DNA of 64,000 nt from a virus. A program made the position numbers and the translations under genes. Shown here piece by piece: positions 1 to 64,000 of the stretch (position 1 is its first letter; the number at the start of each line of letters is the position of its first letter). The notes under the pieces were generated by a model. The model had not been told where the DNA came from, did no database searches, and saw nothing but the letters and a program-made list of their open reading frames with translations. The stretch lies in IMG/VR virus record IMGVR_UViG_3300010391_000058, positions 19,490 through 83,489 of that record. One strand, given 5' to 3'.

Positions 1-2
1 GT

Positions 3-3000
3 TTCGGACAGAGTGTAATACCTCCATGGGCAAAACCAAATAACAGTTTTGGCACCGTACAAAACGGAATTGCCTTGCAGAGAATTATTCTATTGCCAAC
101 AGGATGCGGTAATCCGGCCCCGCTTGGCGTTAAAGATTCTGCCATGAAGCAGGGGGCATATTACTTCGATAGTTGCGCTCACCGGCCATGGATATGGGAT
201 TCAAAAACAAATGTTTGGGATTCTATTCACCTTGGATCAACGGCATCTGGAGGAAGTAATTGGGGCATCCTTGGTAATACCGGAACCAATCCGACAACAC
301 ACTTTGTTGGAACAACTGATTTGCAGGACTTCGTTGGCAGAACAAATAATATTGAAAGGTTCCGGGTGAAAAGTACCGGCAACTTTTGGATGAAGGATAC
401 AGCGAAGGTGAGTAAGATTATGTCGCTACCAATACCAGAGCCCGATTATGAAATTGCAATATTTCCTGATATTCAGAACATGATCGAGCTGCATCAAGCT
501 GATAGTAGAACTATGTTTCAATGGCTGAAGGACAGCGCAGTATATTACAACGTTAAGGCAATGATACAGGTGGGAGATATTACGAATAGAAATACTACTG
601 CCGAATGGGATACATTAACCTCTCAGTTAAATCTTATAGCTGCAACTGATATTATTCCATATAGTTTTGCGGTTGGGAACCATGATTATGGGAACGGCTT
701 TACACCCGCCCCACGGGATGCAACGAATTACAACAATTATCTTGGTGTTGCACACTATACCGGGAAGTCTTTTTATGGAGGTCACTATGGAAGTACTAAT
801 GAAAATTTCTGGATACAATTTAATGCAGGTACGAGAAAATACCTTGTCATGAATTTGGAATTCCTTCCAAGGGATGCAGTTGTTACCTGGGCCGGAGGGA
901 TATTGGATTCAGTTTATACAGCCGATCCAGCAAGGGAGGTCATAATCAATACCCATGCTGTTATTACTACTTATGGGGAGCTTTCTACTGATACCAGCGT
1001 TTATACCGGTGATACTTATGGGATGAGCGCCGATAATAGCGGTCAGGAGCTTTGGGATAAGCTGATAAAGAAAAAGCCAAATATCAAATGGGTTGTATCG
1101 GGGCACTACCTTATACCGAATGTTTGGCCGAAGTACGGCCTGACAGATCGAATAATTGCAACCGGGGAGAATGGCAACCTGATCAATGCAATCTTTGTCA
1201 ATTACCAGGACGATAGTACAAATGGAGACGGTTATTTTCTCCGTTTGAAATTTCACCCATCATTAGGAACGGTTGATGCAAGATATTATTCATCTGTTAA
1301 GAAGGCTGAAGATCCACGAATACAGTATTCACCTCCATTTGCTTTGCAAGATCCAGCTATACATGTAATCACTTCGATGGCGGTTAAGGGGGATGCTGCT
1401 ATCAATGGTGACTTTCGGGTTGCTGGAGAGCTTAAAAATGAGAAGCTTTCAAAAGATGGCATTGCTTATACTGGTGATGATCATATTATTAATAATTCGC
1501 CAAATCTTTTATTCAACTCAGCGCAAGGATTAAGACTTAAAAATCTTAATAAAGATACTGCTACAATTACCATTACAAAAAACCCATTAGATTCAACCAA
1601 TACTCCTTATATAAAATTTGTTTATGGCCCGGCAGGGCAATCATTTCAGATAAGGGGTGGCACTGAGCAAATATTATATGGTGGCTGGAATAATAATATT
1701 TTCATGGGGGATTCGGCTGGCGCAAAAAATAGAGGCGCAGCCAATTCAGGTTATGGCCCTTTTGCTTTAGCAAGAAATATACAAGGAGACAGAAACTTTG
1801 CGGCTGGCCCATATTCACAAAATGTTGCAGTTGGGAGTGATAATACCACAGTCGGTACTTATACAATGTTAGGTATTGTGAATGGTGGAGACAATACAGT
1901 TATGGGAGATTATTCATTGGTTAATGCTACAGGTACAGTAACAGGAAATTCAATTTTTGGAAATGATGCTTGGGGTACTGAAGGAGCTTTAGTTGCCCCT
2001 ACATGGAATACAACTGTTGGTAAAAACATTGCCAGATTTTCCACTGGTTCACCATCATTTAATACTATTGTTGGAGCCAGAAATGCAACAGCTATTCAGG
2101 GTAGCCATAATCTAATATTAGGGCCAGATTCAGGGAATGGCAGTTTTATATTAGGAGATTATAATGTTTTAATTGGTGGAAATAATGCTGCCGGCATTAA
2201 TGGTAAGAGTAAATGGATTCAAATTTCAGATTGTTTTGGAAATATCCGGGCCGTTTGTGATAGTGTAGGTAATTGGGGTATTGGCACGGTTACGCCAACT
2301 ACATTGCTTCATGTGAATGGCGCAAACGGATTCAGATATGTTGATGGTAACCAGGGAGCAGGGAAAATATTGCAATCTGATGCAAATGGTGTCGGAAGTT
2401 GGCAAGCTGCTGCAGGTGGAGCGCCCGGTGGAAGTAATAAACAGGTACAGTTTAATAACAGCAGTGCTTTTGGCGGGGCTACGGGCTTTGAATACCAAGT
2501 TGGAGCATCCCCTAATGTTTTGATCCAGGCTCAAAATGCTGCATATACACCTTTGCAATTGAAGATGGCTGCAAGTCATAGCGGTAGTTCTTTTGAAATT
2601 GTAACCTCAACGGGAACTCCCGTGGTTTCAGTAGATGCAAATGGAACGATAACCGCAAATGGTGTTATCATGGGTCAATATGGAGGTGCCAAAGGTTTTT
2701 CTCTTACTTCGCCCAATGATTTATATTTTGATGCAGGTGTAAGTCATGACGTTCATATTGTAATGGGAACACAGGGGGCACACTATTATTCCAATGGAGG
2801 TGTAACAACTATCATTAGAAATCAATATGGTGGAAACAGTGCTGATTTTGAAATGGGAAGCAATTTACAGATAACTCCAAGTACAGGATATACAGGAATA
2901 GGCGCTGGTGGAACAAAAGATTATTTAAAAGTAATGACAGGTGGTAATATCGGTGCAGGAGTTACAACCCCAACATCTATATTACATACAACCTCTTTTG

Positions 3001-3278
3001 CAACAGGATATGTAGCAAAGACAGCTAATTATACGGCAACAATTTCTGATTACACCATTAATTGTACCAGCGGCACATTTACTGTCACATTGCCAACAGC
3101 GGTTAGCATTACGGGTAGAATCTATGTGATAAAGAATACCGGTGCCGGTACAATAACCATTGCAACAACTTCATCTCAGACAATAGACGGGGCAACAACA
3201 AAGACATTGAATACGCAGTATTCAGGCTACCAGGTACAGTCAGATGGAGCTAATTGGATAATCATTTCAACTTTTTAA
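3..3278 (+). CDS. Tail fibre/spike-like protein with a calcineurin-like metallophosphoesterase domain (5' truncated by window edge)
   Basis: Frame is open from nt 3. Metallophosphoesterase motifs PDIQ, GDI, GNHD, NTH, SGH. Gly/Asn-rich beta-roll segments (NTTVG, GNWGIGT, GNIGAG) and a C-terminal fibre-tip-like domain (TVTLPTA...TIDGATT). Confidence 0.75.
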   Translation, partial: FGQSVIPPWAKPNNSFGTVQNGIALQRIILLPTGCGNPAPLGVKDSAMKQGAYYFDSCAHRPWIWDSKTNVWDSIHLGSTASGGSNWGILGNTGTNPTTHFVGTTDLQDFVGRTNNIERFRVKSTGNFWMKDTAKVSKIMSLPIPEPDYEIAIFPDIQNMIELHQADSRTMFQWLKDSAVYYNVKAMIQVGDITNRNTTAEWDTLTSQLNLIAATDIIPYSFAVGNHDYGNGFTPAPRDATNYNNYLGVAHYTGKSFYGGHYGSTNENFWIQFNAGTRKYLVMNLEFLPRDAVVTWAGGILDSVYTADPAREVIINTHAVITTYGELSTDTSVYTGDTYGMSADNSGQELWDKLIKKKPNIKWVVSGHYLIPNVWPKYGLTDRIIATGENGNLINAIFVNYQDDSTNGDGYFLRLKFHPSLGTVDARYYSSVKKAEDPRIQYSPPFALQDPAIHVITSMAVKGDAAINGDFRVAGELKNEKLSKDGIAYTGDDHIINNSPNLLFNSAQGLRLKNLNKDTATITITKNPLDSTNTPYIKFVYGPAGQSFQIRGGTEQILYGGWNNNIFMGDSAGAKNRGAANSGYGPFALARNIQGDRNFAAGPYSQNVAVGSDNTTVGTYTMLGIVNGGDNTVMGDYSLVNATGTVTGNSIFGNDAWGTEGALVAPTWNTTVGKNIARFSTGSPSFNTIVGARNATAIQGSHNLILGPDSGNGSFILGDYNVLIGGNNAAGINGKSKWIQISDCFGNIRAVCDSVGNWGIGTVTPTTLLHVNGANGFRYVDGNQGAGKILQSDANGVGSWQAAAGGAPGGSNKQVQFNNSSAFGGATGFEYQVGASPNVLIQAQNAAYTPLQLKMAASHSGSSFEIVTSTGTPVVSVDANGTITANGVIMGQYGGAKGFSLTSPNDLYFDAGVSHDVHIVMGTQGAHYYSNGGVTTIIRNQYGGNSADFEMGSNLQITPSTGYTGIGAGGTKDYLKVMTGGNIGAGVTTPTSILHTTSFATGYVAKTANYTATISDYTINCTSGTFTVTLPTAVSITGRIYVIKNTGAGTITIATTSSQTIDGATTKTLNTQYSGYQVQSDGANWIIISTF

Positions 3279-3280
3279 TT

Positions 3281-3580
3281 ATGCAAAACTTTGTAAAACA
3301 GGTAAGCACAGCAACGAGTGGAACGGTAACTATGCCGGACACGAAACAAGATGTTGTTTTAATTCATGATGCAGAAAGTTTGGCGGAAACGCTGACCATG
3401 GCTTTTCCGGCAAACCCGGTGGATGGACAGAGGGTTGTTATTGCCTCAACTCTTGGAGTAACAGAATTGACACTTTCTTCTGCACTTACTATTGTTGGAG
3501 GGCTTTCAGTTATTGCAGCAGGAGGTTGCGCCGGGTATATCTATGAGGCGGGTCAAAATAAGTGGTTTAAGATTTCATAA
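3281..3580 (+). CDS. Small tail-fibre-associated protein
   Basis: ATG at 3281 directly after the fibre gene. The LTMAFPANPVDGQ motif resembles fibre-tip domains. Confidence 0.5.
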   Translation: MQNFVKQVSTATSGTVTMPDTKQDVVLIHDAESLAETLTMAFPANPVDGQRVVIASTLGVTELTLSSALTIVGGLSVIAAGGCAGYIYEAGQNKWFKIS

Positions 3581-3606
3581 AGAATAACGTACTATGTAAT
3601 TCAATA

Positions 3607-3969
3607 ATGAAAAGCTTTTTACATATCGCTGTATTGTTATTCTTTTTTTCTTTTACTGTCTCCGGGCAGCAAGGAGAAAACACGGTAACGATGAAGGAGT
3701 ATATTGACAAGCAGGTGGATATGCTTTTAAAAATATCCGATATCAGATATGATAATATTGAAAGTAATGTTAGAACAGCAAACTCAGCAATGGATAAAAG
3801 AATGGATGGGGTTAATGAGTTCCGAGCACAGCTAAAAGATCAGGTTGCTACATTTCCAACCAGAAAAGAATTGTGGGGATACCTGGTTGCGGTTATTACT
3901 ACCATGATTGCAATTATGAATTTTCTTCAAAAGAAAAAAGAAACAGAAAAAACCAAAGCTCATGAATAA
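3607..3969 (+). CDS. Membrane protein, lysis cassette (holin-like)
   Basis: N-terminal hydrophobic signal, coiled-coil middle, C-terminal TM helix followed by a basic tail. Confidence 0.5.
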   Translation: MKSFLHIAVLLFFFSFTVSGQQGENTVTMKEYIDKQVDMLLKISDIRYDNIESNVRTANSAMDKRMDGVNEFRAQLKDQVATFPTRKELWGYLVAVITTMIAIMNFLQKKKETEKTKAHE

Positions 3970-4447
3970 AGAATCAATCATTGTAATAATTCTTGGCCTG
4001 ATCGGGGTCGCTTATGGCTGTTTGAGAAAGATGGGGAAGCTTCAGGCTGAAGCTGATAGCGCCAATGTAAAGTTCAACCGGAAGATATATTGGACGAAAG
4101 ACCGGATTTCAATTATCAGCTCTGTATTATCAGTTGCGATCTGGTATGCCATATTCGGTGAATGGGCTAAGAAGTACCCAGGGATCATTGATATCAAAAG
4201 AACGCTGTTTGTGGTAGCAGGATATTCCGGAACCTCAATAATCCAGGATGCTTTTGATGGCTTCACCCAAAGCGCAAAAAAGTATATCCGGAGCTATGTA
4301 GATGTAAAGACAAACACAGCTGATATGATGACAGGGGTATCGAAGGCAGCGCCGATTGATAAGGTAATTGAGAAGGGCAATGAAATTACAGGGGCAGACG
4401 TAACGAAGGCCCCGCCTGCTCCAAAAGATGTAGAAACGAAACCTTAA
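3962..4447 (+). CDS. Holin-like membrane protein
   Basis: Two to three hydrophobic segments; overlaps the previous gene; lysis-module context. Confidence 0.5.
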   Translation: MNKESIIVIILGLIGVAYGCLRKMGKLQAEADSANVKFNRKIYWTKDRISIISSVLSVAIWYAIFGEWAKKYPGIIDIKRTLFVVAGYSGTSIIQDAFDGFTQSAKKYIRSYVDVKTNTADMMTGVSKAAPIDKVIEKGNEITGADVTKAPPAPKDVETKP

Positions 4448-4450
4448 CCG

Positions 4451-4621
4451 ATGGAGACAACGAAGCAACAATGGTTGGAGCACTTGATGAAACTAAAAGA
4501 GTATGAAAAGGAATTATATATATGGTTAAAAAAACGAATGAAAAAGGCTGGAGAGGTAATAGTTATTGATGAAAGCAATACGCCTCCGCTGCCTCCAAAA
4601 TCACCGATAGAAACAAAATAG
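4451..4621 (+). CDS. Small hypothetical protein (56 aa, Pro-rich C-terminus)
   Basis: Read by hand: METTKQQWLEHLMKLKEYEKELYIWLKKRMKKAGEVIVIDESNTPPLPPKSPIETK*. Fills the gap between neighbours. Confidence 0.65.
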   Translation: METTKQQWLEHLMKLKEYEKELYIWLKKRMKKAGEVIVIDESNTPPLPPKSPIETK

Positions 4622-4642
4622 TTAACCTTAAACCTAAATGTC

Positions 4643-4834
4643 ATGGCACGCAATCTGTATGTAGTAAAATTCAATGAGACAACGGATCTATTCATGATTC
4701 ATTACGATCCGAATTATTCTCTTTGTGAGTGGGGTGGCCCCAATCACCCGGACGTAATGACCTGGGAAACGCTGGCTGCAGCTCAGCAGGTGGCCGCATC
4801 AATTAACGGAGGCACAGTAGGCACTCCAAAATAA
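4643..4834 (+). CDS. Hypothetical protein
   Basis: ORF with an AT-rich start region, in operon. Confidence 0.65.
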   Translation: MARNLYVVKFNETTDLFMIHYDPNYSLCEWGGPNHPDVMTWETLAAAQQVAASINGGTVGTPK

Positions 4835-4840
4835 TATTGA

Positions 4841-5326
4841 ATGAGAAAGTATAAGAAGGGGTTTATAGTTTATTTCCCGGTTACACTGGTTGCAATCCAG
4901 GTAATGATTAACCTTTTGTCTTTTATAGACAAGGGGCTTTACCTATCAACGGGATTCTATTTGAACATGCTATTTGGCACCAATGTATATTTCGCTTTGT
5001 TTCTGATCATTCTTACATTCAGTATCAAAGCCTGTTCAGTTAGTAAGTGGGCCGCAATAGCCGAATGTGCTTTTGCAGTAAACTATATGGTCATTCAGCA
5101 GGATAACCTTTATAATATTCTATTCCAGGTTATTGTAGGTGTCTTGGCGATCTTTGCAACCTTCTATCATTTCATAAGGAAATTTCCGCTTTGCAGGCTG
5201 AGCTTGCTGGCTAAGTTTTATAAGAAATTAATAAAAAGCGGATGTAATTGGAATAAAGCATTTGAGGCATGGCAGAAAGATTTAGATAATAAACTTGAAA
5301 AACAATACCATGAATTTAAGCATTGA
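4841..5326 (+). CDS. Four-TM membrane protein
   Basis: Four hydrophobic segments. Confidence 0.65.
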   Translation: MRKYKKGFIVYFPVTLVAIQVMINLLSFIDKGLYLSTGFYLNMLFGTNVYFALFLIILTFSIKACSVSKWAAIAECAFAVNYMVIQQDNLYNILFQVIVGVLAIFATFYHFIRKFPLCRLSLLAKFYKKLIKSGCNWNKAFEAWQKDLDNKLEKQYHEFKH

Positions 5327-5519
5327 AACAGTAGTAACCCTACTAACCGGCATCGGCGTTATTGCCGGCATATTTTCATGGTGGCTATCTAAATTTCTTT
5401 CTGACAAAAAAGAAAGCACTGAGTTGCGTATTGAGGTAAAGTATCTGGAGGAAGATGTTCGTAAATTAGAGAGGGATGTTGAGGACTTGAAAAATAAAAA
5501 TAGAAATTCTCACAGATAA
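5310..5519 (+). CDS. Single-TM coiled-coil protein
   Basis: N-terminal TM followed by a heptad-like tail. Confidence 0.6.
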   Translation: MNLSIETVVTLLTGIGVIAGIFSWWLSKFLSDKKESTELRIEVKYLEEDVRKLERDVEDLKNKNRNSHR

Positions 5520-5530
5520 AATAAACTATT

Positions 5531-5986
5531 ATGGCACTTGACCTTGGCAAACTAAATGAGATCCTGAAAACTGTATCTACAAATAAGTGGCTGCTTATAT
5601 GCCTCACGGCAATCACGCTAACCTACTTTGCTACAAAGTTGTTTGGCCCAGGCAAAAGCGATCCGGAGGCAGTAAAGGTGCTGCAAAAGCAGAATGATCA
5701 GTGCTCCACAGAAAAGCAACAGTTTGTGGATTACATTCTGAAGATGAATAATAGCCTCAAAGAGATGGCCGGCCAGCCGACTTCTTTTAATAACATAAAT
5801 TCGGTTGAAGTCACTTTATTGGATGATGATTTCATGTTTGCTGTTTACGATACTACCAAGAAGCCAATGACCAGGAACCAGCAGCAACAACAGCTTTTAA
5901 AATGGATATCCAGCAACGATTCAGTGCTCAGAAGAGCGCATGTTGATTCGCTGAGGCGGGCCGATTCCATAAAAAAGAGGGGGTGA
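5531..5986 (+). CDS. Membrane-anchored protein (possible spanin-like)
   Basis: N-terminal TM and helical soluble part; lysis context. Confidence 0.45.
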   Translation: MALDLGKLNEILKTVSTNKWLLICLTAITLTYFATKLFGPGKSDPEAVKVLQKQNDQCSTEKQQFVDYILKMNNSLKEMAGQPTSFNNINSVEVTLLDDDFMFAVYDTTKKPMTRNQQQQQLLKWISSNDSVLRRAHVDSLRRADSIKKRG

Positions 5987-6059
5987 AATAGATTTGGTGT
6001 GAACGAATTTTCCTATATTTAACTATTCTTACTTTATTTATAATCTATAAAACTTCCTT

Positions 6060-6428
6060 ATGACTGACATTGCAACTCCCATTCCAACATCCCCTGTAAT
6101 TGGTATTGATCATTTAAAATCGGGGTTGAAAACGGTATCTGACTTCAGAAACCAGGTAGCACAAACCAAAAGATTCAACATTCTTGCATTGCTTGGCTTT
6201 GTAGATGATCTGGCTGCCATTGGCGAAACGATCACAGCCTGGAAGGATATCATTGCTGAGGCAAAGGATCTTGACAGCAATGAAAGCAAAGAGCTTGCTA
6301 CCTATGCATTGGAGGTGTTGAAAATACCAGCGACTAAAGTGGCAAAATTCGTTTCCGATGCGTTGCAGTGGTTGATAACAACTATTGACCTGGTAGAACA
6401 AGCCAGGCATTTGAAAGATCCTGCATAA
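6060..6428 (+). CDS. Hypothetical helical protein
   Basis: ORF with typical start context. Confidence 0.65.
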   Translation: MTDIATPIPTSPVIGIDHLKSGLKTVSDFRNQVAQTKRFNILALLGFVDDLAAIGETITAWKDIIAEAKDLDSNESKELATYALEVLKIPATKVAKFVSDALQWLITTIDLVEQARHLKDPA

Positions 6429-7072
6429 TGAAAAATGTAAACTGGTGGAAGATTGGCATTGTTGCTGCCATAGCGGTTGCCCTATTTTGGGGAGGCTGTA
6501 AGTATGACCAGTGGAAAACAAAAAAATCAGTTGGCACAGTAAAGACGGTCACACATGATTCGCTTGTTTACCGGGATACGGGCCGGATAGTTCCTTTCAG
6601 GGTGGATCATTATGCAAAGGGAAAAGATGGCAAGCCATATCCGGTGCATGATACAGTTCCGGGTGTTCCAGAAATAATTATTGAGCCCACCGATACGGCA
6701 GCGATCCTTGCCAGGTATAATGAAACAGCATACTATCATCACCAGGTAGATACGGGCCGCTGGAAGATAACGGTGGATGAATCGGTAACACAAAACAGAA
6801 TTAAAGATTGGTCACTGAAGGCTGTAAGCAGCGATACCACTACAAAAACCACAACGATAATACAGCCCCCAAAAAACTTTGTAGCCTATTTCACATTTTC
6901 CACAATGGGAAATTTCAATAACCCTTTATATGCACAGTCATTGGGGTTGGCTTTAAAATTACCGAATGATAAAGTATATCAGGTGGCAATAGTCAGGGCA
7001 GGCAATCACCGGCCAATGGTACAGGCAACATACTTGGCACCACTTCGAAACCCATTTAGAAAAAGGAAATAA
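6428..7072 (+). CDS. Membrane-anchored or lipoprotein, possible spanin-like
   Basis: Signal/TM ending in LFWGGC; VHDTVP/DTAAIL segments typical of Bacteroidota phage lysis genes. Confidence 0.45.
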   Translation: MKNVNWWKIGIVAAIAVALFWGGCKYDQWKTKKSVGTVKTVTHDSLVYRDTGRIVPFRVDHYAKGKDGKPYPVHDTVPGVPEIIIEPTDTAAILARYNETAYYHHQVDTGRWKITVDESVTQNRIKDWSLKAVSSDTTTKTTTIIQPPKNFVAYFTFSTMGNFNNPLYAQSLGLALKLPNDKVYQVAIVRAGNHRPMVQATYLAPLRNPFRKRK

Positions 7073-7255
7073 CCATGGCAGAGATTCAGATTGAAACCAT
7101 TATGGATATCAATAAGTTTAAAAAGGATTGCAGGCGAATGGTCAAAGTGCTGAAGATCATGAGATGGTTGATAATCTTTAATCATCGGCCATTGTCATGG
7201 CTTATTAAACCGGTTCTAACAATCTGGATGAGATTAACCATAAACAGAGCAATGC

Positions 7256-7945
7256 ATGTCAGAACAATTTGATGGCGTAATAGGATCGCTTGCCTTCGAT
7301 CCGATAGAGATACCGGCGCTGCCGGAGAAATTGCCAGTGCTTAATGTAACCCTGGAGCAGTTCGGGCCTATGACAGAAATAGTGATTGATAATTTCGAAG
7401 GCGGCTATTACAATCCGAACATGCTGAAAAACTTCAAGGCAGCTGATCAGGCATTATTGAAATCATCCGGAGAAACGATGTTTGGCTTGGACAAGAAGGC
7501 CGGAGCCAGTTTGCAGCAATACCCGGAATGGAATCAGTTCTGGAAGATCGTGGATGAGGACAGGGCTAAAAACATTTGGAAGTATAATTACAAGGGCGGG
7601 GGAGTAGCTGCTGAGCTGAAAAGGCTGGCTGCGGCACTGATGTATCGGTGGTTTAGTTACTTAGCCGGCAAGTATATTTTGATATCATCAATGGACGAGA
7701 TAACCAATGACCAGCGGCTTATTATTCATTTTAGTTACGCATGCTGGAATGGAGAATCTTGGTTCAAAAAATATTCTGATGCATTAAATAAAGCCATTTC
7801 AAAATTCAGTGGTAACAAAGATGCAATCTTTGAGGAAGCGATTAAAGCCAGAACACAGGCAACAAATAAATTTGGTCTTCCCAATAGAGCCATAAGACAA
7901 CAAGGAGAGCACATGTTAGCCTTATTCGCCAACCTACATTTATAG
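7256..7945 (+). CDS. Putative endolysin, glycoside hydrolase family 108-like
   Basis: FEGGYYN...GETMFGLD matches the GH108 EGGY...GETxxGI pattern; lysis cassette. Confidence 0.6.
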   Translation: MSEQFDGVIGSLAFDPIEIPALPEKLPVLNVTLEQFGPMTEIVIDNFEGGYYNPNMLKNFKAADQALLKSSGETMFGLDKKAGASLQQYPEWNQFWKIVDEDRAKNIWKYNYKGGGVAAELKRLAAALMYRWFSYLAGKYILISSMDEITNDQRLIIHFSYACWNGESWFKKYSDALNKAISKFSGNKDAIFEEAIKARTQATNKFGLPNRAIRQQGEHMLALFANLHL

Positions 7946-8005
7946 AAAAACCTCACATTTCTGCAAGGCTTTTCATATCTTTATTGTGACTAAACTTTAA
8001 AGATA

Positions 8006-8491
8006 TTGGCAAAGATAATAGTTCATTCAAAAAAATATGGTGAAAAAATTATCCTTATAGATAAGGCTGATTTTGAACAGCTTAAACAATATAGTTGGTA
8101 TGTTGATAAGGTTAAGAATAAATTCTACGCAACCAGAAGTGGATATCCAGGATCGCCAATAAGGATGCATAGGGTTATAATGGGTGTCTCAGACCCTAAA
8201 ATACAAGTTGATCACCGAGATAAAAATGGGCTAAATAATAAAAGAAGCAATCTTAGATTATGCACAAACAGACAAAATAGTTGTAATAAAATTGCTATTA
8301 AAAATAGAACTTCTAAATATCTTGGAGTTTGGTTCAATAAAAGAAAAGGCAGCTGGAAGTGCGAAATAATGAAAGATGGGAAAAAGGTTTATTCTCGATC
8401 ATTTAAAACAGAAGATGAGGCAGCATTAGCATATAACCGAAATGCCCCTAAGTTTCACGGGGAATTTGTAAGCCTAAATATCATTCCATAG
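8006..8491 (+). CDS. HNH homing endonuclease with AP2 domain
   Basis: RMHRVIM...VDHRDKNGLNNKRSNLR (HNH); SKYLGV...EDEAALAYN...HGEF (AP2). Confidence 0.9.
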   Translation: MAKIIVHSKKYGEKIILIDKADFEQLKQYSWYVDKVKNKFYATRSGYPGSPIRMHRVIMGVSDPKIQVDHRDKNGLNNKRSNLRLCTNRQNSCNKIAIKNRTSKYLGVWFNKRKGSWKCEIMKDGKKVYSRSFKTEDEAALAYNRNAPKFHGEFVSLNIIP

Positions 8492-8556
8492 CTCCAGGCA
8501 GCTACCTGCACAAAAATATTTTTGGGTTAAATCAGAAACTCTTTACCTTTAACCTT

Positions 8557-8691
8557 ATGGTATTGTTTATTATTTTCCTTGTACTTGCAGCTTTCACAGG
8601 TGGAATATATCTCGGTAAATATCTTGAAAGAAAAAAGAAGCCGCCTGTAAAAGATGAGCAAGCAGTGAAAATAAATATAGTAGCAGATTAA
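8557..8691 (+). CDS. 44-aa single-TM peptide ending in KINIVAD
   Basis: Read by hand: MVLFIIFLVLAAFTGGIYLGKYLERKKKPPVKDEQAVKINIVAD*. Below the ORF-track size cut-off. Confidence 0.7.
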   Translation: MVLFIIFLVLAAFTGGIYLGKYLERKKKPPVKDEQAVKINIVAD

Positions 8692-8729
8692 ATTTGTCTC
8701 GTATTTTCTAATCAATAAATGTAAATCAA

Positions 8730-9095
8730 ATGAAACTTTTAAAAACCGATTTCACTTCCGGAGACAACGGCTTGCAAAAAAATTATCACATTGAGCCTGT
8801 AACTTCCGAAAACGTTTTGGACACAGTACAGGACGGTTCACAAAACTTTATTACTGTTGATCCCGTTGCCGATGATGCAGATCCAACCGCCAATGTAGTT
8901 GTTGAGACAGTGGCAAAGGTTGTTCCTAACGGAGATGATAAAAACAAATTCGGCCTTGTATGGGTAGGCGAAGGAAATGTAAGGGTGAAGGCGAAGGCCG
9001 ATGCTGATATGGGATCTGAAGTAAAGATCATTACCGGCCAGGCTGATTTTGAGCTGGTGGATGAAGCCACGAAGATCAATATCGTAGCCGACTAA
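8730..9095 (+). CDS. Acidic beta-rich protein (possibly Ig-like) ending in KINIVAD
   Basis: Alternating beta-strand pattern; followed by a terminator. Confidence 0.7.
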   Translation: MKLLKTDFTSGDNGLQKNYHIEPVTSENVLDTVQDGSQNFITVDPVADDADPTANVVVETVAKVVPNGDDKNKFGLVWVGEGNVRVKAKADADMGSEVKIITGQADFELVDEATKINIVAD

Positions 9096-9126
9096 GAATT
9101 TTCATAAAAGTTGGTTTTGGTGAAAG

Positions 9127-9155
9127 AAGCCTTGGGCGAAAGCTCAGGGCTTTTT
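9127..9155 (+). terminator. Intrinsic terminator
   Basis: AAGCCTTGGGC-GAAA-GCTCAGGGCTTTTT. Confidence 0.8.
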
Positions 9156-9297
9156 GTTTTGTCACGCTTCAGGATTTATATATAGGAGGCAAGCCGGACT
9201 ATGCAGCAAGTCAGTATATACTGCATGTGGATAAATAAACTTATAGGTTGACGGCAAAAATGTAACGCTTAGGAGCATTATATAGTTAAAGGACTGT

Positions 9298-9597
9298 ATG
9301 AAAGAGACAAAACACAAACTTACCAGGGATGGCCGGTTATACTACTGGTGCCAGGTAATGAAGGATCAGGGCCGGGAATTATTTTTCAGAAGGGGCAAGG
9401 TTAACATGATCCTGCTCATTGAGGAAGGCGATATTATTTCCGTTGGGATATCCGTTGTAAGCATGCAGGATGCTATTCACCGGTGCCGGGAACGGTTTGG
9501 AATTCGCAACCTGGAGATCATGATAAGGCAGGAAATTAATATGGATGAAGTACGGAGAATTCTTAACCTGCCTGATAATGAAGATGATATTAGTTGA
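9298..9597 (+). CDS. Hypothetical protein
   Basis: ORF track. Confidence 0.5.
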   Translation: MKETKHKLTRDGRLYYWCQVMKDQGRELFFRRGKVNMILLIEEGDIISVGISVVSMQDAIHRCRERFGIRNLEIMIRQEINMDEVRRILNLPDNEDDIS

Positions 9598-9704
9598 ATA
9601 GGAATTATGCAAAAGAGGCATAGGAATTGTGTAATAACTCAATAGTCTTTTTCAATTACATTTGTTTTGTTATTGAATTATTTATAAATAAAACTTTATC
9701 TAAA

Positions 9705-9911
9705 ATGACCGACATTAAAAAACCCGTCCTTTCAAAAGAGGATGCAGAGAAAGCAGAAGCTACAAAGCAAAAAGAAACCGGCAGGATCAAGGGTTTGATT
9801 GATGCTAAGAAAAAAGAACTCAACCTGGCAGTGAACGCAAGTAACACCGATGATGTTGCACGGATCAAAGAGGAAATCGGAAAGCTTGAAGAAGAGATTT
9901 TAAACCTGTAA
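9705..9911 (+). CDS. Small coiled-coil protein
   Basis: ATG at 9705 with an A-rich leader; terminator follows. Confidence 0.65.
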   Translation: MTDIKKPVLSKEDAEKAEATKQKETGRIKGLIDAKKKELNLAVNASNTDDVARIKEEIGKLEEEILNL

Positions 9912-9933
9912 CGGGCCCGGATCAAAAATTTAC

Positions 9934-9961
9934 CCCGCTGCCTTTCCGGAGCGGGTTTTTT
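9934..9961 (+). terminator. Intrinsic terminator
   Basis: CCCGCT...AGCGGG followed by a T run. Confidence 0.7.
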
Positions 9962-10005
9962 GTATATTGCATTGTTAACCCATTTTTACTAACCATTCAA
10001 ACAAA

Positions 10006-10062
10006 ATGGCTACTAAGAAAAAAGCTGCAAAGGCCCCGGTAATTCGGGGCTTTCTTTTTTAA
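10006..10062 (+). CDS. 18-aa basic peptide MATKKKAAKAPVIRGFLF overlapping a terminator
   Basis: Promoter-like TATATTGC at 9963, strong A-rich start region; the ORF runs through hairpin GCCCCG-GTAATT-CGGGGC plus T tract. Confidence 0.4.
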   Translation: MATKKKAAKAPVIRGFLF

Positions 10063-10119
10063 ATGATTTGACTTACTTTTGTTTCAAAGCAGGAACCGGC
10101 TAAGCGGTTCAGACATATT

Positions 10120-10614
10120 ATGGCTACTAAACGCAAGCGCAACCCTGCGCCAAAGAAACAATCCATTTCAAAAAAAGTTATTGATCCACCGCATGATGAT
10201 TGCGAAGTAATTTCCAGGTTTGAAGCAACCGGCAAACCTTTTTCAGTGAAGAGAAAACAAGATGGCGTATTATTTTACATTCAAGACAGGGTGTCCAATG
10301 GTACGGCTATGTGCGGATTTATTACAGGGTTTAATTTTTTAGAGGGTAAAACATTTGTTGAACACACTTATTCCGGAGTTGGGATGAACCTTGATTCATT
10401 GGTGAAAGTGCCAACACTGCCATCGAGATTTCAGATCGGTGATAGTGTCGCTATTAAATTCAAAGAATTATCTATTCCGAGAGCTGCTGTAACCAAGGTG
10501 CATTTCAACAATAACAAAGTGTTGTATGATCTGCAGGTATGGTTTGGTGGAGGTACGGGTGCTTCTACCAGGATTCACAATGTAGATTCAGCTATTGTAG
10601 AAAACCCGGAATAA
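10120..10614 (+). CDS. Hypothetical protein with SH3-like C-terminus
   Basis: TACTTTTG promoter-like box upstream; LPSRFQIGDSV...KVLYD pattern. Confidence 0.65.
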   Translation: MATKRKRNPAPKKQSISKKVIDPPHDDCEVISRFEATGKPFSVKRKQDGVLFYIQDRVSNGTAMCGFITGFNFLEGKTFVEHTYSGVGMNLDSLVKVPTLPSRFQIGDSVAIKFKELSIPRAAVTKVHFNNNKVLYDLQVWFGGGTGASTRIHNVDSAIVENPE

Positions 10615-10658
10615 TAAAGATGGTTTTAGGTGTGGGTTCAAGTACCCCGCCACGGTAC

Positions 10659-10685
10659 GGCCCTTGTTTCAACAGGGGCTTTTTT
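10659..10685 (+). terminator. Intrinsic terminator with GTTTCAAC loop region
   Basis: GGCCCTTGTTTCAACAGGGGCTTTTTT. Confidence 0.75.
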
Positions 10686-10712
10686 CATGGTAACGGTTTT
10701 AGTATTATAAGT

Positions 10713-10898
10713 ATGACACAGAAAGAATGGGAAAACTTATTAGTACCCGGAGCCACATTTGAAGCCAGGGAATTGACCAAAGAAGAGGTGAGTGAAATGA
10801 TTAAAGTCATAGAGGAATATGAGCAGGAACAGGAAAGAAGAAGGATATACTTGAATGAACACTGGTGGGAAATAATGAATAGGAGGATAACTATATAA
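10713..10898 (+). CDS. Hypothetical protein
   Basis: Likely start ATG 10713, downstream of the terminator. Confidence 0.5.
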   Translation: MTQKEWENLLVPGATFEARELTKEEVSEMIKVIEEYEQEQERRRIYLNEHWWEIMNRRITI

Positions 10899-10979
10899 AA
10901 AATCAGGAATAATATTTGGATAATTCCGGAAATTTATTTTACCTTTTCACTACCTAATTACCACTTTTAAGTGACACTT

Positions 10980-11324
10980 ATGAAATGGACTAAAATTTTA
11001 CCTCTGATGCTATGCTTTACGCTGGTGTTATGTACGGTAGGAAGATCGGCCCCTGCTGAAAGGGGCAATGATCCCTCTCCGCAAATCAAAAAGTATGTAG
11101 CTGAAAAAAGCTGTTCTGAGATCACTACAATTCAGGTTGCTGCTATCCAGGCGGGAGACTTCCAGGATATACAGATCACAACCGATGCCGGGGAGAAGCC
11201 GGTGGATTGTTTGAAGATCGAAGTGGCAAGCAAAGAAACATACCCGGTGTACCCGGTTGATCTTCGAAGGCGGCTACCTGATATGAGTTACAAAATAAAC
11301 AAGCCCCCGGATCAGTTGGAATAA
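10980..11324 (+). CDS. Secreted hypothetical protein
   Basis: Signal peptide MKWTKILPLMLCFTLVLC; own promoter-like region and terminator. Confidence 0.6.
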   Translation: MKWTKILPLMLCFTLVLCTVGRSAPAERGNDPSPQIKKYVAEKSCSEITTIQVAAIQAGDFQDIQITTDAGEKPVDCLKIEVASKETYPVYPVDLRRRLPDMSYKINKPPDQLE

Positions 11325-11348
11325 ATTTCTTACTAACTCAATTCGTAT

Positions 11349-11384
11349 AAAAAAGCCTTTGTGGATATTTCACAGAGGTTTTTT
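11349..11384. terminator. Bidirectional terminator
   Basis: A6-GCCTTTGTGGA-TAT-TTCACAGAGG-T6. Confidence 0.75.
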
Positions 11385-11452
11385 GTTTGGATACTCCCTA
11401 CATTTACCTCAGAATTTAATGGAATGTTAAGTGTTTCCGCTTAACTGTAAGT

Positions 11453-11489
11453 AAAAAGACAAGCCCGCTGTTTCTACAGGGGGCTTGTC
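11453..11489 (-). terminator. Terminator for the minus-strand gene
   Basis: A5 then GACAAGCCC...GTTTCTAC...GGGCTTGTC. Confidence 0.6.
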
Positions 11490-11520
11490 GCTTGAATAAG
11501 GTCCGTTTTCCCGTGGAACC

Positions 11521-11739
11521 CTATGTATCTTCCTTTTTATCAATTGTTTGCGGATTTTCATCTTCCTGCATTAACTCTTTGAGACGGGCAATGTATTTAT
11601 CAAGCTCTTCCCTTGTTGGGATATATTGGCGCTTTGCTCTGATTGGCATGCCATCCAGCCCGCATGTATGAGGGATGTATTTGCGTGTCTTAACTCCGGC
11701 CCTGGCAAAAGAACATGACTGACAGTAGTTTTTTCTCAT
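11521..11739 (-). CDS. Small CxxC...HxC protein
   Basis: MRKNYCQSC...HTC; has its own terminator. Confidence 0.55.
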   Translation of the reverse strand: MRKNYCQSCSFARAGVKTRKYIPHTCGLDGMPIRAKRQYIPTREELDKYIARLKELMQEDENPQTIDKKEDT

Positions 11740-12174
11740 GTTTATATTTCCAGATTTTTTATACATATAATTTTGATGTGTTGATCTAATATGTATAATG
11801 CATTGAGGTTACAAAAAGTGGAAATTCCCCGCAACCGTTAAACGGGGGTTGTATAGAAAAGAATGTAAAAAGGGAGATTTCCACCAAAAATATGCCCACA
11901 TTATGATAACAATATGGGCTGAAGGAAACAGGGCTATTTTTGAATATCTTGGCATTGAGAAGGGTAACGGATCAACCAGCCGGGAGGCCCTTAAATTGGT
12001 TCCTATTGGTTTTAAGGCTGTTTTTCAGGCCTAAAGGTAAAGGACGGATCAAAGGGGGCCCGGTCCAGGTTGTGTTTGGAAATAGCCCGGAATTGACTAA
12101 AAACCACCGTTTTACAAACTATTTTCAAAAAACCCTAAAAAAATACCACAAAATAACACTTTTAACCGTTTACC

Positions 12175-12186
12175 TTGCTATATTTG
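12175..12186 (+). promoter_or_regulatory. Early promoter, Bacteroidota -7 box TTGCTATATTTG
   Basis: Matches TAnnTTTG; identical 12-mer at 44354 and 46513, each followed by a GGG...CCC leader hairpin. Confidence 0.75.
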
Positions 12187-12236
12187 GATATCATTTAAAG
12201 GGGGCGGCAACCCGGTACAATTCGGCAAACAAAAAA

Positions 12237-12575
12237 ATGACTACTCAAAACTTCGCAACAACTACAGTTACCTGGAAAGTGAATAAAAAGGTAAGCGCCT
12301 TAAAAACATCCCTTGCAAAAGAGCTGCCAGGTATCACAAACGAAACTATTAAAAAACTATTTGGCCGGCTTCCTTCAGGATGTAACCCCCGTGAAAAGTA
12401 CAGCGGTTTTATTACATTAACCAACGATTCAGAACCGGTAAAAGAGGCAAACAGCCCTTTTGAAGGTTCCGGTATATATACCCTATACTGTGCAAATGGT
12501 AAATGGAGGATAGGGGGGTTTTTCAAAAATCAATTTACGGATCAGCTTGCTGAGTATATAAACAGCAATAAATAA
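12237..12575 (+). CDS. Early hypothetical protein
   Basis: True start ATG 12237, downstream of the promoter; AAAACTTCGCA lies in codons 4-7. Confidence 0.7.
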   Translation: MTTQNFATTTVTWKVNKKVSALKTSLAKELPGITNETIKKLFGRLPSGCNPREKYSGFITLTNDSEPVKEANSPFEGSGIYTLYCANGKWRIGGFFKNQFTDQLAEYINSNK

Positions 12576-12604
12576 ATTTCATTCACTTCAAAAACTTCGC
12601 ACAA

Positions 12605-12835
12605 ATGAAAGTCATAAAACAGCCCTTTATCGGGCAACCTACAAACCAGGCAACCGGGTGCAGCGGCATTCAGGCGCTGGTGGAATCCATTTACATTCCA
12701 TACAGGGGCCAATTAATTGAACGGACATTAACCGGGTTTTCAGTAGATGGTGCCCCGGTGGGATCAGTGGAGGCAGCTAAGGAGCTGATAGATGGAAAGC
12801 GGGCATGGCAGGGGAAATCAGTAGTTAACTTTTAA
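12605..12835 (+). CDS. Early hypothetical protein
   Basis: Preceded by AAAACTTCGCACA. Confidence 0.65.
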   Translation: MKVIKQPFIGQPTNQATGCSGIQALVESIYIPYRGQLIERTLTGFSVDGAPVGSVEAAKELIDGKRAWQGKSVVNF

Positions 12836-12845
12836 ACTTCGCAAA

Positions 12846-13229
12846 ATGAAAATAACAGATACAGAAAAAAGAATATTGCAGAACCTACATTTGAAAGGAT
12901 GCACCGGAAAGATGGGATCACTTAATAAGGATCAACGGGGGAAGATATTAAAAGGCCTCCAGGATAAAGGATTGCTGGACAAAAATTGCCGGCCAACGCA
13001 AAAAGGCATTGAAGTTTCAGCCCCCTTTTATGTAGCGACAAATGAAGATAATTATGATGAGTGGGAGGGTGTTGTAATAGATAAGATCGAAGAGTTTTGC
13101 GAAGTAAGCCGGTCCGATGCTCAGGGTATTGTCGAAGCTCAGCCGTTTTACATGCAGCAGTGTTGGGCAAAAGGAATGACCGGCGAAGAGACAGCAAGGT
13201 TTATAGATGCAAGAAGTGTTGTAAAATAA
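12846..13229 (+). CDS. Early hypothetical protein (possible wHTH N-terminus)
   Basis: Preceded by AAACTTCGCA. Confidence 0.65.
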   Translation: MKITDTEKRILQNLHLKGCTGKMGSLNKDQRGKILKGLQDKGLLDKNCRPTQKGIEVSAPFYVATNEDNYDEWEGVVIDKIEEFCEVSRSDAQGIVEAQPFYMQQCWAKGMTGEETARFIDARSVVK

Positions 13230-13254
13230 TTTCGTAACAAATAAATTTTTTTAT

Positions 13255-13728
13255 ATGAATAAGCTTGGAGAAAGAAACTATCTTTTGCTCAGCCAGGGCG
13301 CAAAGACAACCGGCAACTATGTAGAGGCTTTTCACTATGCACAGGAGAGCTTGTATGTTCATGAGGCCGAAACCATTTATGCATTTTGTAAGTGGTGCCA
13401 GGAAGATACAGCAAACAGGTCATGGGGATCAGTTAACTATGAAATGAGATTTAAGCAGTTTTTGGAAGCAACGTTATCCAAAAACAAGTGTATGATATTT
13501 GAAGTTAAGAGAATAGAGCAAACCGTTGAAACCACTTTGATCGAAGCGGATAGCTTGGCAGAGGCAGAAGCTATTGCTGAAAAGGATCATGTATCATTCG
13601 GGAAAAATGAAGTTGTCAGTGCTGAAATTACCGCTGAGGAAGTAAATAAATTTCCAAAGGGCCGGATCATTTACACAGCTACAGGCTACAAAGATGCATC
13701 AGGAAAACAGCATGTTATAACAGGATAA
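13255..13728 (+). CDS. Hypothetical protein
   Basis: ORF track, in operon. Confidence 0.65.
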   Translation: MNKLGERNYLLLSQGAKTTGNYVEAFHYAQESLYVHEAETIYAFCKWCQEDTANRSWGSVNYEMRFKQFLEATLSKNKCMIFEVKRIEQTVETTLIEADSLAEAEAIAEKDHVSFGKNEVVSAEITAEEVNKFPKGRIIYTATGYKDASGKQHVITG

Positions 13729-13737
13729 AAATTTTAT

Positions 13738-14532
13738 ATGTTTAAACCTACAGCGAAAGGATACTTCAGCGGATGCGGCGGCATGGAATTAGGAATGATG
13801 CAGGCCGGTGTAAATATTATTCAGTCGCTTGACCTGGACAAACGGGCCACAGATACAATGATTGCCAACCCCCATTATTTCAATCACCCCATTTTGCACA
13901 AGGACATAAAAGATATAACGGTATTGCAGCAACATAGAAGTGATATCATTATTGGCACTTATCCATGCACTAAGTATTCAACCATTGCAGATATTCACGG
14001 ATGCAGAACCGGTGATGATCTGTTTTTACATTTCTTCAGGCACATTGCAATAGAGCAACCGGAAATGTATGTGGTTGAGAATGTACCAGGGATGAAAAAG
14101 TTTCCTATTGTAATGGAAGCCATGACACGGCTACCACAGTACTACATTAACGTTTTTTGCCCGATGAAAACAACCAATTGGCTACCACAGAAAAGGGACC
14201 GGCTAATTTTGATAGGGACAAAGAAGCCATTTTTTATAATGGAGCCTTCACAGATAGCAAACCGTCCCAGGATCAAAGATCTTATGGAATCAAACCCGGA
14301 TATTAATATACCAAAGAATGTGCTGAGCCGATTGAAGGGTAAATACCGGGACCTCCCGATTATAGTTGATCCTGACCAGCCGGGAGCAATGGCCCCGACA
14401 TGTGTAGCTCATTATGCAAAGGATCAGGGCACACGGTTGGTAAAGGATAAGAAAGGGCATTTTGTAAATGTTCTGAATGTAAGAAGATGGCTTACTATGA
14501 CTTTGTTCCGAACAGTCTCAGTACACCGATAA
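13738..14532 (+). pseudogene. dcm: C5-cytosine DNA methyltransferase, apparently C-terminally truncated
   Basis: Motif I FSGCGG, IV YPC, VI ENV and VIII QKRDR are present. No recognisable motif IX/X (RxxTxRExxRLQG..GN) after KDKKG. Confidence 0.6.
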
Positions 14533-14601
14533 TAACCACTCCATGTTCACATGATTTTAAACAATATTGGAAACATTTTTAAATAATAAAACTTCGCACA
14601 A

Positions 14602-15375
14602 ATGACAAAACAAGATGTATTAAAACAGTGTACCATTGAGGGTAATATAGTTCGCCTTCCAAACATTAAGCTGGACAGAAAACTTTATTTGGAAGTATCT
14701 ACAGCCCTTGGAGGCATAGCCGCTGGAGGGATCGGTGGCACATGGAACCGGCAGTTAAAAGGCTTTGTATTTGAAAAAGGATATGAGGATGAGCTTGCTT
14801 CACTCATGGCCAAAATATCGGGGGGAGAAAAAATAAACCTGCAGCAAGAATTTCAGTTTTTTGAAACACCGGATTTACTTGCTAATTGGCTGGTTGAATT
14901 AGCTGATCCTAAAATGACCGATTTTATACTGGAGCCCTCAGCAGGCCGGGGCGCAATTGTCAGGGCAATATGGAAAAGATTACCGGAAAAGATAATTTTT
15001 GGTTGTGAGATACAGCCATCTAATGTAAAAGCATTGAAGGCCATGGGTCCTTTCTATTCCAATATTACAGAAGATTTTTTGGAATTGGAGCCTTCATTAG
15101 AGTTATTCGATAAGATCATTGCAAACCCGCCTTTCAATAAGAACCAGGATATTGATCACATACAGCACATGTATAAATGCTGCAAACCAGGGGGCCGGAT
15201 CGTTTCAGTTGCAAGCAACCATTGGATGGAAGGGGGCAATAAAAAGGAAGCTGAATTCAGGGCCTGGTTATTCGGATTGAAAGCCAAAGTGCATGATATC
15301 GAAGAGGGAATATTTAAAGACAGCGGCACCATGGTAAGTACATGTGTGATCGTTATTGATAAACCTTTAAAATGA
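14602..15375 (+). CDS. Amino (N6-adenine-type) methyltransferase
   Basis: QFFETP, LEPSAGRG, NPPF motifs. Confidence 0.85.
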   Translation: MTKQDVLKQCTIEGNIVRLPNIKLDRKLYLEVSTALGGIAAGGIGGTWNRQLKGFVFEKGYEDELASLMAKISGGEKINLQQEFQFFETPDLLANWLVELADPKMTDFILEPSAGRGAIVRAIWKRLPEKIIFGCEIQPSNVKALKAMGPFYSNITEDFLELEPSLELFDKIIANPPFNKNQDIDHIQHMYKCCKPGGRIVSVASNHWMEGGNKKEAEFRAWLFGLKAKVHDIEEGIFKDSGTMVSTCVIVIDKPLK

Positions 15376-16016
15376 AAACTACACATTATACTAACGGATA
15401 TGGCGGGAAACTGAATTATGTAACCACTTGTGGTAAGGAAATTCACAGCCACAGCGAAACAGAATCAGCAACTATTGATCCATACAAAGTGACTTGCAAA
15501 GCCTGTAAGAAGTCGTTTGACTTTTTGGAGGATCTTTTACGAAAAGAAAGCGACCTTCCAGGCGTGAAGCGTAGAATATATCTTGAATCAGACGTTTTGC
15601 ATGCTACGGAATTAAGTAGAGCCCAAGATGAAGTTGGAGATTTGTGTTTAGAGAAAGGAGACAAATTTATCAGGCGGGTTTTTTCTGATGTGCTTGAATA
15701 TGCCTGGCATGATCTACCCGGAACATGGGAAGCAGTAAAAAAAGCAGATGAAATTTACTCCGATTCATCTTTGATCCCATTGGTTGGCGGTTCTTATTCA
15801 GGAGCTCCCGTTATTTTCAACGGTATGTGTGAGAGAGCAGTAAAAGAAAATATAAAAGGCAAGGACGTTTATATTCTGAATGAATTGAGTAATATATATT
15901 GGGATATGATTGATATTCCGATGATGAAAAAGGCATTTAAGTATAACAACCTGTTCATGTATAACAAAGAAAGAGAAATGATTAAAGTAGATATTTCCAA
16001 AATAAAAAAGAAATGA
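15372..16016 (+). CDS. Hypothetical protein with N-terminal Zn-finger
   Basis: H..TTCG...VTCKACK. Confidence 0.6.
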   Translation: MKTTHYTNGYGGKLNYVTTCGKEIHSHSETESATIDPYKVTCKACKKSFDFLEDLLRKESDLPGVKRRIYLESDVLHATELSRAQDEVGDLCLEKGDKFIRRVFSDVLEYAWHDLPGTWEAVKKADEIYSDSSLIPLVGGSYSGAPVIFNGMCERAVKENIKGKDVYILNELSNIYWDMIDIPMMKKAFKYNNLFMYNKEREMIKVDISKIKKK

Positions 16017-16017
16017 A

Positions 16018-16302
16018 ATGGCATTAGTAAGCTATGCAAAACAAATGTCTGAATTAGCAATAAAGGGGGCGAAGATTGCTAAGGAAAAAGGTATATTAGG
16101 CCAGTGTGGGAAGATGTGTGATACATGTGCCTTCAAATTGGATCAGAAACATAACCTTGATTACTTATTTGCAGCTGATCAGGCAGCCTTTCAGTTAATG
16201 TCAGAAGGTGAATTTTATTGTCATACACATGATTTCAAATGTGCTGATAAACCCTGTGCCGGCTTCACATTAGCAAAGCTTGTATTTGAAAAAGACGAAT
16301 GA
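16018..16302 (+). CDS. Cys-rich hypothetical protein
   Basis: CDTCAF...FYCH...CAG pattern. Confidence 0.65.
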   Translation: MALVSYAKQMSELAIKGAKIAKEKGILGQCGKMCDTCAFKLDQKHNLDYLFAADQAAFQLMSEGEFYCHTHDFKCADKPCAGFTLAKLVFEKDE

Positions 16303-17153
16303 GTTTAGAGTTAATCAATATGGCAATAGATCAGGGCGCTGTCCTTTACCCGAATGTTTCAGGGGGAAAGGACGGGCAGGCTATGGTAAAAACGATGATG
16401 AACAACGGCATTCCTATTGAAGGCCTTATCCATGCAGACCTTGGCAGGACAGAGTGGAAGGAGAGCATTGGCATGTGTGAAAAGCTTTCCAGGGAGACAG
16501 GGAAGCCGCTGCATGTAGTGAGAAGATCTGATGGCCGGGATATGATTGATCACTGGAGGCACCGGTTGAATCAATTGAAGGGCACCGGGAAACCTTTTTG
16601 GAGTAGTTCACAAAGCCGTTATTGCACCAGCGATATGAAGCGGGACCCTATAGATAAGTTTTACCGGAATTGCGGGCACAATTTTATAGTCAGCTGCGAA
16701 GGGATCAGGGGAGGCGAAAGCAAGCCACGGGCAAAGAAGATACCGTTAACAATTCGGACCAGGATAACGGCCCCGTATTACAAAGGAATGACCGTACAGG
16801 AAGCAATTGCAGCCTATAACCCTAAGCACCGTTTGGCGCTTACCTGGTACCCGATATTTCATTTTAGCCTGGAAGATGTTTTGGCCACATACGGCATGAA
16901 TTCGGCGGCGCTCCAGGTGTACCGGGATATTTACAAAGGGATCGGTAAAGTAATGGGTGGTTGGCCTTTTCATCCGGCATACGTTTATGGTAATAACCGG
17001 GTGAGTTGCGTGTTCTGCATCCTTGGTTGTAATAATGATCTGAAGGTAGGTGCAAAGCACCGGCCAGAGCTATTGAACATGATGATCGAAATGGAAGAGG
17101 AAGGGCAGGCAACTTTCAAAAATAACTTTTCACTCAAAGAATTATTGCAATGA
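16299..17153 (+). CDS. PAPS reductase family (PP-loop) protein
   Basis: VSGGKDG, RYCTSDMK, GIRGGES, RVSCVFC. Confidence 0.85.
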   Translation: MSLELINMAIDQGAVLYPNVSGGKDGQAMVKTMMNNGIPIEGLIHADLGRTEWKESIGMCEKLSRETGKPLHVVRRSDGRDMIDHWRHRLNQLKGTGKPFWSSSQSRYCTSDMKRDPIDKFYRNCGHNFIVSCEGIRGGESKPRAKKIPLTIRTRITAPYYKGMTVQEAIAAYNPKHRLALTWYPIFHFSLEDVLATYGMNSAALQVYRDIYKGIGKVMGGWPFHPAYVYGNNRVSCVFCILGCNNDLKVGAKHRPELLNMMIEMEEEGQATFKNNFSLKELLQ

Positions 17154-17586
17154 AAGATAAGAACCCAAAACCATTGTCAGCAGAAATGCAAAGGGTATTG
17201 GCTATGCTGTCTGAATATGGATGCCTTGTTAGATACAAGGGAGGTTTTTGGCATAAAGAAAATGCTGAAATGGAACCATTATCAGGTGGTGGCCGTTCAC
17301 CCGATGGCGGGCAATACCCTCCAGGATATTGCGGCACACTTACAATTCAGGCTTTATTGAAAAGAGATCTGATAAAGGTTGATGAATCGAAGCCAATAAA
17401 TATGTTTCGGACTTTTCCGGTAAAAGTATCACTTAAAAAAGAAGCGAATGAAAAGAAGGAAAATGATAAGAGCTGAGCGCCAATTTATCAGGGCTGGCAG
17501 AAAGCCATTATTGAGAAGGATAATTTATGAAGAGATAAAATATTGGAGACAGTTTAAAGACGGATTACCATTTTAAAATCAATTTT

Positions 17587-17994
17587 ATGGATATAAAACT
17601 TATACCGATATCGGAACAAGATGGCCGGGCAATTTTTTTCCCGGAAGAATTACCAATAGGTGAATTCATTTCAATGAGGTTGCTTGAAAAGCATACTGAA
17701 AGCGGTAAAACAGCCGTTGCATGGCTTATAGAATTCCCGGAAGAGATTCATGCTAAAAGAGTAATGGTAAAAGCCACGGCTAAAATTGCTGATGGAATGT
17801 TAGGAGCTGTCCGGGGAGCATGCCTAAAGTTTGGCGATTGGGATAACTATAAAGACAAAATGGAATTTGAAAATCAAATGGTAGCCAGTTTTGTTGCTTC
17901 CATGACAGATGAGCAGAGGGTAGAATTGTTTTCGAAATACTGTAAGCACTGCGGCAGTGATGATCCGGGATGCCAGTGTATGAACGATGAATAG
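17587..17994 (+). CDS. Hypothetical protein with Cys-rich tail
   Basis: YCKHCG...CQC. Confidence 0.6.
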   Translation: MDIKLIPISEQDGRAIFFPEELPIGEFISMRLLEKHTESGKTAVAWLIEFPEEIHAKRVMVKATAKIADGMLGAVRGACLKFGDWDNYKDKMEFENQMVASFVASMTDEQRVELFSKYCKHCGSDDPGCQCMNDE

Positions 17995-18205
17995 TATGGA
18001 TGATCAAAAACCTATATTGGATGAGGAACGGAATAAGAAGATCTGTGTTAACCCGGATTGCGGAGTAGTTGTATTAAACCATGATTGGCACGAAAAGCAT
18101 TGCCGGGATTGCGGAACGATATTGGTAAAAATCAATCAAAGGACTTTTGAAAAGAAGTTCACAGGCAACCGGCAGGCTTATTATCTTGAATGTTAAAATC
18201 ACTAT

Positions 18206-18481
18206 ATGACTGAAGAGCAATTAAACCAAGAACGTGCAAAGATCGCTGAAGAGCTGAGAGCCCGGCGAAGGCACCTGAAATTGACACAGCGGGAGCTGGC
18301 TGAGCAGGTTGGCATGCAGGAGGCAACGATCAGTAAAATAGAAAATGGCGCTTTTTGGCCCAATATGAAGCAGTACGTTCTAATATTGAATGCCTTGCGG
18401 TTGGAGCGGTTGGAACCACTATGGCTGCCGGAAAGTTATTTGCCGCAATTACAAAAAAGATATCAAAAAAACATTAAATAG
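18206..18481 (+). CDS. XRE-family HTH regulator
   Basis: LTQRELAEQVGMQEATISKIENG. Confidence 0.9.
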   Translation: MTEEQLNQERAKIAEELRARRRHLKLTQRELAEQVGMQEATISKIENGAFWPNMKQYVLILNALRLERLEPLWLPESYLPQLQKRYQKNIK

Positions 18482-18538
18482 TACTTGGATAATACCACAA
18501 AATAACATTACCTTCAATCTTTCAAAAACTTCGCATGC

Positions 18539-18781
18539 ATGGAAATACCTATTCAAATACTCGATAGCTGGAAGAAATTACGGAGCCATGGTGACGGTAA
18601 AAAGATCGTTAAAGCTAATAGTGGAAAGATTGGTGAAATAGACATTACCAGAGCTTTTAAAAATGGCAAGTGCTCAGATGATGTATTTGAGATCATAGGT
18701 AATTTTTACAAAGAAAAAGAACAACGGGTAGAAAAATATATGCCAGTGGTGGAGGATAAAGAAGAAGGGCCGGATGGCTAA
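18539..18781 (+). CDS. Small putative regulator (Cro-like?)
   Basis: Own promoter-like region after the XRE gene; AAAACTTCGCA before the ATG. Confidence 0.45.
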   Translation: MEIPIQILDSWKKLRSHGDGKKIVKANSGKIGEIDITRAFKNGKCSDDVFEIIGNFYKEKEQRVEKYMPVVEDKEEGPDG

Positions 18782-19532
18782 AATTATAAATGGCGGTTGA
18801 ATTCCGACAGAGCCACAGATAACAATGGCACGTTATTTTGTTCGCATTGAAGCCGGAAGTATACACCTAAGAGCTGCAAAGGTTATAGTAACGTTTATCC
18901 TGCAGTTGTATGCCGACACAAACACAAAGACAGCCTGCCACTGGAAAGACAGTGTACCGGGTGACCGGGGAAACAGGTCACTCCCGCAAGGGATCAAATT
19001 ATAAGTAATGGGTGGAGATAAAATAAAGTTCAGTGAGATACCGGAGGGGGTAAAAAAGCTTCTTTCAAATTTTGAGCTATATGCCGGTGAAAGATACGGG
19101 GATATCATTTTTTCGGAAACCAGGAAACAGGGCATTATTGCTTATCTTAGGAATAAAAAAAAGGTAGATTTGTTAAACGAATTCAATGCAATATTTCCAG
19201 TAAAAGTTAAATAAAAACCTATGGATAAAGAACTACAAATACCCGCTGAAACTTCGATCTTTACGATCATGGCAATAATTATAATCCTTGGGATGATATG
19301 GATTGTTGTTTACTACAAGGCAGTGCATGATAAAAAGAAAATGAGAAAGGAAGTTGATGCCTGGCCTAGTGCGACAACAAAAAGACATGGATTATATTAT
19401 ATAAAGAAATTCCCTTAGGTGGAAGGGAATATGGTGGCTTGTAAGGGGGCCGTGGTTCAGCGGCTCCCTTCTTTAAAATTAAAAAAGAAAACCCCCTGAC
19501 TGCTAATCAGGAGGCTATTTAAAACTTATCAA

Positions 19533-20534
19533 ATGAGTGATACCAAAGATAATGAAAATAAGGAACTGGCAATAGTGCCGGCAGAAACGACCCCTGCAGC
19601 ACTTCTACAGCTTGCAATACAAAAGGATCTTGATATCACAAAGCTTGAAAAGCTTATGGAGCTTCAGGAACGATGGCAGGCAGGAATAGCCCGGAAAGAT
19701 TTTCTGACTGCTATCAGTAAATTTCAATTACAGTGCCCACAATTAAAAAAATCAAAAGAAGTTGTTGTTAGAACAAAGGATGGGGGAAGCTATAAATATA
19801 AATATTCTCCACTTGGAGATATTGATGATCAGATTAAAAAGCCACTGAATGAGAATAGTCTTTCAAAGCGTTGGGAGATTAAAGATGAGGGAGATCAAAT
19901 ACTTGTAGCATGTATTATTTCACATGCTAATGGACACTCAGAGCGTACTGAAATGAGAGGGCCAAAGGATAGTAGTGGTAGTAAGAATGCGATCCAGGCA
20001 AGCGGCAGCACAGTTACTTATTTGCAGCGTTACTCTCTGATTGCAGCACTTGGCCTGAGTACGGCAGATGAAGATATTGAAGGGGCACAGCCTCCAATAC
20101 AAAAGAAAAACCAGCCAAAGCCTGAGCCTAAAAACGAAGGGCCTGTAGTTGAAATACCGGATGTATGGAAGAAAAAGGCCGCTGCCTGCAAAACTCCAGC
20201 TGATGTTGATTTGGTGATCGAAAAAAATAAGGAGACGGTGAACCGGCATAAGCCATTAAAAGATTTTCTTTTGAAAAGAAAAGACGAACTTTCAGGTAGT
20301 AGCATTGTTGACGGGCCCGCTCATCAGCTGGATGAAATACCAGAGCTGAATGCTGAAAAAGGCGGGAAGCCGGTTATTACAAATGAACAGTTTAAAAGTT
20401 CAATAAAACTAATTGAGGGAGGGGATTTGCAGGAGTATTACCGGGTGTTGGCAGATTACTTGATGGATAGAAACCAAACAACGGCCATGAAAAATGCTTA
20501 TACAATTGCTAAGGACAAAAAAAATCAGAAATGA
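19533..20534 (+). CDS. erf: ERF-family ssDNA-annealing protein
   Basis: YKYSPLGDI, H..GHSE, IQASGSTVTYLQRYSLIAALGL..DED. Confidence 0.85.
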   Translation: MSDTKDNENKELAIVPAETTPAALLQLAIQKDLDITKLEKLMELQERWQAGIARKDFLTAISKFQLQCPQLKKSKEVVVRTKDGGSYKYKYSPLGDIDDQIKKPLNENSLSKRWEIKDEGDQILVACIISHANGHSERTEMRGPKDSSGSKNAIQASGSTVTYLQRYSLIAALGLSTADEDIEGAQPPIQKKNQPKPEPKNEGPVVEIPDVWKKKAAACKTPADVDLVIEKNKETVNRHKPLKDFLLKRKDELSGSSIVDGPAHQLDEIPELNAEKGGKPVITNEQFKSSIKLIEGGDLQEYYRVLADYLMDRNQTTAMKNAYTIAKDKKNQK

Positions 20535-20974
20535 ACAGGTTAAATATTACCGATAAGGTTTTAGATAAGCTTGGTTTTTCCGAATATTGGGATGAGCATT
20601 GTACATGGGGCGGCAGGACACTGGTTTTTAGCAATGGCACGAAGTTTAGAATAATTGACCAGGAGGAAATGGATGATGATAGCCAGGGATACGCAAATAA
20701 TGGAAGGTATGTCGCTCAACACGTTTATTTTGCCGGGTGGTTTGCTATGCCTAAAGTAAACATGGTGCACCATGATTTATTTTTCTTACATGAAATGTAT
20801 GAATGTATTGAAAAATATTACCCTGCTTGTTTGCCAGAATTTTTAGAGAAGTGTAAGGCATTAAAAATGGATGGATATATAGAAGATTATTTAAAAGAAA
20901 AAAAAGTTCTTTTTCCGGGCTGGTGTTCATCCGTGGGGGAAGCAGAAAGAAACAGGGCCACAAACGATACATAA
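20531..20974 (+). CDS. Hypothetical protein
   Basis: ORF track; its 3' end overlaps a predicted RNA stem. Confidence 0.6.
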   Translation: MNRLNITDKVLDKLGFSEYWDEHCTWGGRTLVFSNGTKFRIIDQEEMDDDSQGYANNGRYVAQHVYFAGWFAMPKVNMVHHDLFFLHEMYECIEKYYPACLPEFLEKCKALKMDGYIEDYLKEKKVLFPGWCSSVGEAERNRATNDT

Positions 20975-21443
20975 GTGGTGGACTTCGAAACATGGTAATA
21001 AGATCTGAATGCCGAAGAGTATCAACGCTACCCATTCGCCTGATAATTCTGTTTCCCCACAGGTGAATGATCAAGTTCTTTAAAGTTAAAACCAGGAAAG
21101 CCTCCGTAACATAAAGTGTGCGGCTTAGCCGGAAGTGCCGGCTTTTTAAAGTTCTTTAACACCGGTTGGCTGATGATAAACCATTGAACCCTGATCCGGC
21201 CAACTAGATGCCCGGCGAAGCAATGGACTAGGGGCTGTACCTGGTATTCGTGAAGGCATGAGTTAGTAATTCTGCAGAGGAAGGATAAAGCTGCCTGAGA
21301 AAAGTGGAAGCGATTGGGCCATATCAATTCAGGACAGTGTGAAGGATTGATCGGGTTTAAAAACTAATTGTTTTCAGCAATTAACGGCGGCAATTGAGAT
21401 CTGAAGCGGGGTGAACAGTTACCATAGCCAGGGCCGGTGTTAA
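20904..21443 (+). ncRNA. Candidate structured RNA cluster
   Basis: Long-range stems 20925-20947/21047-21068 and 21156-21165/21434-21443; three AAGTTCTTT boxA-like motifs; no plausible + ORF in 20975-21470. Confidence 0.5.
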
Positions 21444-23018
21444 TTTTTAACCAGTAAAAAAGTAAATATTATGGCAGCAAAGTGGTATTACGCTCAACAG
21501 AAAAAGGCAATGGAAATTCTGAAATCAAAGTTTGAAAACTTCCCGTGTAACTTTCAAGCCTTTACTGATAACCGGATAGTAGAAAACTATACGTGTTTCA
21601 ATCCAAAGGAAGGCGCTGGTTATCCAAGTGGAACGATTATGGAGGTACATATAACCAAAGGAGCCAAGAAGCCGGTAATGGTTATTTATGAGCTCAAATT
21701 GGTGGCATCAAATTAAAAGTACTATGGAGATATTCATTCTTGTAGTCCTGATCTTGCTCACAATATTTGTGATTATAGGATTTATTGGGGCGGTAATGTC
21801 AGGGGTAGTATGGCAATCAATAGTCATGGGTATCCTTTCAGCTCTTGGAGTAATAGCTGTTATTTTCAAAATACTTCAAACTTAAATTTATGCTAACCAC
21901 AGAACAATTAATGAAGCCCAGGTATAAGGTTATTGCTTATTACCCAGGTTGCCCGTTTAATGTTGGCAATATTTTGATGCAAGCAGTAGATAATGGGAAA
22001 CTGTTTTGGAGTAAGTTGGAAACAGGGGAGTGGGGTGCACAGGTTAACGATATTCACCTTTACCCTCACCTATTCCAACCCCTCCAATGGTGGCAGGAAC
22101 GGGATGTGAAAGATATGCCGGAGTATGTAAAACACATACAAACAGGAAGGGTTTGTCGGGTGGCAGATGCTAACGAAAAGTATCCTAGTGGGTTTATGAT
22201 TGATTATCCAATGACAGAATGTTGGATTGTATATAAAGACTGTATACCGTGTACTGAAGCAGAATATCAACAATACATAAAGTCAAAACAATGAAAGCAC
22301 TTCTTATAAATAATAAGGAGATAATTCTGGATGGCGTAAAATATACTGGTTGTCCTGAATTAGAAGAGTATAAGGAATATACCATTGTTGACGAAATTCC
22401 GGCATTTTGCGGTCACGCACCTCTTTATGTAATAGAGGAAAGTGATCGTTGGTTGCTACAAATGAGATTTGTTGTTATGACTAATCGGGCTGAAGAGGAA
22501 GAAGGGATCACACTGGATGAATGGCTTTTACAAATAAAATAAAACTAGCAATATGAGTGTTTTCAGATTACCAAAAGACCTGCAACCGGGGGATATATCA
22601 ATTAATCATGGGTTATGGCCGGGGCCAAACTATAACCTGATCGAACAGATCATGAAGGATCACATGGAGAAAGCAGCCAAAAAGAAAGATGATTTTATTA
22701 AAAGTAAGATCATTGAAAAGGGATACGGTCACTTGCTTGAAGGGATCGAAAAACGGATATTTCCAAAAATTGTCTGCATAAGAGACGATAGTATGCCAAC
22801 CTGGATTTATTACTACGCTGACAATAACACGGATGAAGGTGATTTTATTGTCGCAATTCAGGATTACACTTTTGACACGAACACTGATCCGAATAATTTT
22901 GGTGTAATGATGAATTGTTCCTTTAAGTGGCAGGACACAGAGCCACTAAAAATAACCCGGAAAAACATGGCTGAATAGAATAATATTGTTAACTTCAAAC
23001 ATCTAAAAACTTCGCACC

Positions 23019-23276
23019 GTGAGCAAGAAAAAAAGGGTAACACTGAATATAAACCTTGATGATATCAGGGCTCAGTACACGGGGTTTGTTTTTCATATCT
23101 TCCGCAACGGGACTAAAAGATTATTTAGAACTGTTAAGGTGACAGGCAATACAACTATTTTTAATCTTCCTGCCGGGGAGTATTTGTTTAAGCTTATTGT
23201 CCTCCATAGGAAAAAACATTGGTGGGAGGCAAGGGTTAAAACCGAAATTAAGTCCGGATATATAGCGGTACCATGA
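23019..23276 (+). CDS. Hypothetical protein (GTG start)
   Basis: Preceded by AAAACTTCGCAC. Confidence 0.6.
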   Translation: MSKKKRVTLNINLDDIRAQYTGFVFHIFRNGTKRLFRTVKVTGNTTIFNLPAGEYLFKLIVLHRKKHWWEARVKTEIKSGYIAVP

Positions 23277-23704
23277 CTGAGTTTTTTATAGATATAGAGA
23301 ATGGCGGGATCGTACAGAAGCGGTTGATGAGGGCAAAGTTTGATGAATTGATTGATGGGGCATATAAAATAATAATTGAGAAGGGGAAAAAGCGGAGCTT
23401 AAAGCAAAATGCATACCTTCATTTCATTCTTATCCCTGAGTTCAGGAAGGCACTGAATAGTGTAGGATACCGGGTAAAAGATGATGAGCAGGCAAAGCAG
23501 ATATTCAAAGCAACGTTTTGTACCCGGCATATTGATAATGAAAATAAAGAATCTGATTTACCCCAGGTTGCATTGGTAAGGGATACAAGCTCAATGTCAA
23601 CAAAAGAGCTGTCAGAACTATTTGAAGAGGTAATCCAGTTTTGCGTTGAGCACATGAATTACCAAATTCCGTTTCCAGGCGAGAAGTTAATGCTTGATAT
23701 ATGA
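23273..23704 (+). CDS. NinB/YbcN-like recombination protein
   Basis: KRSLKQNAYLH...TSSMSTKELSELFE. Confidence 0.7.
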   Translation: MTEFFIDIENGGIVQKRLMRAKFDELIDGAYKIIIEKGKKRSLKQNAYLHFILIPEFRKALNSVGYRVKDDEQAKQIFKATFCTRHIDNENKESDLPQVALVRDTSSMSTKELSELFEEVIQFCVEHMNYQIPFPGEKLMLDI

Positions 23705-24084
23705 ACTCAGAAATTTACGATAGAATTAAGGCCGCACATGATGAAATTAAATTAGCGGAGGCGAAATTTAAGTATAGCTGCAATCCAAGTATCCGGGTGA
23801 TTATAAATCACATGTTGGCAAAGGGAGAAATGTACATGAATTATGAGAAAAACCCGGCAGAGCTGAATGTAGCTTATGATGATATCTTTAAATTCGTTTT
23901 TTTAAACAGCGTTGTTGATGATGATACGGTACAAATGGCAATGACAATAGCCAGGAACCGGGTGTATGCATTTATTGATCGGATGGCAGACGGATATTTA
24001 GAGAATAAACAAATGAAGATCTTCGATGAAACGGGGGTGCTTCCTTATCATGGTAACTAATTACTCATTATAAAAACACAACTC

Positions 24085-24834
24085 ATGGCTACAAAAGAAA
24101 AGGGTGATAAAAAAACACCCGCAAAAAAAACCGACAAACCAAAAATGAAAGCCTTAAAAGGAAAAGGCGGTGTTAATCCTGAAGAGAATGGAACTGAAGA
24201 TATTTCAGAATTCCAGGAAACTGAAAAGACAGGACGGAAATCCACCGATGATCTGCTGAAAGAGCAGGATGCTAAAAAGAAAAAGAAGGCTGGAACAACA
24301 ATTAAAAAAGTTACATTGGCTAAAAAAGGTAGCCCAGGACTATCTGTTTCATTGGAGACTATTGAATCGGATGGGTCAATTACAAAAGATCCAAATAAAT
24401 CATTTACCAGACCTGTACATCAAAACCTTAAAAATGCTATGGCCGCCTTTGCAATACACTGGTTAATACTGAATGATTATCTCAGTACCAGATCGGTACC
24501 TGATATCAAAAAATATGATCCGGCGCTGATAGAAGGGGTTAATGTATCCGGCATCAGCATTGGAGGTAACGATGGTGAGGAAGGAATAATGATCACCGGG
24601 CAAAAAACAAGCCGGAGAAAAAAATCAATTGGGATCAATACCCCATTTGAAAGGTTTGAAGAGGTGGCAGAAACCAGGTATAAGTACATGGATGATATTG
24701 AAGCTATTGTAAAGAATATCATGACCAGGGTAGATAAATACCTAAGTGGGGAAGAGGTTGGTGAGGACAACCAGATTGAAATGAAGTTTGACGAAAACCA
24801 AACTGCAGATGAAATCAATGAGCCCGTAGATTAA
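24085..24834 (+). CDS. Hypothetical protein
   Basis: Long ORF with a Lys-rich N-terminus. Confidence 0.7.
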   Translation: MATKEKGDKKTPAKKTDKPKMKALKGKGGVNPEENGTEDISEFQETEKTGRKSTDDLLKEQDAKKKKKAGTTIKKVTLAKKGSPGLSVSLETIESDGSITKDPNKSFTRPVHQNLKNAMAAFAIHWLILNDYLSTRSVPDIKKYDPALIEGVNVSGISIGGNDGEEGIMITGQKTSRRKKSIGINTPFERFEEVAETRYKYMDDIEAIVKNIMTRVDKYLSGEEVGEDNQIEMKFDENQTADEINEPVD

Positions 24835-25229
24835 TGGGTGTAAAAAAAATCATATCAAAGCAGCCTGAGCTATTTGATAAACCTGCGCTGGCAGTCATTC
24901 TCAGCATTGAGGGTGGCTGCCTTAACCGGGATGCAGGCATAGATAAAGCTGTAACCCATGCTGATAATGAAATACCCGATTGGAGCCGAAAAGCATACAT
25001 GTTTTTAATAGACAAGTATCTTAAAAATAATGACGGGGAGTTTCAATGTGAGGATGTAAGAAGCTATGCGGCCCTGGTTGACTTCCCACTTCCCCCGCAT
25101 GCACGGGCATGGGGTGGAATAATTGCGAAAGCAGCAAAGGACGGATTTATTCAGCATACAGGAATTGGGCCGGTAAGAAACGCAAAGGCCCACAGAGCAA
25201 ATGCAGCTATATGGATCAGGATAAAGTAA
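24834..25229 (+). CDS. Conserved phage hypothetical protein
   Basis: PPHARAWGG...AH motif. Confidence 0.7.
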   Translation: MGVKKIISKQPELFDKPALAVILSIEGGCLNRDAGIDKAVTHADNEIPDWSRKAYMFLIDKYLKNNDGEFQCEDVRSYAALVDFPLPPHARAWGGIIAKAAKDGFIQHTGIGPVRNAKAHRANAAIWIRIK

Positions 25230-25551
25230 TACCGGATAACACACAAAAGAAAACTTACATTCTATTGGATTGGGGTGGCAATATCGAAGATAGATGTGAA
25301 ATGACAGAGGCCCAAGCAAAGAAAGTGAATGAAGATCTTTGGACCAAAGAACCAAGGCTAATAAGATGGGCACCAATAAAATACTGAAATGGCAAACGTC
25401 AAAAAAAATCAAGGTTCACCACTTTGAGAAAGGCTGTTTATACTCTTTGGTATTATGGCTTCATAAGTGAGTTTGAAAAGGACAGTTTTAATATGCGGAT
25501 TGATACTTCAAAGAGGCAGGATAAAATCAGGAAGCAGCAAAATAAAAGGAA

Positions 25552-26244
25552 ATGAAAAAGGGAATGGGCGGGCATCAATCCGCTGACAGTCGCACAATGA
25601 ATTGGCTTACGCCTAGGGAAGTTATTATGCAGTTGGGAGAATTCGATCTTGATCCCTGCAGCCCTATTAAACGGCCCTGGGATACAGCTAAGAAGCATTA
25701 CACTATTGAGGACAACGGATTGTTATTGCCATGGATCGGGAGGGTATGGCTGAACCCGCCTTATGGTGATCAGCTGGAAGCCTGGATGAAGTTAATGGCA
25801 GCTCATAACAACGGGATCGCATTGACGTTTGCCAGGACGGATACAGATGTATTTCACCGGTACATTTTCCCTGTTGCAGACAGCATATTTTTTTTAAAAA
25901 GCCGCTTATCTTTTGTTAACTTGGGAGGGATAAAAGCAAAGTCAGATGGCGGGGCCCCTTCAGTGTTTATTGCATACGGTGAATACAATAGTCAGGTTCT
26001 TGCTGATACGAAATTTGTAGGCAAACATGTACCCTTAAACTATACACCCTTCATTGTGGTTGGTATTTCGCCAACGTGGATATCGGTGGTAACGATAGCT
26101 GTAAGGCATTGCGGGGATGCAGAGCTGAAGCCGGTTTATGATATGGTTGAACGGTTGGCACCGGATAAGGTGGCCGGCAATCAGCACTGGAAAGAAAAGA
26201 TAAGGCAACAAATTCAAATAATCAGGAAAAATGGAAGTAGGTAA
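25552..26244 (+). CDS. Phage Dam-like N6-adenine methyltransferase
   Basis: WLTP, FDLDPC, VWLNPPY, ARTDT. Confidence 0.85.
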   Translation: MKKGMGGHQSADSRTMNWLTPREVIMQLGEFDLDPCSPIKRPWDTAKKHYTIEDNGLLLPWIGRVWLNPPYGDQLEAWMKLMAAHNNGIALTFARTDTDVFHRYIFPVADSIFFLKSRLSFVNLGGIKAKSDGGAPSVFIAYGEYNSQVLADTKFVGKHVPLNYTPFIVVGISPTWISVVTIAVRHCGDAELKPVYDMVERLAPDKVAGNQHWKEKIRQQIQIIRKNGSR

Positions 26245-26742
26245 TAAAATAAGTATTTTGGAATACGATCTAGGCGAAGTCAGAGAAGCAGAAATTTTGA
26301 ATATATTTAAAGAGAACGAAGATACACGCATGGATATTATTACTTATAGATACTTTGGTAAAATTTTAAAAGTTTGGCATTATAGAATAAGAAGAAGATT
26401 TGAGTTTGAGTCTGCAATTGAGCAAGCTGAAAAATATAAATAAATGAGTATAGAGATTACAGATAATCTATTAAAGGAATTGATTGAATTATGTAAGTGC
26501 GAAGTTTCAATCTCGGTGAATACTCATCGAAATTATTATGAAACAGTAGAAGATAACTTGCGTGATGTTATTGACAATAAGGAAGTATCTGATGAGGTGT
26601 ACCAGGAAATGAAAAGAAGAGACACTGTTATTCGTGTCCAAGCTTATCCGGATACTCCAGTCGGTTTTTACTCAGCATACCATTGGGATATCAGTATAGC
26701 ACTGCAGGAAGTTATTGAATCAATTAAAGCAGAAAGGAAGTA

Positions 26743-28455
26743 ATGGGAGCTATAATTACAGAAACTCAGAAAGGTTTTGAAGTGAAGATCATTCCCTATG
26801 ACGAAGGGATAAAGAATGCATTTAAAGGCATTAAGTATTCATGGTACCGGGGCCAGGATAAGACTTGGGTTGTTCCAAAATACCAGCAAGATGAGCTTGA
26901 AAGGGTAAAAAAGAGATTGGGAATCATGAACGATCCGGTTATTGAAATGGAAGAGCAGTATGGTGTAATACCACCACATCCCGATCTTAATATTGATTTG
27001 AAATTAAAAAGGCCATTGCTTAAATTTCAGGAACCGGGAGTTGCTATAGCTATCCAATGGAAAAAATCTATTTGCGGGGATGATATGGGCCTTGCAAAAT
27101 CAAGCACAGCAATAGCAGTAGCCAAGGCGCTGAACAGTAAATGTGTCCTGGTTATCTGCACGAACCTTGCAAAATACAATTGGCAGAATGAGATTATGAT
27201 TGCTGACGGGCAAAAAAGCATGGTGATCAGCGATTCAGGAGTAAGCAGCTGGCAGCTTTATTACAAAAATGGTAATATCAAATACTTTATAGTCAACTAT
27301 GAATCGTTAAAAAAATACTTTGTTAAACCAGGCTGGAAAAAACCACCGGGCCAATTCAGGTTATCAGCTATTCCTTTCCGGGAATGCATCAGCTTATTTG
27401 ATTTTGTTATTGTAGATGAAAGTCATAATTGTGCCAACCCGGAGACACTACAGAGCCGGTTTGTCCGGGGTATTTGCAAGGATAAGCCTGCAGTAATATG
27501 TTTGACGGGCACAATCTTAACCAATAGTGTAAAGGATATCGCAAACCAGCTATTGATCGTTGACAGGCTGAAGGACGTTGTTTCTCATATACCACACCCG
27601 GTTGATCAATATGGCAGGCCAACAGACAGGGATGGATATACTAGATTCTTAAACAGGTATTGCAATGGCGGGAACGGAGAAAGCAATTTGAATGAGCTGC
27701 AGTATAGGTTACGGATGATATGTTATTTCCGGAGACAGAAGTCAGAGGTGTTGAAGGATCTGCCTGACAAGATAAGGAATGTAATGTATTGCGATATCAC
27801 AAACAGGGAAGAGTACGATAAGTTTGAAAAGGAATTCATTGCTTACCTGAAAGAGATAAAGGCCTCAAATAATCCGAATAAAAAGGCCATGCTTGCCGGG
27901 CAGATGTTGGTTAAATTAGGAGCACTCAGAGAAATAGCTGCCCGGGGAAAGATTGGAGCAGCAAAAGAGTATGTTGATCAAGTAACCAGCTCAGGGAAAA
28001 AGGTTGTGATATTCGCTCACCACAGATCAGTGATTACCGAATTAAAAAAGAATTTTGGTTCATGTTCAATAACCGGGGAAGATGATAGTGACCACCGGCA
28101 GCGGTCAATAAAAAGTTTTCAGAACAACCCAAAAGAAAATAAAATTACCTGCAGCCTGAAAGTGGCAGGTGAATCTATTACTCTTACAGCGGCTTCTGAT
28201 GTTCTTTCAGTAGAACAACCGTTGACCGATGCCCGGCTGGAGCAGTGTATTGACAGGCTTCACAGGATAGGGCAGGTAAATAAAGTTATGGCAGCTATTC
28301 TTTTGGCCCGGAAAACAGTTGATGTGTATGTATATCACAATATCATTTTAAAGAAAAGGGATTTGCTGCAGGCAGTAACCGGTGATCATGGGCAGGGCCC
28401 GGATCAGATAATTGATGATATGCTGGAATACTTTTCAAAGAGAGAAAAAGAGTAA
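26743..28455 (+). CDS. SNF2-like helicase
   Basis: DDMGLAKS (Walker A variant), DESH, LTGT, DRLHRIGQ. Confidence 0.85.
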   Translation: MGAIITETQKGFEVKIIPYDEGIKNAFKGIKYSWYRGQDKTWVVPKYQQDELERVKKRLGIMNDPVIEMEEQYGVIPPHPDLNIDLKLKRPLLKFQEPGVAIAIQWKKSICGDDMGLAKSSTAIAVAKALNSKCVLVICTNLAKYNWQNEIMIADGQKSMVISDSGVSSWQLYYKNGNIKYFIVNYESLKKYFVKPGWKKPPGQFRLSAIPFRECISLFDFVIVDESHNCANPETLQSRFVRGICKDKPAVICLTGTILTNSVKDIANQLLIVDRLKDVVSHIPHPVDQYGRPTDRDGYTRFLNRYCNGGNGESNLNELQYRLRMICYFRRQKSEVLKDLPDKIRNVMYCDITNREEYDKFEKEFIAYLKEIKASNNPNKKAMLAGQMLVKLGALREIAARGKIGAAKEYVDQVTSSGKKVVIFAHHRSVITELKKNFGSCSITGEDDSDHRQRSIKSFQNNPKENKITCSLKVAGESITLTAASDVLSVEQPLTDARLEQCIDRLHRIGQVNKVMAAILLARKTVDVYVYHNIILKKRDLLQAVTGDHGQGPDQIIDDMLEYFSKREKE

Positions 28456-29107
28456 TTATGAAAAGATATTTAATTGCAGTTGATAAACAGGTTACAACAA
28501 CAAACCGTTTGGGTAGCCCGTTAATGCTATTTGAAATTACAGACGGTGTGATTAGACTTATGTCCTCTAGGATTATTGAGGCAATGCCAACAGAATTTGC
28601 ATTTATAATGGAGGTAGAAAAAACAATTCATGATCTTAAACGACTTTATAAGTTTGAAATGAACCAGGTCTATTTATTGTCCGATTTTCCAGTTGTATTA
28701 AAGGATAGGGATGTTAAAAACAGATTCGTACTTTAAAGGTGGGAAATAATTCAACGATATCAGGATTGGAGCGAAGGGTTTTTAAATATGACAGCTCAAA
28801 GGCAGATAAAAGATTTTTTAAGCAAAAGATCGTTGATTTTGTAAGGGAAAAGCCAGATGGCAAGAGCTATACTCAGTATCTTATTGATGCAATTTGGTTA
28901 AGGAATAATAAGGGTGAGACAACAAAGTACATGTATTTCAATGACCGGATACAGCAATTATTTATTGACAGATATTTTTACAGTTGGGCTAGAAAGATGA
29001 TTGGTTTTATCGAAGAGGAAGCTGAACGTGCATACGGGAAAAATACATCGGCATAAGTGCGGAATGGATCAATTAAATGTTTAAATTTAAAGAGCAAAAA
29101 AGTTACT

Positions 29108-29623
29108 ATGCTTACTGATTATTTAAAAAAGAGACAGGAACATATTTTTGCAGGCAGGCCGTTGCGGGAAAAGAAAGTTCATACATTAAACCAGGTATCG
29201 CCAAAGACAGCTGCAAAAAAAGCCGAACAGAAAAAGGAAGAAAAAAAGAAACAAGCTAATGGAACCGGTAAACTATCGTTGAAGAAATGGTTTTTGGATA
29301 TTGAAGAAAAACATTGGTCAAGCGGAATGTGTTGTTGTATGGAATGTGGAGTAGCAATTCCAAGATCATTTGCTAAGTTCGCAACGGCTCATTTATTACC
29401 AAAGAAACTTTTTAATTCAATAAAAACACATGAGCTTAATTATCTCATATTGGGTGCCGGTTGCGGATGCCACGATAAAACAGATCGGGTAGATAAATTC
29501 AGTCAAATGAAAGTATGGCCGGAGGCAGCACGAAGGATTAAAGAAATGATACCCTTACTTCCATTTGATGAACTTAAATATTTATCAGGACAATTAATGA
29601 CAGCACTAGAAAATACGCCATGA
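29108..29623 (+). CDS. HNH-like/NinG-like nuclease
   Basis: CMECG...AHLLPK...CHD. Confidence 0.55.
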   Translation: MLTDYLKKRQEHIFAGRPLREKKVHTLNQVSPKTAAKKAEQKKEEKKKQANGTGKLSLKKWFLDIEEKHWSSGMCCCMECGVAIPRSFAKFATAHLLPKKLFNSIKTHELNYLILGAGCGCHDKTDRVDKFSQMKVWPEAARRIKEMIPLLPFDELKYLSGQLMTALENTP

Positions 29624-29997
29624 TAAACGCAAGTGAATTAAGAATCGGAAATTTTGTATTGAACGGAAACGGTAAGTATACAAAAATCACTTACCATGAA
29701 ATAAGGTACGCCCAAATTTATCCAGATAATAATTACAACCCAATTCCGCTTACCCCTGAAATATTAGAAAAAAGTGGGTTTAAAAAGATTCAGGACTCTT
29801 TTGACCGTGCGGAATGGAGTAAATTAACCACTGGTAAAATTGTGAGCCTTCAACAAGATGGAGTGCCTGGTAATTTTGAAGCCATTAAACAGCCTTTTAT
29901 TTTTAAGTGGGATTGGCTTGAAGAAGCGAAGATTCAAATTACACACTTACACCAACTTCAAAACCTTTACTTTGCATTAACAAATTCTGAATTATAG
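29620..29997 (+). CDS. Conserved Bacteroidota phage protein (ELRIGN...HQLQNLYF family)
   Basis: ELRIGN, PIPLTPEIL and HLHQLQNLYFALT motifs. Confidence 0.7.
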   Translation: MINASELRIGNFVLNGNGKYTKITYHEIRYAQIYPDNNYNPIPLTPEILEKSGFKKIQDSFDRAEWSKLTTGKIVSLQQDGVPGNFEAIKQPFIFKWDWLEEAKIQITHLHQLQNLYFALTNSEL

Positions 29998-30004
29998 TAA
30001 ACTT

Positions 30005-30427
30005 ATGAGTACAAAGGAACTAACATTTAATAGAGAAAGGTTTGCTACTGCAAGTCTTATTTACAGAAATGAAAATGAACTTACTGTAGAGAAATTCGCA
30101 GAACGAATGGGCGTTTCCAGCTATGTTATTAATGCCTACGAATTGAAGAGAAGCGGGCCCACCTTACATACTGCAATCAACTTCTGCAGGATTACAGGAA
30201 ACGATTTCTATTCTTTTATAGATGAGGGATCAAAAAAAAATCCGCAGTGTAGTTTAACCGATATTAATAAAATTGATACCGGTTGCGATTTTAATTTTAA
30301 GCCAGAAACTATTAAACTTGAAATGAAGGAAGAGAAGGGAAAGTATTTTGTAAGAATTAATGGCGGCGGGGATTGGATTGCTGCCGATTGGAACAAGGGG
30401 GAAAGCACCGTTAGAATTCATTATTAA
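30005..30427 (+). CDS. XRE-like HTH protein
   Basis: LTVEKFAERMGVSSYVINAYE. Confidence 0.7.
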   Translation: MSTKELTFNRERFATASLIYRNENELTVEKFAERMGVSSYVINAYELKRSGPTLHTAINFCRITGNDFYSFIDEGSKKNPQCSLTDINKIDTGCDFNFKPETIKLEMKEEKGKYFVRINGGGDWIAADWNKGESTVRIHY

Positions 30428-32079
30428 AACCAAAATAAGACTATGACCAAGTGGATAAGCATTACAGAGGTTAAACCTTTTGTAATTAAAAAGACTAAGA
30501 CTTTTTGGATCGTAACAAAAGAAGGTAATCAGCATTTAGGAATAATACAATGGTATGCTCCTTGGCGTAAATATTCTTTCTTTCCAAAGCCGGATACTGT
30601 TTGGGAGACACAATGCCTGAAAGATGTAACGGCCTTCATTGAAAACCTTATGGTTGAGCACAAAAAAGAATTACAAAACAGAAAAAAGCAAGATCATGGG
30701 ATTACCAGTAAAAACAAAAGGCGGCCAAATGAATAAGGCCCAAAAAAAGAAAAGGAATCACAGAGAGAAGATGAAAAAGAATTCACGAAGAGCAAACCGG
30801 CGCTGATGAGGCATTTTAATTGTCATGCCAGGAGTAGGCAGAATCGGAAACGGCTGATAGATAAAAGTACTCACCGGAATTTAATACCGATGAAAATAAC
30901 CCCGGTGCCCAAAGTGGTGAATGAGAAACTTATAAATTATAGTCTAAAGGACTGTATTATCATTATTGATACTCCAGGATGTTGGGGATCAAACTTCGAT
31001 CATGGTATGCATGGAAGAAGGTAAATATAAAGAGATATGTGTTGTAATATTCCAGCTAATATAATGGATTGTTGTTCAAAACCTGATTGGGCTGGTACAG
31101 TCAAGATGATTGAAGATTGCGGGTTTGAAATTCCCACTTGGAGCAGGCATGCTATTTTAGACGGCAAATGTACCTCAGTAAATATCGGCCCGGATAACGG
31201 CGAAGGAATTCCGTTTGTTGATATTGAAGAAAGGGGCTGGAAAAGTCAGAGGTTCCTGCATCCATATAAACAACTTGCAAAGGCTATTGTATTTAACATT
31301 CTGAACCCGGATTGGGCTGAACGAAAAAAGCAGGAAATAAAAGAATGGATGGATGAAAAAATACCGGAGTTTATCCGGCCAATATAAAATATATGATACA
31401 AGAAAAGGTTAGAAAAAAGAGGCTGGAGCTGCCGGATGATGCGAAGGAATTTATTATGGCTAATTATCAAAGCATGTCCGTTCCGGATATGGCAAAGAAG
31501 ATGAAGCGGGGCAGTACAACGGTATATGGCTGGATGAAAGATCTGCAGCTGAAGCCCAAAGGCCTTACGATTACAAATGATCACCCCTTTAAAAAGAGTA
31601 ACCGGAACCTGGAGGCATTTTTAACCAGCTGCAGGAACGATAGAATAAAATAAAACGATGCCAAAAAACAAACTTTACGGTGTGCAGCAAGCAATGGCTC
31701 AGGTAGAACAATCTAAGTCCAGAAGAGCAGCTGAATATAAAAGGGCTTTTCTTGCTGTTGCAGCCTTATCAAAGTTGACCAGGATTAGTATTAAGCCCAC
31801 TCATGGATATCAGGGAAATTGCAGGTGGCAGGTTAATGCTTTTGGAAAGATATTTTATAATTACGATTTGATTGAAGCTTTAAGAGAAGTCGCAATTTTA
31901 GGAAGTAAACTATATGAGAAACAGCACTAAACTTAAAAAGATATTGGAGGATAATACCATAGGTTTATCTACTTCAAATCACAATTGGCAAATGTCAATC
32001 ATCAATTTCAAAACCAAAGAAAGATATCAGGTGGAAGGAAAAAGTTTTACGGAAGTAATAAATAAAGCATTTAAACAAT

Positions 32080-32580
32080 ATGGCATCGGCAGGCGCAGAC
32101 TTTAGTAATGATCGAAAGTACAGGTACAGACTTTGGAGAATATGGGATGATTCTCTTCCAAGGGCTATGCTTATTGGTTTGAACCCATCCACTGCAAACG
32201 AAAATAAAAACGATAACACCATTAATATTTTAATTCGTGTTATGACAACTTTGGGATATGGTGGATTTTATATGATGAACTGTTTTGCTTTTATAGCCAG
32301 CAAACCAGAACTACTTAAACACAACCAGCTGTCCGATGAATGGAACAATAATTTTCTTATAGTAACAGCCGGGGAATGTTCAGATGTAATTTTCGCATGG
32401 GGAAGCTTTGAGATCATTAAAGAGACGGGCAGAGATAAAGAGCTTATGGAGCTATTTCCGAATGCATTATGTTTCGGCCATAATCAAAATGGAACACCGT
32501 TTCATCCCAGGGCACTTAGTTATAAAGGATTACTTAACAAACCTGAACTTATAAAATTTTCATCAAATGGCAGAGAATAG
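32080..32580 (+). CDS. DUF1643 family protein
   Basis: YRYRLWRIW, GLNPSTA, AWG, HP. Confidence 0.85.
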   Translation: MASAGADFSNDRKYRYRLWRIWDDSLPRAMLIGLNPSTANENKNDNTINILIRVMTTLGYGGFYMMNCFAFIASKPELLKHNQLSDEWNNNFLIVTAGECSDVIFAWGSFEIIKETGRDKELMELFPNALCFGHNQNGTPFHPRALSYKGLLNKPELIKFSSNGRE

Positions 32581-32833
32581 ATTTATAGTTGCTGAAGTTT
32601 CTAAAAATTGGGAGCAAGGCAATTTTTAGCAAGGAGACAATAAAGAACTTGAATTGTTGTCTCAAAGGTTTGAACTGGTTATCAATACCAATTTTGAAAG
32701 AGGGTATAAATTATCAGATTGGAAAACCAGCGTGTTTGTTCATGATGGAGTAGTAAGCGAAACTATTATTGCGATTTTCGAAAAAATTGTTGATTTCACT
32801 TATAAAGGCTTTAAAGAACAGGAGGAAAATTAA
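32567..32833 (+). pseudogene. 88-codon gene with in-frame TAG at 32627-32629
   Basis: MAENRFIVAEVSKNWEQGNF*QGDNKELELLSQRFELVINTNFERGYKL...ETIIAIFE...; fills the gap exactly. Confidence 0.6.
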
Positions 32834-32890
32834 TGGCAGAGAGTAACAAAAGGTAACGGTTTGTGTCCACTGTATTTTGTATCTTTGATT

Positions 32891-33454
32891 ATGGCTCAAA
32901 CTCACAATGGAAGGATATTACAGTTTTGTAATAAACATGGCTTAGATTATGAGTTTTACAAAAAACAAAGAAAAGCTGGATTAAAATGGTGTACGGGTTG
33001 TAAGGAGTGGCATGCATTTAAAGAGTTTGGGAAAGATAAAACACGGTATGACGGGTTTGCGGCAATGTGTCTTGATTACAGGAGCAGATTTGACAAACGT
33101 AGGTATGTTCCAAAAACAAGAGTTTCTAAAAAGGGGGCTCGGTTTGTTCCAGCAAGGGATAATGATAAAAACCAGGCAAGAGCAAGAGTAAACAGATTTG
33201 TTCGTGTCGGGATTCTACCAAACCCAAACGAACTTCCCTGTGTAGATTGTGGACACACTAAAGAAAGTAAAGAAAAAAGAAGGCATGAATATGATCATTA
33301 TAAGGGATATAAAGCCGAACACCAAGAAACAGTAGAAGTGGTTTGTAGTATTTGTCACAAAAAAAGAACAAACAAATTATATGGGAAAAGAAACCGGAAT
33401 AAGTTGGACGGACGCTACATGGAACATAGCAAGGGGATGTACAAAAGTGGATGA
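32891..33454 (+). CDS. HNH endonuclease with Zn fingers
   Basis: CTGC, CVDCG...HEYDH...CSICH; TATCTTTG box immediately upstream. Confidence 0.7.
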   Translation: MAQTHNGRILQFCNKHGLDYEFYKKQRKAGLKWCTGCKEWHAFKEFGKDKTRYDGFAAMCLDYRSRFDKRRYVPKTRVSKKGARFVPARDNDKNQARARVNRFVRVGILPNPNELPCVDCGHTKESKEKRRHEYDHYKGYKAEHQETVEVVCSICHKKRTNKLYGKRNRNKLDGRYMEHSKGMYKSG

Positions 33455-34235
33455 AGATTGTAAATTCTGTTATATGTACCGGGATAGTATGAATGGCACA
33501 AGGTATAAACCAGCTCAGGTTGTCAGAACAAAAACAGTCTTTGATTTTCCTTTAAAATACAAGGAAACAAAAAGTAGTTGTTGGGATGGGAAGCCGCTAA
33601 TATTTACCAGTAGCCTAACAGATTTTTTCCATGAAGATATTGATGGGTACAGGAATGAGGCCTGGGATATCATTCGAAAGTGCCCTCACCTTATTTTTCA
33701 AATTCTTACCAAAAGGCCTGAAAGAATCTTGAAGCATTTACCTGATGATTGGGGAGATGGATGGGATAACGTTTGGTTAGGAACGTCTGCCGGCAGCGGT
33801 GGAGAAAAACAGATGAAAAGAATTGAAGATCTAATGGAGGTAAAACTTTCCGGAAAGGCTAAAGTTATTTTCCTTTCCTTGGAACCACTACACGGGCCAA
33901 TTGATCTAAATAATGAGTTTGATTTTTCTCCTATTGATTGCAGCGCCAATATTTTAGAGTACTGCGATTGGGTGATTGTTGGTGGAGAGAGCGGTAATGA
34001 TGTAGGTAAATACCGGTACCGGCCCTGCAGCATTGAGTGGATTCATAAGATCGTTTATGACTGCCAGGAAAACGTGGTTCCAGTATTCGTTAAACAGCTT
34101 GGCACTCATCTATCAAAAGAATTAAAAATGTCTGATCGGCATGGTGGGAATATTGATGAGTTCCCGGAACATTTACAGTTTCGGCAATTCCCTGGTTGGT
34201 ATGATTCCGAAAAAAGTTCTTTGCAGATAAAATAA
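33381..34235 (+). CDS. Gp37Gp68/DUF5131 family protein
   Basis: ISWTDATWN..GCTKV..CKFCY, LTKRPER, WVIVGGESG, FVKQLG. Confidence 0.9.
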   Translation: MGKETGISWTDATWNIARGCTKVDEDCKFCYMYRDSMNGTRYKPAQVVRTKTVFDFPLKYKETKSSCWDGKPLIFTSSLTDFFHEDIDGYRNEAWDIIRKCPHLIFQILTKRPERILKHLPDDWGDGWDNVWLGTSAGSGGEKQMKRIEDLMEVKLSGKAKVIFLSLEPLHGPIDLNNEFDFSPIDCSANILEYCDWVIVGGESGNDVGKYRYRPCSIEWIHKIVYDCQENVVPVFVKQLGTHLSKELKMSDRHGGNIDEFPEHLQFRQFPGWYDSEKSSLQIK

Positions 34236-34262
34236 TTCCTGTTATCTTCGAATTATAACAGT

Positions 34263-34351
34263 CTGGTATTATTCGGTAGCACGGATATTGCCAGGTAAAA
34301 GATGAAACAGTCTTTTTCCCTTACCTCCAGTGCTACATGGAGGTTTTTTTT
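34263..34351 (+). promoter_or_regulatory. Structured leader/attenuator with complementary loops
   Basis: Hairpin with loop GTAGCA, and a terminator with loop GTGCTACA followed by T8. Confidence 0.6.
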
Positions 34352-34370
34352 ATCTTCTAAAACAAGTCAA

Positions 34371-34649
34371 ATGAAAAAACTTCTCACACTCATCATTCTT
34401 TCTATTGCCTTTACCGTTTCCTGCCATGCACAAAAAGACAGCCTGAATAAGAAAGTTCAGGACACCGTTGCAGTAGAAACAACTCCTTTGTTATCTTATA
34501 ACGATATAAATTTACTTTTTGAAAAAGTTCTATTGGACATGCCTCTTCGATATGCCGGCCCTATTCGGGATGCTTTAATTACTTTACTCAGCCAAAGGGA
34601 AGTTGAGTATAATGCAAAAAAGAAGCTCCAGAAAAAGCAGAATAAATAA
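34371..34649 (+). CDS. Secreted hypothetical protein
   Basis: Signal peptide MKKLLTLIILSIAFTVSCHAQ. Confidence 0.65.
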   Translation: MKKLLTLIILSIAFTVSCHAQKDSLNKKVQDTVAVETTPLLSYNDINLLFEKVLLDMPLRYAGPIRDALITLLSQREVEYNAKKKLQKKQNK

Positions 34650-35026
34650 CCTTTAAACAAAAAATCAAATGATTACTGTTTTCCAGCAGCTAAGCCTGTA
34701 TTGTCAGGCGAAGGGCTTGACAGCCCCTACAAAGGACGATCTTACCAATGCCGGCAATATTGTATCACATCATTTCAGGCGATTTTGGGTGCCTAAGAAG
34801 TACATTGAAGTTGGTTCTATAATTCCCGATGCCGGGTTTATAGTGCAACAGGAAGGTGATAACAAGCATGTAGTGGCTGGATACCCTGATATTTTTAAGG
34901 ATGAAATGAATAGCAGGTTTGATATGTACTTTGAGAATAAGGCAAAGGAAAAGCCAGTGATCAAAGAAAAGAAACCCCCAAAGCCGGGTGCCTATCTTGC
35001 TTATCAAGCCAAACCAGGAAAGTGAA

Positions 35027-35782
35027 ATGGCCGAAAAAAATTCAGGGTGGGTTAAAATCCACCGGAAAATTATGGAAAGTGCCGGGTACTTTTCAGAACC
35101 TTTCTGCAGGAATGCAGCATGGTTTGATCTTATCCTTTTGGCTAACCATGATGAGAATTATTTTCGGGCCAGGGGGATCAGGATTACAGTAAAAAGGGGT
35201 CAGGTTGGGTATGGTATGAGAGAATTAAGTAAGCGTTGGAGGTGGTCAAGGGGTAAGGTTGAGCGATTCATGAAAGAGCTTGAATTTGATAAGAAGATAG
35301 TAAGGCAGAAAAACAATGTAACTACTTTAATATCATTGGTTAACTATTCAAAGTATAATAGCAATGATACCACAGACAAAAACCCAAGTGAACAGCAAGC
35401 AGAAAACCAGACGGGCCTAAACAAGAATGATAAGAATGTAAAGAATGGTAAGAAGTATATACATAAAAAACGAAAAAAGGATGTGTTGGCTGATACGAAT
35501 ACAATTCTGTTAATAGATTTTGCCTTTGAAGATGAGGCGTTTAAAGAAAAATATTTACGGTGGGTTGATCATTTAACAGCAAAAGGAAAGCGACCAACTG
35601 AAGCAACGATCATTGAGCACATGCAGTTTTTAAAAGAGTATGAAGTTGATAAAGCAATACAGATAATTGGTTATTCACTGAATGGTGGATATCCAGTTTT
35701 ATATGAACCAAAAGAAAATGGAAAACAATCAAATAGCCCAGGTTCAGAAACTACCAGATCGGTTACTGATCTATTGTCCTGA
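35027..35782 (+). CDS. Replication initiator / replisome organizer
   Basis: GWVKIHRKI...LLANH...RGQ...NY typical of phage replication proteins. Confidence 0.8.
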   Translation: MAEKNSGWVKIHRKIMESAGYFSEPFCRNAAWFDLILLANHDENYFRARGIRITVKRGQVGYGMRELSKRWRWSRGKVERFMKELEFDKKIVRQKNNVTTLISLVNYSKYNSNDTTDKNPSEQQAENQTGLNKNDKNVKNGKKYIHKKRKKDVLADTNTILLIDFAFEDEAFKEKYLRWVDHLTAKGKRPTEATIIEHMQFLKEYEVDKAIQIIGYSLNGGYPVLYEPKENGKQSNSPGSETTRSVTDLLS

Positions 35783-36656
35783 AATGATGGATGAGGTCGG
35801 GCTGGTAGAGACATGGATCGGAACCAAGGTAAAGGATATGAGCCTGGAAGAGTTTACCAGGGGCCTTGCTAAGGTATTGGCTGAGGTAGTATTTATTACC
35901 GGGGGAAAGATGTATGACAAAAATAAAGCGGATCAAAAGAAGTTCTATGATCTTCAGCTGCAGACTATCAGCAAATTTATTATCACTACTTTTAGCTTCT
36001 TTACCCTGGCTGAGATATCAAAGGCATTTTACCTGAATGCAGCCGGGAAGTTCTCAGAAATTTACTCCCATTATAACCGGGAAATAAATATTGAATTTGT
36101 CGGTAAGGTTCTGGCAGGATATAAGGAATATAAGCAGGGCCTATTCAATGTCCATGGTGAAAAGCTTTACAATGCGATCCATCCACCAAAACAACTTCCC
36201 CCGGCCAAAGTATTAACCGATGAAGATTACCTGAATGATAAGCGCCTGATGATCGAACAGGCCTATCAGAATTTAATTACCAACCTTGATATGAACGATG
36301 AGTTATTTCCAGCATTTTTCTATGATACGCTGGAAGCTGATGGGGCCTTTCCTGTAGGTTTATATCAAAAGAAGATGAAAGAAGCAAAGGAAAGGATTGC
36401 TCATAACGAACAGGTTAAAATCATGTATGCTCAGATGCAGGAGCATAAGGATGGAGAGAAAAGATATCATGACACGGTTCACATTTCAGCGGCTTTGGAA
36501 ACAGTGCGGAGAATGGTGAAAGCCGGGAAAATCGAAGAGCTGCACCCGGTCCGGCTGGTGAGTAAGCAAATGATTGTGAAAGAGTATTTCCTTAAACTAT
36601 ATTCAGCTGGAAGGAAAAATATTTATGCAGTAGAGAAAGCAGAAAAGGCAGAGTGA
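35718..36656 (+). CDS. Replication-associated protein (possible loader)
   Basis: Overlaps the initiator gene; function inferred from position. Confidence 0.5.
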   Translation: MENNQIAQVQKLPDRLLIYCPEMMDEVGLVETWIGTKVKDMSLEEFTRGLAKVLAEVVFITGGKMYDKNKADQKKFYDLQLQTISKFIITTFSFFTLAEISKAFYLNAAGKFSEIYSHYNREINIEFVGKVLAGYKEYKQGLFNVHGEKLYNAIHPPKQLPPAKVLTDEDYLNDKRLMIEQAYQNLITNLDMNDELFPAFFYDTLEADGAFPVGLYQKKMKEAKERIAHNEQVKIMYAQMQEHKDGEKRYHDTVHISAALETVRRMVKAGKIEELHPVRLVSKQMIVKEYFLKLYSAGRKNIYAVEKAEKAE

Positions 36657-37336
36657 TGAAAACTACTGCAAGGACAATACAGGATGCGCTGAGAAGCTAT
36701 GCAACAAACCATAAATATGTACTACAGAATAGTTATGTTTTTAATTGGGAAAGCGATTTCTTTTCAATGACAAAAACCGGGAATGTATATGAATATGAGG
36801 TCAAGATCAGCAAGGCAGATTTTAAAAAGGACTTTGATAAGCGGAAACATTATTTTTTAAGCAATTACAATACCGGCAGGATCATTGAAAAAGACACGAA
36901 GGAAAGGGATGATTTTATACTTTGGACAGGCAATAAAGTTTGTGCAGATAATTATAATAAAAACGGCGCTGGCACAAGAAATAATTTTCCTTACTGCAAA
37001 GTAGAATGGCATGATTCAAACAAGTTCTTTATTCCAAACAGGTTTTATTTTGTTTGTCCACAGGGACTGCTATCTAAGTACCAGGTGCCGGCTTATGCCG
37101 GGTTAATTATTGTGAGCGGCTACAGTGCCACAGAAATTAAGCGGGCCCCGATACTACACAAAAGGAACCTGTTTGATGATCATGGGCTGACAAAGATCTT
37201 GCTGGAAAAGTTTTATTATCTGTCAGAGAATATTCGGAGGGATATAAGTTTTGCTAAGCATGAATTGTGGGAGGCAAAAGAGAAAGTAAAAAACCTTACC
37301 AAGTTAATTGAAGAGAATAATATTCAACATGGATAA
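36653..37336 (+). CDS. MmcB-like PD-(D/E)XK nuclease
   Basis: ESD...EYEVKISKADFKKD...PNRFYFVCP. Confidence 0.7.
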   Translation: MMKTTARTIQDALRSYATNHKYVLQNSYVFNWESDFFSMTKTGNVYEYEVKISKADFKKDFDKRKHYFLSNYNTGRIIEKDTKERDDFILWTGNKVCADNYNKNGAGTRNNFPYCKVEWHDSNKFFIPNRFYFVCPQGLLSKYQVPAYAGLIIVSGYSATEIKRAPILHKRNLFDDHGLTKILLEKFYYLSENIRRDISFAKHELWEAKEKVKNLTKLIEENNIQHG

Positions 37337-37542
37337 GAAAAATTCATATTTCGTAAGGTATAAAATAAGAGAGCATGAGCACATGACTGCCTTCGATTTA
37401 ATAATCAAGCCGGGAACATGTGCAACATATATTATGAATCCATTGATGATAGATAAAATACTTGAAATATCAATAAAAGGAATAGAAAGAAAAGAGGTAC
37501 AATTTTTATCAATATGCTTACTGAATTCGGAAAAGATATAAA

Positions 37543-37962
37543 ATGGAAAGGATAACAGAAAAGCAGCTGGAGCGGTTGCTGAGATCAGGGAAGATCAAGG
37601 GATATGTTGTAAACAACCATGGTAAAGGGAAAAATTTAGGTAAAAATAAGTATGGTGCCAGGAAGGTAATTATTGACGGTAATGTTTTCGATAGTAAAAA
37701 GGAGGGGAACCGGTATTTTGAATTGAAGATCAGAAAGTGTGCAGGTGAAATAAAAGGGCTGAGATTACAGGTAGAATATACGTTTGAAGTTGAGAGACAT
37801 AAGATAGCATCTTATTTTGCTGATTTTGTTTATACCGTAGTCAGGTCCGGAGAAACGATCGTAGAGGATGTAAAGAGTTCAGCTACCAGGAAGCTGCCGG
37901 TGTTTAGGTTAAAAAAGAAGCTTATGATGGCGCTGCATGGTATCGAAATAAAAGAAGTATGA
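37543..37962 (+). CDS. DUF1064 family nuclease
   Basis: NKYGA, FDSKKE, YFADFVY, EDVK. Confidence 0.85.
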   Translation: MERITEKQLERLLRSGKIKGYVVNNHGKGKNLGKNKYGARKVIIDGNVFDSKKEGNRYFELKIRKCAGEIKGLRLQVEYTFEVERHKIASYFADFVYTVVRSGETIVEDVKSSATRKLPVFRLKKKLMMALHGIEIKEV

Positions 37963-38434
37963 GGATCACCCAGGATGGACATACAGTATTGAACAGCGAT
38001 CAGGTGTATGAAATCCTTTGGGCATATTGTAATGATGAGATATCAGAGGCCTTTCCGCATAAGACAAAAGTTGTTGATGTACCCGAAGAGTGGAGAATAT
38101 GGAAGGCAGAATTAAGGTGTCGGGGTGAGTGTTGGAGGTTGAATAAAGCAAACAGGGAAAGAGTTGATCAAATGATAAATAATAACCGATGAATGAGCAA
38201 ACCGTTTGATATAGCTTGGAAAAATCCGGATGAACCGATTAAATCAGATGGAAGAGATAAGGTAAAGTGCGGTGTTTGCGAAAAAGAAGGATTGCCATTT
38301 GGTGATTGGGGGTATTCAGAACTTGTAATTAGACCTGGGGAGATTTCAGGGTATGAGTATCAATTTTGGACTTGTTCAAAGGAGTGTGAAAGGAAGTCAA
38401 AGCCATTTAAGGATAAAAAAATAAAAGAACTTAC

Positions 38435-39214
38435 ATGAAAGAGCATCCAATTTTGTTCAGTACCGATATGGTCAAAGCCATATTAGAGGATCGGAAAACA
38501 ATGACAAGGCGAATAGTAAACCCTCAGCCTGTATTTGATGAGGACAGCGGAAGGGTATTCAGTGGTCATGTGCCGGCCAAAAGAAGCCCCTTTGATATAC
38601 ACAATTGGAAGGAACCGTTTGCAGAATTCTTTTCAAAAACGAAGCCAGGGGATGCTATGTGGGTAAGGGAAACATGGAGCCCAACTATAAACATTCCAGA
38701 AACAAAGAATTGGTATAAAGCCTCTGCAGATGAAGTGGCAGCAATGATGATAACATGGAAGCCCTCTATTTTTATGCTAAAAGAAGATGCACGGATATGG
38801 CTAGAGGCAATAAGTGAGAAAGTTGAACGGATAGCAGAGATCAGTGATGAGGATTGCATTAGAGAGGGGATTTTATTTTATGATGATGATATCCTGGAGG
38901 AAAGAAGATACAAAGACTATTTTAATACCCCTGAAGGATTTGGGCATCCCGACTTTGATTACTTATCATTTGATAATCCAAGAGAATTTTTCAGATCGTT
39001 GTGGCAAAAGATAAATGGAAAGCCAAAGCCAGTTCAGAAAAAGGTTAATGGAAAACTAAAAACGGTTGGTTATATAGTATATCCATTTGATGCTGAGGCT
39101 GGAAAAGAATTCAAAGGTAAAAAAACATGGAGAGGAAAGCCGCTAACAGTAGTTATTAATCCAGTGGTAAGGATCATTGAGTTCAATACGCTCAGCAAAA
39201 CCGGTAAGCCATGA
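38435..39214 (+). CDS. ASCH/PUA-like protein
   Basis: PILFSTDMVKAILEDRKTMTRR, WVRETW, WKPSIFM. Confidence 0.75.
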   Translation: MKEHPILFSTDMVKAILEDRKTMTRRIVNPQPVFDEDSGRVFSGHVPAKRSPFDIHNWKEPFAEFFSKTKPGDAMWVRETWSPTINIPETKNWYKASADEVAAMMITWKPSIFMLKEDARIWLEAISEKVERIAEISDEDCIREGILFYDDDILEERRYKDYFNTPEGFGHPDFDYLSFDNPREFFRSLWQKINGKPKPVQKKVNGKLKTVGYIVYPFDAEAGKEFKGKKTWRGKPLTVVINPVVRIIEFNTLSKTGKP

Positions 39215-39972
39215 AAGCGCCAATAGTAAAAGTAATCCGTGCCTGGAGTTGTTTTCTTAATTACAAGAGAACAGAAAGCCAGATTGATGTACCGGAGCAT
39301 AAAGCTTTTCCGGATCAAAAGACTTACCACTCTGGCGAAGGGTATTATTGGGGCAAAACAAGATGTGTAAAGATCTATGCTTTTGGCCCTTACAATACCA
39401 GGAAGCATTATACAACCAGGCTGGAGGTCCGGATAGATGGCAAGGAATATGAAAGGACTTATTTGCGTGTGTTTACTGATCGGGGCCTATGCCTTATTTG
39501 TTCCCGGTTAATTCGTGATGCAGAAAAACTTCATAGGAGGCGGCGCTCATGATCACTGCAGATGGATATAGCAAAGAGCCAAAGGAGAATGCTGAAGGTA
39601 TTGTGGTTACATTCGGAAAGGAAATGATGATTGAACAGGGAGGGGCCAAACAGTTCCTGAAAGATTTTCTGGAATGTATGGCCGATGAAAACGCCTGGTG
39701 GATGCATAAGATGAAAAACAGGCCAACAGTAGAAGTGGCAACGGTTTACATTATCGCATTGAACCGGTTATATGGCAAGGTAAATTTCGGCTGGTTTGAA
39801 AACGGTATAACCACCGGAGGCACGGCAGATGGAGGGGAAAAAGAATTTGATTGGGCCCGGATGTGTTTGGTTGGCCCGTTTATCAGGTGTCCTTTTAAAA
39901 GAACGCTGAGGGGCTTCCAGGGATTTCGTTATGCAACTAAATTGTTTTGAGATAAGTTAAAAATAAAATCAA

Positions 39973-41664
39973 ATGAGTAACATTAAATTAGGGTATGAAA
40001 TACCCACTGCTAAACCCGTGTATGTAAGTCCTTCGCATCTTATTGTTACAGGCATTACACAGCTATCCGGGAAAACAACTACATTGGAAGCCCTGTTATT
40101 GCGAAGCCCTTTTAAATCCATTGTGTTCAAAACAAAGGTTGGTGAGAAAAGTTTTTCTGAAGGCACTACAGTGGCACCGTTTTTCCGTGACCGGTCAGAT
40201 TATGAATTTGTAAGATCTTTGATCGAAGCCTATGCCAAAGAGAAAATGACAATTGAAAAAGGCACCCTTATGTCTCTTTGCAAGGGATCGAAAAATCTTA
40301 TTGAGATCAAAAAGAGGGTTGATGATGAACTGACTGAAGGTAAAATCCGGGGAATAATTTTAGAGATATATACCCGCCTTCAGCACTACCTGGAGAACCT
40401 TATACCACAAATCCAATATGCAAATTTTTCCAGCACACTAAACATAGTGGATGGAATTAACATCATGAACCTGGAGAGGTTTTCTGAAGAGGCCCAAAGC
40501 TTAATTATTCAATCGGTTGCCGATGAAGTGCTGAAACACCAGCATGATATCGTTATTGTAATCCCGGAGGCATGGAAGTTCCTGCCGCAGAAATATAACA
40601 ACCCATGTAAAAGAGTTGTTGAAAGTTATATCCGGCAGGGAGCGGCCAATAATAATTTTATTTGGCTGGACAGTCAGGACATGGCCGGAGTAGATAAAAT
40701 TCCTTTGAAACAGATCAGCACATGGATATTGGGATACCAGGCAGAAAGGAATGAGGTTAAACATACGCTTGATCAAATTTCATTGCCCAAAGCATCGAAG
40801 CCAAAGGAAGATGATATCATGGGTTTGGGGATCGGGCAATTTTTCCTTTCAGATCGGGAAGGGGTTGTAAAGGTATATGTACAGCCCGATTGGATTCATG
40901 ATGATCTGGCTATTGAGGTTGCAAAAGGGCTTGTTGATTCGGCTGAAGTAGCATTAAAAAAGCCTCTGCAAAAAATAAATATTCCGGTAAGAAATGAGGC
41001 GGTAAAACCAGGGGCGGCTGAAGCTGGCTATGCTACCAAAAAAGAGTTGACACAAATAAGGATTGATTTCTTTAATAAGATTCAGAACCTTACTGAGGAT
41101 GTAAATAACGCAATCAACAATTATATCAACTCTAATAACCAAGAACCAGTTGACTATGATCATGTAGTAGGCCTTGTACTTCAAAAAATACCGGCAAGAT
41201 CAGCTGATACCTCAGCACCGGTTGATATCAATGCTATTGTAACACAGGTGTTATCCAAGATACCGGCATCTCAGGGCAATGTAACATACACGGTGGCCCC
41301 GCTGGAGAAGATCAAGAAAGATTTTTTGAATGAGGCGAAGGGTAAAATAATATCAACCATAACCGGGTTTGATGAGCAGCAAAGAAAGATTTTGAAATGG
41401 ATTGAACAGAACGGAAAGAATACAACCAAGGCCCAGGTATTTGAAAATTGCTTTGGCAAGGCTTCCACTTCAGGGGGTACATATCAAGCCCTGGTTAAAA
41501 AGGTAACGGATATGAAGGGCGCTGAGATGATCAGGGTTGATACAGCTCAGCGGATATTCCCGAACCTTAAAGACAGGATCAGGGAAATGATAGGGCAGTA
41601 TGAAGCCACGGAGCCGGAAATAAATAACCTGTACAACCACATTTTAATGGAGCTGCTGAAATAA
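39973..41664 (+). CDS. HerA/FtsK-like P-loop ATPase
   Basis: GITQLSGKTT (Walker A), IVIPEAW (Walker B variant), DSQ. Confidence 0.65.
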   Translation: MSNIKLGYEIPTAKPVYVSPSHLIVTGITQLSGKTTTLEALLLRSPFKSIVFKTKVGEKSFSEGTTVAPFFRDRSDYEFVRSLIEAYAKEKMTIEKGTLMSLCKGSKNLIEIKKRVDDELTEGKIRGIILEIYTRLQHYLENLIPQIQYANFSSTLNIVDGINIMNLERFSEEAQSLIIQSVADEVLKHQHDIVIVIPEAWKFLPQKYNNPCKRVVESYIRQGAANNNFIWLDSQDMAGVDKIPLKQISTWILGYQAERNEVKHTLDQISLPKASKPKEDDIMGLGIGQFFLSDREGVVKVYVQPDWIHDDLAIEVAKGLVDSAEVALKKPLQKINIPVRNEAVKPGAAEAGYATKKELTQIRIDFFNKIQNLTEDVNNAINNYINSNNQEPVDYDHVVGLVLQKIPARSADTSAPVDINAIVTQVLSKIPASQGNVTYTVAPLEKIKKDFLNEAKGKIISTITGFDEQQRKILKWIEQNGKNTTKAQVFENCFGKASTSGGTYQALVKKVTDMKGAEMIRVDTAQRIFPNLKDRIREMIGQYEATEPEINNLYNHILMELLK

Positions 41665-42739
41665 GTGGGGTAAAAATGCACGACTTTTTTCAAACTGAAC
41701 TTTCGATGCTTGACACCTACATGTTATTGATTGTAAGAATGATGTAAAAGAATTTGGAATGTCAAGTGGAATATCAAAACAAAAGTGGTGTAAGAATACA
41801 GGAGAAAAAAACAAACTGACCAAAATGCTTGACCAGAGATGAGCGCAGAAACAAAAGAGATAGTATTAATAGCGGATCGGAGTTGTAAGACATGTATCAA
41901 GAACGAAGTGTGCAGGCATTATTTCGATCTTCATAAATTAATAGGTGAAATGCCACAGCACGGAGCCCCGCATAAAACAGATATCTTATATGACTGTTTA
42001 GCAAATTCATGTTTGTTATTCCAAAAAAAGAAAACAAAATAAGTTCTATATGCTACTACAATTAGAAATGGATATTGATAAGGCAGATCAGCATTTCCAA
42101 CATGCCCCGCAATCTGTTATTGATGCTCATTTAAAAGAAAGGTGGACTAAGGAGTTTACAAAAGCAGTTTTCCCGATGGCCCCCTTTGCGCTTGTAAAAG
42201 GGGCACCGGGCAATGTTACCAGGTATCGAAGCGGTATATGTATTTTGGCTGAATCTCAGTTAAACCATACCTTAGACATGCTGAAGATATTGAAGGGGGT
42301 AAGTCCTGAGAGAGACAATATCATTGATGCGATCCGGGAAGAGCTTTTAAACCGATGAAATGACAGCTGAACAAAAATATTCGAAAGCAATTGCAATAGC
42401 TGAATCGGTTACTGAGACGGCCACGGGGATTGTTCGTGAATTAAAGAAGCTACCGAAAGGGAAGCATAAGCGGAATGTATTTATAAAAACATACAATAGA
42501 AGGCCTGGCAATAAAAGGAAGCGGGCAATTGTTATGATGAATTCAAGCATGTCGGCAATGATGGGAGCTATGCAGGTGGCAATGATCATGCAGACACCAA
42601 TACCCAAATTAAAACCTGGAGGAATTGCGATATGAAGGTTAAAAGCAAATGGTATTGGCATGGGTTATTCATCTTACTGATCCTTTGCTTAACATTTTTT
42701 GTTTTACTATTAACTGGAGCACTAAAATAAACTTTATAT

Positions 42740-43363
42740 ATGAGTGAAGAGACTAATCAACCAGCTGCAACAGCCCTGGCACCGATTACATGGGAGCCAA
42801 AAAAAGTGTATGTAAAGGATTTGAAAGAAAATCCACAGAACCCCAAAATAATTACTGAAGCAGGTAGGCGGCGCTTGCATTTGTCTTTGGATAAATTCGG
42901 GTTGGCCGGCACCATGTCAGTGAATGATGATCTTACAATTATAGACGGTCATAGCCGAAAATCAGAATTGGAAATGAGGGGTATTGAAGAGGTTTGGGTA
43001 TCAGTTCCATCCAGGCCGTTGACAGATGAAGAGTATAAAGAAATGAATGCAATGTTTGATCATGCCAGGGCCGGAGAAGTAGATAAATTCATGACTGAAA
43101 ACCTTTTCAGGGATGAAATGCTGATTGAATGGGATTTGAAGAGCCCAAAAAAAGAGGCTGGAGAAAAAGGGTTGTTCCCGATTGTGCCGAAGTTCGATGA
43201 AAAGCATGATGCATTCGTTATAATCTGTCAAACGGAAAGTGAGATATCTTTTATTCAGAATGCATTGATGCTGGAAGAGAATAGCAGCTACAAAAATAAA
43301 AACACCGGTATCACATTTGTAACCACTGGAAAAAACTTTATTAAGGTATGGCAATCGAAATAA
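42740..43363 (+). CDS. ParB/Srx-like domain protein
   Basis: NPQNPK...KFG...IIDGHSR. Confidence 0.75.
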   Translation: MSEETNQPAATALAPITWEPKKVYVKDLKENPQNPKIITEAGRRRLHLSLDKFGLAGTMSVNDDLTIIDGHSRKSELEMRGIEEVWVSVPSRPLTDEEYKEMNAMFDHARAGEVDKFMTENLFRDEMLIEWDLKSPKKEAGEKGLFPIVPKFDEKHDAFVIICQTESEISFIQNALMLEENSSYKNKNTGITFVTTGKNFIKVWQSK

Positions 43364-44076
43364 AGGTGGTGATCCCTTCAGCTGGAAGGCCCCATAGACA
43401 GAGCACAATAAAACATGTAGCCAATGCAATCATTTGTGTTCCGGAAAAGCAAAAGGCGCTGTATGAAGAGCGGAATAAGGATAATGAGATTGTGGCCCAC
43501 CCGGACAGCATTCTTGGTTTGGGGCCTAAAAGGAATTGGATCTATGAGAAGTTTGGAAACGTGTTTATGATAGATGATGATACCCATGGTTTGCAGCGGC
43601 TATATGAAACCAGGGTAACGATCTGCAGCCCTGAGCAGGCTTATGATATCATTCAGAGCCTTGGCAACCTGGCAAAGATATCCGGCAATTATTTATATGG
43701 CTTTTCGAAGTATGCAAACACCCTCCAATATACAGGCCTGAAGCCATTTGCGTTGACCGGTTACATCAATGGAGTTGGTATTGGGTTGATCGAAAAGAGC
43801 CTGTTGAAGTTTTCAGATAAAATAACATGCAACAACGATGTTTTCATTTCATGTTTGAATGCTCACTATTACCATACATGCTTTATTGATACCAGGTTTT
43901 CATTTAAACAGGATGGAGTGAATAAGGGTGTTGGTGGTATGTCGTTGATCAGGAACCCGGAAACTGATAAAAATGATATTGAATTTTTAAAAAAGTCATT
44001 TGGCAGTGTGCTAAAGTTTAAGCAGCGGGCAGGATCAGCGAAGCAATGGAACATAATGTTGAAACTTCCTTTTTAA
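43348..44076 (+). CDS. GT-A glycosyltransferase, GREB1/TAGT-like
   Basis: IPSAGR, KRNWI, MIDDD, NKGVGG; translationally coupled to the ParB-like gene. Confidence 0.65.
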   Translation: MAIEIKVVIPSAGRPHRQSTIKHVANAIICVPEKQKALYEERNKDNEIVAHPDSILGLGPKRNWIYEKFGNVFMIDDDTHGLQRLYETRVTICSPEQAYDIIQSLGNLAKISGNYLYGFSKYANTLQYTGLKPFALTGYINGVGIGLIEKSLLKFSDKITCNNDVFISCLNAHYYHTCFIDTRFSFKQDGVNKGVGGMSLIRNPETDKNDIEFLKKSFGSVLKFKQRAGSAKQWNIMLKLPF

Positions 44077-44260
44077 GGGCTGCACTCAGCAATTGTGCTA
44101 AAATCTGATGCAAGAAATGTGGCTTCCTTGGACGATCAGGCAATTTTCAGCATTACCTACACAAAAGAAAGTGCTTGCTAGAATTGAAGCTAATGGCCTC
44201 CCAGGTCATTTTTGGGGGTTTAGGGCCCCCGGAACCGGTCAAAATATGACTTCCCCCGGC

Positions 44261-44419
44261 AATTGATTCATTTTCAGGGCCTCATAATTGATTCATTTTC
44301 AATAAAGAATTTACTATAATTTATTGATTTACAATAGTATTGGATCAATCAGGTTGCTATATTTGATTTATCAAAGAGGGATAAAGACCCCGATTTTTAA
44401 ACTTAAAAACTCCGCAATC
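44261..44419 (+). promoter_or_regulatory. Early promoter cassette, copy 1
   Basis: Two TGATTCATT repeats 25 bp apart, TTGCTATATTTG at 44354, leader hairpin, AAAACTCCGCA. Confidence 0.75.
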
Positions 44420-44656
44420 ATGTCAACGAAAATCATTTTAAAAAAAGAGTGGACTTCAAAAGTAACTTTGTCAAATAGCCAGGTGCTAGTTGTAAAATGG
44501 GTTGCTGCCCTTTCAAAGAAAGGTTCTTTCATTATAGCCAATTTCGTAGGTGACAGTAAAAAAATGTCAGTATATCAGCGGGGAATGTCTTGGTCAAAAG
44601 ATCACTTCTTTTTCTTTGATGCCGTAAAAAGAGCCAAAAAAAACTTACCCCGATAA
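44420..44656 (+). CDS. Early hypothetical protein
   Basis: True start ATG 44420. Confidence 0.6.
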   Translation: MSTKIILKKEWTSKVTLSNSQVLVVKWVAALSKKGSFIIANFVGDSKKMSVYQRGMSWSKDHFFFFDAVKRAKKNLPR

Positions 44657-44686
44657 TCAATTTATAAACCTAAAAACTTCGCACAA

Positions 44687-44998
44687 ATGAAAAATACACC
44701 TCAAAAAACCTTTACGGCAATAATGAATGTTTGCCAGGTAAACAACTTCCTTTCTTCAGCCACAAACATGTGGTGCAATTCAGTAGATGAACTCAGGACG
44801 TTCAAAAAGTTCATCCGCATTGAAGAGACAAAACCGTATGACCAGTTGACTGATAAAAATACATTCGTTTCCGCTCAGGAATTACGGGAGTACATGCCGG
44901 CGCAATTATTCAGAGAAATGGAATGTGTGGTTGTCACCTGTCTTATTGAACAGCGGTGGATTGTTGAAATTAAACCTATAAACTCAGTTGTATGTTAG
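44687..44998 (+). CDS. Early hypothetical protein
   Basis: Preceded by AAAACTTCGCACA. Confidence 0.65.
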   Translation: MKNTPQKTFTAIMNVCQVNNFLSSATNMWCNSVDELRTFKKFIRIEETKPYDQLTDKNTFVSAQELREYMPAQLFREMECVVVTCLIEQRWIVEIKPINSVVC

Positions 44999-45172
44999 TA
45001 GTTAAAACCCAGGCCGAAATTGATGAAATGAAAGAAACGGATAGCTATAAAAATGGTGATATCAAGATTATCAGCACAAAAGATATTGGAAACGGCCTGT
45101 TTGAATTGATATTGGAAATCAATTAACCTTCAAAGTGTCTCTTATTTTTAAACCATAAATAAAAACTTCGCA

Positions 45173-46294
45173 ATGAAAAAAACAAGTAAGGCCCCTGCAG
45201 CCAAAAGTGCAGGAAAAAAAGTGATCAATGTAAAGACAGTGGTGACTACCACAACCAAGATGCCCAAAGCCAAAAAGGAAAAGAGCACGGTGCCAGGGTT
45301 TGAAAACCTTCCTGCCGATGCGGTTGAATTCGAAACTCCGGCCCTGGTAGTTGATATGCTACAAACCAATGATGTAAGCGGTGGATCAGTGCTTACCCAG
45401 GTGCCTGAGCCGGAACCAAAAACAGCTCAGGAAATATTTTTGGCAAAGGAGAAAAAGGCAGCTTTGAAAAATGATAACATCTTTATTGATGTTAAGCTGG
45501 AAAACCTTTCTAATCTTACCGGGTTGAAAGTAAGGAAGGGCTTCAGTAAGGTAGTTGTGGCTGAGGGTGAAATAGTAAATGTAGTTAGTCCGAATTACTT
45601 CCTTTTAAAGAATGAAGATTTTTTCCTGGAAGTCGAAAAGAAGTTGATGGAGGCTGATATCAAATACATCAGCAGATCAATTAACCGGCAGAACAGTGAT
45701 TTTGCAGTTGATTACATTTTAGCTGATGAGAATTACCATGTGGATGTAAAAGGCGGGAAAGATAAAATTATCCCGATGCTGAGATTTACGAACATGTACG
45801 GTGGTGGCCCATGTACCGGGAAGTTCGGATTTTTCAGGGAAGTATGTGCCAACGGATTGCATGTTGCCGAAACTAAAGTTGGCTTCAGGATTGGACACAG
45901 GATCAACAGATCAGAGTTGATAATGCCGAACATTAAAGAGCTGGTGGGCCAGTTTTTAAGCAATGAATTTTATAGCCTGCACAAAAAGTTCAAAGTACTT
46001 GCTGAAACCCCGATCACAGACCTGAGTGAATTCGTAAAGTTCACATGTACAAAAATGGATCTGTTTAAGTATGAAGCCAGTGAAAAGAACCCGGATACCC
46101 CAAGTGCAAAAGCTCAGTTGGTGATGGATACCATTTTAGCTGAAAGTAAGGAGTTGGGTGTTGAACCGAATCTTTGGATTGGATACAATGCCTTCAATGT
46201 AGCGGTGCATAGCAGCAATAAGAAGGCCTTCAGTAAGCAAATGAAAACTGATGGTGTTTTATTCAATACGGTTTATGAAATGGCTGCGAATTAA
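45173..46294 (+). CDS. DUF932-like protein with Lys-rich N-terminus
   Basis: VVSPNY.LLKN...N.YGG...REVCANG...H; preceded by AAAACTTCGCA. Confidence 0.65.
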   Translation: MKKTSKAPAAKSAGKKVINVKTVVTTTTKMPKAKKEKSTVPGFENLPADAVEFETPALVVDMLQTNDVSGGSVLTQVPEPEPKTAQEIFLAKEKKAALKNDNIFIDVKLENLSNLTGLKVRKGFSKVVVAEGEIVNVVSPNYFLLKNEDFFLEVEKKLMEADIKYISRSINRQNSDFAVDYILADENYHVDVKGGKDKIIPMLRFTNMYGGGPCTGKFGFFREVCANGLHVAETKVGFRIGHRINRSELIMPNIKELVGQFLSNEFYSLHKKFKVLAETPITDLSEFVKFTCTKMDLFKYEASEKNPDTPSAKAQLVMDTILAESKELGVEPNLWIGYNAFNVAVHSSNKKAFSKQMKTDGVLFNTVYEMAAN

Positions 46295-46316
46295 TTAGGA
46301 CGGTCAATAGTAGATG

Positions 46317-46346
46317 AAACCCCTGGCAGTTTGCCGGGGGTTTTTT
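46317..46346 (+). terminator. Intrinsic terminator
   Basis: AAACCCCTGGCA-GTT-TGCCGGGGGTTTTTT. Confidence 0.85.
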
Positions 46347-46419
46347 ATTCAGGTAAGGCACAATAAAGAGGGCCGGGAAACGGCAGGAAACAGGCCTAAA
46401 ACCAGGTAAAAGTGTGTTT

Positions 46420-46580
46420 AACTGATTCATTTTTAAGGCTTCATAACTGATTCATTCTCAATCCGTGTTTTTATATAATATATTGAAATACAGGTACTTT
46501 GGATTAAAAGCCTTGCTATATTTGAAAGATCAAAGGGGGAAAAGAAAACCCCGATTTTTAAACCTCAAAAACTTCGCACT
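46420..46580 (+). promoter_or_regulatory. Early promoter cassette, copy 2
   Basis: Two TGATTCATT repeats 25 bp apart, TTGCTATATTTG at 46513, leader hairpin, AAAACTTCGCAC. Confidence 0.75.
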
Positions 46581-46934
46581 ATGTTACATTATTCAAAAAT
46601 GATAGACCTTCTGGAAATGCCAGGTACAAAGCAAATGCTGATTAATTATTATACGGGCAAAGCTTCAGGAACGGATGTAAAAAAATACTTTGCGGATCAT
46701 ATAGCCGGGATGGATGATTTTTACCGGAATGCCTTTAATTCATATTTAAGCGATTTGCCGGAAAGTTATTTGGATGATGATTCAATTGAATCGTCAAATT
46801 CAAAGCTAAGTGGTATTTACGATTTTGATTTTGATGAAGCTCCGGAAGGATTGCAGGATAGGGCCGAAATTATCCGGTGGGATATATGCCGTGTTGTTAT
46901 ATCATTTTACCAGGGCCAAAAACAAACAGTATAA
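46581..46934 (+). CDS. Early acidic hypothetical protein
   Basis: Preceded by AAAACTTCGCAC. Confidence 0.65.
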   Translation: MLHYSKMIDLLEMPGTKQMLINYYTGKASGTDVKKYFADHIAGMDDFYRNAFNSYLSDLPESYLDDDSIESSNSKLSGIYDFDFDEAPEGLQDRAEIIRWDICRVVISFYQGQKQTV

Positions 46935-46960
46935 TTATCAACCTCTAAAAACTTCGCACC

Positions 46961-47275
46961 ATGGCAAAGCCGACACTATTACCGGATGAAACTTTTTCAG
47001 TAGTAACCTTTTCCAGGGAATCACTTGAAAAACAAACTGATACTTTATTAACGGACACGTTGATAAATTTCGAAACCAATTATGCGCCTCTTTATCTGCA
47101 TAATGAAATTGGATCTGGAGTACATTTATTCAGCAGGGAGGTGTTAACCAGGCTTTGCGAAGGCAAAGAGGATGTTATGGCAATACCGGGCTATGCTGAG
47201 ATGAAAGCAGACCTGGAAGAGATAGGCCGGATCATGGATGAGCAGAAAGCCACTTATTTCCGGGTGGTAAAATAA
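46961..47275 (+). CDS. Early hypothetical protein
   Basis: Preceded by AAAACTTCGCAC. Confidence 0.65.
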   Translation: MAKPTLLPDETFSVVTFSRESLEKQTDTLLTDTLINFETNYAPLYLHNEIGSGVHLFSREVLTRLCEGKEDVMAIPGYAEMKADLEEIGRIMDEQKATYFRVVK

Positions 47276-47300
47276 AATATTAATCATTAAAACTTCGCAC

Positions 47301-47945
47301 ATGAAAGTAGTAACCAAAAAGGGCTATGACTTTTTCGTAGTAACCAGCGCATTTCAGAAAGCCATTAGAAGAGGGGATGAAACTGTAGCCGTATATCTTC
47401 TGGTGGAATTATTCAACTCAGGGTATGAAAAGTATTTATGGAAGCGGCTAAAGATCATTTCCAGTGAGGATATCGGTTTAGCGGTTCCAAATATGCCGGC
47501 AATCATTCAGGCCCTATATACCAGCTACCAGGAAACGATGAAGGACAGCGAAACAACGGCAAAGGAAGGGATGAGTAGCAGGCCGGAGAGAATGTTTTTA
47601 CTTCATGCGGTATTACTTCTTACCAGGTGCAAGAAGTCCAGGCTAGTTGATTGGGTGTTAATCGAAGCATGGAGAACCCATGATGAGAATCACATGAAAA
47701 TTCCGGACTATGCTTATGATATGCATAACTTTAAGGGCAAGCAGATGAACCGGGGGATAGATCATTTTTACGATGAAGGGACTTTATTAGGAAACTTTTG
47801 TGAGCAACCAGGTGAAAAGGAATGGAAGGAGAAAGCCAGAACAGCACACAAAACAAAGCCGGGCAAATTAAAGTTTGCAGTAGTAAAGAAGGCAAATATT
47901 TCACAGCAACAGGTTATGTTTGAGCCGGAAGAAGATGCAAAATAG
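47301..47945 (+). CDS. MgsA/RarA C-terminal-like protein lacking the AAA+ domain
   Basis: SAFQKAIRRGD...WKRLKIISSEDIGLA...IPDYAYDMH. Confidence 0.7.
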   Translation: MKVVTKKGYDFFVVTSAFQKAIRRGDETVAVYLLVELFNSGYEKYLWKRLKIISSEDIGLAVPNMPAIIQALYTSYQETMKDSETTAKEGMSSRPERMFLLHAVLLLTRCKKSRLVDWVLIEAWRTHDENHMKIPDYAYDMHNFKGKQMNRGIDHFYDEGTLLGNFCEQPGEKEWKEKARTAHKTKPGKLKFAVVKKANISQQQVMFEPEEDAK

Positions 47946-47999
47946 GACGGTTATTATTTATTCATTCGAAATTATTTAACTTCTAAAAAATAAACTTAT

Positions 48000-48254
48000 A
48001 TGAAAAAACTATTATCAGCAGTTATCCTTACACTGCTATTTGCATCCTGCAAAAAGGAAGCTTGCAAAAGAGTAACCATTGAAACAATTAATGGTTGTGA
48101 CAGTCCAATTAAGATCACATATATTATGAAAGATCAAGTTGTATGTGGATCAGAGCTGGCAGATATCCAAAGACGAAACCCGAATACTTATGTTGATATG
48201 CCAGGCCCCGGTGGTGGTACATGTAGAATAACCACGCTAATTATTATACAATAA
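48000..48254 (+). CDS. Lipoprotein
   Basis: MKKLLSAVILTLLFASC lipobox. Confidence 0.75.
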   Translation: MKKLLSAVILTLLFASCKKEACKRVTIETINGCDSPIKITYIMKDQVVCGSELADIQRRNPNTYVDMPGPGGGTCRITTLIIIQ

Positions 48255-48707
48255 TTTCAGTAAAAAAAGTTTTATGAAAATAATCGGATCAACAATAACA
48301 GGGGCCCAAACCTATGTTTGTGTATCAACTGTTTACAATGACAAAGAAATAGACTTCATAGTGAAGGCAGATGCCAATGGTATCGTTGTTGGTAATTATA
48401 AAAGCGGCATGGAAACATCTTACCACCCGTATTTCAATGAAACCAGCGCTGAGAATAAGAAGGCACATTTTAAGTTCATAAAAGATTATGTGGAAAAGAA
48501 GATGAAGCCTACCATGAATCTTGATGTTTACGAAAAGGAAACGATCATTGATGTTGAATTCAAAAGCATGGACAAGCATTTCAAATGGAGCGGGACCCCT
48601 TCGCAGCTTTATAGTGCATTAAAGGCAGAACAATTGATGAATAATTTCAATAAGCAAACCGCTGAAAAAAATAACAGGTCCGATGCCTGATTAAAATTTC
48701 ATTGCAC

Positions 48708-48715
48708 TATATTTG
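48708..48715 (+). promoter_or_regulatory. -7 promoter box TATATTTG for the candidate sRNA
   Basis: Exact TAnnTTTG with no + ORF downstream before the terminator. Confidence 0.7.
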
Positions 48716-48720
48716 TATTT

Positions 48721-48786
48721 CTACTCCCTGGTTACTGTGCGAAGTTCCCAGGGACGGGAGCCCGGCTGAAAAGCGGGGCTTTTTTT
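48721..48786 (+). ncRNA. Candidate trans-acting antisense sRNA (~65 nt)
   Basis: Stem TCCCTGG/CCAGGGA; loop TTACTGTGCGAAGTTC is complementary to AACTTCGCACA; terminator AGCCCGGCT-GAAA-AGCGGGGCT plus T run. Confidence 0.7.
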
Positions 48787-49876
48787 ATTGGCTGAGTGCA
48801 AGCCTGGAAGCCTTCAGTGCTGCAGCAATTACCTGATGCATGTCATAGTACCGATATGAGGCAAGGCGGCCCCCGAATATTATGTTTTCCTCCAGCTGGG
48901 CAAGGTCATTATAAGCCTTAAATTTACGGCTGTTTTTCATATCGTTAACCGGGTAATATTGTTCCATTCCCCGGCTCCAGGCTTGCGGAAATTCGTATGT
49001 AACAACGGTGGCAGGGGAGACGGTATTTTCAAAATGCTTATGTTCTATGGATCTTGTATAAGGTTCCAGGTGGCTGGTGTAATTCATTACAGCACAACCC
49101 TGGAAGTTTTCTACAGGCTTAACCATGGTATCAAAGCGAAGTGACCTGTATTCAAGATCACCGAATTGGTAGCTGTAGAATTGATCCAGGGGCCCGGTGT
49201 ACACAATCTTGCGGGCAATATTTTTCCAGTGCTCAGTATTGGTAAAATAATCAATCTTTAGAATCAGATCAACACCGGAAAGCAGGCCCTTAATGAGCGG
49301 GTTATAGCCTCCAATTGGGATCCCCTGGTAACGATCATTAAAGTAGTTGTTATTGAAAGTGAATCGAACCGGGAGGCGCTTAATGATGAAGGCGGGGAGC
49401 TCAGAACATTGCCGGCCCCATTGTTTTTCCGTGTATTCCTTTATGAGACGGTTATATATGTCATAGCCAACTAATTTCAAGGCCTGTTGTTCCAGGTTAG
49501 CAGGGATACCAGCAAATGATTGCATTAGAATTCTTTGCTTTGCGGCTGCCGGATCAGTGATACCCCAAATCTGGTAAAAGGTATTCATGTTGAAAGGCAG
49601 GTTATAAAGCTTTCCCCCGGTGGTAGCCATTACGGTATGAATGTAGTTATTGAATGAGACGAACTGGTTAACGAATTTCCAGATCGTTTCATCATTGGTG
49701 TGGAAGATATGAGCGCCATGCATGTGTACGTTGATCCCTTCTATATTTTCGCAGGCAATGTTTCCACCGGCCACGGATCGTTTATCAATTACCAGGCAGG
49801 ATTTACCAGCTTGTTTTGCCTGATGAGCAAAAACAGAACCGAAAAGGCCGGAGCCAACTATTAAAAAATCGTACAT
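48785..49876 (-). CDS. glf: UDP-galactopyranose mutase
   Basis: GSGLFG, HMHGAHIFHT, YNLPFNMNTF, KEYTEKQWG, LEYRSL, YYPVND, GRLASYRYYDMHQVI. Confidence 0.95.
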   Translation of the reverse strand: MYDFLIVGSGLFGSVFAHQAKQAGKSCLVIDKRSVAGGNIACENIEGINVHMHGAHIFHTNDETIWKFVNQFVSFNNYIHTVMATTGGKLYNLPFNMNTFYQIWGITDPAAAKQRILMQSFAGIPANLEQQALKLVGYDIYNRLIKEYTEKQWGRQCSELPAFIIKRLPVRFTFNNNYFNDRYQGIPIGGYNPLIKGLLSGVDLILKIDYFTNTEHWKNIARKIVYTGPLDQFYSYQFGDLEYRSLRFDTMVKPVENFQGCAVMNYTSHLEPYTRSIEHKHFENTVSPATVVTYEFPQAWSRGMEQYYPVNDMKNSRKFKAYNDLAQLEENIIFGGRLASYRYYDMHQVIAAALKASRLALSQ

Positions 49877-50262
49877 AAAAATTTTGTGGGTGAATTCAAA
49901 ACACTACATTTACGGGAGAAATGTAATTGTAATCGGGTGAAAAGATAGTGATAACGGGTAATTAGCACAAATTTTTTAAACATAAACCGCATGAAAAATA
50001 AAAAACATTACCCGATAGCCTTGTATAAGGGCCGTGGTAAGCAGCCCTTCTATTGGGTAAAGACAATGGTTAAAAATGGCAGGCAGATATCCAAATCTTC
50101 CGAAAACTATTTGACCAAACAAAAAGCCCTGCAGGGGTTGGCAGCTGATGTGAAAATAACATTTGCAGCTATGAGCCTTGCACCTAATGTAAGCCTTGTG
50201 TACCAGGATTGCACAAATAAAATATCTACAGCGGAGGTATTATTTATTAAAGTGGCTGGTTA

Positions 50263-51012
50263 ATGGGCTTGTTATTAATATTATCGCAATCAAATAGCGG
50301 CAGTACATGGCTGTCCAGCTGTTTAAAGGATCAGTATAAATTATTCCCCAAAGAGTATTTTAATTCTATTTTAAACTATGAAATTCAGCAATATGCTGAT
50401 ACGATCCTTGGCAATGAACAGGAGTACTTCAATCTTGCTGTAAAGGCAAGTAAAAATTCATTTGAATACATGATGCGTTATACATGGTTAGCCCAAAACA
50501 CCTATAATGCAACAAAGGAAAATTACCTGGCATTCAATATACAGAATATAAAGCCATACTTCAAAGAGGTGGTGATGCTATTCAGATCAGTTAAGTATTG
50601 CTTCCCGCCTCAAAGGAGCCGGGTGAAGGTATGGTATAACCAGTGGTATCAATCGTTATTAGCCCATTCCAAGATATGCCCTGAGATAACAAAATTCAAT
50701 AATTGTATTATTCTTACTCATCAAAAAAAAGCTTTACTGGCCTGGCAGGTAGTTAGATGGCAGCTGGAGCTTGAAGCAGACAGGTTGTATATCCCGACAA
50801 TTGACTATGATCGTTTGATGAACTATAGTAAGGAAGAGATAGATTTTAATTATGGGAAGTGGCTTGATGCGGATAAGATCGTTGAAACCAGGAAGCCATG
50901 TACAGTGCCAACACCGGAGCAGCTTAAATTCACTGATGAGTGGAGTGAGGCGCTAATTTATTTTAAGGAAATTCAGCAGTTCCAAATAGTACAAAAACAA
51001 TGGATGTATTAA
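50263..51012 (+). CDS. Sulfotransferase-fold-like protein
   Basis: N-terminal SQSNSGSTWL resembles the PAPS-binding RSGSTWL loop; EYFN, TKE, IDYD follow. Confidence 0.45.
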   Translation: MGLLLILSQSNSGSTWLSSCLKDQYKLFPKEYFNSILNYEIQQYADTILGNEQEYFNLAVKASKNSFEYMMRYTWLAQNTYNATKENYLAFNIQNIKPYFKEVVMLFRSVKYCFPPQRSRVKVWYNQWYQSLLAHSKICPEITKFNNCIILTHQKKALLAWQVVRWQLELEADRLYIPTIDYDRLMNYSKEEIDFNYGKWLDADKIVETRKPCTVPTPEQLKFTDEWSEALIYFKEIQQFQIVQKQWMY

Positions 51013-51686
51013 GGCAATCAGTAGTTGAAGCGGTAAATAAGATCAAGGGCCTGCAGGTGCCTGGATCTTCAACCAGGGATGGCATTGCATATCAGCCATT
51101 ACCTGACTTCTTTGGCTTTAAATATATTGATTCTCAGAAAGGTGCCACTGTTAAAGATGTTTTGCGCCTGATCCAGCCGCTTATTCATAGTGGTAAAACC
51201 CTTCTTGATATCGGGGCAAACGTTGGCTATTATTCTTTTATGCTTACTGAGGATAAGGATATGACCTGCACGGTGATCGAAAAGGATCAAAACAACGTTG
51301 CTGTAATACAGGCTTTGAACGAAATGATGATTGCTACAAACCGGGCCCCGGTAAATATCAAAAGCATGCTGGTATCAGGCAAAGACAGGTTTGATTATAT
51401 ACTTATGCTCAATGTTCACCACTGGATAGAGAAAGAGCTTGGCATGGTTGGAACGATCAAATATATGACTGAGGTAGCCGGATGCTGCCAGGCCATGTTT
51501 TTTCAAACTGCACATCAACAAAGCAGATCATCATATAGAGTTGGTTATCTGAAGGATGAAAGAGATATTGAAAGGTATTTGAATGCATGTGGTTGGGAGT
51601 ATGTAATCAGGTTAGGGAATACACAACCAGAAGAGCCACGTTATTTATTTTATTGCCATCATGGTGAAAATAGTATTATAAGTTAA
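51000..51686 (+). CDS. Class I SAM-dependent methyltransferase
   Basis: YQP, LLDIGANVGYYSF, FDYILMLNVHHW. Confidence 0.8.
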   Translation: MDVLRQSVVEAVNKIKGLQVPGSSTRDGIAYQPLPDFFGFKYIDSQKGATVKDVLRLIQPLIHSGKTLLDIGANVGYYSFMLTEDKDMTCTVIEKDQNNVAVIQALNEMMIATNRAPVNIKSMLVSGKDRFDYILMLNVHHWIEKELGMVGTIKYMTEVAGCCQAMFFQTAHQQSRSSYRVGYLKDERDIERYLNACGWEYVIRLGNTQPEEPRYLFYCHHGENSIIS

Positions 51687-51693
51687 AAAGTTT

Positions 51694-52191
51694 ATGATAC
51701 CAGTATTTCAAACGAAGTTCGGCCCAAGAAACGGGAACTGCATGCAGGCAGTAGTAGCATCATTACTTGAATTACCATTGAGTGAAGTACCGGAATTCAG
51801 GGGAACAGAAAGTCAGGATGCATGGTTTGATAAGTACTGCGACTGTTTAAGGTCACATGGTTATGAGTATGATCAGATATTGAGTAATCCCCGTCAGTTA
51901 GGGGGTTATGGAGCTAACATGTTTGAAGAAATAAAAGATGGAAAGCACTCAGGGATAAAAGGAGATTTTTTTTATGCAAGCGTATATTCTCCAGGTCTTT
52001 TTGATCGGGTTCAGTATATCTGCAATCCCCTTTACAGAGGGCCTTTACGTGCGGTAGTAATTGACAGAGATTTTAATATCATTCATGACCCACATCCGCA
52101 TTATCAAGGTGTAAAGCAGTATCCATTGCATGAAAGGATTGAGTACAATGGTGTAATCGGAGTTGATATTTTCAAACCAATAATAAAGTAA
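51694..52191 (+). CDS. Papain/C39-like fold protein
   Basis: GNCMQAVVASLLEL...AVV...HDP; the expected HAVV reads RAVV. Confidence 0.55.
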   Translation: MIPVFQTKFGPRNGNCMQAVVASLLELPLSEVPEFRGTESQDAWFDKYCDCLRSHGYEYDQILSNPRQLGGYGANMFEEIKDGKHSGIKGDFFYASVYSPGLFDRVQYICNPLYRGPLRAVVIDRDFNIIHDPHPHYQGVKQYPLHERIEYNGVIGVDIFKPIIK

Positions 52192-52200
52192 AAATATTTT

Positions 52201-53193
52201 ATGAATAGAATATACACAACCTGCAACGGGCACACAGTTGACCTTCTGAATAACGAAAGAATTTATGAATGTACTAATTCCCCGGTGGCATATAAGATCA
52301 GGCTGAAGGGTGGTGAATTACTTGAAGTGTATCACCGTGATTATACATTAGAAAAGCTATGCTTGACCGAAATAAAAAGGCAGTGGGATGAGGCGCTAAA
52401 AAGCAAAGCGGTAAATTTAGGTGGAACCGGTGGTGAAGATATACCACCCGGCAGCTGGAGAGATCAGAAGCAAAAGGAGTTCATCAAAAAAATGAATGAT
52501 GATTTTGAAAAGATATGGGTGATGGAGGGGGAGGCCCTGGCAAATTATTTAAAAGACTTACCAGCCGGGCAAACTACTTTCCGGGGGTTTTTCCGGCCTG
52601 CAAGGGAAAGCGGGAAGGAATATGAGCAACAAAGAATTAAGGACACAATAGATCAAATCAATGTTGTTTTTGGTGAGGCGAATAAAGTAATTGATGAGTT
52701 CCTGCGGGCAAAAAAAGAATTTGAAAAAACAAAGCGCATCAACTATTCATTTGACTTCAATAGTATTGGTCTAGCCAATAAACTAAAAAACTTTAATCAG
52801 GAAAAGCCGAAGAGCCTGGAGCAGCTGCGTGAAGATCTGAAACAGGCAATAAAAGAACGTGATGCATTTGAGAACCATTCTCAGCATAGGTATTATCCGC
52901 TTTCACTAAACAGCTTAAATAAGAAAATTTCAGATATCACTGATGAAATAAAAAAGATGGAGCCCCGGAAAAGGCTTTTACGGATAAGGTGTAATGAGAA
53001 TGCAGGGCCTTCTTACCGGTATAAATGGATAGTGATGCGGGAAGATTTTACGGAGGAACTAGCGGAAAGCGTTGAAATAAAGGTGCCTACCTTTACGACA
53101 TTCGAAAAACTGCCTGATGGAATAGAAAAAGCACATATCAGCATGTACTATATTAATCTTCAATGGATTGATAGAAAATTAATCGTATCTTAG
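52201..53193 (+). CDS. Hypothetical protein
   Basis: Long ORF, coiled-coil middle. Confidence 0.65.
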   Translation: MNRIYTTCNGHTVDLLNNERIYECTNSPVAYKIRLKGGELLEVYHRDYTLEKLCLTEIKRQWDEALKSKAVNLGGTGGEDIPPGSWRDQKQKEFIKKMNDDFEKIWVMEGEALANYLKDLPAGQTTFRGFFRPARESGKEYEQQRIKDTIDQINVVFGEANKVIDEFLRAKKEFEKTKRINYSFDFNSIGLANKLKNFNQEKPKSLEQLREDLKQAIKERDAFENHSQHRYYPLSLNSLNKKISDITDEIKKMEPRKRLLRIRCNENAGPSYRYKWIVMREDFTEELAESVEIKVPTFTTFEKLPDGIEKAHISMYYINLQWIDRKLIVS

Positions 53194-53204
53194 GAGGTAA
53201 ATAA

Positions 53205-53693
53205 ATGACTGAAGTAGATAAAAATATCAGCACAAACCCGCAAAATGCGGGTGGATCACGGGAAAAAACTTATGATGTTGGTCATGCAAAGCCTCCTGTA
53301 CAGCATCAATTTTCATCAACAAACCAGCCTGATCCTTCAAAATCAGCGGAGACAAAAAGGCGAAAAAGATTTACCAGAGAAACGCTAAAAGAGCTGCTGA
53401 ACAGGCGATATACATTTGATGATGCTAGTCAGGTAAAAGCTCAGCTGGTAAAAGCGTATGGTGAAAAGGCAGTTATGAAAATGACGGTCATGGAAATTGC
53501 TACGATCATGCAGATGCATAAGGCAATAATTAAAGGTGATACTCAGGCTTTTAATTCATTAATGGTCAATACATTTGGACAGCCAAAACAACCACTGGAA
53601 CATTCAGGGCCCGGTGGTGCCCCGATTCAGCATGCTCAAACGATCACTCAGGTCATTATAAATAATCCACATAAGAAAAAACCTACCGAATAA
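53205..53693 (+). CDS. terS: Terminase small subunit (putative)
   Basis: YDVGHAKPP..QF, KAIIKGD, EHSGPGG; directly upstream of TerL. Confidence 0.7.
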   Translation: MTEVDKNISTNPQNAGGSREKTYDVGHAKPPVQHQFSSTNQPDPSKSAETKRRKRFTRETLKELLNRRYTFDDASQVKAQLVKAYGEKAVMKMTVMEIATIMQMHKAIIKGDTQAFNSLMVNTFGQPKQPLEHSGPGGAPIQHAQTITQVIINNPHKKKPTE

Positions 53694-53701
53694 TAACATG
53701 T

Positions 53702-55366
53702 ATGCAGGATGTGATCATAAATCAAAAGATGGTAGAGCCCTCATGTCCTCAGTTTGATATCATTACAAGCCCTCAGCAAGTAAATCTGTTCATGGCCGGG
53801 CAGGGATCAGGAAAAACCTTTGTTGGCGGGGTTGTTTCCGGCAGATTGATTACCAGGTTCCCTAAAGTGCATGGCTTCATTGGTGCCAATACTCATCTTC
53901 AGCTATCAGATTCAACACTATTCCGGATCAGGAAGGTATGGAAGGAAGATTTTGCCTGGACTGAATGGAGTAAGGACAACCCGAATGGATGCTATGTAGT
54001 GAACATACAGCCCCCGGCCCATTTCAATACCGATGATCATGAATACACGACTTACCGGGGAAAGATATGCTTCAGTTGGGGTACTGTAGTGTTCATGGGT
54101 AGCCTTGCGAATTACGAAGCTCATGAAGGAAAAGAATTTGCCTGGGCTATCCTGGATGAGACAAAGGACACTAAAGAAGAGGCGGTGAAGGAAGTAATAA
54201 CCGGCAGGCTTCGTGAACAGGGGGTGTACCTGGATGAAGATGATGAATTTGCGGATAAGGAAACTTTGTCAGTGGATGCTGAAGGCAATATCACTGAGAG
54301 GAAAATAAACAGGCCCTTCAACCCTTTATATATTCTAACATCCCCGGCAAAGGTTCAGTGGATTAATGAATGGTTTAACCTGGATGAGCATACAAAAGAA
54401 ATCACTGAATCAATTTATAGTAAGGATACATACTTTTTAAAAGATATTGGCAATAAGCGTGTAACGATCAGCTCAGTATATCACAATGAGCATAACCTAC
54501 CTTCCACCTTCATCCCAAACCAGCTGATGAACCTGCATTCGGGCCTGCAGGATATGTTGATATATGGAAATCCTTTCAGCAATACCGGGGGAGAGTTTTA
54601 TAAGTGTTTCCAGCGAACAAAGAACGTGATCAATGTAAGAAAGCTACTGGTTAATATCGCAAAGGATAATGAACCGGAAAACCTTCAGCCTATTTTCGAT
54701 GATGTGGAAGGCAACCGGGCTTATTGTAAGAGTTTGGCGCTGCATATTTCCTTTGACTTCAACGTAAATCCGTACATGACCTGCACAATATGGCAGATAA
54801 AAGGAAAGCTTGCAGTGCAGATAGATGAGATCTGTTTACCAAACCCCCGCAATACAACGGTTGATGTATGTAGGGAATTTATTCGAAGATACCAGGGGCA
54901 TACTGCTGGCCTTCTAATTTACGGTGATCCATCCGGCAGGCATGAAGATACCAGGACAGAAAAAGGCTTTAATGATTTTACAGTAATTGTAAAGGCCCTG
55001 GTACAGTTCAGGCCTGCATTAAGAATAATGAGTGTGGCCCCGGCAGTAGTTATGAGAGGCAATTTTATAAATACAATATTTGAAAAAGGGTATGAAGGGA
55101 TACAGATATTCATTCATGAGAAGTGCCCGAAGTCAATAGATGATTTTGTTTATCTGAAGGAGGCCAGTGATGCTACAAAGCTTAAAGAGAAAGTAAAAAA
55201 TCCAGATACCAACGTGACTTATGAGAAGTTCGGACATACCAGTGATTCGGCAGATTATTTCCTTTGTGTTGCATTCTCCACAGAGTTCAATAAGTACAAA
55301 AGCGGTGGAACAGCCAGCATGCCGGCATCAAGTGGTAAGACTGCTCCATCAAAGAATACTTACTAA
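53702..55366 (+). CDS. terL: Terminase large subunit
   Basis: AGQGSGKT, AILDE, SFDFNVNP, YGDPSG, GHTSDSADY. Confidence 0.92.
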   Translation: MQDVIINQKMVEPSCPQFDIITSPQQVNLFMAGQGSGKTFVGGVVSGRLITRFPKVHGFIGANTHLQLSDSTLFRIRKVWKEDFAWTEWSKDNPNGCYVVNIQPPAHFNTDDHEYTTYRGKICFSWGTVVFMGSLANYEAHEGKEFAWAILDETKDTKEEAVKEVITGRLREQGVYLDEDDEFADKETLSVDAEGNITERKINRPFNPLYILTSPAKVQWINEWFNLDEHTKEITESIYSKDTYFLKDIGNKRVTISSVYHNEHNLPSTFIPNQLMNLHSGLQDMLIYGNPFSNTGGEFYKCFQRTKNVINVRKLLVNIAKDNEPENLQPIFDDVEGNRAYCKSLALHISFDFNVNPYMTCTIWQIKGKLAVQIDEICLPNPRNTTVDVCREFIRRYQGHTAGLLIYGDPSGRHEDTRTEKGFNDFTVIVKALVQFRPALRIMSVAPAVVMRGNFINTIFEKGYEGIQIFIHEKCPKSIDDFVYLKEASDATKLKEKVKNPDTNVTYEKFGHTSDSADYFLCVAFSTEFNKYKSGGTASMPASSGKTAPSKNTY

Positions 55367-55425
55367 AGTGGCACACTTTTTTACCTGATATCAGAAAACC
55401 ATTATATTTACTCAAACTTTTATGC

Positions 55426-55974
55426 ATGGCTGCAACGTTTGATTGACAAGAAGATACCGGTACTGCCACCGGATCGCCTGCAAAGGGAACAACCAGGACA
55501 ACAGGTGTAACAGATGTTAACTGGAAAAACAGCGGTGTTCAAGGTGATGCATATAGCTCATTCCCGATATCTGCCGGCAACAATTCATTTGAGAAGTGGC
55601 AGTTTGGTAAATTCACCGGAACATTCAACCAGATATTAGGCGGCTTGTTTGCACATACAGCAACAGCATTTGGAACCGGGCTTACATTGAAAGGCCCTCC
55701 AGCGTGTACCGGTGATGGAGACAGGTTGCTTTATACCACTCCTTCAGCAACAACGAATGCGAACCTTACAAACAATATGACTTCAGTCATTGCGATAGGT
55801 TCAGGTGTTGCAGTATTTTTCAGTGCCACCGGCCCTGAAGCAACTGGTAAGGCAGCTTCAACAACTTCAAACCCCGGATATACAAACTTTTTGACAACGC
55901 AATTACAGACCACAACGCCTGCTGCAGGTGATACGGCAACTGTAACTTTAACTTTGGAGTATCAGGAGAATTAA
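55426..55974 (+). CDS. Virion-associated Thr/Gly-rich protein with in-frame TGA at codon 7
   Basis: MAATFD*QEDTGTATGSPAKGTTR... is continuous and in frame with ORF 55645-55974. Confidence 0.65.
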
Positions 55975-56233
55975 AACTTTCTTTATGGCAACAGAAACAT
56001 TAATTTGCGAATGCGGTGATGATAAGAATCACGTGCAGTATGTTGATAAGAACAAAGACACCGTTATAACGTGTACAGTATGTGAAATGTTTTTAAAGCA
56101 AAAAGATAAGCAGCCTGGCATTCCTGAAACAACACTTGATGCAGTGAAAGAAGCAAAAAAAGTAAAAGAAGTCGGCGCTGACAAGATCAAGGAAGCAACT
56201 GAGTAGCTATTATTAACCAGATAGGGCAATACA

Positions 56234-56680
56234 ATGCCCGAAACGCAATACAATGCAATGTCTGAACCTCTAAAATACCTCTTCAAGGCCCTTTTCAAAG
56301 ATGGAAAGGGATACGAACAAAACCCCGATGATGTTTCCGTTAATGATCCCACTACATCATGCTATGCCGATATCAAGGATAAAGAGATAGAGCTATTCAT
56401 GCTCAGCGAAGGCGGTAAGTTCGATACAAATACATACCTGGTAAACTTAATTGACGGTCATTTTGAAATAAATGATATCGTTTTTTTCATGCATGATGAA
56501 AGATACCTAACTGATTACAAATTAATATACTTCAGGCGGGTAAGGGAATCAATACAGATGAATGCAGGAACCGGTGAATTAGATCGGAGTACCAGGAAGC
56601 GTGAAGTGACGTTTCGTTTTGGATGGGAGGCAAAAGATAAGGACGGAAATGTGTTTAAGCGAATAATGGAAATTGAGTAA
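56234..56680 (+). CDS. Hypothetical protein
   Basis: ORF track, in cassette. Confidence 0.65.
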   Translation: MPETQYNAMSEPLKYLFKALFKDGKGYEQNPDDVSVNDPTTSCYADIKDKEIELFMLSEGGKFDTNTYLVNLIDGHFEINDIVFFMHDERYLTDYKLIYFRRVRESIQMNAGTGELDRSTRKREVTFRFGWEAKDKDGNVFKRIMEIE

Positions 56681-56709
56681 TATATCAATCCTAACATAAA
56701 CCCATTAAC

Positions 56710-57591
56710 ATGAAAAAGATTCTCATCTCAGTTTTGTTACTTGTTTTTTTTACAAGCATAAATTCTCAACCAGCCAAAAATCCTTTGGACAGCATTAAAG
56801 CACTTGCTGGTGGAAACCTTTATCAGTACCCGCATGATAAGCCTCCCCGATTTGTAGGAACATTTATTTCTAAAGACAATAATGGGAACATTATTATTGG
56901 GCAAAATCCTACGCTTACAGGTATCACTGTAGATAATTTTATCTATTCGCATGATGCTATAATAGACAACTCTCTCAATAATACTTCGTTTGCCAATCAT
57001 ATTAAAATGTATTCTGTTAGAGGTACATTTTCTGACGGTGCAGATCACCACCTATTAGAAGGCGGGAATTATTCTACTACACTAGGTGATGGTAATTGGC
57101 AAGGCGGGTATGCTGGATATGTTGATGGATCAGGTTGTGAGAACTATGTTACTTACGGAAGAATTGGTGGGCTTATAAGTCGAAATGGTAGAAAGCTATT
57201 TCCTAATGAATTTTCCAATTCGGATATTTATGGGCTTGCAATGGTCAATGAAGGAAATGATAATTTTTCCAGAGGAAAGCAAATAACCACAAGGGGCAAT
57301 AATATTTACGTTTTGGGGTATGGCCCAACCACAGTAACAGAACCGGGATTTCATATCATTTTTGGAACTGAAAAATTTGGTGTGCTTACTGATGGCAGAG
57401 TACGAATAAATGGAATTACCTATACTTTTCCACCACCGGGGCCAGTTACCCCCGGATCGGTACTTACTAATGATGGAAACGGAAATTTGCAATGGACTGT
57501 TCCGGCTGCAGCCCCGCAAATAAAAAGTTTCATGATATACGATACGATGGGTAATATAAGGATTGCTGTACCTGTACCAAAAACTTTCTAA
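56710..57591 (+). CDS. Signal-peptide-bearing fibre-like protein
   Basis: N-terminal signal; VLTNDGNGNLQW fibre motif. Confidence 0.5.
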   Translation: MKKILISVLLLVFFTSINSQPAKNPLDSIKALAGGNLYQYPHDKPPRFVGTFISKDNNGNIIIGQNPTLTGITVDNFIYSHDAIIDNSLNNTSFANHIKMYSVRGTFSDGADHHLLEGGNYSTTLGDGNWQGGYAGYVDGSGCENYVTYGRIGGLISRNGRKLFPNEFSNSDIYGLAMVNEGNDNFSRGKQITTRGNNIYVLGYGPTTVTEPGFHIIFGTEKFGVLTDGRVRINGITYTFPPPGPVTPGSVLTNDGNGNLQWTVPAAAPQIKSFMIYDTMGNIRIAVPVPKTF

Positions 57592-60026
57592 TGACCCCGG
57601 TTGCCTGTTGCGGATATGAGTGTGGTGGTATAGACCACGTTACCTTATCGGGAACTGCCTCCATTGATACTACTACAAAAAGAAACGGGGCAAGAGCATT
57701 AAGAGTAAATCCTTCTGCTTCAACAGGTCAGGCAAGTCATACATCACCAAGTGCCAGCGTTATTGTTGTAAGAGGATATATCAGGTTTGCTACTTTACCT
57801 AATGCTGATACCGCTTTAATGTTTATTGCTGGAGGCACTAATGCCGGGGCAGCATTTAAGCAGTCAGATTCAAAAATATATCCTTATGCTAACGGTGTTT
57901 TTGGCAGCACTGGTGTATCAGTAACGACAGGACAATGGTACCGATTAGACATAAAAATAAATATTACAAATAATCCGTGGACAATAGATGTTTCAGTAGA
58001 TGGAACTACTACCACTCAATTAACTCATACTGCTGCTGGTACAGCAATATCGAATTTTAATTGTGGTGCGGCAAGTTCTGTAACTGCAGATATTTATTTT
58101 GATGATTTTGTTATTTCAAATACTACTGGAGATTATCCTATAGGGCCCGGAAAGGTTGAGAATTTCGTTCCTACTGCAGACGGCACACATAATGTGGCCG
58201 GAACGAATGACTTTGAACGGTCATTAACCGGAACGGACATTGATAACACTACCACGACTGCTTATCAGCTTGTTGATGATATTCCGTTAGATGCAGGAAC
58301 GCCAACCGATTTTATAAATCTTATAGCCCCTGTCAACGCAACAGATTATGTAGAGGTAATTTTTGGCCCTGCTCCAGGTATAAGCACACCTACTGTTGCT
58401 CCACGGGGAGTAGAGGTTATTACAGTAAGTGCTGCTTTTGGAACAGGAACAAATAACTTACGATTAGGGTTAAATGATAATGGGACTATTGATGATGTAA
58501 GAAACGCAACCGTTGGTTCAACTACCTGTATTTATAATCGAAAGCATTATGTTGACCCGCCTAGCGCTGCCTCAGCCTGGACAGTAGTTTCTGGAAACGG
58601 AAACTTCAATAATGTACGGATGCGGTGTTACTCCAGTGATGCCAACCCCGATCCGTATTTCGTTGGGGTAATGATTGAAGCGGAGTTCGCTACTACTGAT
58701 AATACAATAGTAGATAAGACCATAACGGGTAAAGCCAGGATTCAAGTCGCTGTTGATCAAACTATCACCGGTAAGTCTCGTATCAGGGTAACTGTTGATC
58801 AAACCACTACAGGTAAATCCAGAATACAAACCACTGTTGATGCAGTAACTACAGGTAAAGCACGTATTCAAAATACTGTTGATGCAGTGCAAACTGGTAA
58901 GGCGAATATCAGGGCTACCACCGATCAAGTTCAGACGGGAAAGGCCAGAATTCAAGTTGTTGTTGATCAAACTATTTCAGGAAAAGCATCTATTATAACT
59001 CCTGTTGCTCAAACTATTACGGGGGTTGCACGGATTACTGTTGTAACCGATAGAACGATATCAGGTGTTGCAAGAATTCGGAACACTGTTGATGCGAATA
59101 TAACTGGTAAAGCACGTATCCAGGCCGTTGTTGATGCAACTGTTACCGGTAAAGCAAGGATAACTGCTGTAACTGCTCAAACTCAACTAGGTAAAGCCCG
59201 TATCACTGCAATAACTGACAGGGCTCAAACAGGTAAGGCACAGATTCGTGTAACGACTGCTCAAACAATATCCGGTGTTTCACGGATTCAGAAAACAGTT
59301 GATGCAGTTATTACAGGCGTTTCCAGGATCACAGCGGCAGTGGATCGTACTCAGACTGGTAAAGCACGCATTCAGGTAACAACCGATGCAACGATATCCG
59401 GAGCTGCTAGGATCATGCAGACCGTTGATGCTACCATAACAGGAAAGGCTAATATCAGAACCACATCTGATGTAACCATAACCGGTGTAAGTAGAATTCA
59501 GTTAACCGTTGATCAAAACATAACTGGAGTATCACGGATTCAAAAAACAACTGATGTAACTCAGCTTGGTAAGGCCAGGATACATGCAACCAGTTCTGCA
59601 ACCATAACAGGTAAAGCATCCATTATTGTTTCCGGTACTACTCAGGTAACAATTACCGGTGTTTCCAGAATACGAGTAACAAATAGTGCTACAATAACGG
59701 GAACCTCCAGGATACAAACTACTGCCGATAAAATACAAACTGGAAAAAGCCGGATACAAAGTACAAGTGATGCTGTTATTACAGGGGTAGCTAGAATTCG
59801 AATGGTAGTTGCAGCGACAATTTCAGGAAAGGCCCGCATTCAATTGGTTGTTATGGTTAATCAGCAAGGACGGGCCCGGATACAAAGGACAGTGGCAGTA
59901 ACCCAAACAGGTAAAGCTAGGATTACCGGCGGCGCTGTAATACCGGATATAAAAGTCAACATGGATGGATCTCTTAATGCAGAGTTCAAAAGAAATTCTA
60001 CTTTTACACAAATCGTTAAGCTATGA
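57591..60026 (+). CDS. Fibre protein: lectin/LamG-like head plus 14-aa repeat shaft
   Basis: TTGQWYRLDI...IYFDDFVI beta-sandwich, followed by tandem repeats. Confidence 0.65.
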   Translation: MTPVACCGYECGGIDHVTLSGTASIDTTTKRNGARALRVNPSASTGQASHTSPSASVIVVRGYIRFATLPNADTALMFIAGGTNAGAAFKQSDSKIYPYANGVFGSTGVSVTTGQWYRLDIKINITNNPWTIDVSVDGTTTTQLTHTAAGTAISNFNCGAASSVTADIYFDDFVISNTTGDYPIGPGKVENFVPTADGTHNVAGTNDFERSLTGTDIDNTTTTAYQLVDDIPLDAGTPTDFINLIAPVNATDYVEVIFGPAPGISTPTVAPRGVEVITVSAAFGTGTNNLRLGLNDNGTIDDVRNATVGSTTCIYNRKHYVDPPSAASAWTVVSGNGNFNNVRMRCYSSDANPDPYFVGVMIEAEFATTDNTIVDKTITGKARIQVAVDQTITGKSRIRVTVDQTTTGKSRIQTTVDAVTTGKARIQNTVDAVQTGKANIRATTDQVQTGKARIQVVVDQTISGKASIITPVAQTITGVARITVVTDRTISGVARIRNTVDANITGKARIQAVVDATVTGKARITAVTAQTQLGKARITAITDRAQTGKAQIRVTTAQTISGVSRIQKTVDAVITGVSRITAAVDRTQTGKARIQVTTDATISGAARIMQTVDATITGKANIRTTSDVTITGVSRIQLTVDQNITGVSRIQKTTDVTQLGKARIHATSSATITGKASIIVSGTTQVTITGVSRIRVTNSATITGTSRIQTTADKIQTGKSRIQSTSDAVITGVARIRMVVAATISGKARIQLVVMVNQQGRARIQRTVAVTQTGKARITGGAVIPDIKVNMDGSLNAEFKRNSTFTQIVKL
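58704..59928 (+). repeat. About 29 tandem 14-aa (42-nt) coding repeats, consensus xxVDQTITGKARIQ
   Basis: Counted in the translation; codons diverge between copies. Confidence 0.9.
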
Positions 60027-60307
60027 TTACAGTAACCCAGGTGTTCATGTTTGATGATATCAGAATATCTATCAACCTAAAACAAGATTTATCCAGTGCA
60101 ACGGGAACAAAAATATTATATAAAAAGCCCGATGGAACTGTTGGAGAATGGACTGGAACAGTAAGCGGAGAAACATTATATTTCGATTGTGTTTTAGGGG
60201 AAATAGATCAACCGGGTCACTGGCAATTTGAGGGAAGAGCGGTGATAAGCGGTAAGCAAAGTTCAGGGATATTAACATTGTGGGTTGATCAGCGGCTAGA
60301 TGTATAG
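60023..60307 (+). CDS. BppU-N-like small structural protein
   Basis: DLSSAT..ILYKKPDGT.GEW...DQPGHW. Confidence 0.55.
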   Translation: MITVTQVFMFDDIRISINLKQDLSSATGTKILYKKPDGTVGEWTGTVSGETLYFDCVLGEIDQPGHWQFEGRAVISGKQSSGILTLWVDQRLDV

Positions 60308-60341
60308 TGCCGTAATTGAAAATTAATATTATATTTGGTCT

Positions 60342-61244
60342 ATGGGGTACTTAATTCAATTTGACTATGAACGGTTAATACAGGATGTTACCCTGAAGCA
60401 AATCATTTCAACAAATGGTAAGCTTATACCTCCCGCTGAGCTTGCAGCAATTACTGAAGTACGATCTTACCTGAAAGCGAAGTACGATGTCGATTCAGAA
60501 TTCACTGATACATCATTATACAACCATGGTGCTACTTACAAGGCAGCAAACCGGGTGTATCTGAATGCAGCTTTTTATAATGAAAAGATCACCTATGCCC
60601 TAAATATATTAACACTCCGGCAGGGAAAAGTGTATGTATGTACAACAGCTATTACCGTTGCTGAAGAATTTGATGCAGATCATTGGCTGCTATTGGGAGA
60701 TCAGTACGATATTTTTTATTGCATATATCCTAAAGAGGTATTTGAATTATCGAAGTTGTATGAAAAAGATGATCAGGTATTTTGGAAAGGGAAAGTTTAC
60801 ATCTGCCAAATTGCAAGCCGGGATATCAACCATGATGAAAGTATTCAATACAACTCAACAAACAGCTTCCCTTATCCAAATGTTTTTCCCGATGATCCAA
60901 AGAACGGGGTTAAATATTGGGGCGCTGGTACAACTTACACGGTGCCTGCAGGCAGCTTAATACCAGAGGACATACCGGAGCCAGATATATATTGGGCAAA
61001 GGGAGACAACCGGAATCAGCAATTGATATTGTTTGTTTTGGATATCCTTATTTATCATTTGTATCGCAGAATACCACCGGCCATTGTTCCTGAAATACGC
61101 ATCTTTGCATATCAGCAAGCGATAGCATGGCTGAAAAACGTTTCGAAAGGGAATGATATTGTTGCAGAGATAACCAGGAATCAGCCGCCTGCCGGTAATA
61201 TGATACGGTTCGGGAGTAGGCCCAAATTGGAGAATTTTTATTAA
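60342..61244 (+). CDS. Mu gp36/DUF1320-like head-tail connector with an internal insertion
   Basis: AELAAITEVRSYL...Y N-terminus and DILIYHLY...YQQAIAWLKNV C-terminus; upstream of the portal. Confidence 0.65.
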   Translation: MGYLIQFDYERLIQDVTLKQIISTNGKLIPPAELAAITEVRSYLKAKYDVDSEFTDTSLYNHGATYKAANRVYLNAAFYNEKITYALNILTLRQGKVYVCTTAITVAEEFDADHWLLLGDQYDIFYCIYPKEVFELSKLYEKDDQVFWKGKVYICQIASRDINHDESIQYNSTNSFPYPNVFPDDPKNGVKYWGAGTTYTVPAGSLIPEDIPEPDIYWAKGDNRNQQLILFVLDILIYHLYRRIPPAIVPEIRIFAYQQAIAWLKNVSKGNDIVAEITRNQPPAGNMIRFGSRPKLENFY

Positions 61245-61489
61245 AATATTTTTATGCGGCAACCAGGAACAAAGAACAGGGAAAAGGAAATTTCGGAGGT
61301 GATTGGAAAGGATATTGATAATGAAGATAAGTTTTTAGCTGAGTTGATCGCTGGTAAAGCAAGGTGGGCCAGGATAGCCAATGAATTACAGAAAGAAGGC
61401 AAGCCGAATGAAAGGGAAAAGGAATATTCAGAGGCATATAAAGTGCTGATAAATAAATTTTCGGAAATAGAACCTCCTGAAAAAGCATC

Positions 61490-62959
61490 ATGAGCAAACA
61501 GTTAAACGGTGTAAAAGATTATTTCCAGCCTACATTGAGGCCTGTAACTATTCAGCAACCTGCAAATGAAGCAAAGAACCAGGCTGCTGTATTCCGTATA
61601 TCCCCGGTACAGTTTGAAAGAATCAGGCAGGACATGCAATCATGGCGGGAGGCATGCACTGAAGCAGAAAATGCTTGGTACCCTCATCGGATTAGGATGC
61701 AGCGGATGTATCTCGATACGAATTTGAATGAACATATTGATGCTTGTGTAGTGAGAAGGAAAAATTTAACAACGCTAAGGAAGTTTAAGATCTGTGATGA
61801 AAAGGGTAATGTAGATGAAGAGGCAACCAAAATATTTAAAGCTACTTGGTTCAGAAACTTTCAGTCGTATGCCATTGATGCACTACTTTATGGGTATAAT
61901 TTAATCAACCTTGGTGATATCATTAAAGATGCATTCCCGAATATACATTTTGTAAAGAGGCAGAATGTTTCACCTGACAGGCTGGTAGTAACGAATTATG
62001 TTTATTCCCTTTCCGGGCAACCGTTCCTTAATCCTGATTATGATATTGATGGCAAAAAGCCATTTGATTGGACAGTATATGTAACAACTCCTTCAGAGAC
62101 AGGAGCGGGGCCATGTGGTTATGGTTTGTTTTATAAAATAGCCAAAGCTGAGATCATTTTAAGGAATAACCTTGGTCAGAATGCAGATTACAATGAAGTG
62201 TTTGGGCAGCCGGTACGGAAAGGAACAACAAACAAAACCGGGGTTGAAAGAGATTCTTTTGAAAATGCCCTTCGAACAATGGGATCGAATGCGTACATTC
62301 TTATGGATGAAGGATCTGATACTCTTGAATTGGTGGCGGATAGTGGGAGAGGTTCTGCCCATAAAACATATTCTGATCTTGAAGAGAGGCTGGAGAAGAA
62401 AATCAGTAAAGTTCTTTTGGGCCATGCGGATGGATTGGATAGCACACCTGGTAAGCTTGGTGGTGGCCAGGATGGAGAGGAAAGCCCGGTTGGTAGTGCT
62501 TTAAAAGATACACAAACAAGTGATGCGGAATTCCTTCAGCCTATAATAAATGAGCAGCTAATATCAAAGATGCGGAATCTTGGTTTTATCATTGGTGACG
62601 GGTTACATTTTGAATATATCAACGATGCTGAAAAAGAAGAGTTCAGGGAGAAAGAAGATAAAAGCAATAAAGCCACGGCAGATCTGATGAAAGCCATTAA
62701 AGATGCTGGTGGGGAGCCTGATTGGAATTATTTTAATGAACGCACAGGCATGCAGGTAGAAAAAGCAGAACCACCTGAACCGGCTGCAATGAAGCTAGGA
62801 CTTAATGGTAACAACGGGGTGCCTCCTTTTATGGTAAAGGGAAAAGAAAAAGAGGAGGAAAAAGAAAAAAAGATTGCAGCTATTCAAAGACAGCTGAACA
62901 AGGCAACCGGGTATAAAAAAGAAAGCCTTCAGAACAGATTGTTATTGCTAAAACAATAA
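61490..62959 (+). CDS. Portal protein (Mu gp29/DUF935-like)
   Basis: EVFGQPVRKG, KISKVLLG; follows the gp36-like gene. Confidence 0.75.
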   Translation: MSKQLNGVKDYFQPTLRPVTIQQPANEAKNQAAVFRISPVQFERIRQDMQSWREACTEAENAWYPHRIRMQRMYLDTNLNEHIDACVVRRKNLTTLRKFKICDEKGNVDEEATKIFKATWFRNFQSYAIDALLYGYNLINLGDIIKDAFPNIHFVKRQNVSPDRLVVTNYVYSLSGQPFLNPDYDIDGKKPFDWTVYVTTPSETGAGPCGYGLFYKIAKAEIILRNNLGQNADYNEVFGQPVRKGTTNKTGVERDSFENALRTMGSNAYILMDEGSDTLELVADSGRGSAHKTYSDLEERLEKKISKVLLGHADGLDSTPGKLGGGQDGEESPVGSALKDTQTSDAEFLQPIINEQLISKMRNLGFIIGDGLHFEYINDAEKEEFREKEDKSNKATADLMKAIKDAGGEPDWNYFNERTGMQVEKAEPPEPAAMKLGLNGNNGVPPFMVKGKEKEEEKEKKIAAIQRQLNKATGYKKESLQNRLLLLKQ

Positions 62960-62969
62960 TTATATAACT

Positions 62970-63485
62970 ATGCTAAAGCCACAATCGTTACCAGCAAAGA
63001 GTATTGAAATACTTTTGGCTCGCCTCAAAAATGAGCAGGAAGCATTTTACTTTTATGTTTCAGCAATGGCATGGTGCCGGTTGAATAGCTATGAGTGCTG
63101 TTCCAGGTATTTCGAAGTAGAATCTTATGGGGAGCAGTGGCATTACAAAAAGATATTAAACTTCCTTGCCGATTGGAATACAGCAGCATATTATTCCCCA
63201 CTGCCTGAGCAAATAAAACCCTTTGTAAGTCTCCAGGATATATTTGAGCAGGCATATAAGCTGGAATTAAAGTTGGGAGAACAATATGAAGATGATGCAA
63301 AGGCGATTTTTCCGATAAGCCAAAACACTTATGCATTCATTCAGACGTTTGTTGAAATTCAAAATGACAGTGTTATTTCATCAAATAACTATTTACAAAA
63401 ACTTTATAAGTATCTTGAAACCGATCCGGGCCTGATGTTATTTGATACGGAAGTTTTCAGCCAATTTAATAACCTAGCATATTGA
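62970..63485 (+). CDS. Ferritin-like four-helix protein
   Basis: NEQEAFYFY.SA.AW...YF..ES.GE..H.KKI..FL pattern of the ferritin helices A/B; KLE and EIQ in helices C/D. Confidence 0.7.
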   Translation: MLKPQSLPAKSIEILLARLKNEQEAFYFYVSAMAWCRLNSYECCSRYFEVESYGEQWHYKKILNFLADWNTAAYYSPLPEQIKPFVSLQDIFEQAYKLELKLGEQYEDDAKAIFPISQNTYAFIQTFVEIQNDSVISSNNYLQKLYKYLETDPGLMLFDTEVFSQFNNLAY

Positions 63486-64000
63486 TTTAATTTATGCAGC
63501 ATATACCAATTTGGGCAGAGAAAGCAGAATTGAACCGGGCCATTCAGAGGCAGATGATTGATACGGAAATGACAACCGTTAAAGCGGCATTGCGTAATCA
63601 TTTAAACAGGGAGCCAGATAATGAAGATGCAAAGCTATGTAGCCAGATTCTTTCTGAGCCCTGGGATGGAACATATCGGTTGTTTTATTCAGGAACGGAA
63701 CTTGGTATTATAAAGCATATCTTGGAACCAGAAAGATTCAGAGTTGAATTCATCCCTATACAAAAACTAAATTGAAACATGAGCAGCAGTTCACAAGAAA
63801 GGAGGGTTGTTTGTTATCCACATCCTAAGTATTTCAACTTATTCAGCGCCTATGTCAATGTGCAAGGGATAACAGAAAGCCAGGCAGGATCAGAGGCAAT
63901 AAAAAAAATGATTGATGCCTTGCCTCCTGAAGTTAAGCGAAGAGTGGAAGAGAAAGCAAGAAACAACTCAAAAAATAGTTATTAATATGTCTGATACTAC

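Follow-up and report, generated by a model that had tools for sequence, protein, structure and literature searches.

An exact tag at the translation starts of non-structural phage genes as the probable shared target of a phage-encoded antisense RNA

Antisense control of single phage genes is textbook knowledge, as in P1 c4, P22 sar and lambda OOP, and the specificity of c4 differs between related phages through matched changes in RNA and target. Control of many phage genes by one factor is seen with T4 RegA, a phage factor that binds the start regions of numerous early mRNAs and halts their translation. Bacterial trans-acting base-pairing sRNAs, including those of Bacteroides, have their own promoter, an exposed seed, an intrinsic terminator and several start-region targets. 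The nearest published parallel to the sequence tag analyzed here is provided by the start-associated sequences (SAS) of Cluster K mycobacteriophages, which, according to the available part of the original article, lie 3-7 bp before start codons, and whose reader, be it a protein or an RNA, the authors of that article, in the same part, did not settle (Pope et al., 2011; PMC3203893). In the accessible parts of two later articles, the role of SAS is still called unknown, in 2024 (PMC11373665) and in 2025 (PMC12699233). In the literature searched, supplements not being covered, we found no paper on a phage RNA that governs a dozen of the phage's own genes through an identical start-codon tag.

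We analyzed a window of 64,000 nt (positions 19,490-83,489 of IMG/VR record IMGVR_UViG_3300010391_000058; coordinates are those of the window) from an 83.5-kb DTR phage that encodes many DNA-modifying enzymes and whose host is probably a Chitinophagaceae bacterium. A scan detects 11 copies of the exact 10-mer AAACTTCGCA on the + strand and 1 copy on the - strand, that is, 12 matches vs. 0.21 expected (0 of 100 shuffles reached 12), with no further copies elsewhere in the whole 83,489-bp genome. The tag is absent from the first 19.5 kb of the genome, which is structural, and none is found at terL, portal or tail genes. Ten of the copies end 0-3 nt upstream of a start codon. The initial annotation had described a 10-mer pinned to translation starts and missing from structural genes, with one one-mismatch copy upstream of ATG 44420 and one copy embedded in a coding region; the scan confirms each of these points, and the coordinates given there, lower by 1 nt at copies with an additional A in front of the 10-mer, are right for the 11-mer. 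The accompanying statement that all copies are on the sense strand is wrong: the - strand contains an exact copy at 26498-26507 and a 9-of-10 copy at 48738-48747. The start-associated copies are as follows.

12248-12257, + strand: tag, in codons 4-7 of the ORF from ATG 12237, the first gene after the promoter at 12175-12186
12592-12601, + strand: tag, 3 nt before ATG 12605; 76 aa, no family
12834-12843, + strand: tag, 2 nt before ATG 12846 (127 aa); overlaps the upstream stop codon
14589-14598, + strand: tag, 3 nt before ATG 14602; N6 DNA methyltransferase-like, 257 aa
18526-18535, + strand: tag, 3 nt before ATG 18539; 80 aa
23007-23016, + strand: tag, 2 nt before GTG 23019; 85 aa
44407-44416, + strand: one-mismatch tag AAACTCCGCA, 3 nt before ATG 44420; weak pairing predicted with the candidate sRNA described below
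44674-44683, + strand: tag, 3 nt before ATG 44687; 103 aa
45163-45172, + strand: tag, abutting ATG 45173; DUF932 protein, 373 aa
46569-46578, + strand: tag, 2 nt before ATG 46581; 117 aa
46949-46958, + strand: tag, 2 nt before ATG 46961; 104 aa
47290-47299, + strand: tag, 1 nt before ATG 47301; MgsA_C-like protein, 214 aa

The conserved stretch is only ~13 nt long (motif positions -3 to +11). Consecutive cistrons are each tagged (12237/12605/12846; 44420/44687/45173, then 46581/46961/47301), in one case with the tag in a 10-nt gap and overlapping the preceding stop codon, and this repetition argues that the tag is a per-cistron, that is, RNA-level, signal. The MgsA_C-like gene bears its own phage's tag both in the 83.5-kb phage and in the provirus G307, which has a different tag (see below); it is thus the phage, and not the gene, that determines the tag. 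Host-type promoter cores head three tag clusters.

12175-12186, + strand: promoter core TTGCTATATTTG, host-type, heading the first tag cluster
44354-44365, + strand: promoter core TTGCTATATTTG, host-type, heading the second tag cluster
46513-46524, + strand: promoter core TTGCTATATTTG, host-type, heading the third tag cluster

In all three clusters the promoter stands 40-60 nt upstream of the first tag, which places that tag within the 5' UTR. That the tagged genes are "early genes," as they had been called from the outset, is not shown, and is only inferred from these host-type -7 promoters. The promoter at 44354-44365 lies within a ~165-nt cassette that is colinear with a cassette at 46414-46583.

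Two 11-nt perfect complements of the tag consensus, hereafter mirrors, are present on the + strand of the whole genome, vs. 0.035 per genome expected from second-order Markov shuffles (0 of 400 shuffles had two). One of the two mirrors lies in a candidate small RNA.

48708-48715, + strand: -7 box TATATTTG, Bacteroidota-type, upstream of the candidate sRNA and itself preceded by TTGCAC
48722-48786, + strand: candidate sRNA, ~65 nt, comprising hairpin 1 and then a terminator-like hairpin with U7; 5' end inferred, unmapped
48736-48746, + strand: tag mirror TGTGCGAAGTT, located in the hairpin 1 loop and complementary to AACUUCGCACA
26497-26507, + strand: second tag mirror GTGCGAAGTTT, 11 nt, inside the ORF at 26444-26743, just upstream of a SNF2 helicase gene

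Hairpin 1 begins 9 nt after the -7 box and has a predicted stem (48725-48731 paired with 48748-48754) that closes a 16-nt loop, in which UGUGCGAAGUU is the exact complement of AACUUCGCACA. An exposed seed complementary to several mRNA start regions, one property by which an sRNA can be recognized, is thus present in the form of an 11-nt complement in a 16-nt loop. The predicted fold of the candidate sRNA has a free energy of -33.4 kcal/mol (RNAfold; z = -4.66), and 0 of 200 shuffles were equally stable. The terminator-like hairpin (48756-48783, with U7 at 48780-48786) is GC-rich, has a single G-G mismatch in the stem and is called only by RNAfold and by a laxer scan; a simple terminator scan of 48500-49000 called no terminator. 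Positions no more than 40 nt 5' of a terminator of this kind make up just 0.43% of the strand. No Rfam 15 covariance model, including that of C4 (RF01695), matches the window at gathering score, the best match over 48650-48850 being RF02278 (E = 0.28; 17 bits vs. a cut-off of 50). The second mirror remains unexplained, the local structure around 26497-26507 not being significant (z = -0.87), and mirror copies are therefore not confined to the sRNA.

The loop is predicted to pair over 9-11 bp with all 11 exact tag copies, covering positions -13 to -1 at the 10 start-proximal copies, and up to +4 in one of them; the eleventh copy, in the ORF from 12237, lies at +11 to +20. Duplexes between the loop and the start regions of the 11 exact-tag genes have energies of -12.2 to -19.0 kcal/mol, vs. 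a median of -7.0 kcal/mol for 128 start regions, and the best 8 loop duplexes among the 128 start regions all belong to tag genes, a ranking that is by construction a consequence of the motif. The mismatched tag at 44407 is not among the 22 best loop duplexes.

The same layout recurs in a distant relative, G317 (61 kb, 79% complete; proteins 25-60% identical to those of the 83.5-kb phage). G317 has six tag copies, each 2 nt before an ATG, and exactly one reverse copy, which follows a -7 box TATTTTTG, lies in the loop of a hairpin with stem GGGGAG/CUCCCU and precedes a terminator. The loop core is the same as in the 83.5-kb phage, whereas the sequences of stem and terminator differ, the stem changes being compensatory. 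Short ORFs overlap both elements (44 aa from TTG in the 83.5-kb phage; 53 aa in G317); their products are unalike (E = 0.29), and the ORFs are not conserved. One tag is common to G000, G317, G318 and G001, and the sample numbers of G001 and G317 are neighboring. In an unrelated 53-kb provirus, G307 (96% complete), we find a different tag, AACCAAAATCA, in 11 copies on the gene strand, 2-7 nt before an ATG (6-7 nt in 10 of 11) and including four consecutive small genes. G307 contains one reverse copy of AACCAAAATCA, directly 5' of a terminator (one of only two found on that strand), and nowhere else on the strand is there a better duplex partner than this site (16 bp, -23.1 kcal/mol); 0.055 mirror copies of this kind are expected from shuffles. 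In the minimum-energy fold the G307 mirror is not in a closed hairpin loop, and lies instead in a partly open stretch before the terminator. No mirror copy was found in the proviruses G308, G309 and G311 (records 74%, 76% and 52% complete), which have their own start-proximal motifs. In a blind reverse scan, 228 records or loci (2.73 Mb) with 2,483 terminator-like sites were screened for sites preceded by a 9-mer that complements three or more start regions; the scan returned only the three RNAs of the 83.5-kb phage, G317 and G307, plus one trivial, ATG-containing match. A further property by which an sRNA can be recognized, that RNA and targets be kept or changed together in relatives, is also observed: G317 has the same loop core, and G307 a different tag with a matching mirror.

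We conclude that one antisense sRNA, encoded by the phage, probably has AAACTTCGCA as its common target and occludes start regions throughout a private regulon. The tag marks 10 non-structural starts from 0-3 nt upstream, with one further copy at codons 4-7 and one mismatched copy, in operons headed by host-type -7 promoters; according to this proposal, the ~65-nt RNA from 48722-48786 would display UGUGCGAAGUU in the loop of hairpin 1, followed by its terminator-like hairpin; pairing over 9-11 bp would cover -13 to -1 of the targets, and up to +4 in one; and the resulting duplex would keep the 30S subunit off the start codon. If 30S subunits are kept off these start codons, one RNA would lower translation of the whole set together. 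No transcript has been seen, and we regard a switch of the whole gene set by one RNA as probable. Observation covers the tag and where it stands, the complementarity of tag and mirror, the fold as predicted, the reappearance of this layout in a relative, and the joint change of tag and mirror in another phage; synthesis of the RNA, its pairing in vivo, repression as opposed to activation, and the stage of infection or lysogeny at which it acts are inferences. The pairing is short, and the direction of its effect is not addressed by any result. The initial annotation had argued for an operator at the RNA level, covered by a protein or a pairing RNA, and against a DNA site or a substitute for a Shine-Dalgarno sequence; this inference gains support from a candidate pairing RNA that is encoded in the phage's own genome and recurs in G317, and further support from the different tag of G307 with its different, matching mirror.

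A protein could take the place of the RNA. If the tag were the operator of an RNA-binding translational repressor of phage or host, similar to T4 RegA, the mirrors would be coincidental or competitors, and a per-cistron, start-proximal, sense-strand tag with one copy inside a coding region would fit too. No RNA-binding domain was found among 20 proteins scanned; however, most tag-associated and neighboring proteins have no family, so an unknown RNA binder cannot be excluded. What a protein operator leaves unexplained is that each of three phages has one mirror by a terminator, in two of them with a -7 box, and that the mirror changes along with the tag, and we consider it unlikely. A site for a sequence-specific DNA-binding protein, serving as operator or roadblock in both orientations, could draw on the presence of 11 + 1 exact copies in the two orientations and on the many DNA-modifying enzymes of the phage, but the strong orientation bias, the pinning of copies 0-3 nt from start codons, and the reverse copies in RNA hairpin or terminator units of three phages make it scarcely credible.

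Two further readings connect the tag to the initiation machinery. The last two bases of the tag are CA, 0-3 nt upstream of the start codon, and the tag could be a compact promoter or transcription-start element at which a phage-modified polymerase starts at this final CA to yield a nearly leaderless mRNA for each gene; in the related proviruses G308 and G311, a start-proximal 9-mer comes ~13-20 nt after ATCAAT(C/T)A, a bipartite layout that looks promoter-like. In the 83.5-kb phage, however, no second conserved element is present at a fixed upstream distance (nothing >0.7 bit upstream of position -3), host-type promoters already stand upstream of the first tag in three clusters, as they do at ~30 nt in G318, one tag copy lies 11 nt downstream of its own ATG, and a mirror copy in an RNA hairpin is not predicted, so that we hold a promoter to be quite unlikely. 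Alternatively, the host ribosome itself might read the tag as a translation enhancer, through rRNA pairing or a ribosomal protein. Chitinophagaceae translate without Shine-Dalgarno pairing, no Shine-Dalgarno sequence is visible upstream of any gene of the 83.5-kb phage, and a looser AAACTT / TAAAAC flavor is enriched before other starts (AAACTT upstream of 12 of 116 genes vs. 2.0 expected). Against an enhancer, the longest complement of the tag in the 16S rRNA of the candidate host Lacibacter luteus (the true host is not known) is 7 nt and internal, with none at the 3' end; five Chitinophagaceae genomes contain the 10-mer at control level (4-14 copies each, vs. 4-26 copies of the reversed 10-mer as control); of 301 Chitinophagaceae genomes, 75 contain the tag-plus-ATG pattern, at no more than 5 per genome, with controls similar by eye (not summed); and one tag copy lies downstream of the start codon. 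We judge this reading very unlikely. The two outcomes that the initial annotation had named as refuting its proposal, that is, a motif equally frequent away from starts or a generic host start-region motif, are both negative, the former in the genome-wide scan of both strands and the latter in the 5 and 301 Chitinophagaceae genomes.

An antisense sRNA that reads start-site tags may have a wider meaning. It is possible, although doubtful on present evidence, that the reading of private start-site tags by one antisense RNA is a general device of phages across phyla, providing an RNA master switch for non-structural genes and an immunity code, with a scope that takes in Bacteroidota phages (three cases, two tags) and possibly Cluster K SAS. 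If so, a resident or co-infecting phage would silence incoming genomes bearing the same tag. If the antisense sRNA proposed for the 83.5-kb phage is real, hosts that initiate without Shine-Dalgarno pairing would have an RNA counterpart of T4 RegA; the exactness and phage-specificity of such tags would be explained; and SAS, whose role has been open since 2011, would have a concrete candidate reader, in phages that are cultured, engineered and in therapeutic use. Tag/mirror pairs are easily found computationally, and in uncultured phages they could serve as markers of co-regulated gene sets and possibly of immunity groups.

In Cluster K itself, an RNA link is only partly supported. The SAS reverse copy of phage Anaya (record positions 59870-59882) lies in an apical hairpin loop in the gp96-gp97 gap, 138 Cluster K records retain this region, and an alignment of 8 phages reveals compensatory change at 9 of 44 predicted pairs; support is partial because the mirror is kept in the loop in only 5 of these 8. 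Ekdilam, Amgine and Keshu keep the SAS consensus and have different loops.

As far as the available part of the SAS article goes, SAS and the tag are alike in being short asymmetric motifs of 11-19 copies, at non-structural genes only and absent from the host genome, and in having a single reverse copy against an otherwise uniform orientation (Pope et al., 2011; PMC3203893). They differ in that the SAS consensus is 13 bp long, GGGATAGGAGCCC, and contains a Shine-Dalgarno core, whereas AAACTTCGCA is unlike it and has no such core, and the Cluster K phages have a host of another phylum, with other translation signals, than the 83.5-kb phage. Compared with bacterial sRNAs, the regulon here consists of the phage's own genes and shares an identical tag rather than partial seed matches, and no chaperone is known. 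RegA is a protein and recognizes a loosely defined sequence, whereas the candidate here is an RNA with an exact target of 9-11 nt. The c4 antisense RNA of P1 and P7 (immI) is, according to the accessible part of the source, likewise a phage sRNA that pairs near a ribosome-binding region and blocks phage genes (Citron and Schuster, 1990, in PMC8198154). The candidate sRNA has no sequence or Rfam relationship to c4, and the two differ in reach: c4 acts on one operon (icd-ant) and is itself processed from it, whereas the sRNA described here would act on a dozen dispersed cistrons that share a tag.

The tag, that is, the 10-mer AAACTTCGCA found just 5' of start codons, is present in 11 copies on the + strand and in one copy on the − strand, where shuffled sequences yield an expected 0.21 copies (window coordinates throughout unless otherwise stated). 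Ten of the + strand copies end 0-3 nt 5' of a start codon (9 ATG, 1 GTG), as the initial annotation had claimed in describing the tag as pinned to translation starts, and its tag coordinates are correct to within 1 nt. The other + strand copy is within codons 4-7 downstream of ATG 12237, and a copy with one mismatch (44407) is located 3 nt 5' of ATG 44420; both had been reported and both were recovered. The position immediately following the tag, position 11, is C in 7 of the 11 exact copies. The exhaustive scan that had been proposed as a check, covering both strands and the whole 83,489-bp genome, gives no exact copy beyond these 11 and 1, and thus none in the rest of the genome. The further claim that all copies are on the sense strand does not hold, since it overlooked an exact − strand copy at 26498-26507 and a 9/10-match − strand copy at 48738-48747. 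Products of the tagged genes are N6 methyltransferase-like, DUF932, and MgsA_C-like proteins and eight small proteins without assigned family. Consecutive cistrons carry one tag each (12237/12605/12846; 44420/44687/45173, then 46581/46961/47301), and one tag occupies a 10-nt intergenic gap, overlapping the preceding stop codon.

The 83,489-bp record has 99-bp direct terminal repeats, is rated complete, and carries almost all genes of the phage on the + strand. Capsid and tail genes are located in the initial 19.5 kb of the genome as well as in the window's first 8 kb, and a non-structural stretch extends from 8.7 to 53 kb. The non-structural stretch encodes C5, N6, and Dam-type methyltransferases, a PAPS-reductase-like protein, an ERF recombinase, an SNF2 helicase, DUF5131, a TET-associated-type glycosyltransferase, DUF932, the MgsA_C-like protein, and, on the − strand, UDP-galactopyranose mutase. 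The methyltransferases, the glycosyltransferase, and the opposite-strand mutase form a dense DNA-modification set (13738-16016, 25552-26244, 43348-44076, and, − strand, 48785-49876). No gene of the phage is preceded by a Shine-Dalgarno sequence; leaders are A/T-rich, and −7 type boxes of the Bacteroidota form, TAnnTTTG, are found. The host is guessed, from sequence similarity alone, to belong to the Chitinophagaceae, because the phage's IS1595-family transposase shares 88-90% identity with copies from Chitinophagaceae MAGs, Niabella, Ferruginibacter, and Lacibacter. Among the sequencing runs searched, no RNA run contains sequence of the phage; the sole match is a DNA run from a sediment metagenome, possibly the one from which the record derives.

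Landmarks and promoters of the phage
53702-55366: terL
61490-62959: portal gene
genome 2417-3346 (L099), outside the window on its 5' side: IS1595-family transposase
44255-44422 and 46414-46583: two colinear promoter cassettes of ~165 nt, each with two copies of TGATTCATT, the core TTGCTATATTTG, and a GGGG/CCCC leader hairpin
12120-12260: third promoter, having only the core TTGCTATATTTG and the leader hairpin in common with the two cassettes

The tag could in principle be a host motif, a site of pairing with rRNA, or part of a promoter. A generic host start-region motif would have refuted the reading in the initial annotation, but the tag occurs in five Chitinophagaceae genomes at only 4-14 copies each, which is not above a reversed control, and 75 of 301 genomes of the family match the tag-plus-ATG pattern, with a maximum of 5 matches per genome; the host-motif reading is thus rejected. 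One Chitinophagaceae genome (G210) has five tag-plus-ATG matches across three contigs, four of the five reading AAAACTTCGCAAATG, with none in the control; these may represent a repeated element. Comparison with host 16S rRNA, another check that had been suggested, was made with one 16S rRNA of the candidate family, that of Lacibacter, in which the longest complement to the tag is 7 nt and internal, and a role as rRNA-pairing enhancer was rejected. A conventional promoter was likewise rejected: information content is limited to ~13 nt, and no conserved element is located upstream at a fixed distance. Each of the three tag clusters starts with the same host-type core, TTGCTATATTTG, located 40-60 nt 5' of the first tag, followed at each cluster head by the small GGGG/CCCC leader hairpin, and the tag therefore is inside transcripts. 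The copy in codons 4-7 is compatible with occlusion and with neither a promoter nor a Shine-Dalgarno-like role, as had been argued. A tag read at the level of the ribosome remains a small rival, kept alive by the unexplained enrichment of looser sequences, AAACTT, TAAAAC, and ATAAAC, at positions −25 to −1 of untagged genes, structural genes included (for AAACTT, 12 of 116 untagged genes genome-wide vs. 2.0 expected). This enrichment may reflect a general leader preference of phage or host.

A reverse-complement copy of the tag (a "mirror") is present on the + strand in a predicted unit of ~65 nt, 48722-48786, in the gap between an ORF (48274-48690) and the convergent glf gene. We refer to this unit as the candidate sRNA.

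Features of the candidate sRNA and of the second mirror (+ strand)
48708-48715: −7 type box TATATTTG, 5' of hairpin 1
48725-48731 pairing with 48748-48754: hairpin 1, 7 bp with a 16-nt loop
48736-48746: tag mirror TGTGCGAAGTT, within the loop of hairpin 1, perfect complement of AACTTCGCACA
26497-26507: second perfect 11-nt tag mirror, inside ORF 26444-26743, directly 5' of the SNF2 helicase gene

Hairpin 1 is followed by a second, GC-rich hairpin containing a single G-G mismatch, and then by a U7 tract; this terminator-like element is missed by a simple terminator scan and called by a scan permitting one mismatch. A 69-nt stretch of the candidate sRNA has a predicted folding energy of −33.4 kcal/mol (z = −4.66), no Rfam family matches it, and a coding reading of the unit was rejected. 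The whole + strand contains two 11-nt complements of the 13-nt tag consensus, one in the sRNA loop and one inside ORF 26444-26743, vs. 0.035 expected, and none of 400 second-order Markov shuffles contained two; positions at most 40 nt 5' of a terminator-like hairpin make up only 0.43% of the strand. Local RNA structure at the mirror inside the ORF is not significant (z = −0.87). For the start-proximal copies, predicted duplexes between loop and target span positions −13 to −1 of the start regions; for the mismatched copy at 44407, predicted pairing with the loop is weak.

The same tag is found by pattern scans 5' of start codons in three other IMG/VR records, G001, G318, and G317. The last of these, a distant relative (61 kb, 79% complete) with proteins 25-60% identical to their phage counterparts (SNF2, 38%; MgsA_C-like protein, 54%), has six copies, all 2 nt 5' of ATG, including one at its SNF2 gene, and exactly one reverse copy, in the gap 3' of a 106-aa gene. 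The unit containing this mirror consists, 5' to 3', of a −7 box (TATTTTTG), a 10-nt spacer, a hairpin (GGGGAG/CUCCCU) with loop UUUACCUGCGAAGUUUU, and a terminator with U8. Its architecture and loop core are like those of the candidate sRNA; its terminator and every stem position are different. As a separate observation, the SNF2 gene is itself tagged at its start in G317, and in the window the in-ORF mirror at 26497-26507, itself unexplained, lies upstream of the SNF2 gene. The other two records are fragments with two tag copies each. G318 (10.8 kb) has a TATATTT box ~30 nt 5' of each copy, and G001 (22 kb) has no protein in common with the phage at E <= 1e-5. The first ~1.1 kb of G001 (L097:1-1100), which contains both of its tags, looks more G+C-rich than the rest, as judged by eye only, and may represent a mosaic or chimeric junction.

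A different tag with a matching mirror is present in G307, an unrelated 53-kb provirus (96% complete) reached via relatives of the MgsA_C-like protein. Its tag, AACCAAAATCA, occurs in 11 copies on the gene strand, 2-7 nt 5' of ATG (6-7 nt in 10 of the 11), four of them at consecutive small genes and one at its own MgsA_C-like gene. One reverse copy is present, in a gap of ~200 nt (0.055 expected from shuffles), directly 5' of a terminator that is one of only two found on that strand by the one-mismatch scan. No site on the entire strand is a better duplex partner for the tag than this mirror (16 bp, −23.1 kcal/mol); the minimum-energy fold places it in a stretch that is partly open, not in a closed loop.

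Close relatives of the phage are scarce. None of 16 loci with terL relatives (37-56% identity) contains the tag, or, within the stretch examined, a start-proximal repeat of its own; the single IMG/VR locus with a DUF932 relative (53% identity) has no tag; and a larger DUF932 search gave 273 proteins with top identities of 62-64%. An IMG/VR scan for the tag plus ATG gave 69 single matches, with two copies only in L058/G001, and a scan with the exact 15-nt sRNA loop gave 25 matches, which we take as chance because none is in a hairpin and none is accompanied by tags. Searches with one G001 protein and one G307 protein each found only the query's own record. A metagenome scan with the MgsA_C-like protein gave 36 loci (353,088 bases); the only one flagged for a tag-bearing start-proximal repeat, L417, is identical to G307 over 20,065 nt and was rejected as a new case, and L425, L428, and L431 were flagged solely for A/T-rich or 3-copy 8-mers.

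A blind reverse scan of 228 records or loci (2.73 Mb; 2,483 terminator-like sites) for 9-mers just 5' of a terminator and complementary to at least three start regions returned the RNAs of the window, G317, and G307 and one trivial ATG-containing match. Start-proximal motifs are present in three further, related proviruses: TTCTAAGCA before six starts in G308 (L248-L250) and 4-5 in G309 (L251-L253), and AGTATCAC(A) upstream of three starts in G311 (L267-L269). These motifs have two parts, ATCAAT(C/T)A and, ~13-20 nt on, 1-3 nt 5' of ATG, a second element that differs among proviruses, being TTCTAAGCA or AGTATCAC(A). No mirror copy is present in these three records, which are 52-76% complete, and this absence weighs against generality; near the end of the G309 record, one arm of a hairpin contains a partial complement of 10 nt, which was not counted as a mirror. 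Six other provirus records (G310, G312-G316) have no motif with at least four start-proximal copies.

Tag plus mirror is thus a layout shared by two related phages and by a third phage whose tag is different. The initial annotation had inferred that the tag is an RNA-level operator occluded by a pairing RNA or a protein, and the complementary hairpin loop at 48736-48746 in the same genome supports this inference. Translation initiation in Bacteroidota relies on the leader being A-rich and open. Of the readings considered, the best supported is that an antisense RNA acts in trans to occlude the 30S subunit at tags: the exposed loop would pair with the tag and block 30S binding. The −7 type box is of the host type, and the RNA therefore would be produced from the onset of infection or from a prophage. 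The outcome would then be one of two: early proteins made in a pulse that limits itself, or tagged genes silenced in lysogeny. The RNA could additionally act on incoming phages bearing the same tag; timing, direction of effect, and the idea of immunity are all inference. We consider it probable that the phage encodes an antisense sRNA that regulates translation of a private gene set marked by the tag; expression of the sRNA is unproven.

The closest published pattern is that of the start-associated sequences (SAS) of Cluster K mycobacteriophages. The SAS motif is 13 bp long, is present in 11-19 copies located 3-7 bp 5' of the starts of non-structural genes together with a single reverse copy, is absent from the host, and is of undetermined function (PMC3203893); reports from 2024 and 2025 (PMC11373665, PMC12699233) still give the function as undetermined. 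In one such phage, Anaya, we find in record positions 30000-60835 15 forward SAS copies (<=2 mismatches) and one reverse copy (59870-59882), the latter in the apical loop of a hairpin, GCGCGG/CCGCGC, in the unannotated gp96-gp97 gap. A structured non-coding region there (L254:29790-29960; Anaya record 59789-59959) is conserved and kept in 138 Cluster K records. In an alignment of eight phages, 9 of 44 predicted pairs of the Anaya region show compensatory changes. The mirror-RNA link for Cluster K SAS is suggestive only, because in three of the eight aligned phages (Ekdilam, Amgine, and Keshu) the SAS consensus is retained but the loops are not complementary. A literature search, which did not cover supplements, returned no phage sRNA with a tagged regulon and no non-coding RNA linked with SAS. 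The c4 RNA of P1 and P7, the classical antisense repressor of phages, acts on one operon (PMC8198154), unlike the candidate sRNA with its tagged regulon.

What the first reader, a model, noticed from the sequence alone, without database searches (positions are those of the whole stretch)
48708..48786. Phage sRNA whose hairpin loop is antisense to a start-codon motif shared by about 12 early genes (candidate RNA-controlled regulon)
Seen: in the gap between ORF 48274-48690 and the convergent glf gene there is a -7 box TATATTTG (48708-48715). It is followed by a 7-bp stem TCCCTGG/CCAGGGA (48725-48731/48748-48754) with a 16-nt loop UUACUGUGCGAAGUUC, then a GAAA-loop terminator and U tract, with no ORF. 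Loop nt 48736-48746 (UGUGCGAAGUU) are the exact reverse complement of AACUUCGCACA, the motif over the starts of 11-12 genes up to 36 kb away. Pairing is 9-11 bp. At 23006 it extends, past one mismatch, across the GUG start codon. Known: loop-presented seeds pairing over start regions block initiation, and RNA-based control of phage immunity or antirepressor synthesis exists in P4 (CI RNA) and P1/P7 (C4 RNA), but with few, local targets. Inference: one small RNA switches a dispersed early/host-takeover gene set, either as an early-to-late shut-off or as RNA immunity/lysogeny control. I know of no described equivalent in Bacteroidota phages. Activation or ribosome guidance (these hosts largely ignore Shine-Dalgarno pairing) cannot be excluded.
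Basis: partly seen in the sequence, partly recalled or inferred. Interest (0 to 1): 0.95.

Follow-up and report, generated by a model that had tools for sequence, protein, structure and literature searches.

The report
Phage small RNA mirroring early-gene start tags
An uncultured 83-kb phage carries a gene for a roughly 65-base RNA whose exposed loop is the mirror image of a short tag placed directly in front of the start codons of 11 of its early genes, and related phages keep the same arrangement, so one small RNA probably controls translation of that whole gene set.

Summary
AACTTCGCACA with up to 1 mismatch occurs 11 times in the window against 0.78 expected. Eleven + strand genes carry it 0-2 nt before the start codon. 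The exact reverse complement lies in the 16-nt loop of a hairpin between a TAnnTTTG box and a terminator.

Three distantly related IMG/VR phages have the same RNA gene: box, hairpin, terminator. Their stems differ by compensatory changes. One of them uses another tag (AATTCTCA), and its loop carries the matching C-to-A change. A third tag (ACATAACA) is mirrored by a 5'-terminal seed in two further phages.

Most likely this is a trans-acting antisense RNA that blocks initiation on a dispersed early regulon. No integrase was found, which favours early-to-late shut-off over immunity. No transcript or regulatory effect was seen, so the direction of control is inferred.

Closest known are c4 RNA of P1/P7 and the unexplained start-associated sequences of Cluster K mycobacteriophages. 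My literature searches found no description. Earlier agents of this scan reported analogous RNAs in other phage genomes. The arrangement has therefore been seen before on other DNA, but not, as far as I could find, in print.

The parts
48708..48715 (+). Bacteroidota-type -7 promoter box TATATTTG of the RNA gene
   Evidence: Read. The same TAnnTTTG box lies 5-13 nt before the hairpin in all 3 relatives. It is a consensus match only; no transcription start was observed.
48721..48786 (+). Predicted ~66-nt small RNA (the 5' end is inferred from the box; the 3' end is in the U tract)
   Evidence: Folds into two hairpins, -33.4 kcal/mol, z = -4.28, 0 of 200 shuffles as stable.
48725..48754 (+). Hairpin 1: 7-bp stem (48725-48731 with 48748-48754) and 16-nt loop (48732-48747)
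   Evidence: Covariance model R1 scores it 39.6 bits and the three homologues 34.0-35.3 bits, against 17.4 bits for the next best match in 1.34 Mb. Stem pairs differ by compensatory changes among the four phages.
48736..48746 (+). Seed TGTGCGAAGTT, exact reverse complement of the start tag AACTTCGCACA
   Evidence: It is unpaired apart from a weak 3-bp inner helix in the predicted fold.
48756..48786 (+). Intrinsic terminator: GC hairpin with GAAA loop (core 48760-48779), then T7 (48780-48786)
   Evidence: The T run follows the hairpin only on the + strand. All 3 relatives have an equivalent terminator.
12593..12607 (+). Start tag AACTTCGCACA plus ATG 12605 (76-aa ORF, no family)
   Evidence: duplex -17.3 kcal/mol.
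12835..12848 (+). Start tag AACTTCGCAAA plus ATG 12846 (127-aa ORF, no family)
   Evidence: duplex -12.8 kcal/mol.
14590..14604 (+). Start tag AACTTCGCACA plus ATG 14602 (257-aa N6 DNA methyltransferase-like protein)
   Evidence: PF02384 at 8.4e-07 and phrog_9133 at 2e-52; duplex -17.3 kcal/mol.
18527..18541 (+). Start tag AACTTCGCAT plus ATG 18539 (80-aa ORF)
   Evidence: duplex -14.2 kcal/mol.
23008..23021 (+). Start tag AACTTCGCACC plus GTG 23019 (85-aa ORF); pairing can extend over the GTG
   Evidence: It has the best duplex of all 148 start regions, -19.0 kcal/mol.
44408..44422 (+). Variant tag AACTCCGCAA plus ATG 44420 (78-aa ORF), preceded by a TATATTTG box at 44358-44365 and a leader hairpin
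   Evidence: The duplex is weak, -8.3 kcal/mol.
44675..44689 (+). Start tag AACTTCGCACA plus ATG 44687 (103-aa ORF)
   Evidence: duplex -17.3 kcal/mol.
45164..45175 (+). Start tag AACTTCGCA abutting ATG 45173 (373-aa DUF932 protein)
   Evidence: PF06067 at 1.4e-07 and phrog_21518 at 2.8e-86; duplex -13.0 kcal/mol.
46570..46583 (+). Start tag AACTTCGCACT plus ATG 46581 (117-aa ORF), preceded by a TATATTTG box at 46517-46524 and a leader hairpin with U run
   Evidence: duplex -15.9 kcal/mol.
46950..46963 (+). Start tag AACTTCGCACC plus ATG 46961 (104-aa ORF)
   Evidence: duplex -15.5 kcal/mol.
47291..47303 (+). Start tag AACTTCGCAC overlapping ATG 47301 (214-aa MgsA_C-like protein)
   Evidence: PF12002 at 8.4e-09; duplex -17.1 kcal/mol.

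Best explanation
The region 48708-48786 is a gene for a small non-coding RNA of about 65 nt. It appears to be read by the host polymerase from a Bacteroidota-type -7 box and ended by an intrinsic terminator.

Its first hairpin presents an 11-nt seed in an open loop. The seed pairs with a phage-private tag, AACUUCGCA(CA), that sits 0-2 nt upstream of the start codon of 11 non-structural genes. These include a DNA methyltransferase-like gene, a DUF932 gene and many small ORFs.

Pairing at -12 to -1 should occlude the 30S binding site, and may also expose the mRNA to decay. As the RNA accumulates, the tagged early set would be turned down together. This would be an RNA-based early shut-off.

Shown here: the sequence anatomy, its conservation, stem covariation, loop and tag changing together, and the target ranking.

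Inferred: transcription of the RNA, pairing in vivo, repression as the sign of the effect, and the timing.
For: 1. Enrichment and placement. The motif occurs 11 times against 0.78 expected, and 0 of 100 shuffles reach 11. Eleven copies sit 0-2 nt before starts of + strand genes in the non-structural region.

2. Position of the seed. The exact 11-nt complement lies in the loop of a hairpin flanked by a TAnnTTTG box and a terminator. Chance expectation in non-genic DNA is 0.003.

3. Target ranking. With the loop as query, the 8 best of 148 start regions, and 10 of the best 11, are tagged genes.

4. Conservation. Records G001, G002 and G005 share only a few proteins with this phage, at 20-60% identity. 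Each has one opposite-orientation copy of its tag inside the same box-hairpin-terminator unit, on the strand of its target genes.
- All four RNAs fold into the same two hairpins, z = -2.9 to -4.3.
- The model scores them 34-39.6 bits, against 17.4 bits for the next match in 1.34 Mb.

5. Stem covariation. Counting outward from the loop, pair 1 is G-C in 4 of 4. Pairs 2-5 take 2-4 different standard pair types.

6. Loop and tag change together.
- G005 uses AATTCTCA at 12 of 12 exact copies, all before ATG. Its loop reads UGUGAGAA where this phage reads UGUGCGAA.
- On G005 start regions the G005 loop gives a mean of -9.9 kcal/mol, against -4.1 to -5.5 for the other three loops.
- The base after the 9-nt core is C in 15 of 23 tags where the loop offers G (own, G005), against 5 of 18 where it does not (p = 0.019).
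- That base is G in 5 of 18 tags where the loop offers C (G001, G002), against 0 of 23 elsewhere (p = 0.011).

7. A third tag. ACATAACA (7 starts in G006, several in L289) is mirrored by an invariant GTTATGTTTTAT placed 3-4 nt after a -7 box in both records.

8. Accessibility. The tag region is predicted to be mostly unpaired in the mRNAs, 0.70 against 0.58 for 113 other genes.

9. Specificity of the tag. It is not a general feature of Bacteroidota phage starts. None of the 43 annotated starts of Flavobacterium phage FPSV-S1 shows a shared specific motif.

10. Lifestyle. No PF00589 or PF00239 recombinase was found in the complete genome.
Against: - No transcript has been seen. The only public run holding this DNA is a sediment DNA metagenome, so promoter use, RNA ends and abundance are unknown.
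- The -7 box has no TTTG -33 element at the usual spacing (read). The hairpin could therefore be made mainly as the 3' end of the upstream operon.
- In G005 the pairing is only 8 contiguous bp plus 2 after a mismatch. Its loop pairs about as well with this phage's tags (-10.3) as with its own (-9.9).
- The tag at 44408 pairs weakly, -8.3 kcal/mol.
- The strict 0-3 nt spacing to the start codon and the conserved A run before the tag are not required by simple occlusion. This suggests the tag has a further role.
- The loop and tag changing together is equally expected if both are sites for one sequence-specific protein.
- Only four hairpin-type homologues were found. With two near-identical twins, L141 and L395, the statistics rest on few lineages.
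- A shuffled-loop control on duplex energy was not clean. Eleven start regions fall at or below -12 kcal/mol, against a mean of 4.3 and a maximum of 16 in 200 shuffles.
Confidence: 0.62

Rival explanations
1. The RNA does pair with the tag, but the effect is positive or of another kind. It could recruit or position ribosomes in a host that largely ignores Shine-Dalgarno pairing. It could protect the mRNA 5' region. It could guide a nuclease that processes the leader.
For: - The tag is pinned 0-3 nt from the start codon and preceded by an A run in all lineages, which is tighter than occlusion needs.
- The 5' part of the loop (UUAC, UUCC, UUUACC) is conserved although it does not pair with most targets.
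- Several targets carry a hairpin just upstream of the tag.
Against: - The tag region is already predicted to be open, unpaired probability 0.70. There is therefore no inhibitory structure for the RNA to relieve.
- A duplex covering -12 to -1 lies inside the region the 30S subunit must bind (established knowledge of initiation, not tested here).
- No complementarity of the loop to rRNA was tested, because no host is known.
Confidence: 0.12
2. The tag is a site for a sequence-specific protein. It could be a DNA-binding repressor acting like the stoperators of mycobacteriophage L5, or an RNA-binding translational repressor like T4 RegA. The reversed copy would then be one more DNA site, and the surrounding hairpin only a terminator-region structure.
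For: - The sites are asymmetric, in one orientation relative to transcription, at gene boundaries of the non-structural region.
- The reversed copy changing with the tag in G005 is expected under this model too.
- In G006 and L289 the reversed copy overlaps the +1 region of a promoter-like box, a typical operator position.
- Pope et al. 2011 left 'RNA or protein' open for the analogous SAS (passages read).
Against: - A double-stranded DNA site has no need to sit in the unpaired loop of a hairpin whose stem is kept by compensatory changes in four lineages, between a promoter box and a terminator with the T run on that strand.
- An RNA-binding protein would not recognise the complement.
- No repressor candidate or integrase was found (partial annotation only).
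- The anchoring to the start codon points to the translation level.
Confidence: 0.1
3. There is no free-standing sRNA. The hairpin is the 3' untranslated end of the early operon that stops at 48690. It would act in cis on its own polycistronic mRNA or serve only as a stabiliser, and the -7 box would be fortuitous.
For: - In all four phages the unit lies directly after the last gene of the tagged early cluster, on the same strand, ahead of the packaging genes.
- The -33 element is missing.
Against: - A TAnnTTTG box lies 5-13 nt before the hairpin in 4 of 4 lineages although the flanks are otherwise unalike.
- Tagged genes up to 36 kb away, and on the other strand in G005, cannot be on the same transcript.
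- A 3'UTR-derived RNA would still act in trans, so this rival concerns biogenesis more than function.
Confidence: 0.1
4. The match is a chance complement between an ordinary terminator-proximal hairpin and an over-represented leader word.
For: One further reversed 10-mer lies inside an ORF at 26497 with no obvious role, so stray copies do occur.
Against: - The expectation is 0.003 in non-genic DNA.
- The same layout recurs in three distant phages, and the loop follows the tag in G005.
Confidence: 0.02

Closest known systems
c4 antisense RNA of phages P1 and P7 (Rfam C4), with sar RNA of P22 as a second example
   Same: A phage-encoded RNA of about 70 nt whose complementary stretches are thought to sit in loops. 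It pairs around the ribosome-binding site of a phage mRNA to block translation (review PMC12197685, passages read).
   Different: - c4 and sar each control one antirepressor operon and serve immunity in temperate phages. Here one loop matches 11 dispersed genes in a genome with no integrase.
- There is no sequence or structure match to any Rfam model: 0 at gathering, and C4 is absent from the weak list.
- The host type is different.
Start-associated sequences (SAS/ESAS) of Cluster K mycobacteriophages (Pope et al. 2011, PMC3203893)
   Same: - A phage-private asymmetric motif a few nt before the start codons of many non-structural genes.
- It is conserved across subclusters in front of unrelated genes.
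- It occurs almost always in one orientation, with a single opposite-orientation copy not at a gene start in four phages.
- About half the sites have an inverted repeat just upstream.
- The authors left a host or phage 'RNA or protein' partner open (passages read).
   Different: - The SAS is GGGATAGGAGCCC and contains a Shine-Dalgarno core. The tag here is A/C/U-rich with no SD.
- No antisense RNA has been reported for the SAS. The 2025 survey PMC12699233 holds neither 'small RNA' nor 'antisense' and calls the function untested.
- Its figures and supplements, which show the reversed copies, could not be seen here.
T4 RegA (translational repressor) and RegB (endoribonuclease)
   Same: They work alike in outcome: a phage factor recognises a short element in the initiation regions of many early mRNAs and shuts them off together (recalled knowledge, no call).
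   Different: Those factors are proteins. Here the recognising factor appears to be an RNA, and the element is a private tag rather than the host's SD or an AU-rich start region.
Multi-target seed sRNAs of bacteria such as GcvB or RybB
   Same: One conserved single-stranded seed pairs with the initiation regions of many mRNAs (recalled knowledge).
   Different: - Those targets evolved complementarity piecemeal at variable positions, and the sRNAs depend on Hfq.
- Here the targets share an identical tag at a fixed distance from the start codon, and the seed is presented in a loop.
- I recall that Bacteroidota, the likely host type, largely lack Hfq; this was not tested.

Membership tests
c4 antisense RNA (Rfam C4) | Match to the curated covariance model | tested here: not met
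   0 matches at gathering score in the whole window. C4 is not among the 7 weak matches at 48650-48850, where the best is an unrelated family at 17 bits against a gathering score of 50.
c4 antisense RNA (Rfam C4) | Loop-presented segments complementary to the ribosome-binding region of the target mRNA | tested here: met
   The seed at 48736-48746 lies in the loop and is complementary to -12..-1 of 11 genes.
c4 antisense RNA (Rfam C4) | Single antirepressor target; immunity function in a temperate phage | tested here: not met
   There are 11 dispersed targets, none annotated as an antirepressor. No integrase or resolvase in the complete genome.
Start-associated sequences of Cluster K mycobacteriophages | Consensus GGGATAGGAGCCC containing an SD core | tested here: not met
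   The tag is AACTTCGCA(CA). The consensus is taken from PMC3203893.
Start-associated sequences of Cluster K mycobacteriophages | Motif a few nt before start codons, restricted to non-structural genes, in one orientation, with a lone reversed copy away from gene starts | tested here: met
   Eleven copies 0-2 nt before starts between 12.6 and 47.3 kb, none before packaging or structural genes. Reversed copies lie at 48737 (the RNA loop) and 26497.
Trans-encoded base-pairing sRNA (general class) | Own promoter and intrinsic terminator with no conserved ORF | tested here: inconclusive
   The box and terminator are present here and in 3 of 3 relatives. These are consensus matches only, and the -33 element is absent. 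A mechanical 44-aa TTG frame overlaps the unit.
Trans-encoded base-pairing sRNA (general class) | Conserved unpaired seed with structure supported by covariation | tested here: met
   Four lineages show different stems and the same loop core, TG(C/A)GAAGTT.
Trans-encoded base-pairing sRNA (general class) | Detected transcript and a measured effect on targets | not testable with these tools
   No RNA holder is listed for this DNA, and no cultured host is known.
Stoperator-type repressor sites (mycobacteriophage L5; recalled) | Asymmetric sites bound by a phage repressor in a temperate phage | tested here: inconclusive
   Asymmetry and orientation fit. No repressor was identified and no integrase found. 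Protein binding cannot be tested here.

The most novel reading that the evidence does not exclude
Phages of SD-independent hosts mark a class of early genes with a private 'address tag' fused to the start codon and encode a cognate anti-tag RNA as the master switch. Tag and anti-tag drift together between lineages: three tag versions and two RNA architectures were seen here. The unexplained start-associated sequences of mycobacteriophages, with their lone reversed copy, may follow the same logic. That would make this a widespread, undescribed mode of temporal gene control in phages, and a ready-made orthogonal translation switch.
Probability: 0.45. Interest if true: 0.88.

Novelty: new variant of a known kind. 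Interest (0 to 1): 0.8.

Why it matters
Known phage antisense RNAs each act on one or a few local genes. Coordinated early shut-off is known only through proteins such as T4 RegA and RegB.

A single loop-presented seed matched to an identical tag on 11 dispersed start codons would be an RNA-run regulon built by design rather than by piecemeal target evolution. The tag and seed also change together between phages. It occurs in hosts where translation initiation signals are still poorly understood.

It would offer an explanation to test for the 15-year-old puzzle of start-associated sequences. It would also provide naturally orthogonal tag and anti-tag pairs for gene control in Bacteroidota.

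The limitation is that everything rests on sequence comparison in uncultured phages.

Tried and rejected
Promoter hypothesis. I first suspected the tag was a phage promoter giving leaderless mRNAs, because terminator-like hairpins precede some copies. I rejected this. Host-type -33/-7 boxes lie at variable distances (about 20-60 nt) upstream, while the tag stays fixed to the ATG.

Expression. No RNA holder is listed for window 44000-50000. The only holder is a sediment DNA metagenome that may be the source.

Searches for more homologues:
- Close-relative searches with single proteins found 1 and 0 loci.
- Motif pattern scans returned mostly chance single hits. In one search, of 108 loci only L036, L109 and L091 showed the tag at repeated gene starts. 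In one search, of 115 loci only L289 and L337 did.
- The exact loop 17-mer found 5 viral loci, of which 3 are real (G001, G002 and the twin L141) and 2 are chance.
- A 20-mer loop pattern found only G005 in viral contigs. In metagenomes it found 10 loci, of which only L395, a twin of G005, is real.
- Genome contigs: the A3 protein profile found nothing. The 17-mer gave 27 hits, none with hairpin context or tagged starts. No prophage copy and no named host were obtained.
- Model R1 over 103 kin-gene loci was run on window plus L145-L243 only (100 of the sources held). It found no member beyond the four. L244-L247 and the pattern-scan loci were not searched with R1.

Analyses that did not work as intended:
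- A loose box-hairpin-terminator descriptor gave 327 mostly spurious candidates, and its 7-mer target count was too noisy to use. A lead in L147/L148 did not hold.
- MAFFT and cmalign would not place the 1-nt loop length difference. A4, A6 and A7 are out of register on the 3' arm for G001 and G002. I therefore did not run the count of structure pairs and tabulated the pairs directly.
- The shuffled-loop energy control was uninformative.

Host and controls:
- TerL gives only a weak host hint. The best identities, 41%, are to Flavobacterium phages, but 15 of 34 records are Vibrio phages.
- The MgsA_C-like protein hits Actinobacteria phages.
- FPSV-S1 has no tag, so no cultured model was found.

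Rows dropped before counts. From I dropped one - strand site each in G000 (74602) and G001 (59534) as lacking the A-rich context. The filter used kept 11, 9, 9, 16 and 7 sites. The G005 position counts use the 12 exact copies.

Papers:
- PMC3203893, PMC12699233 and PMC12197685 were read as passages only.
- The others appear as search listings.
- Supplements are closed. SAS Figures S3 and S4, which show the reversed copies, could not be seen.

The claim of 'not in print' rests on the searches and on the review.
Full report
WHAT IS THERE

The window is bases 19490-83489 of an 83,489-bp IMG/VR virus record with direct terminal repeats, rated complete. Almost all genes are on the + strand.

The last small ORF of the non-structural region ends at 48690. 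The convergent UDP-galactopyranose mutase gene occupies 48785-49876 on the - strand (PF03275, 1.7e-74).
- TATATTTG at 48708-48715.
- Nine bases of spacer.
- A 7-bp stem, 48725-48731 with 48748-48754.
- A 16-nt loop, TTACTGTGCGAAGTTC.
- One base of spacer.
- A GC-rich hairpin with a GAAA loop.
- Seven T at 48780-48786.

RNAfold returns these two hairpins at -33.4 kcal/mol, with z-scores of -3.2 (77 nt) and -4.3 (66 nt). The T run follows the second hairpin only on the + strand. The unit is therefore oriented like the genes upstream of it.

THE TAG

AACTTCGCACA with at most one mismatch occurs 11 times in the window. The expectation is 0.78, and no shuffle of 100 reached 11. Printing the contexts shows that eight copies end 0-2 nt before an ATG or GTG.

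A scan of the whole genome with the 10-nt core and up to two mismatches adds three more start-proximal copies, at 18527, 44408 and 45164. All 11 tagged genes are on the + strand, between window 12.6 and 47.3 kb. No packaging or structural gene carries the tag. Terminase is at 53702, and the first 19.5 kb of the genome has no start-proximal copy.

The products include:
- An N6 DNA methyltransferase-like protein (14602).
- A DUF932 protein (45173).
- An MgsA_C-like protein (47301).
- Eight small proteins with no family.

The tag is not a promoter. Two tagged genes (44420, 46581) have a TATATTTG box about 55 nt upstream, with a TTTG or TTGG at -33 spacing. In relatives the box lies 20-60 nt away, while the tag stays fixed to the ATG. 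The tag is therefore a 5'-leader element anchored to the start codon.

THE MATCH

Loop bases 48736-48746 are the exact reverse complement of the 11-mer. An exact 11-mer in either orientation is expected 0.003 times in the roughly 7 kb of non-genic DNA and 0.04 times in the whole genome.

I used the loop as query against the -30..+20 region of 148 predicted genes. The eight best duplexes, and 10 of the best 11, belong to tagged genes, at -19.0 to -12.8 kcal/mol. The median over all genes is -6.6. The variant tag at 44408 is weak, at -8.3.

The tag region is predicted to be mostly single-stranded in its mRNAs, 0.70 against 0.58 for 113 other + strand genes.

RELATIVES WITH THE SAME TAG

No cultured phage resembles this region; only glf matched. 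A pattern scan of IMG/VR for the tag plus ATG gave 108 loci. Three of them hold the tag repeatedly at gene starts.

Searching the whole records gave the following:
- G001, 61 kb: six forward copies and one reversed.
- G002, 29 kb: four copies in gene orientation and one reversed.
- G003, a 22-kb fragment rated 32% complete: two forward copies and none reversed.

In G001 and G002 the reversed copy lies, as here, in the loop of a hairpin. A TAnnTTTG box sits 11-12 nt upstream, and a GC hairpin plus T run follows on the strand of the target genes.

The stems are GGGGAG/CUCCCU and GUUAAGG/CCUUGAC, against UCCCUGG/CCAGGGA here. The loops read UUUACCUGCGAAGUUU(U/C).

These genomes share only a handful of proteins with the window's phage, at 25-59% identity.

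A RELATIVE WITH A DIFFERENT TAG

Profile searches with two genes of the tagged cluster brought in 103 loci. One belongs to a complete 59,401-bp record, G005. Its genes carry aaaAATTCTCA before the ATG. All 12 exact copies are at gene starts, nine on the + strand and three on the - strand.

My first search for a perfect complement failed. I then found the unit at G005:9936-10036:
- TAACTTTG box.
- A hairpin with inner stem GCAGG/CCUGC and an outer 8-bp stem.
- Loop UUCCUGUGAGAAGUUC.
- A terminator with seven T.

It lies after the last gene of the early cluster. It lies directly before a homologue of the window's gene 53205, which precedes the large terminase.

Compared with this phage, the loop differs by C to A exactly where the tag differs by G to T, giving UGUGAGAA against UUCUCACA. 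The pairing is 8 contiguous bp plus 2 after a mismatch.

Mean duplex energies:
- On G005 start regions: -9.9 for the G005 loop, against -4.1 to -5.5 for the other three loops.
- The G005 loop on this phage's tags: -10.3. Its specificity is therefore one-sided.

A second, flanking position also follows the loop. The base after the 9-nt core is C in 15 of 23 tags where the loop offers G, against 5 of 18 elsewhere (p = 0.019). It is G in 5 of 18 tags where the loop offers C, against 0 of 23 elsewhere (p = 0.011).

STRUCTURE SUPPORT

All four RNAs fold into the same two hairpins, z = -2.9 to -4.3. Counting outward from the loop, pair 1 is G-C in all four. Pairs 2-5 take two to four different standard pair types, while the loop core is kept.

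A covariance model of the hairpin scores the four at 34.0-39.6 bits. The next match in 1.34 Mb of kin loci scores 17.4 bits.

I could not get a register-correct alignment, because the loops differ by one base. I therefore ran no formal pair-count control.

A THIRD TAG AND A SECOND ARCHITECTURE

G006 (18.5 kb, 54% complete) and L289 use aaaACATAACA before the ATG. Both hold one reversed copy that is not at a gene start. In gene orientation it reads as a -7 box, 3-4 nt, then GTTATGTTTTAT, followed by a long hairpin whose sequence differs between the two.

In the pairwise alignment the box and seed form an invariant block amid diverged flanks. Here the anti-tag would be the 5' end of a transcript rather than a loop. 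This is weaker evidence: two related records and no clear terminator. It does show the same logic with a third tag.

WHAT IT MOST LIKELY DOES

A loop-presented seed pairing to -12..-1 of an open, A-rich leader should prevent 30S binding. That is how c4 of P1/P7 and sar of P22 are described to work (review PMC12197685).

I therefore read the unit as a trans-acting repressor RNA for a tagged early regulon. Three observations favour an early-to-late shut-off over lysogenic immunity:
- The complete genome has no tyrosine or serine recombinase.
- No prophage copy of the loop was found in 185,579 species genomes. Only the G001/G002 loop version was tested.
- The gene sits at the early/packaging boundary.

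The sign of regulation, the timing, and even transcription remain inferred. No RNA data set holds this DNA.

RIVALS

Activation or guidance cannot be excluded. The strict spacing to the ATG, the conserved A run, and the conserved but non-pairing 5' part of the loop are not explained by occlusion alone.

A protein that binds the tag would also make a reversed copy change with the tag. This could be stoperator-like on DNA or RegA-like on RNA. Loop and tag changing together is therefore not decisive between RNA and protein. What argues for RNA is that the reversed copy is always held unpaired between compensating stem arms, after a promoter box and before a strand-specific terminator.

The RNA might instead be the 3' end of the early operon. 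That changes its biogenesis, not its trans action. Targets lie up to 36 kb away, and in G005 some are on the other strand.

COMPARISON WITH WHAT IS KNOWN

No Rfam family matches.

The nearest described mechanism is c4/sar-type antisense control. It differs in having a single local target and an immunity role.

The nearest described pattern is the start-associated sequence of Cluster K mycobacteriophages. This is a private 13-bp motif 3-7 bp before the starts of non-structural genes. Four phages have a single opposite-orientation copy. About half the sites have upstream inverted repeats. The function is unknown, and the partner was left open as 'RNA or protein' (PMC3203893, passages). A 2025 survey still calls it untested and mentions neither small RNA nor antisense (PMC12699233).

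My full-text searches found no paper describing an anti-start-tag RNA in Bacteroidota phages. The 2025 review of phage sRNAs lists none with a multi-gene regulon in the passages and table rows I read.

Earlier agents of this scan reported analogous RNAs in at least eight other phage genomes. None shares sequence with this one. I did not test those reports. One of them gave me the lead to the SAS paper.

VERDICT

The interpretation passed the comparative test that could be run. I rate it a new variant of a known kind: antisense translational control, extended to a tagged regulon. It is of high interest and lacks any expression or functional data.

Noticed in passing
window 26496-26506 (- strand copy; + strand reads GTGCGAAGTT): A second anti-tag 10-mer lies inside the + strand ORF 26444-26743, about 50 nt after its ATG. 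That mRNA would therefore also carry the complement of the start tag. An exact 10-mer is expected about 0.16 times per genome, so this may be chance.
   Followed up: no
window 44260-44306 and 46421-46464: Pairs of direct repeats (ATTGATTCATTTTCA twice; ACTGATTCATT(T/C)T(T/C)A twice) lie 50-100 nt upstream of the two TATATTTG promoters that drive tagged genes 44420 and 46581. They look like operator sites for a transcription factor.
   Followed up: no
window 44378-44398 and 46535-46559: Between the -7 box and the tag, both leaders hold a short G/C hairpin followed by GATTTTT (GGG..CCCC and GGGGG..CCCC). This is attenuator-like. Similar hairpins, without a U run, directly precede the tag at 3 of the 4 exact-core tagged starts in G002 (locus L109) and 1 of 2 in G003 (L091). 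They recall the inverted repeats (ESAS) upstream of mycobacteriophage SAS.
   Followed up: partly
L251 (G006) about 5030-5150 on the - strand; L289 about 4566-4686 on the - strand: Phages with the tag ACATAACA carry the anti-tag GTTATGTTTTAT 3-4 nt after a -7 box, followed by a long hairpin of differing sequence. This is a second candidate architecture for the same kind of RNA.
   Followed up: partly
L405 (Flavobacterium phage FPSV-S1, MK764442.1): None of its 43 annotated start regions shares a specific motif; they are simply A-rich. The tag is therefore not a general feature of Bacteroidota phage initiation, and this cultured phage is no model for it.
   Followed up: yes
G001 starts 40982 and 46110; G002 starts 27090 and 18160 (record coordinates of the start codon): Tag variants reading AATTTCGCA replace C with T opposite a loop G, which keeps a G-U pair. 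Among the nine single transitions I counted in core variants, eight are compatible with pairing. This is not significant by my rough estimate (p about 0.14).
   Followed up: partly
window 48785-49876 (- strand), 42740-44076 and 50263-51686: A phage-borne UDP-galactopyranose mutase gene converges on the RNA gene. A ParB-like gene plus a glucosyltransferase-like gene, and a weak methyltransferase-like gene, lie nearby. Together they suggest DNA or surface sugar modification.
   Followed up: no
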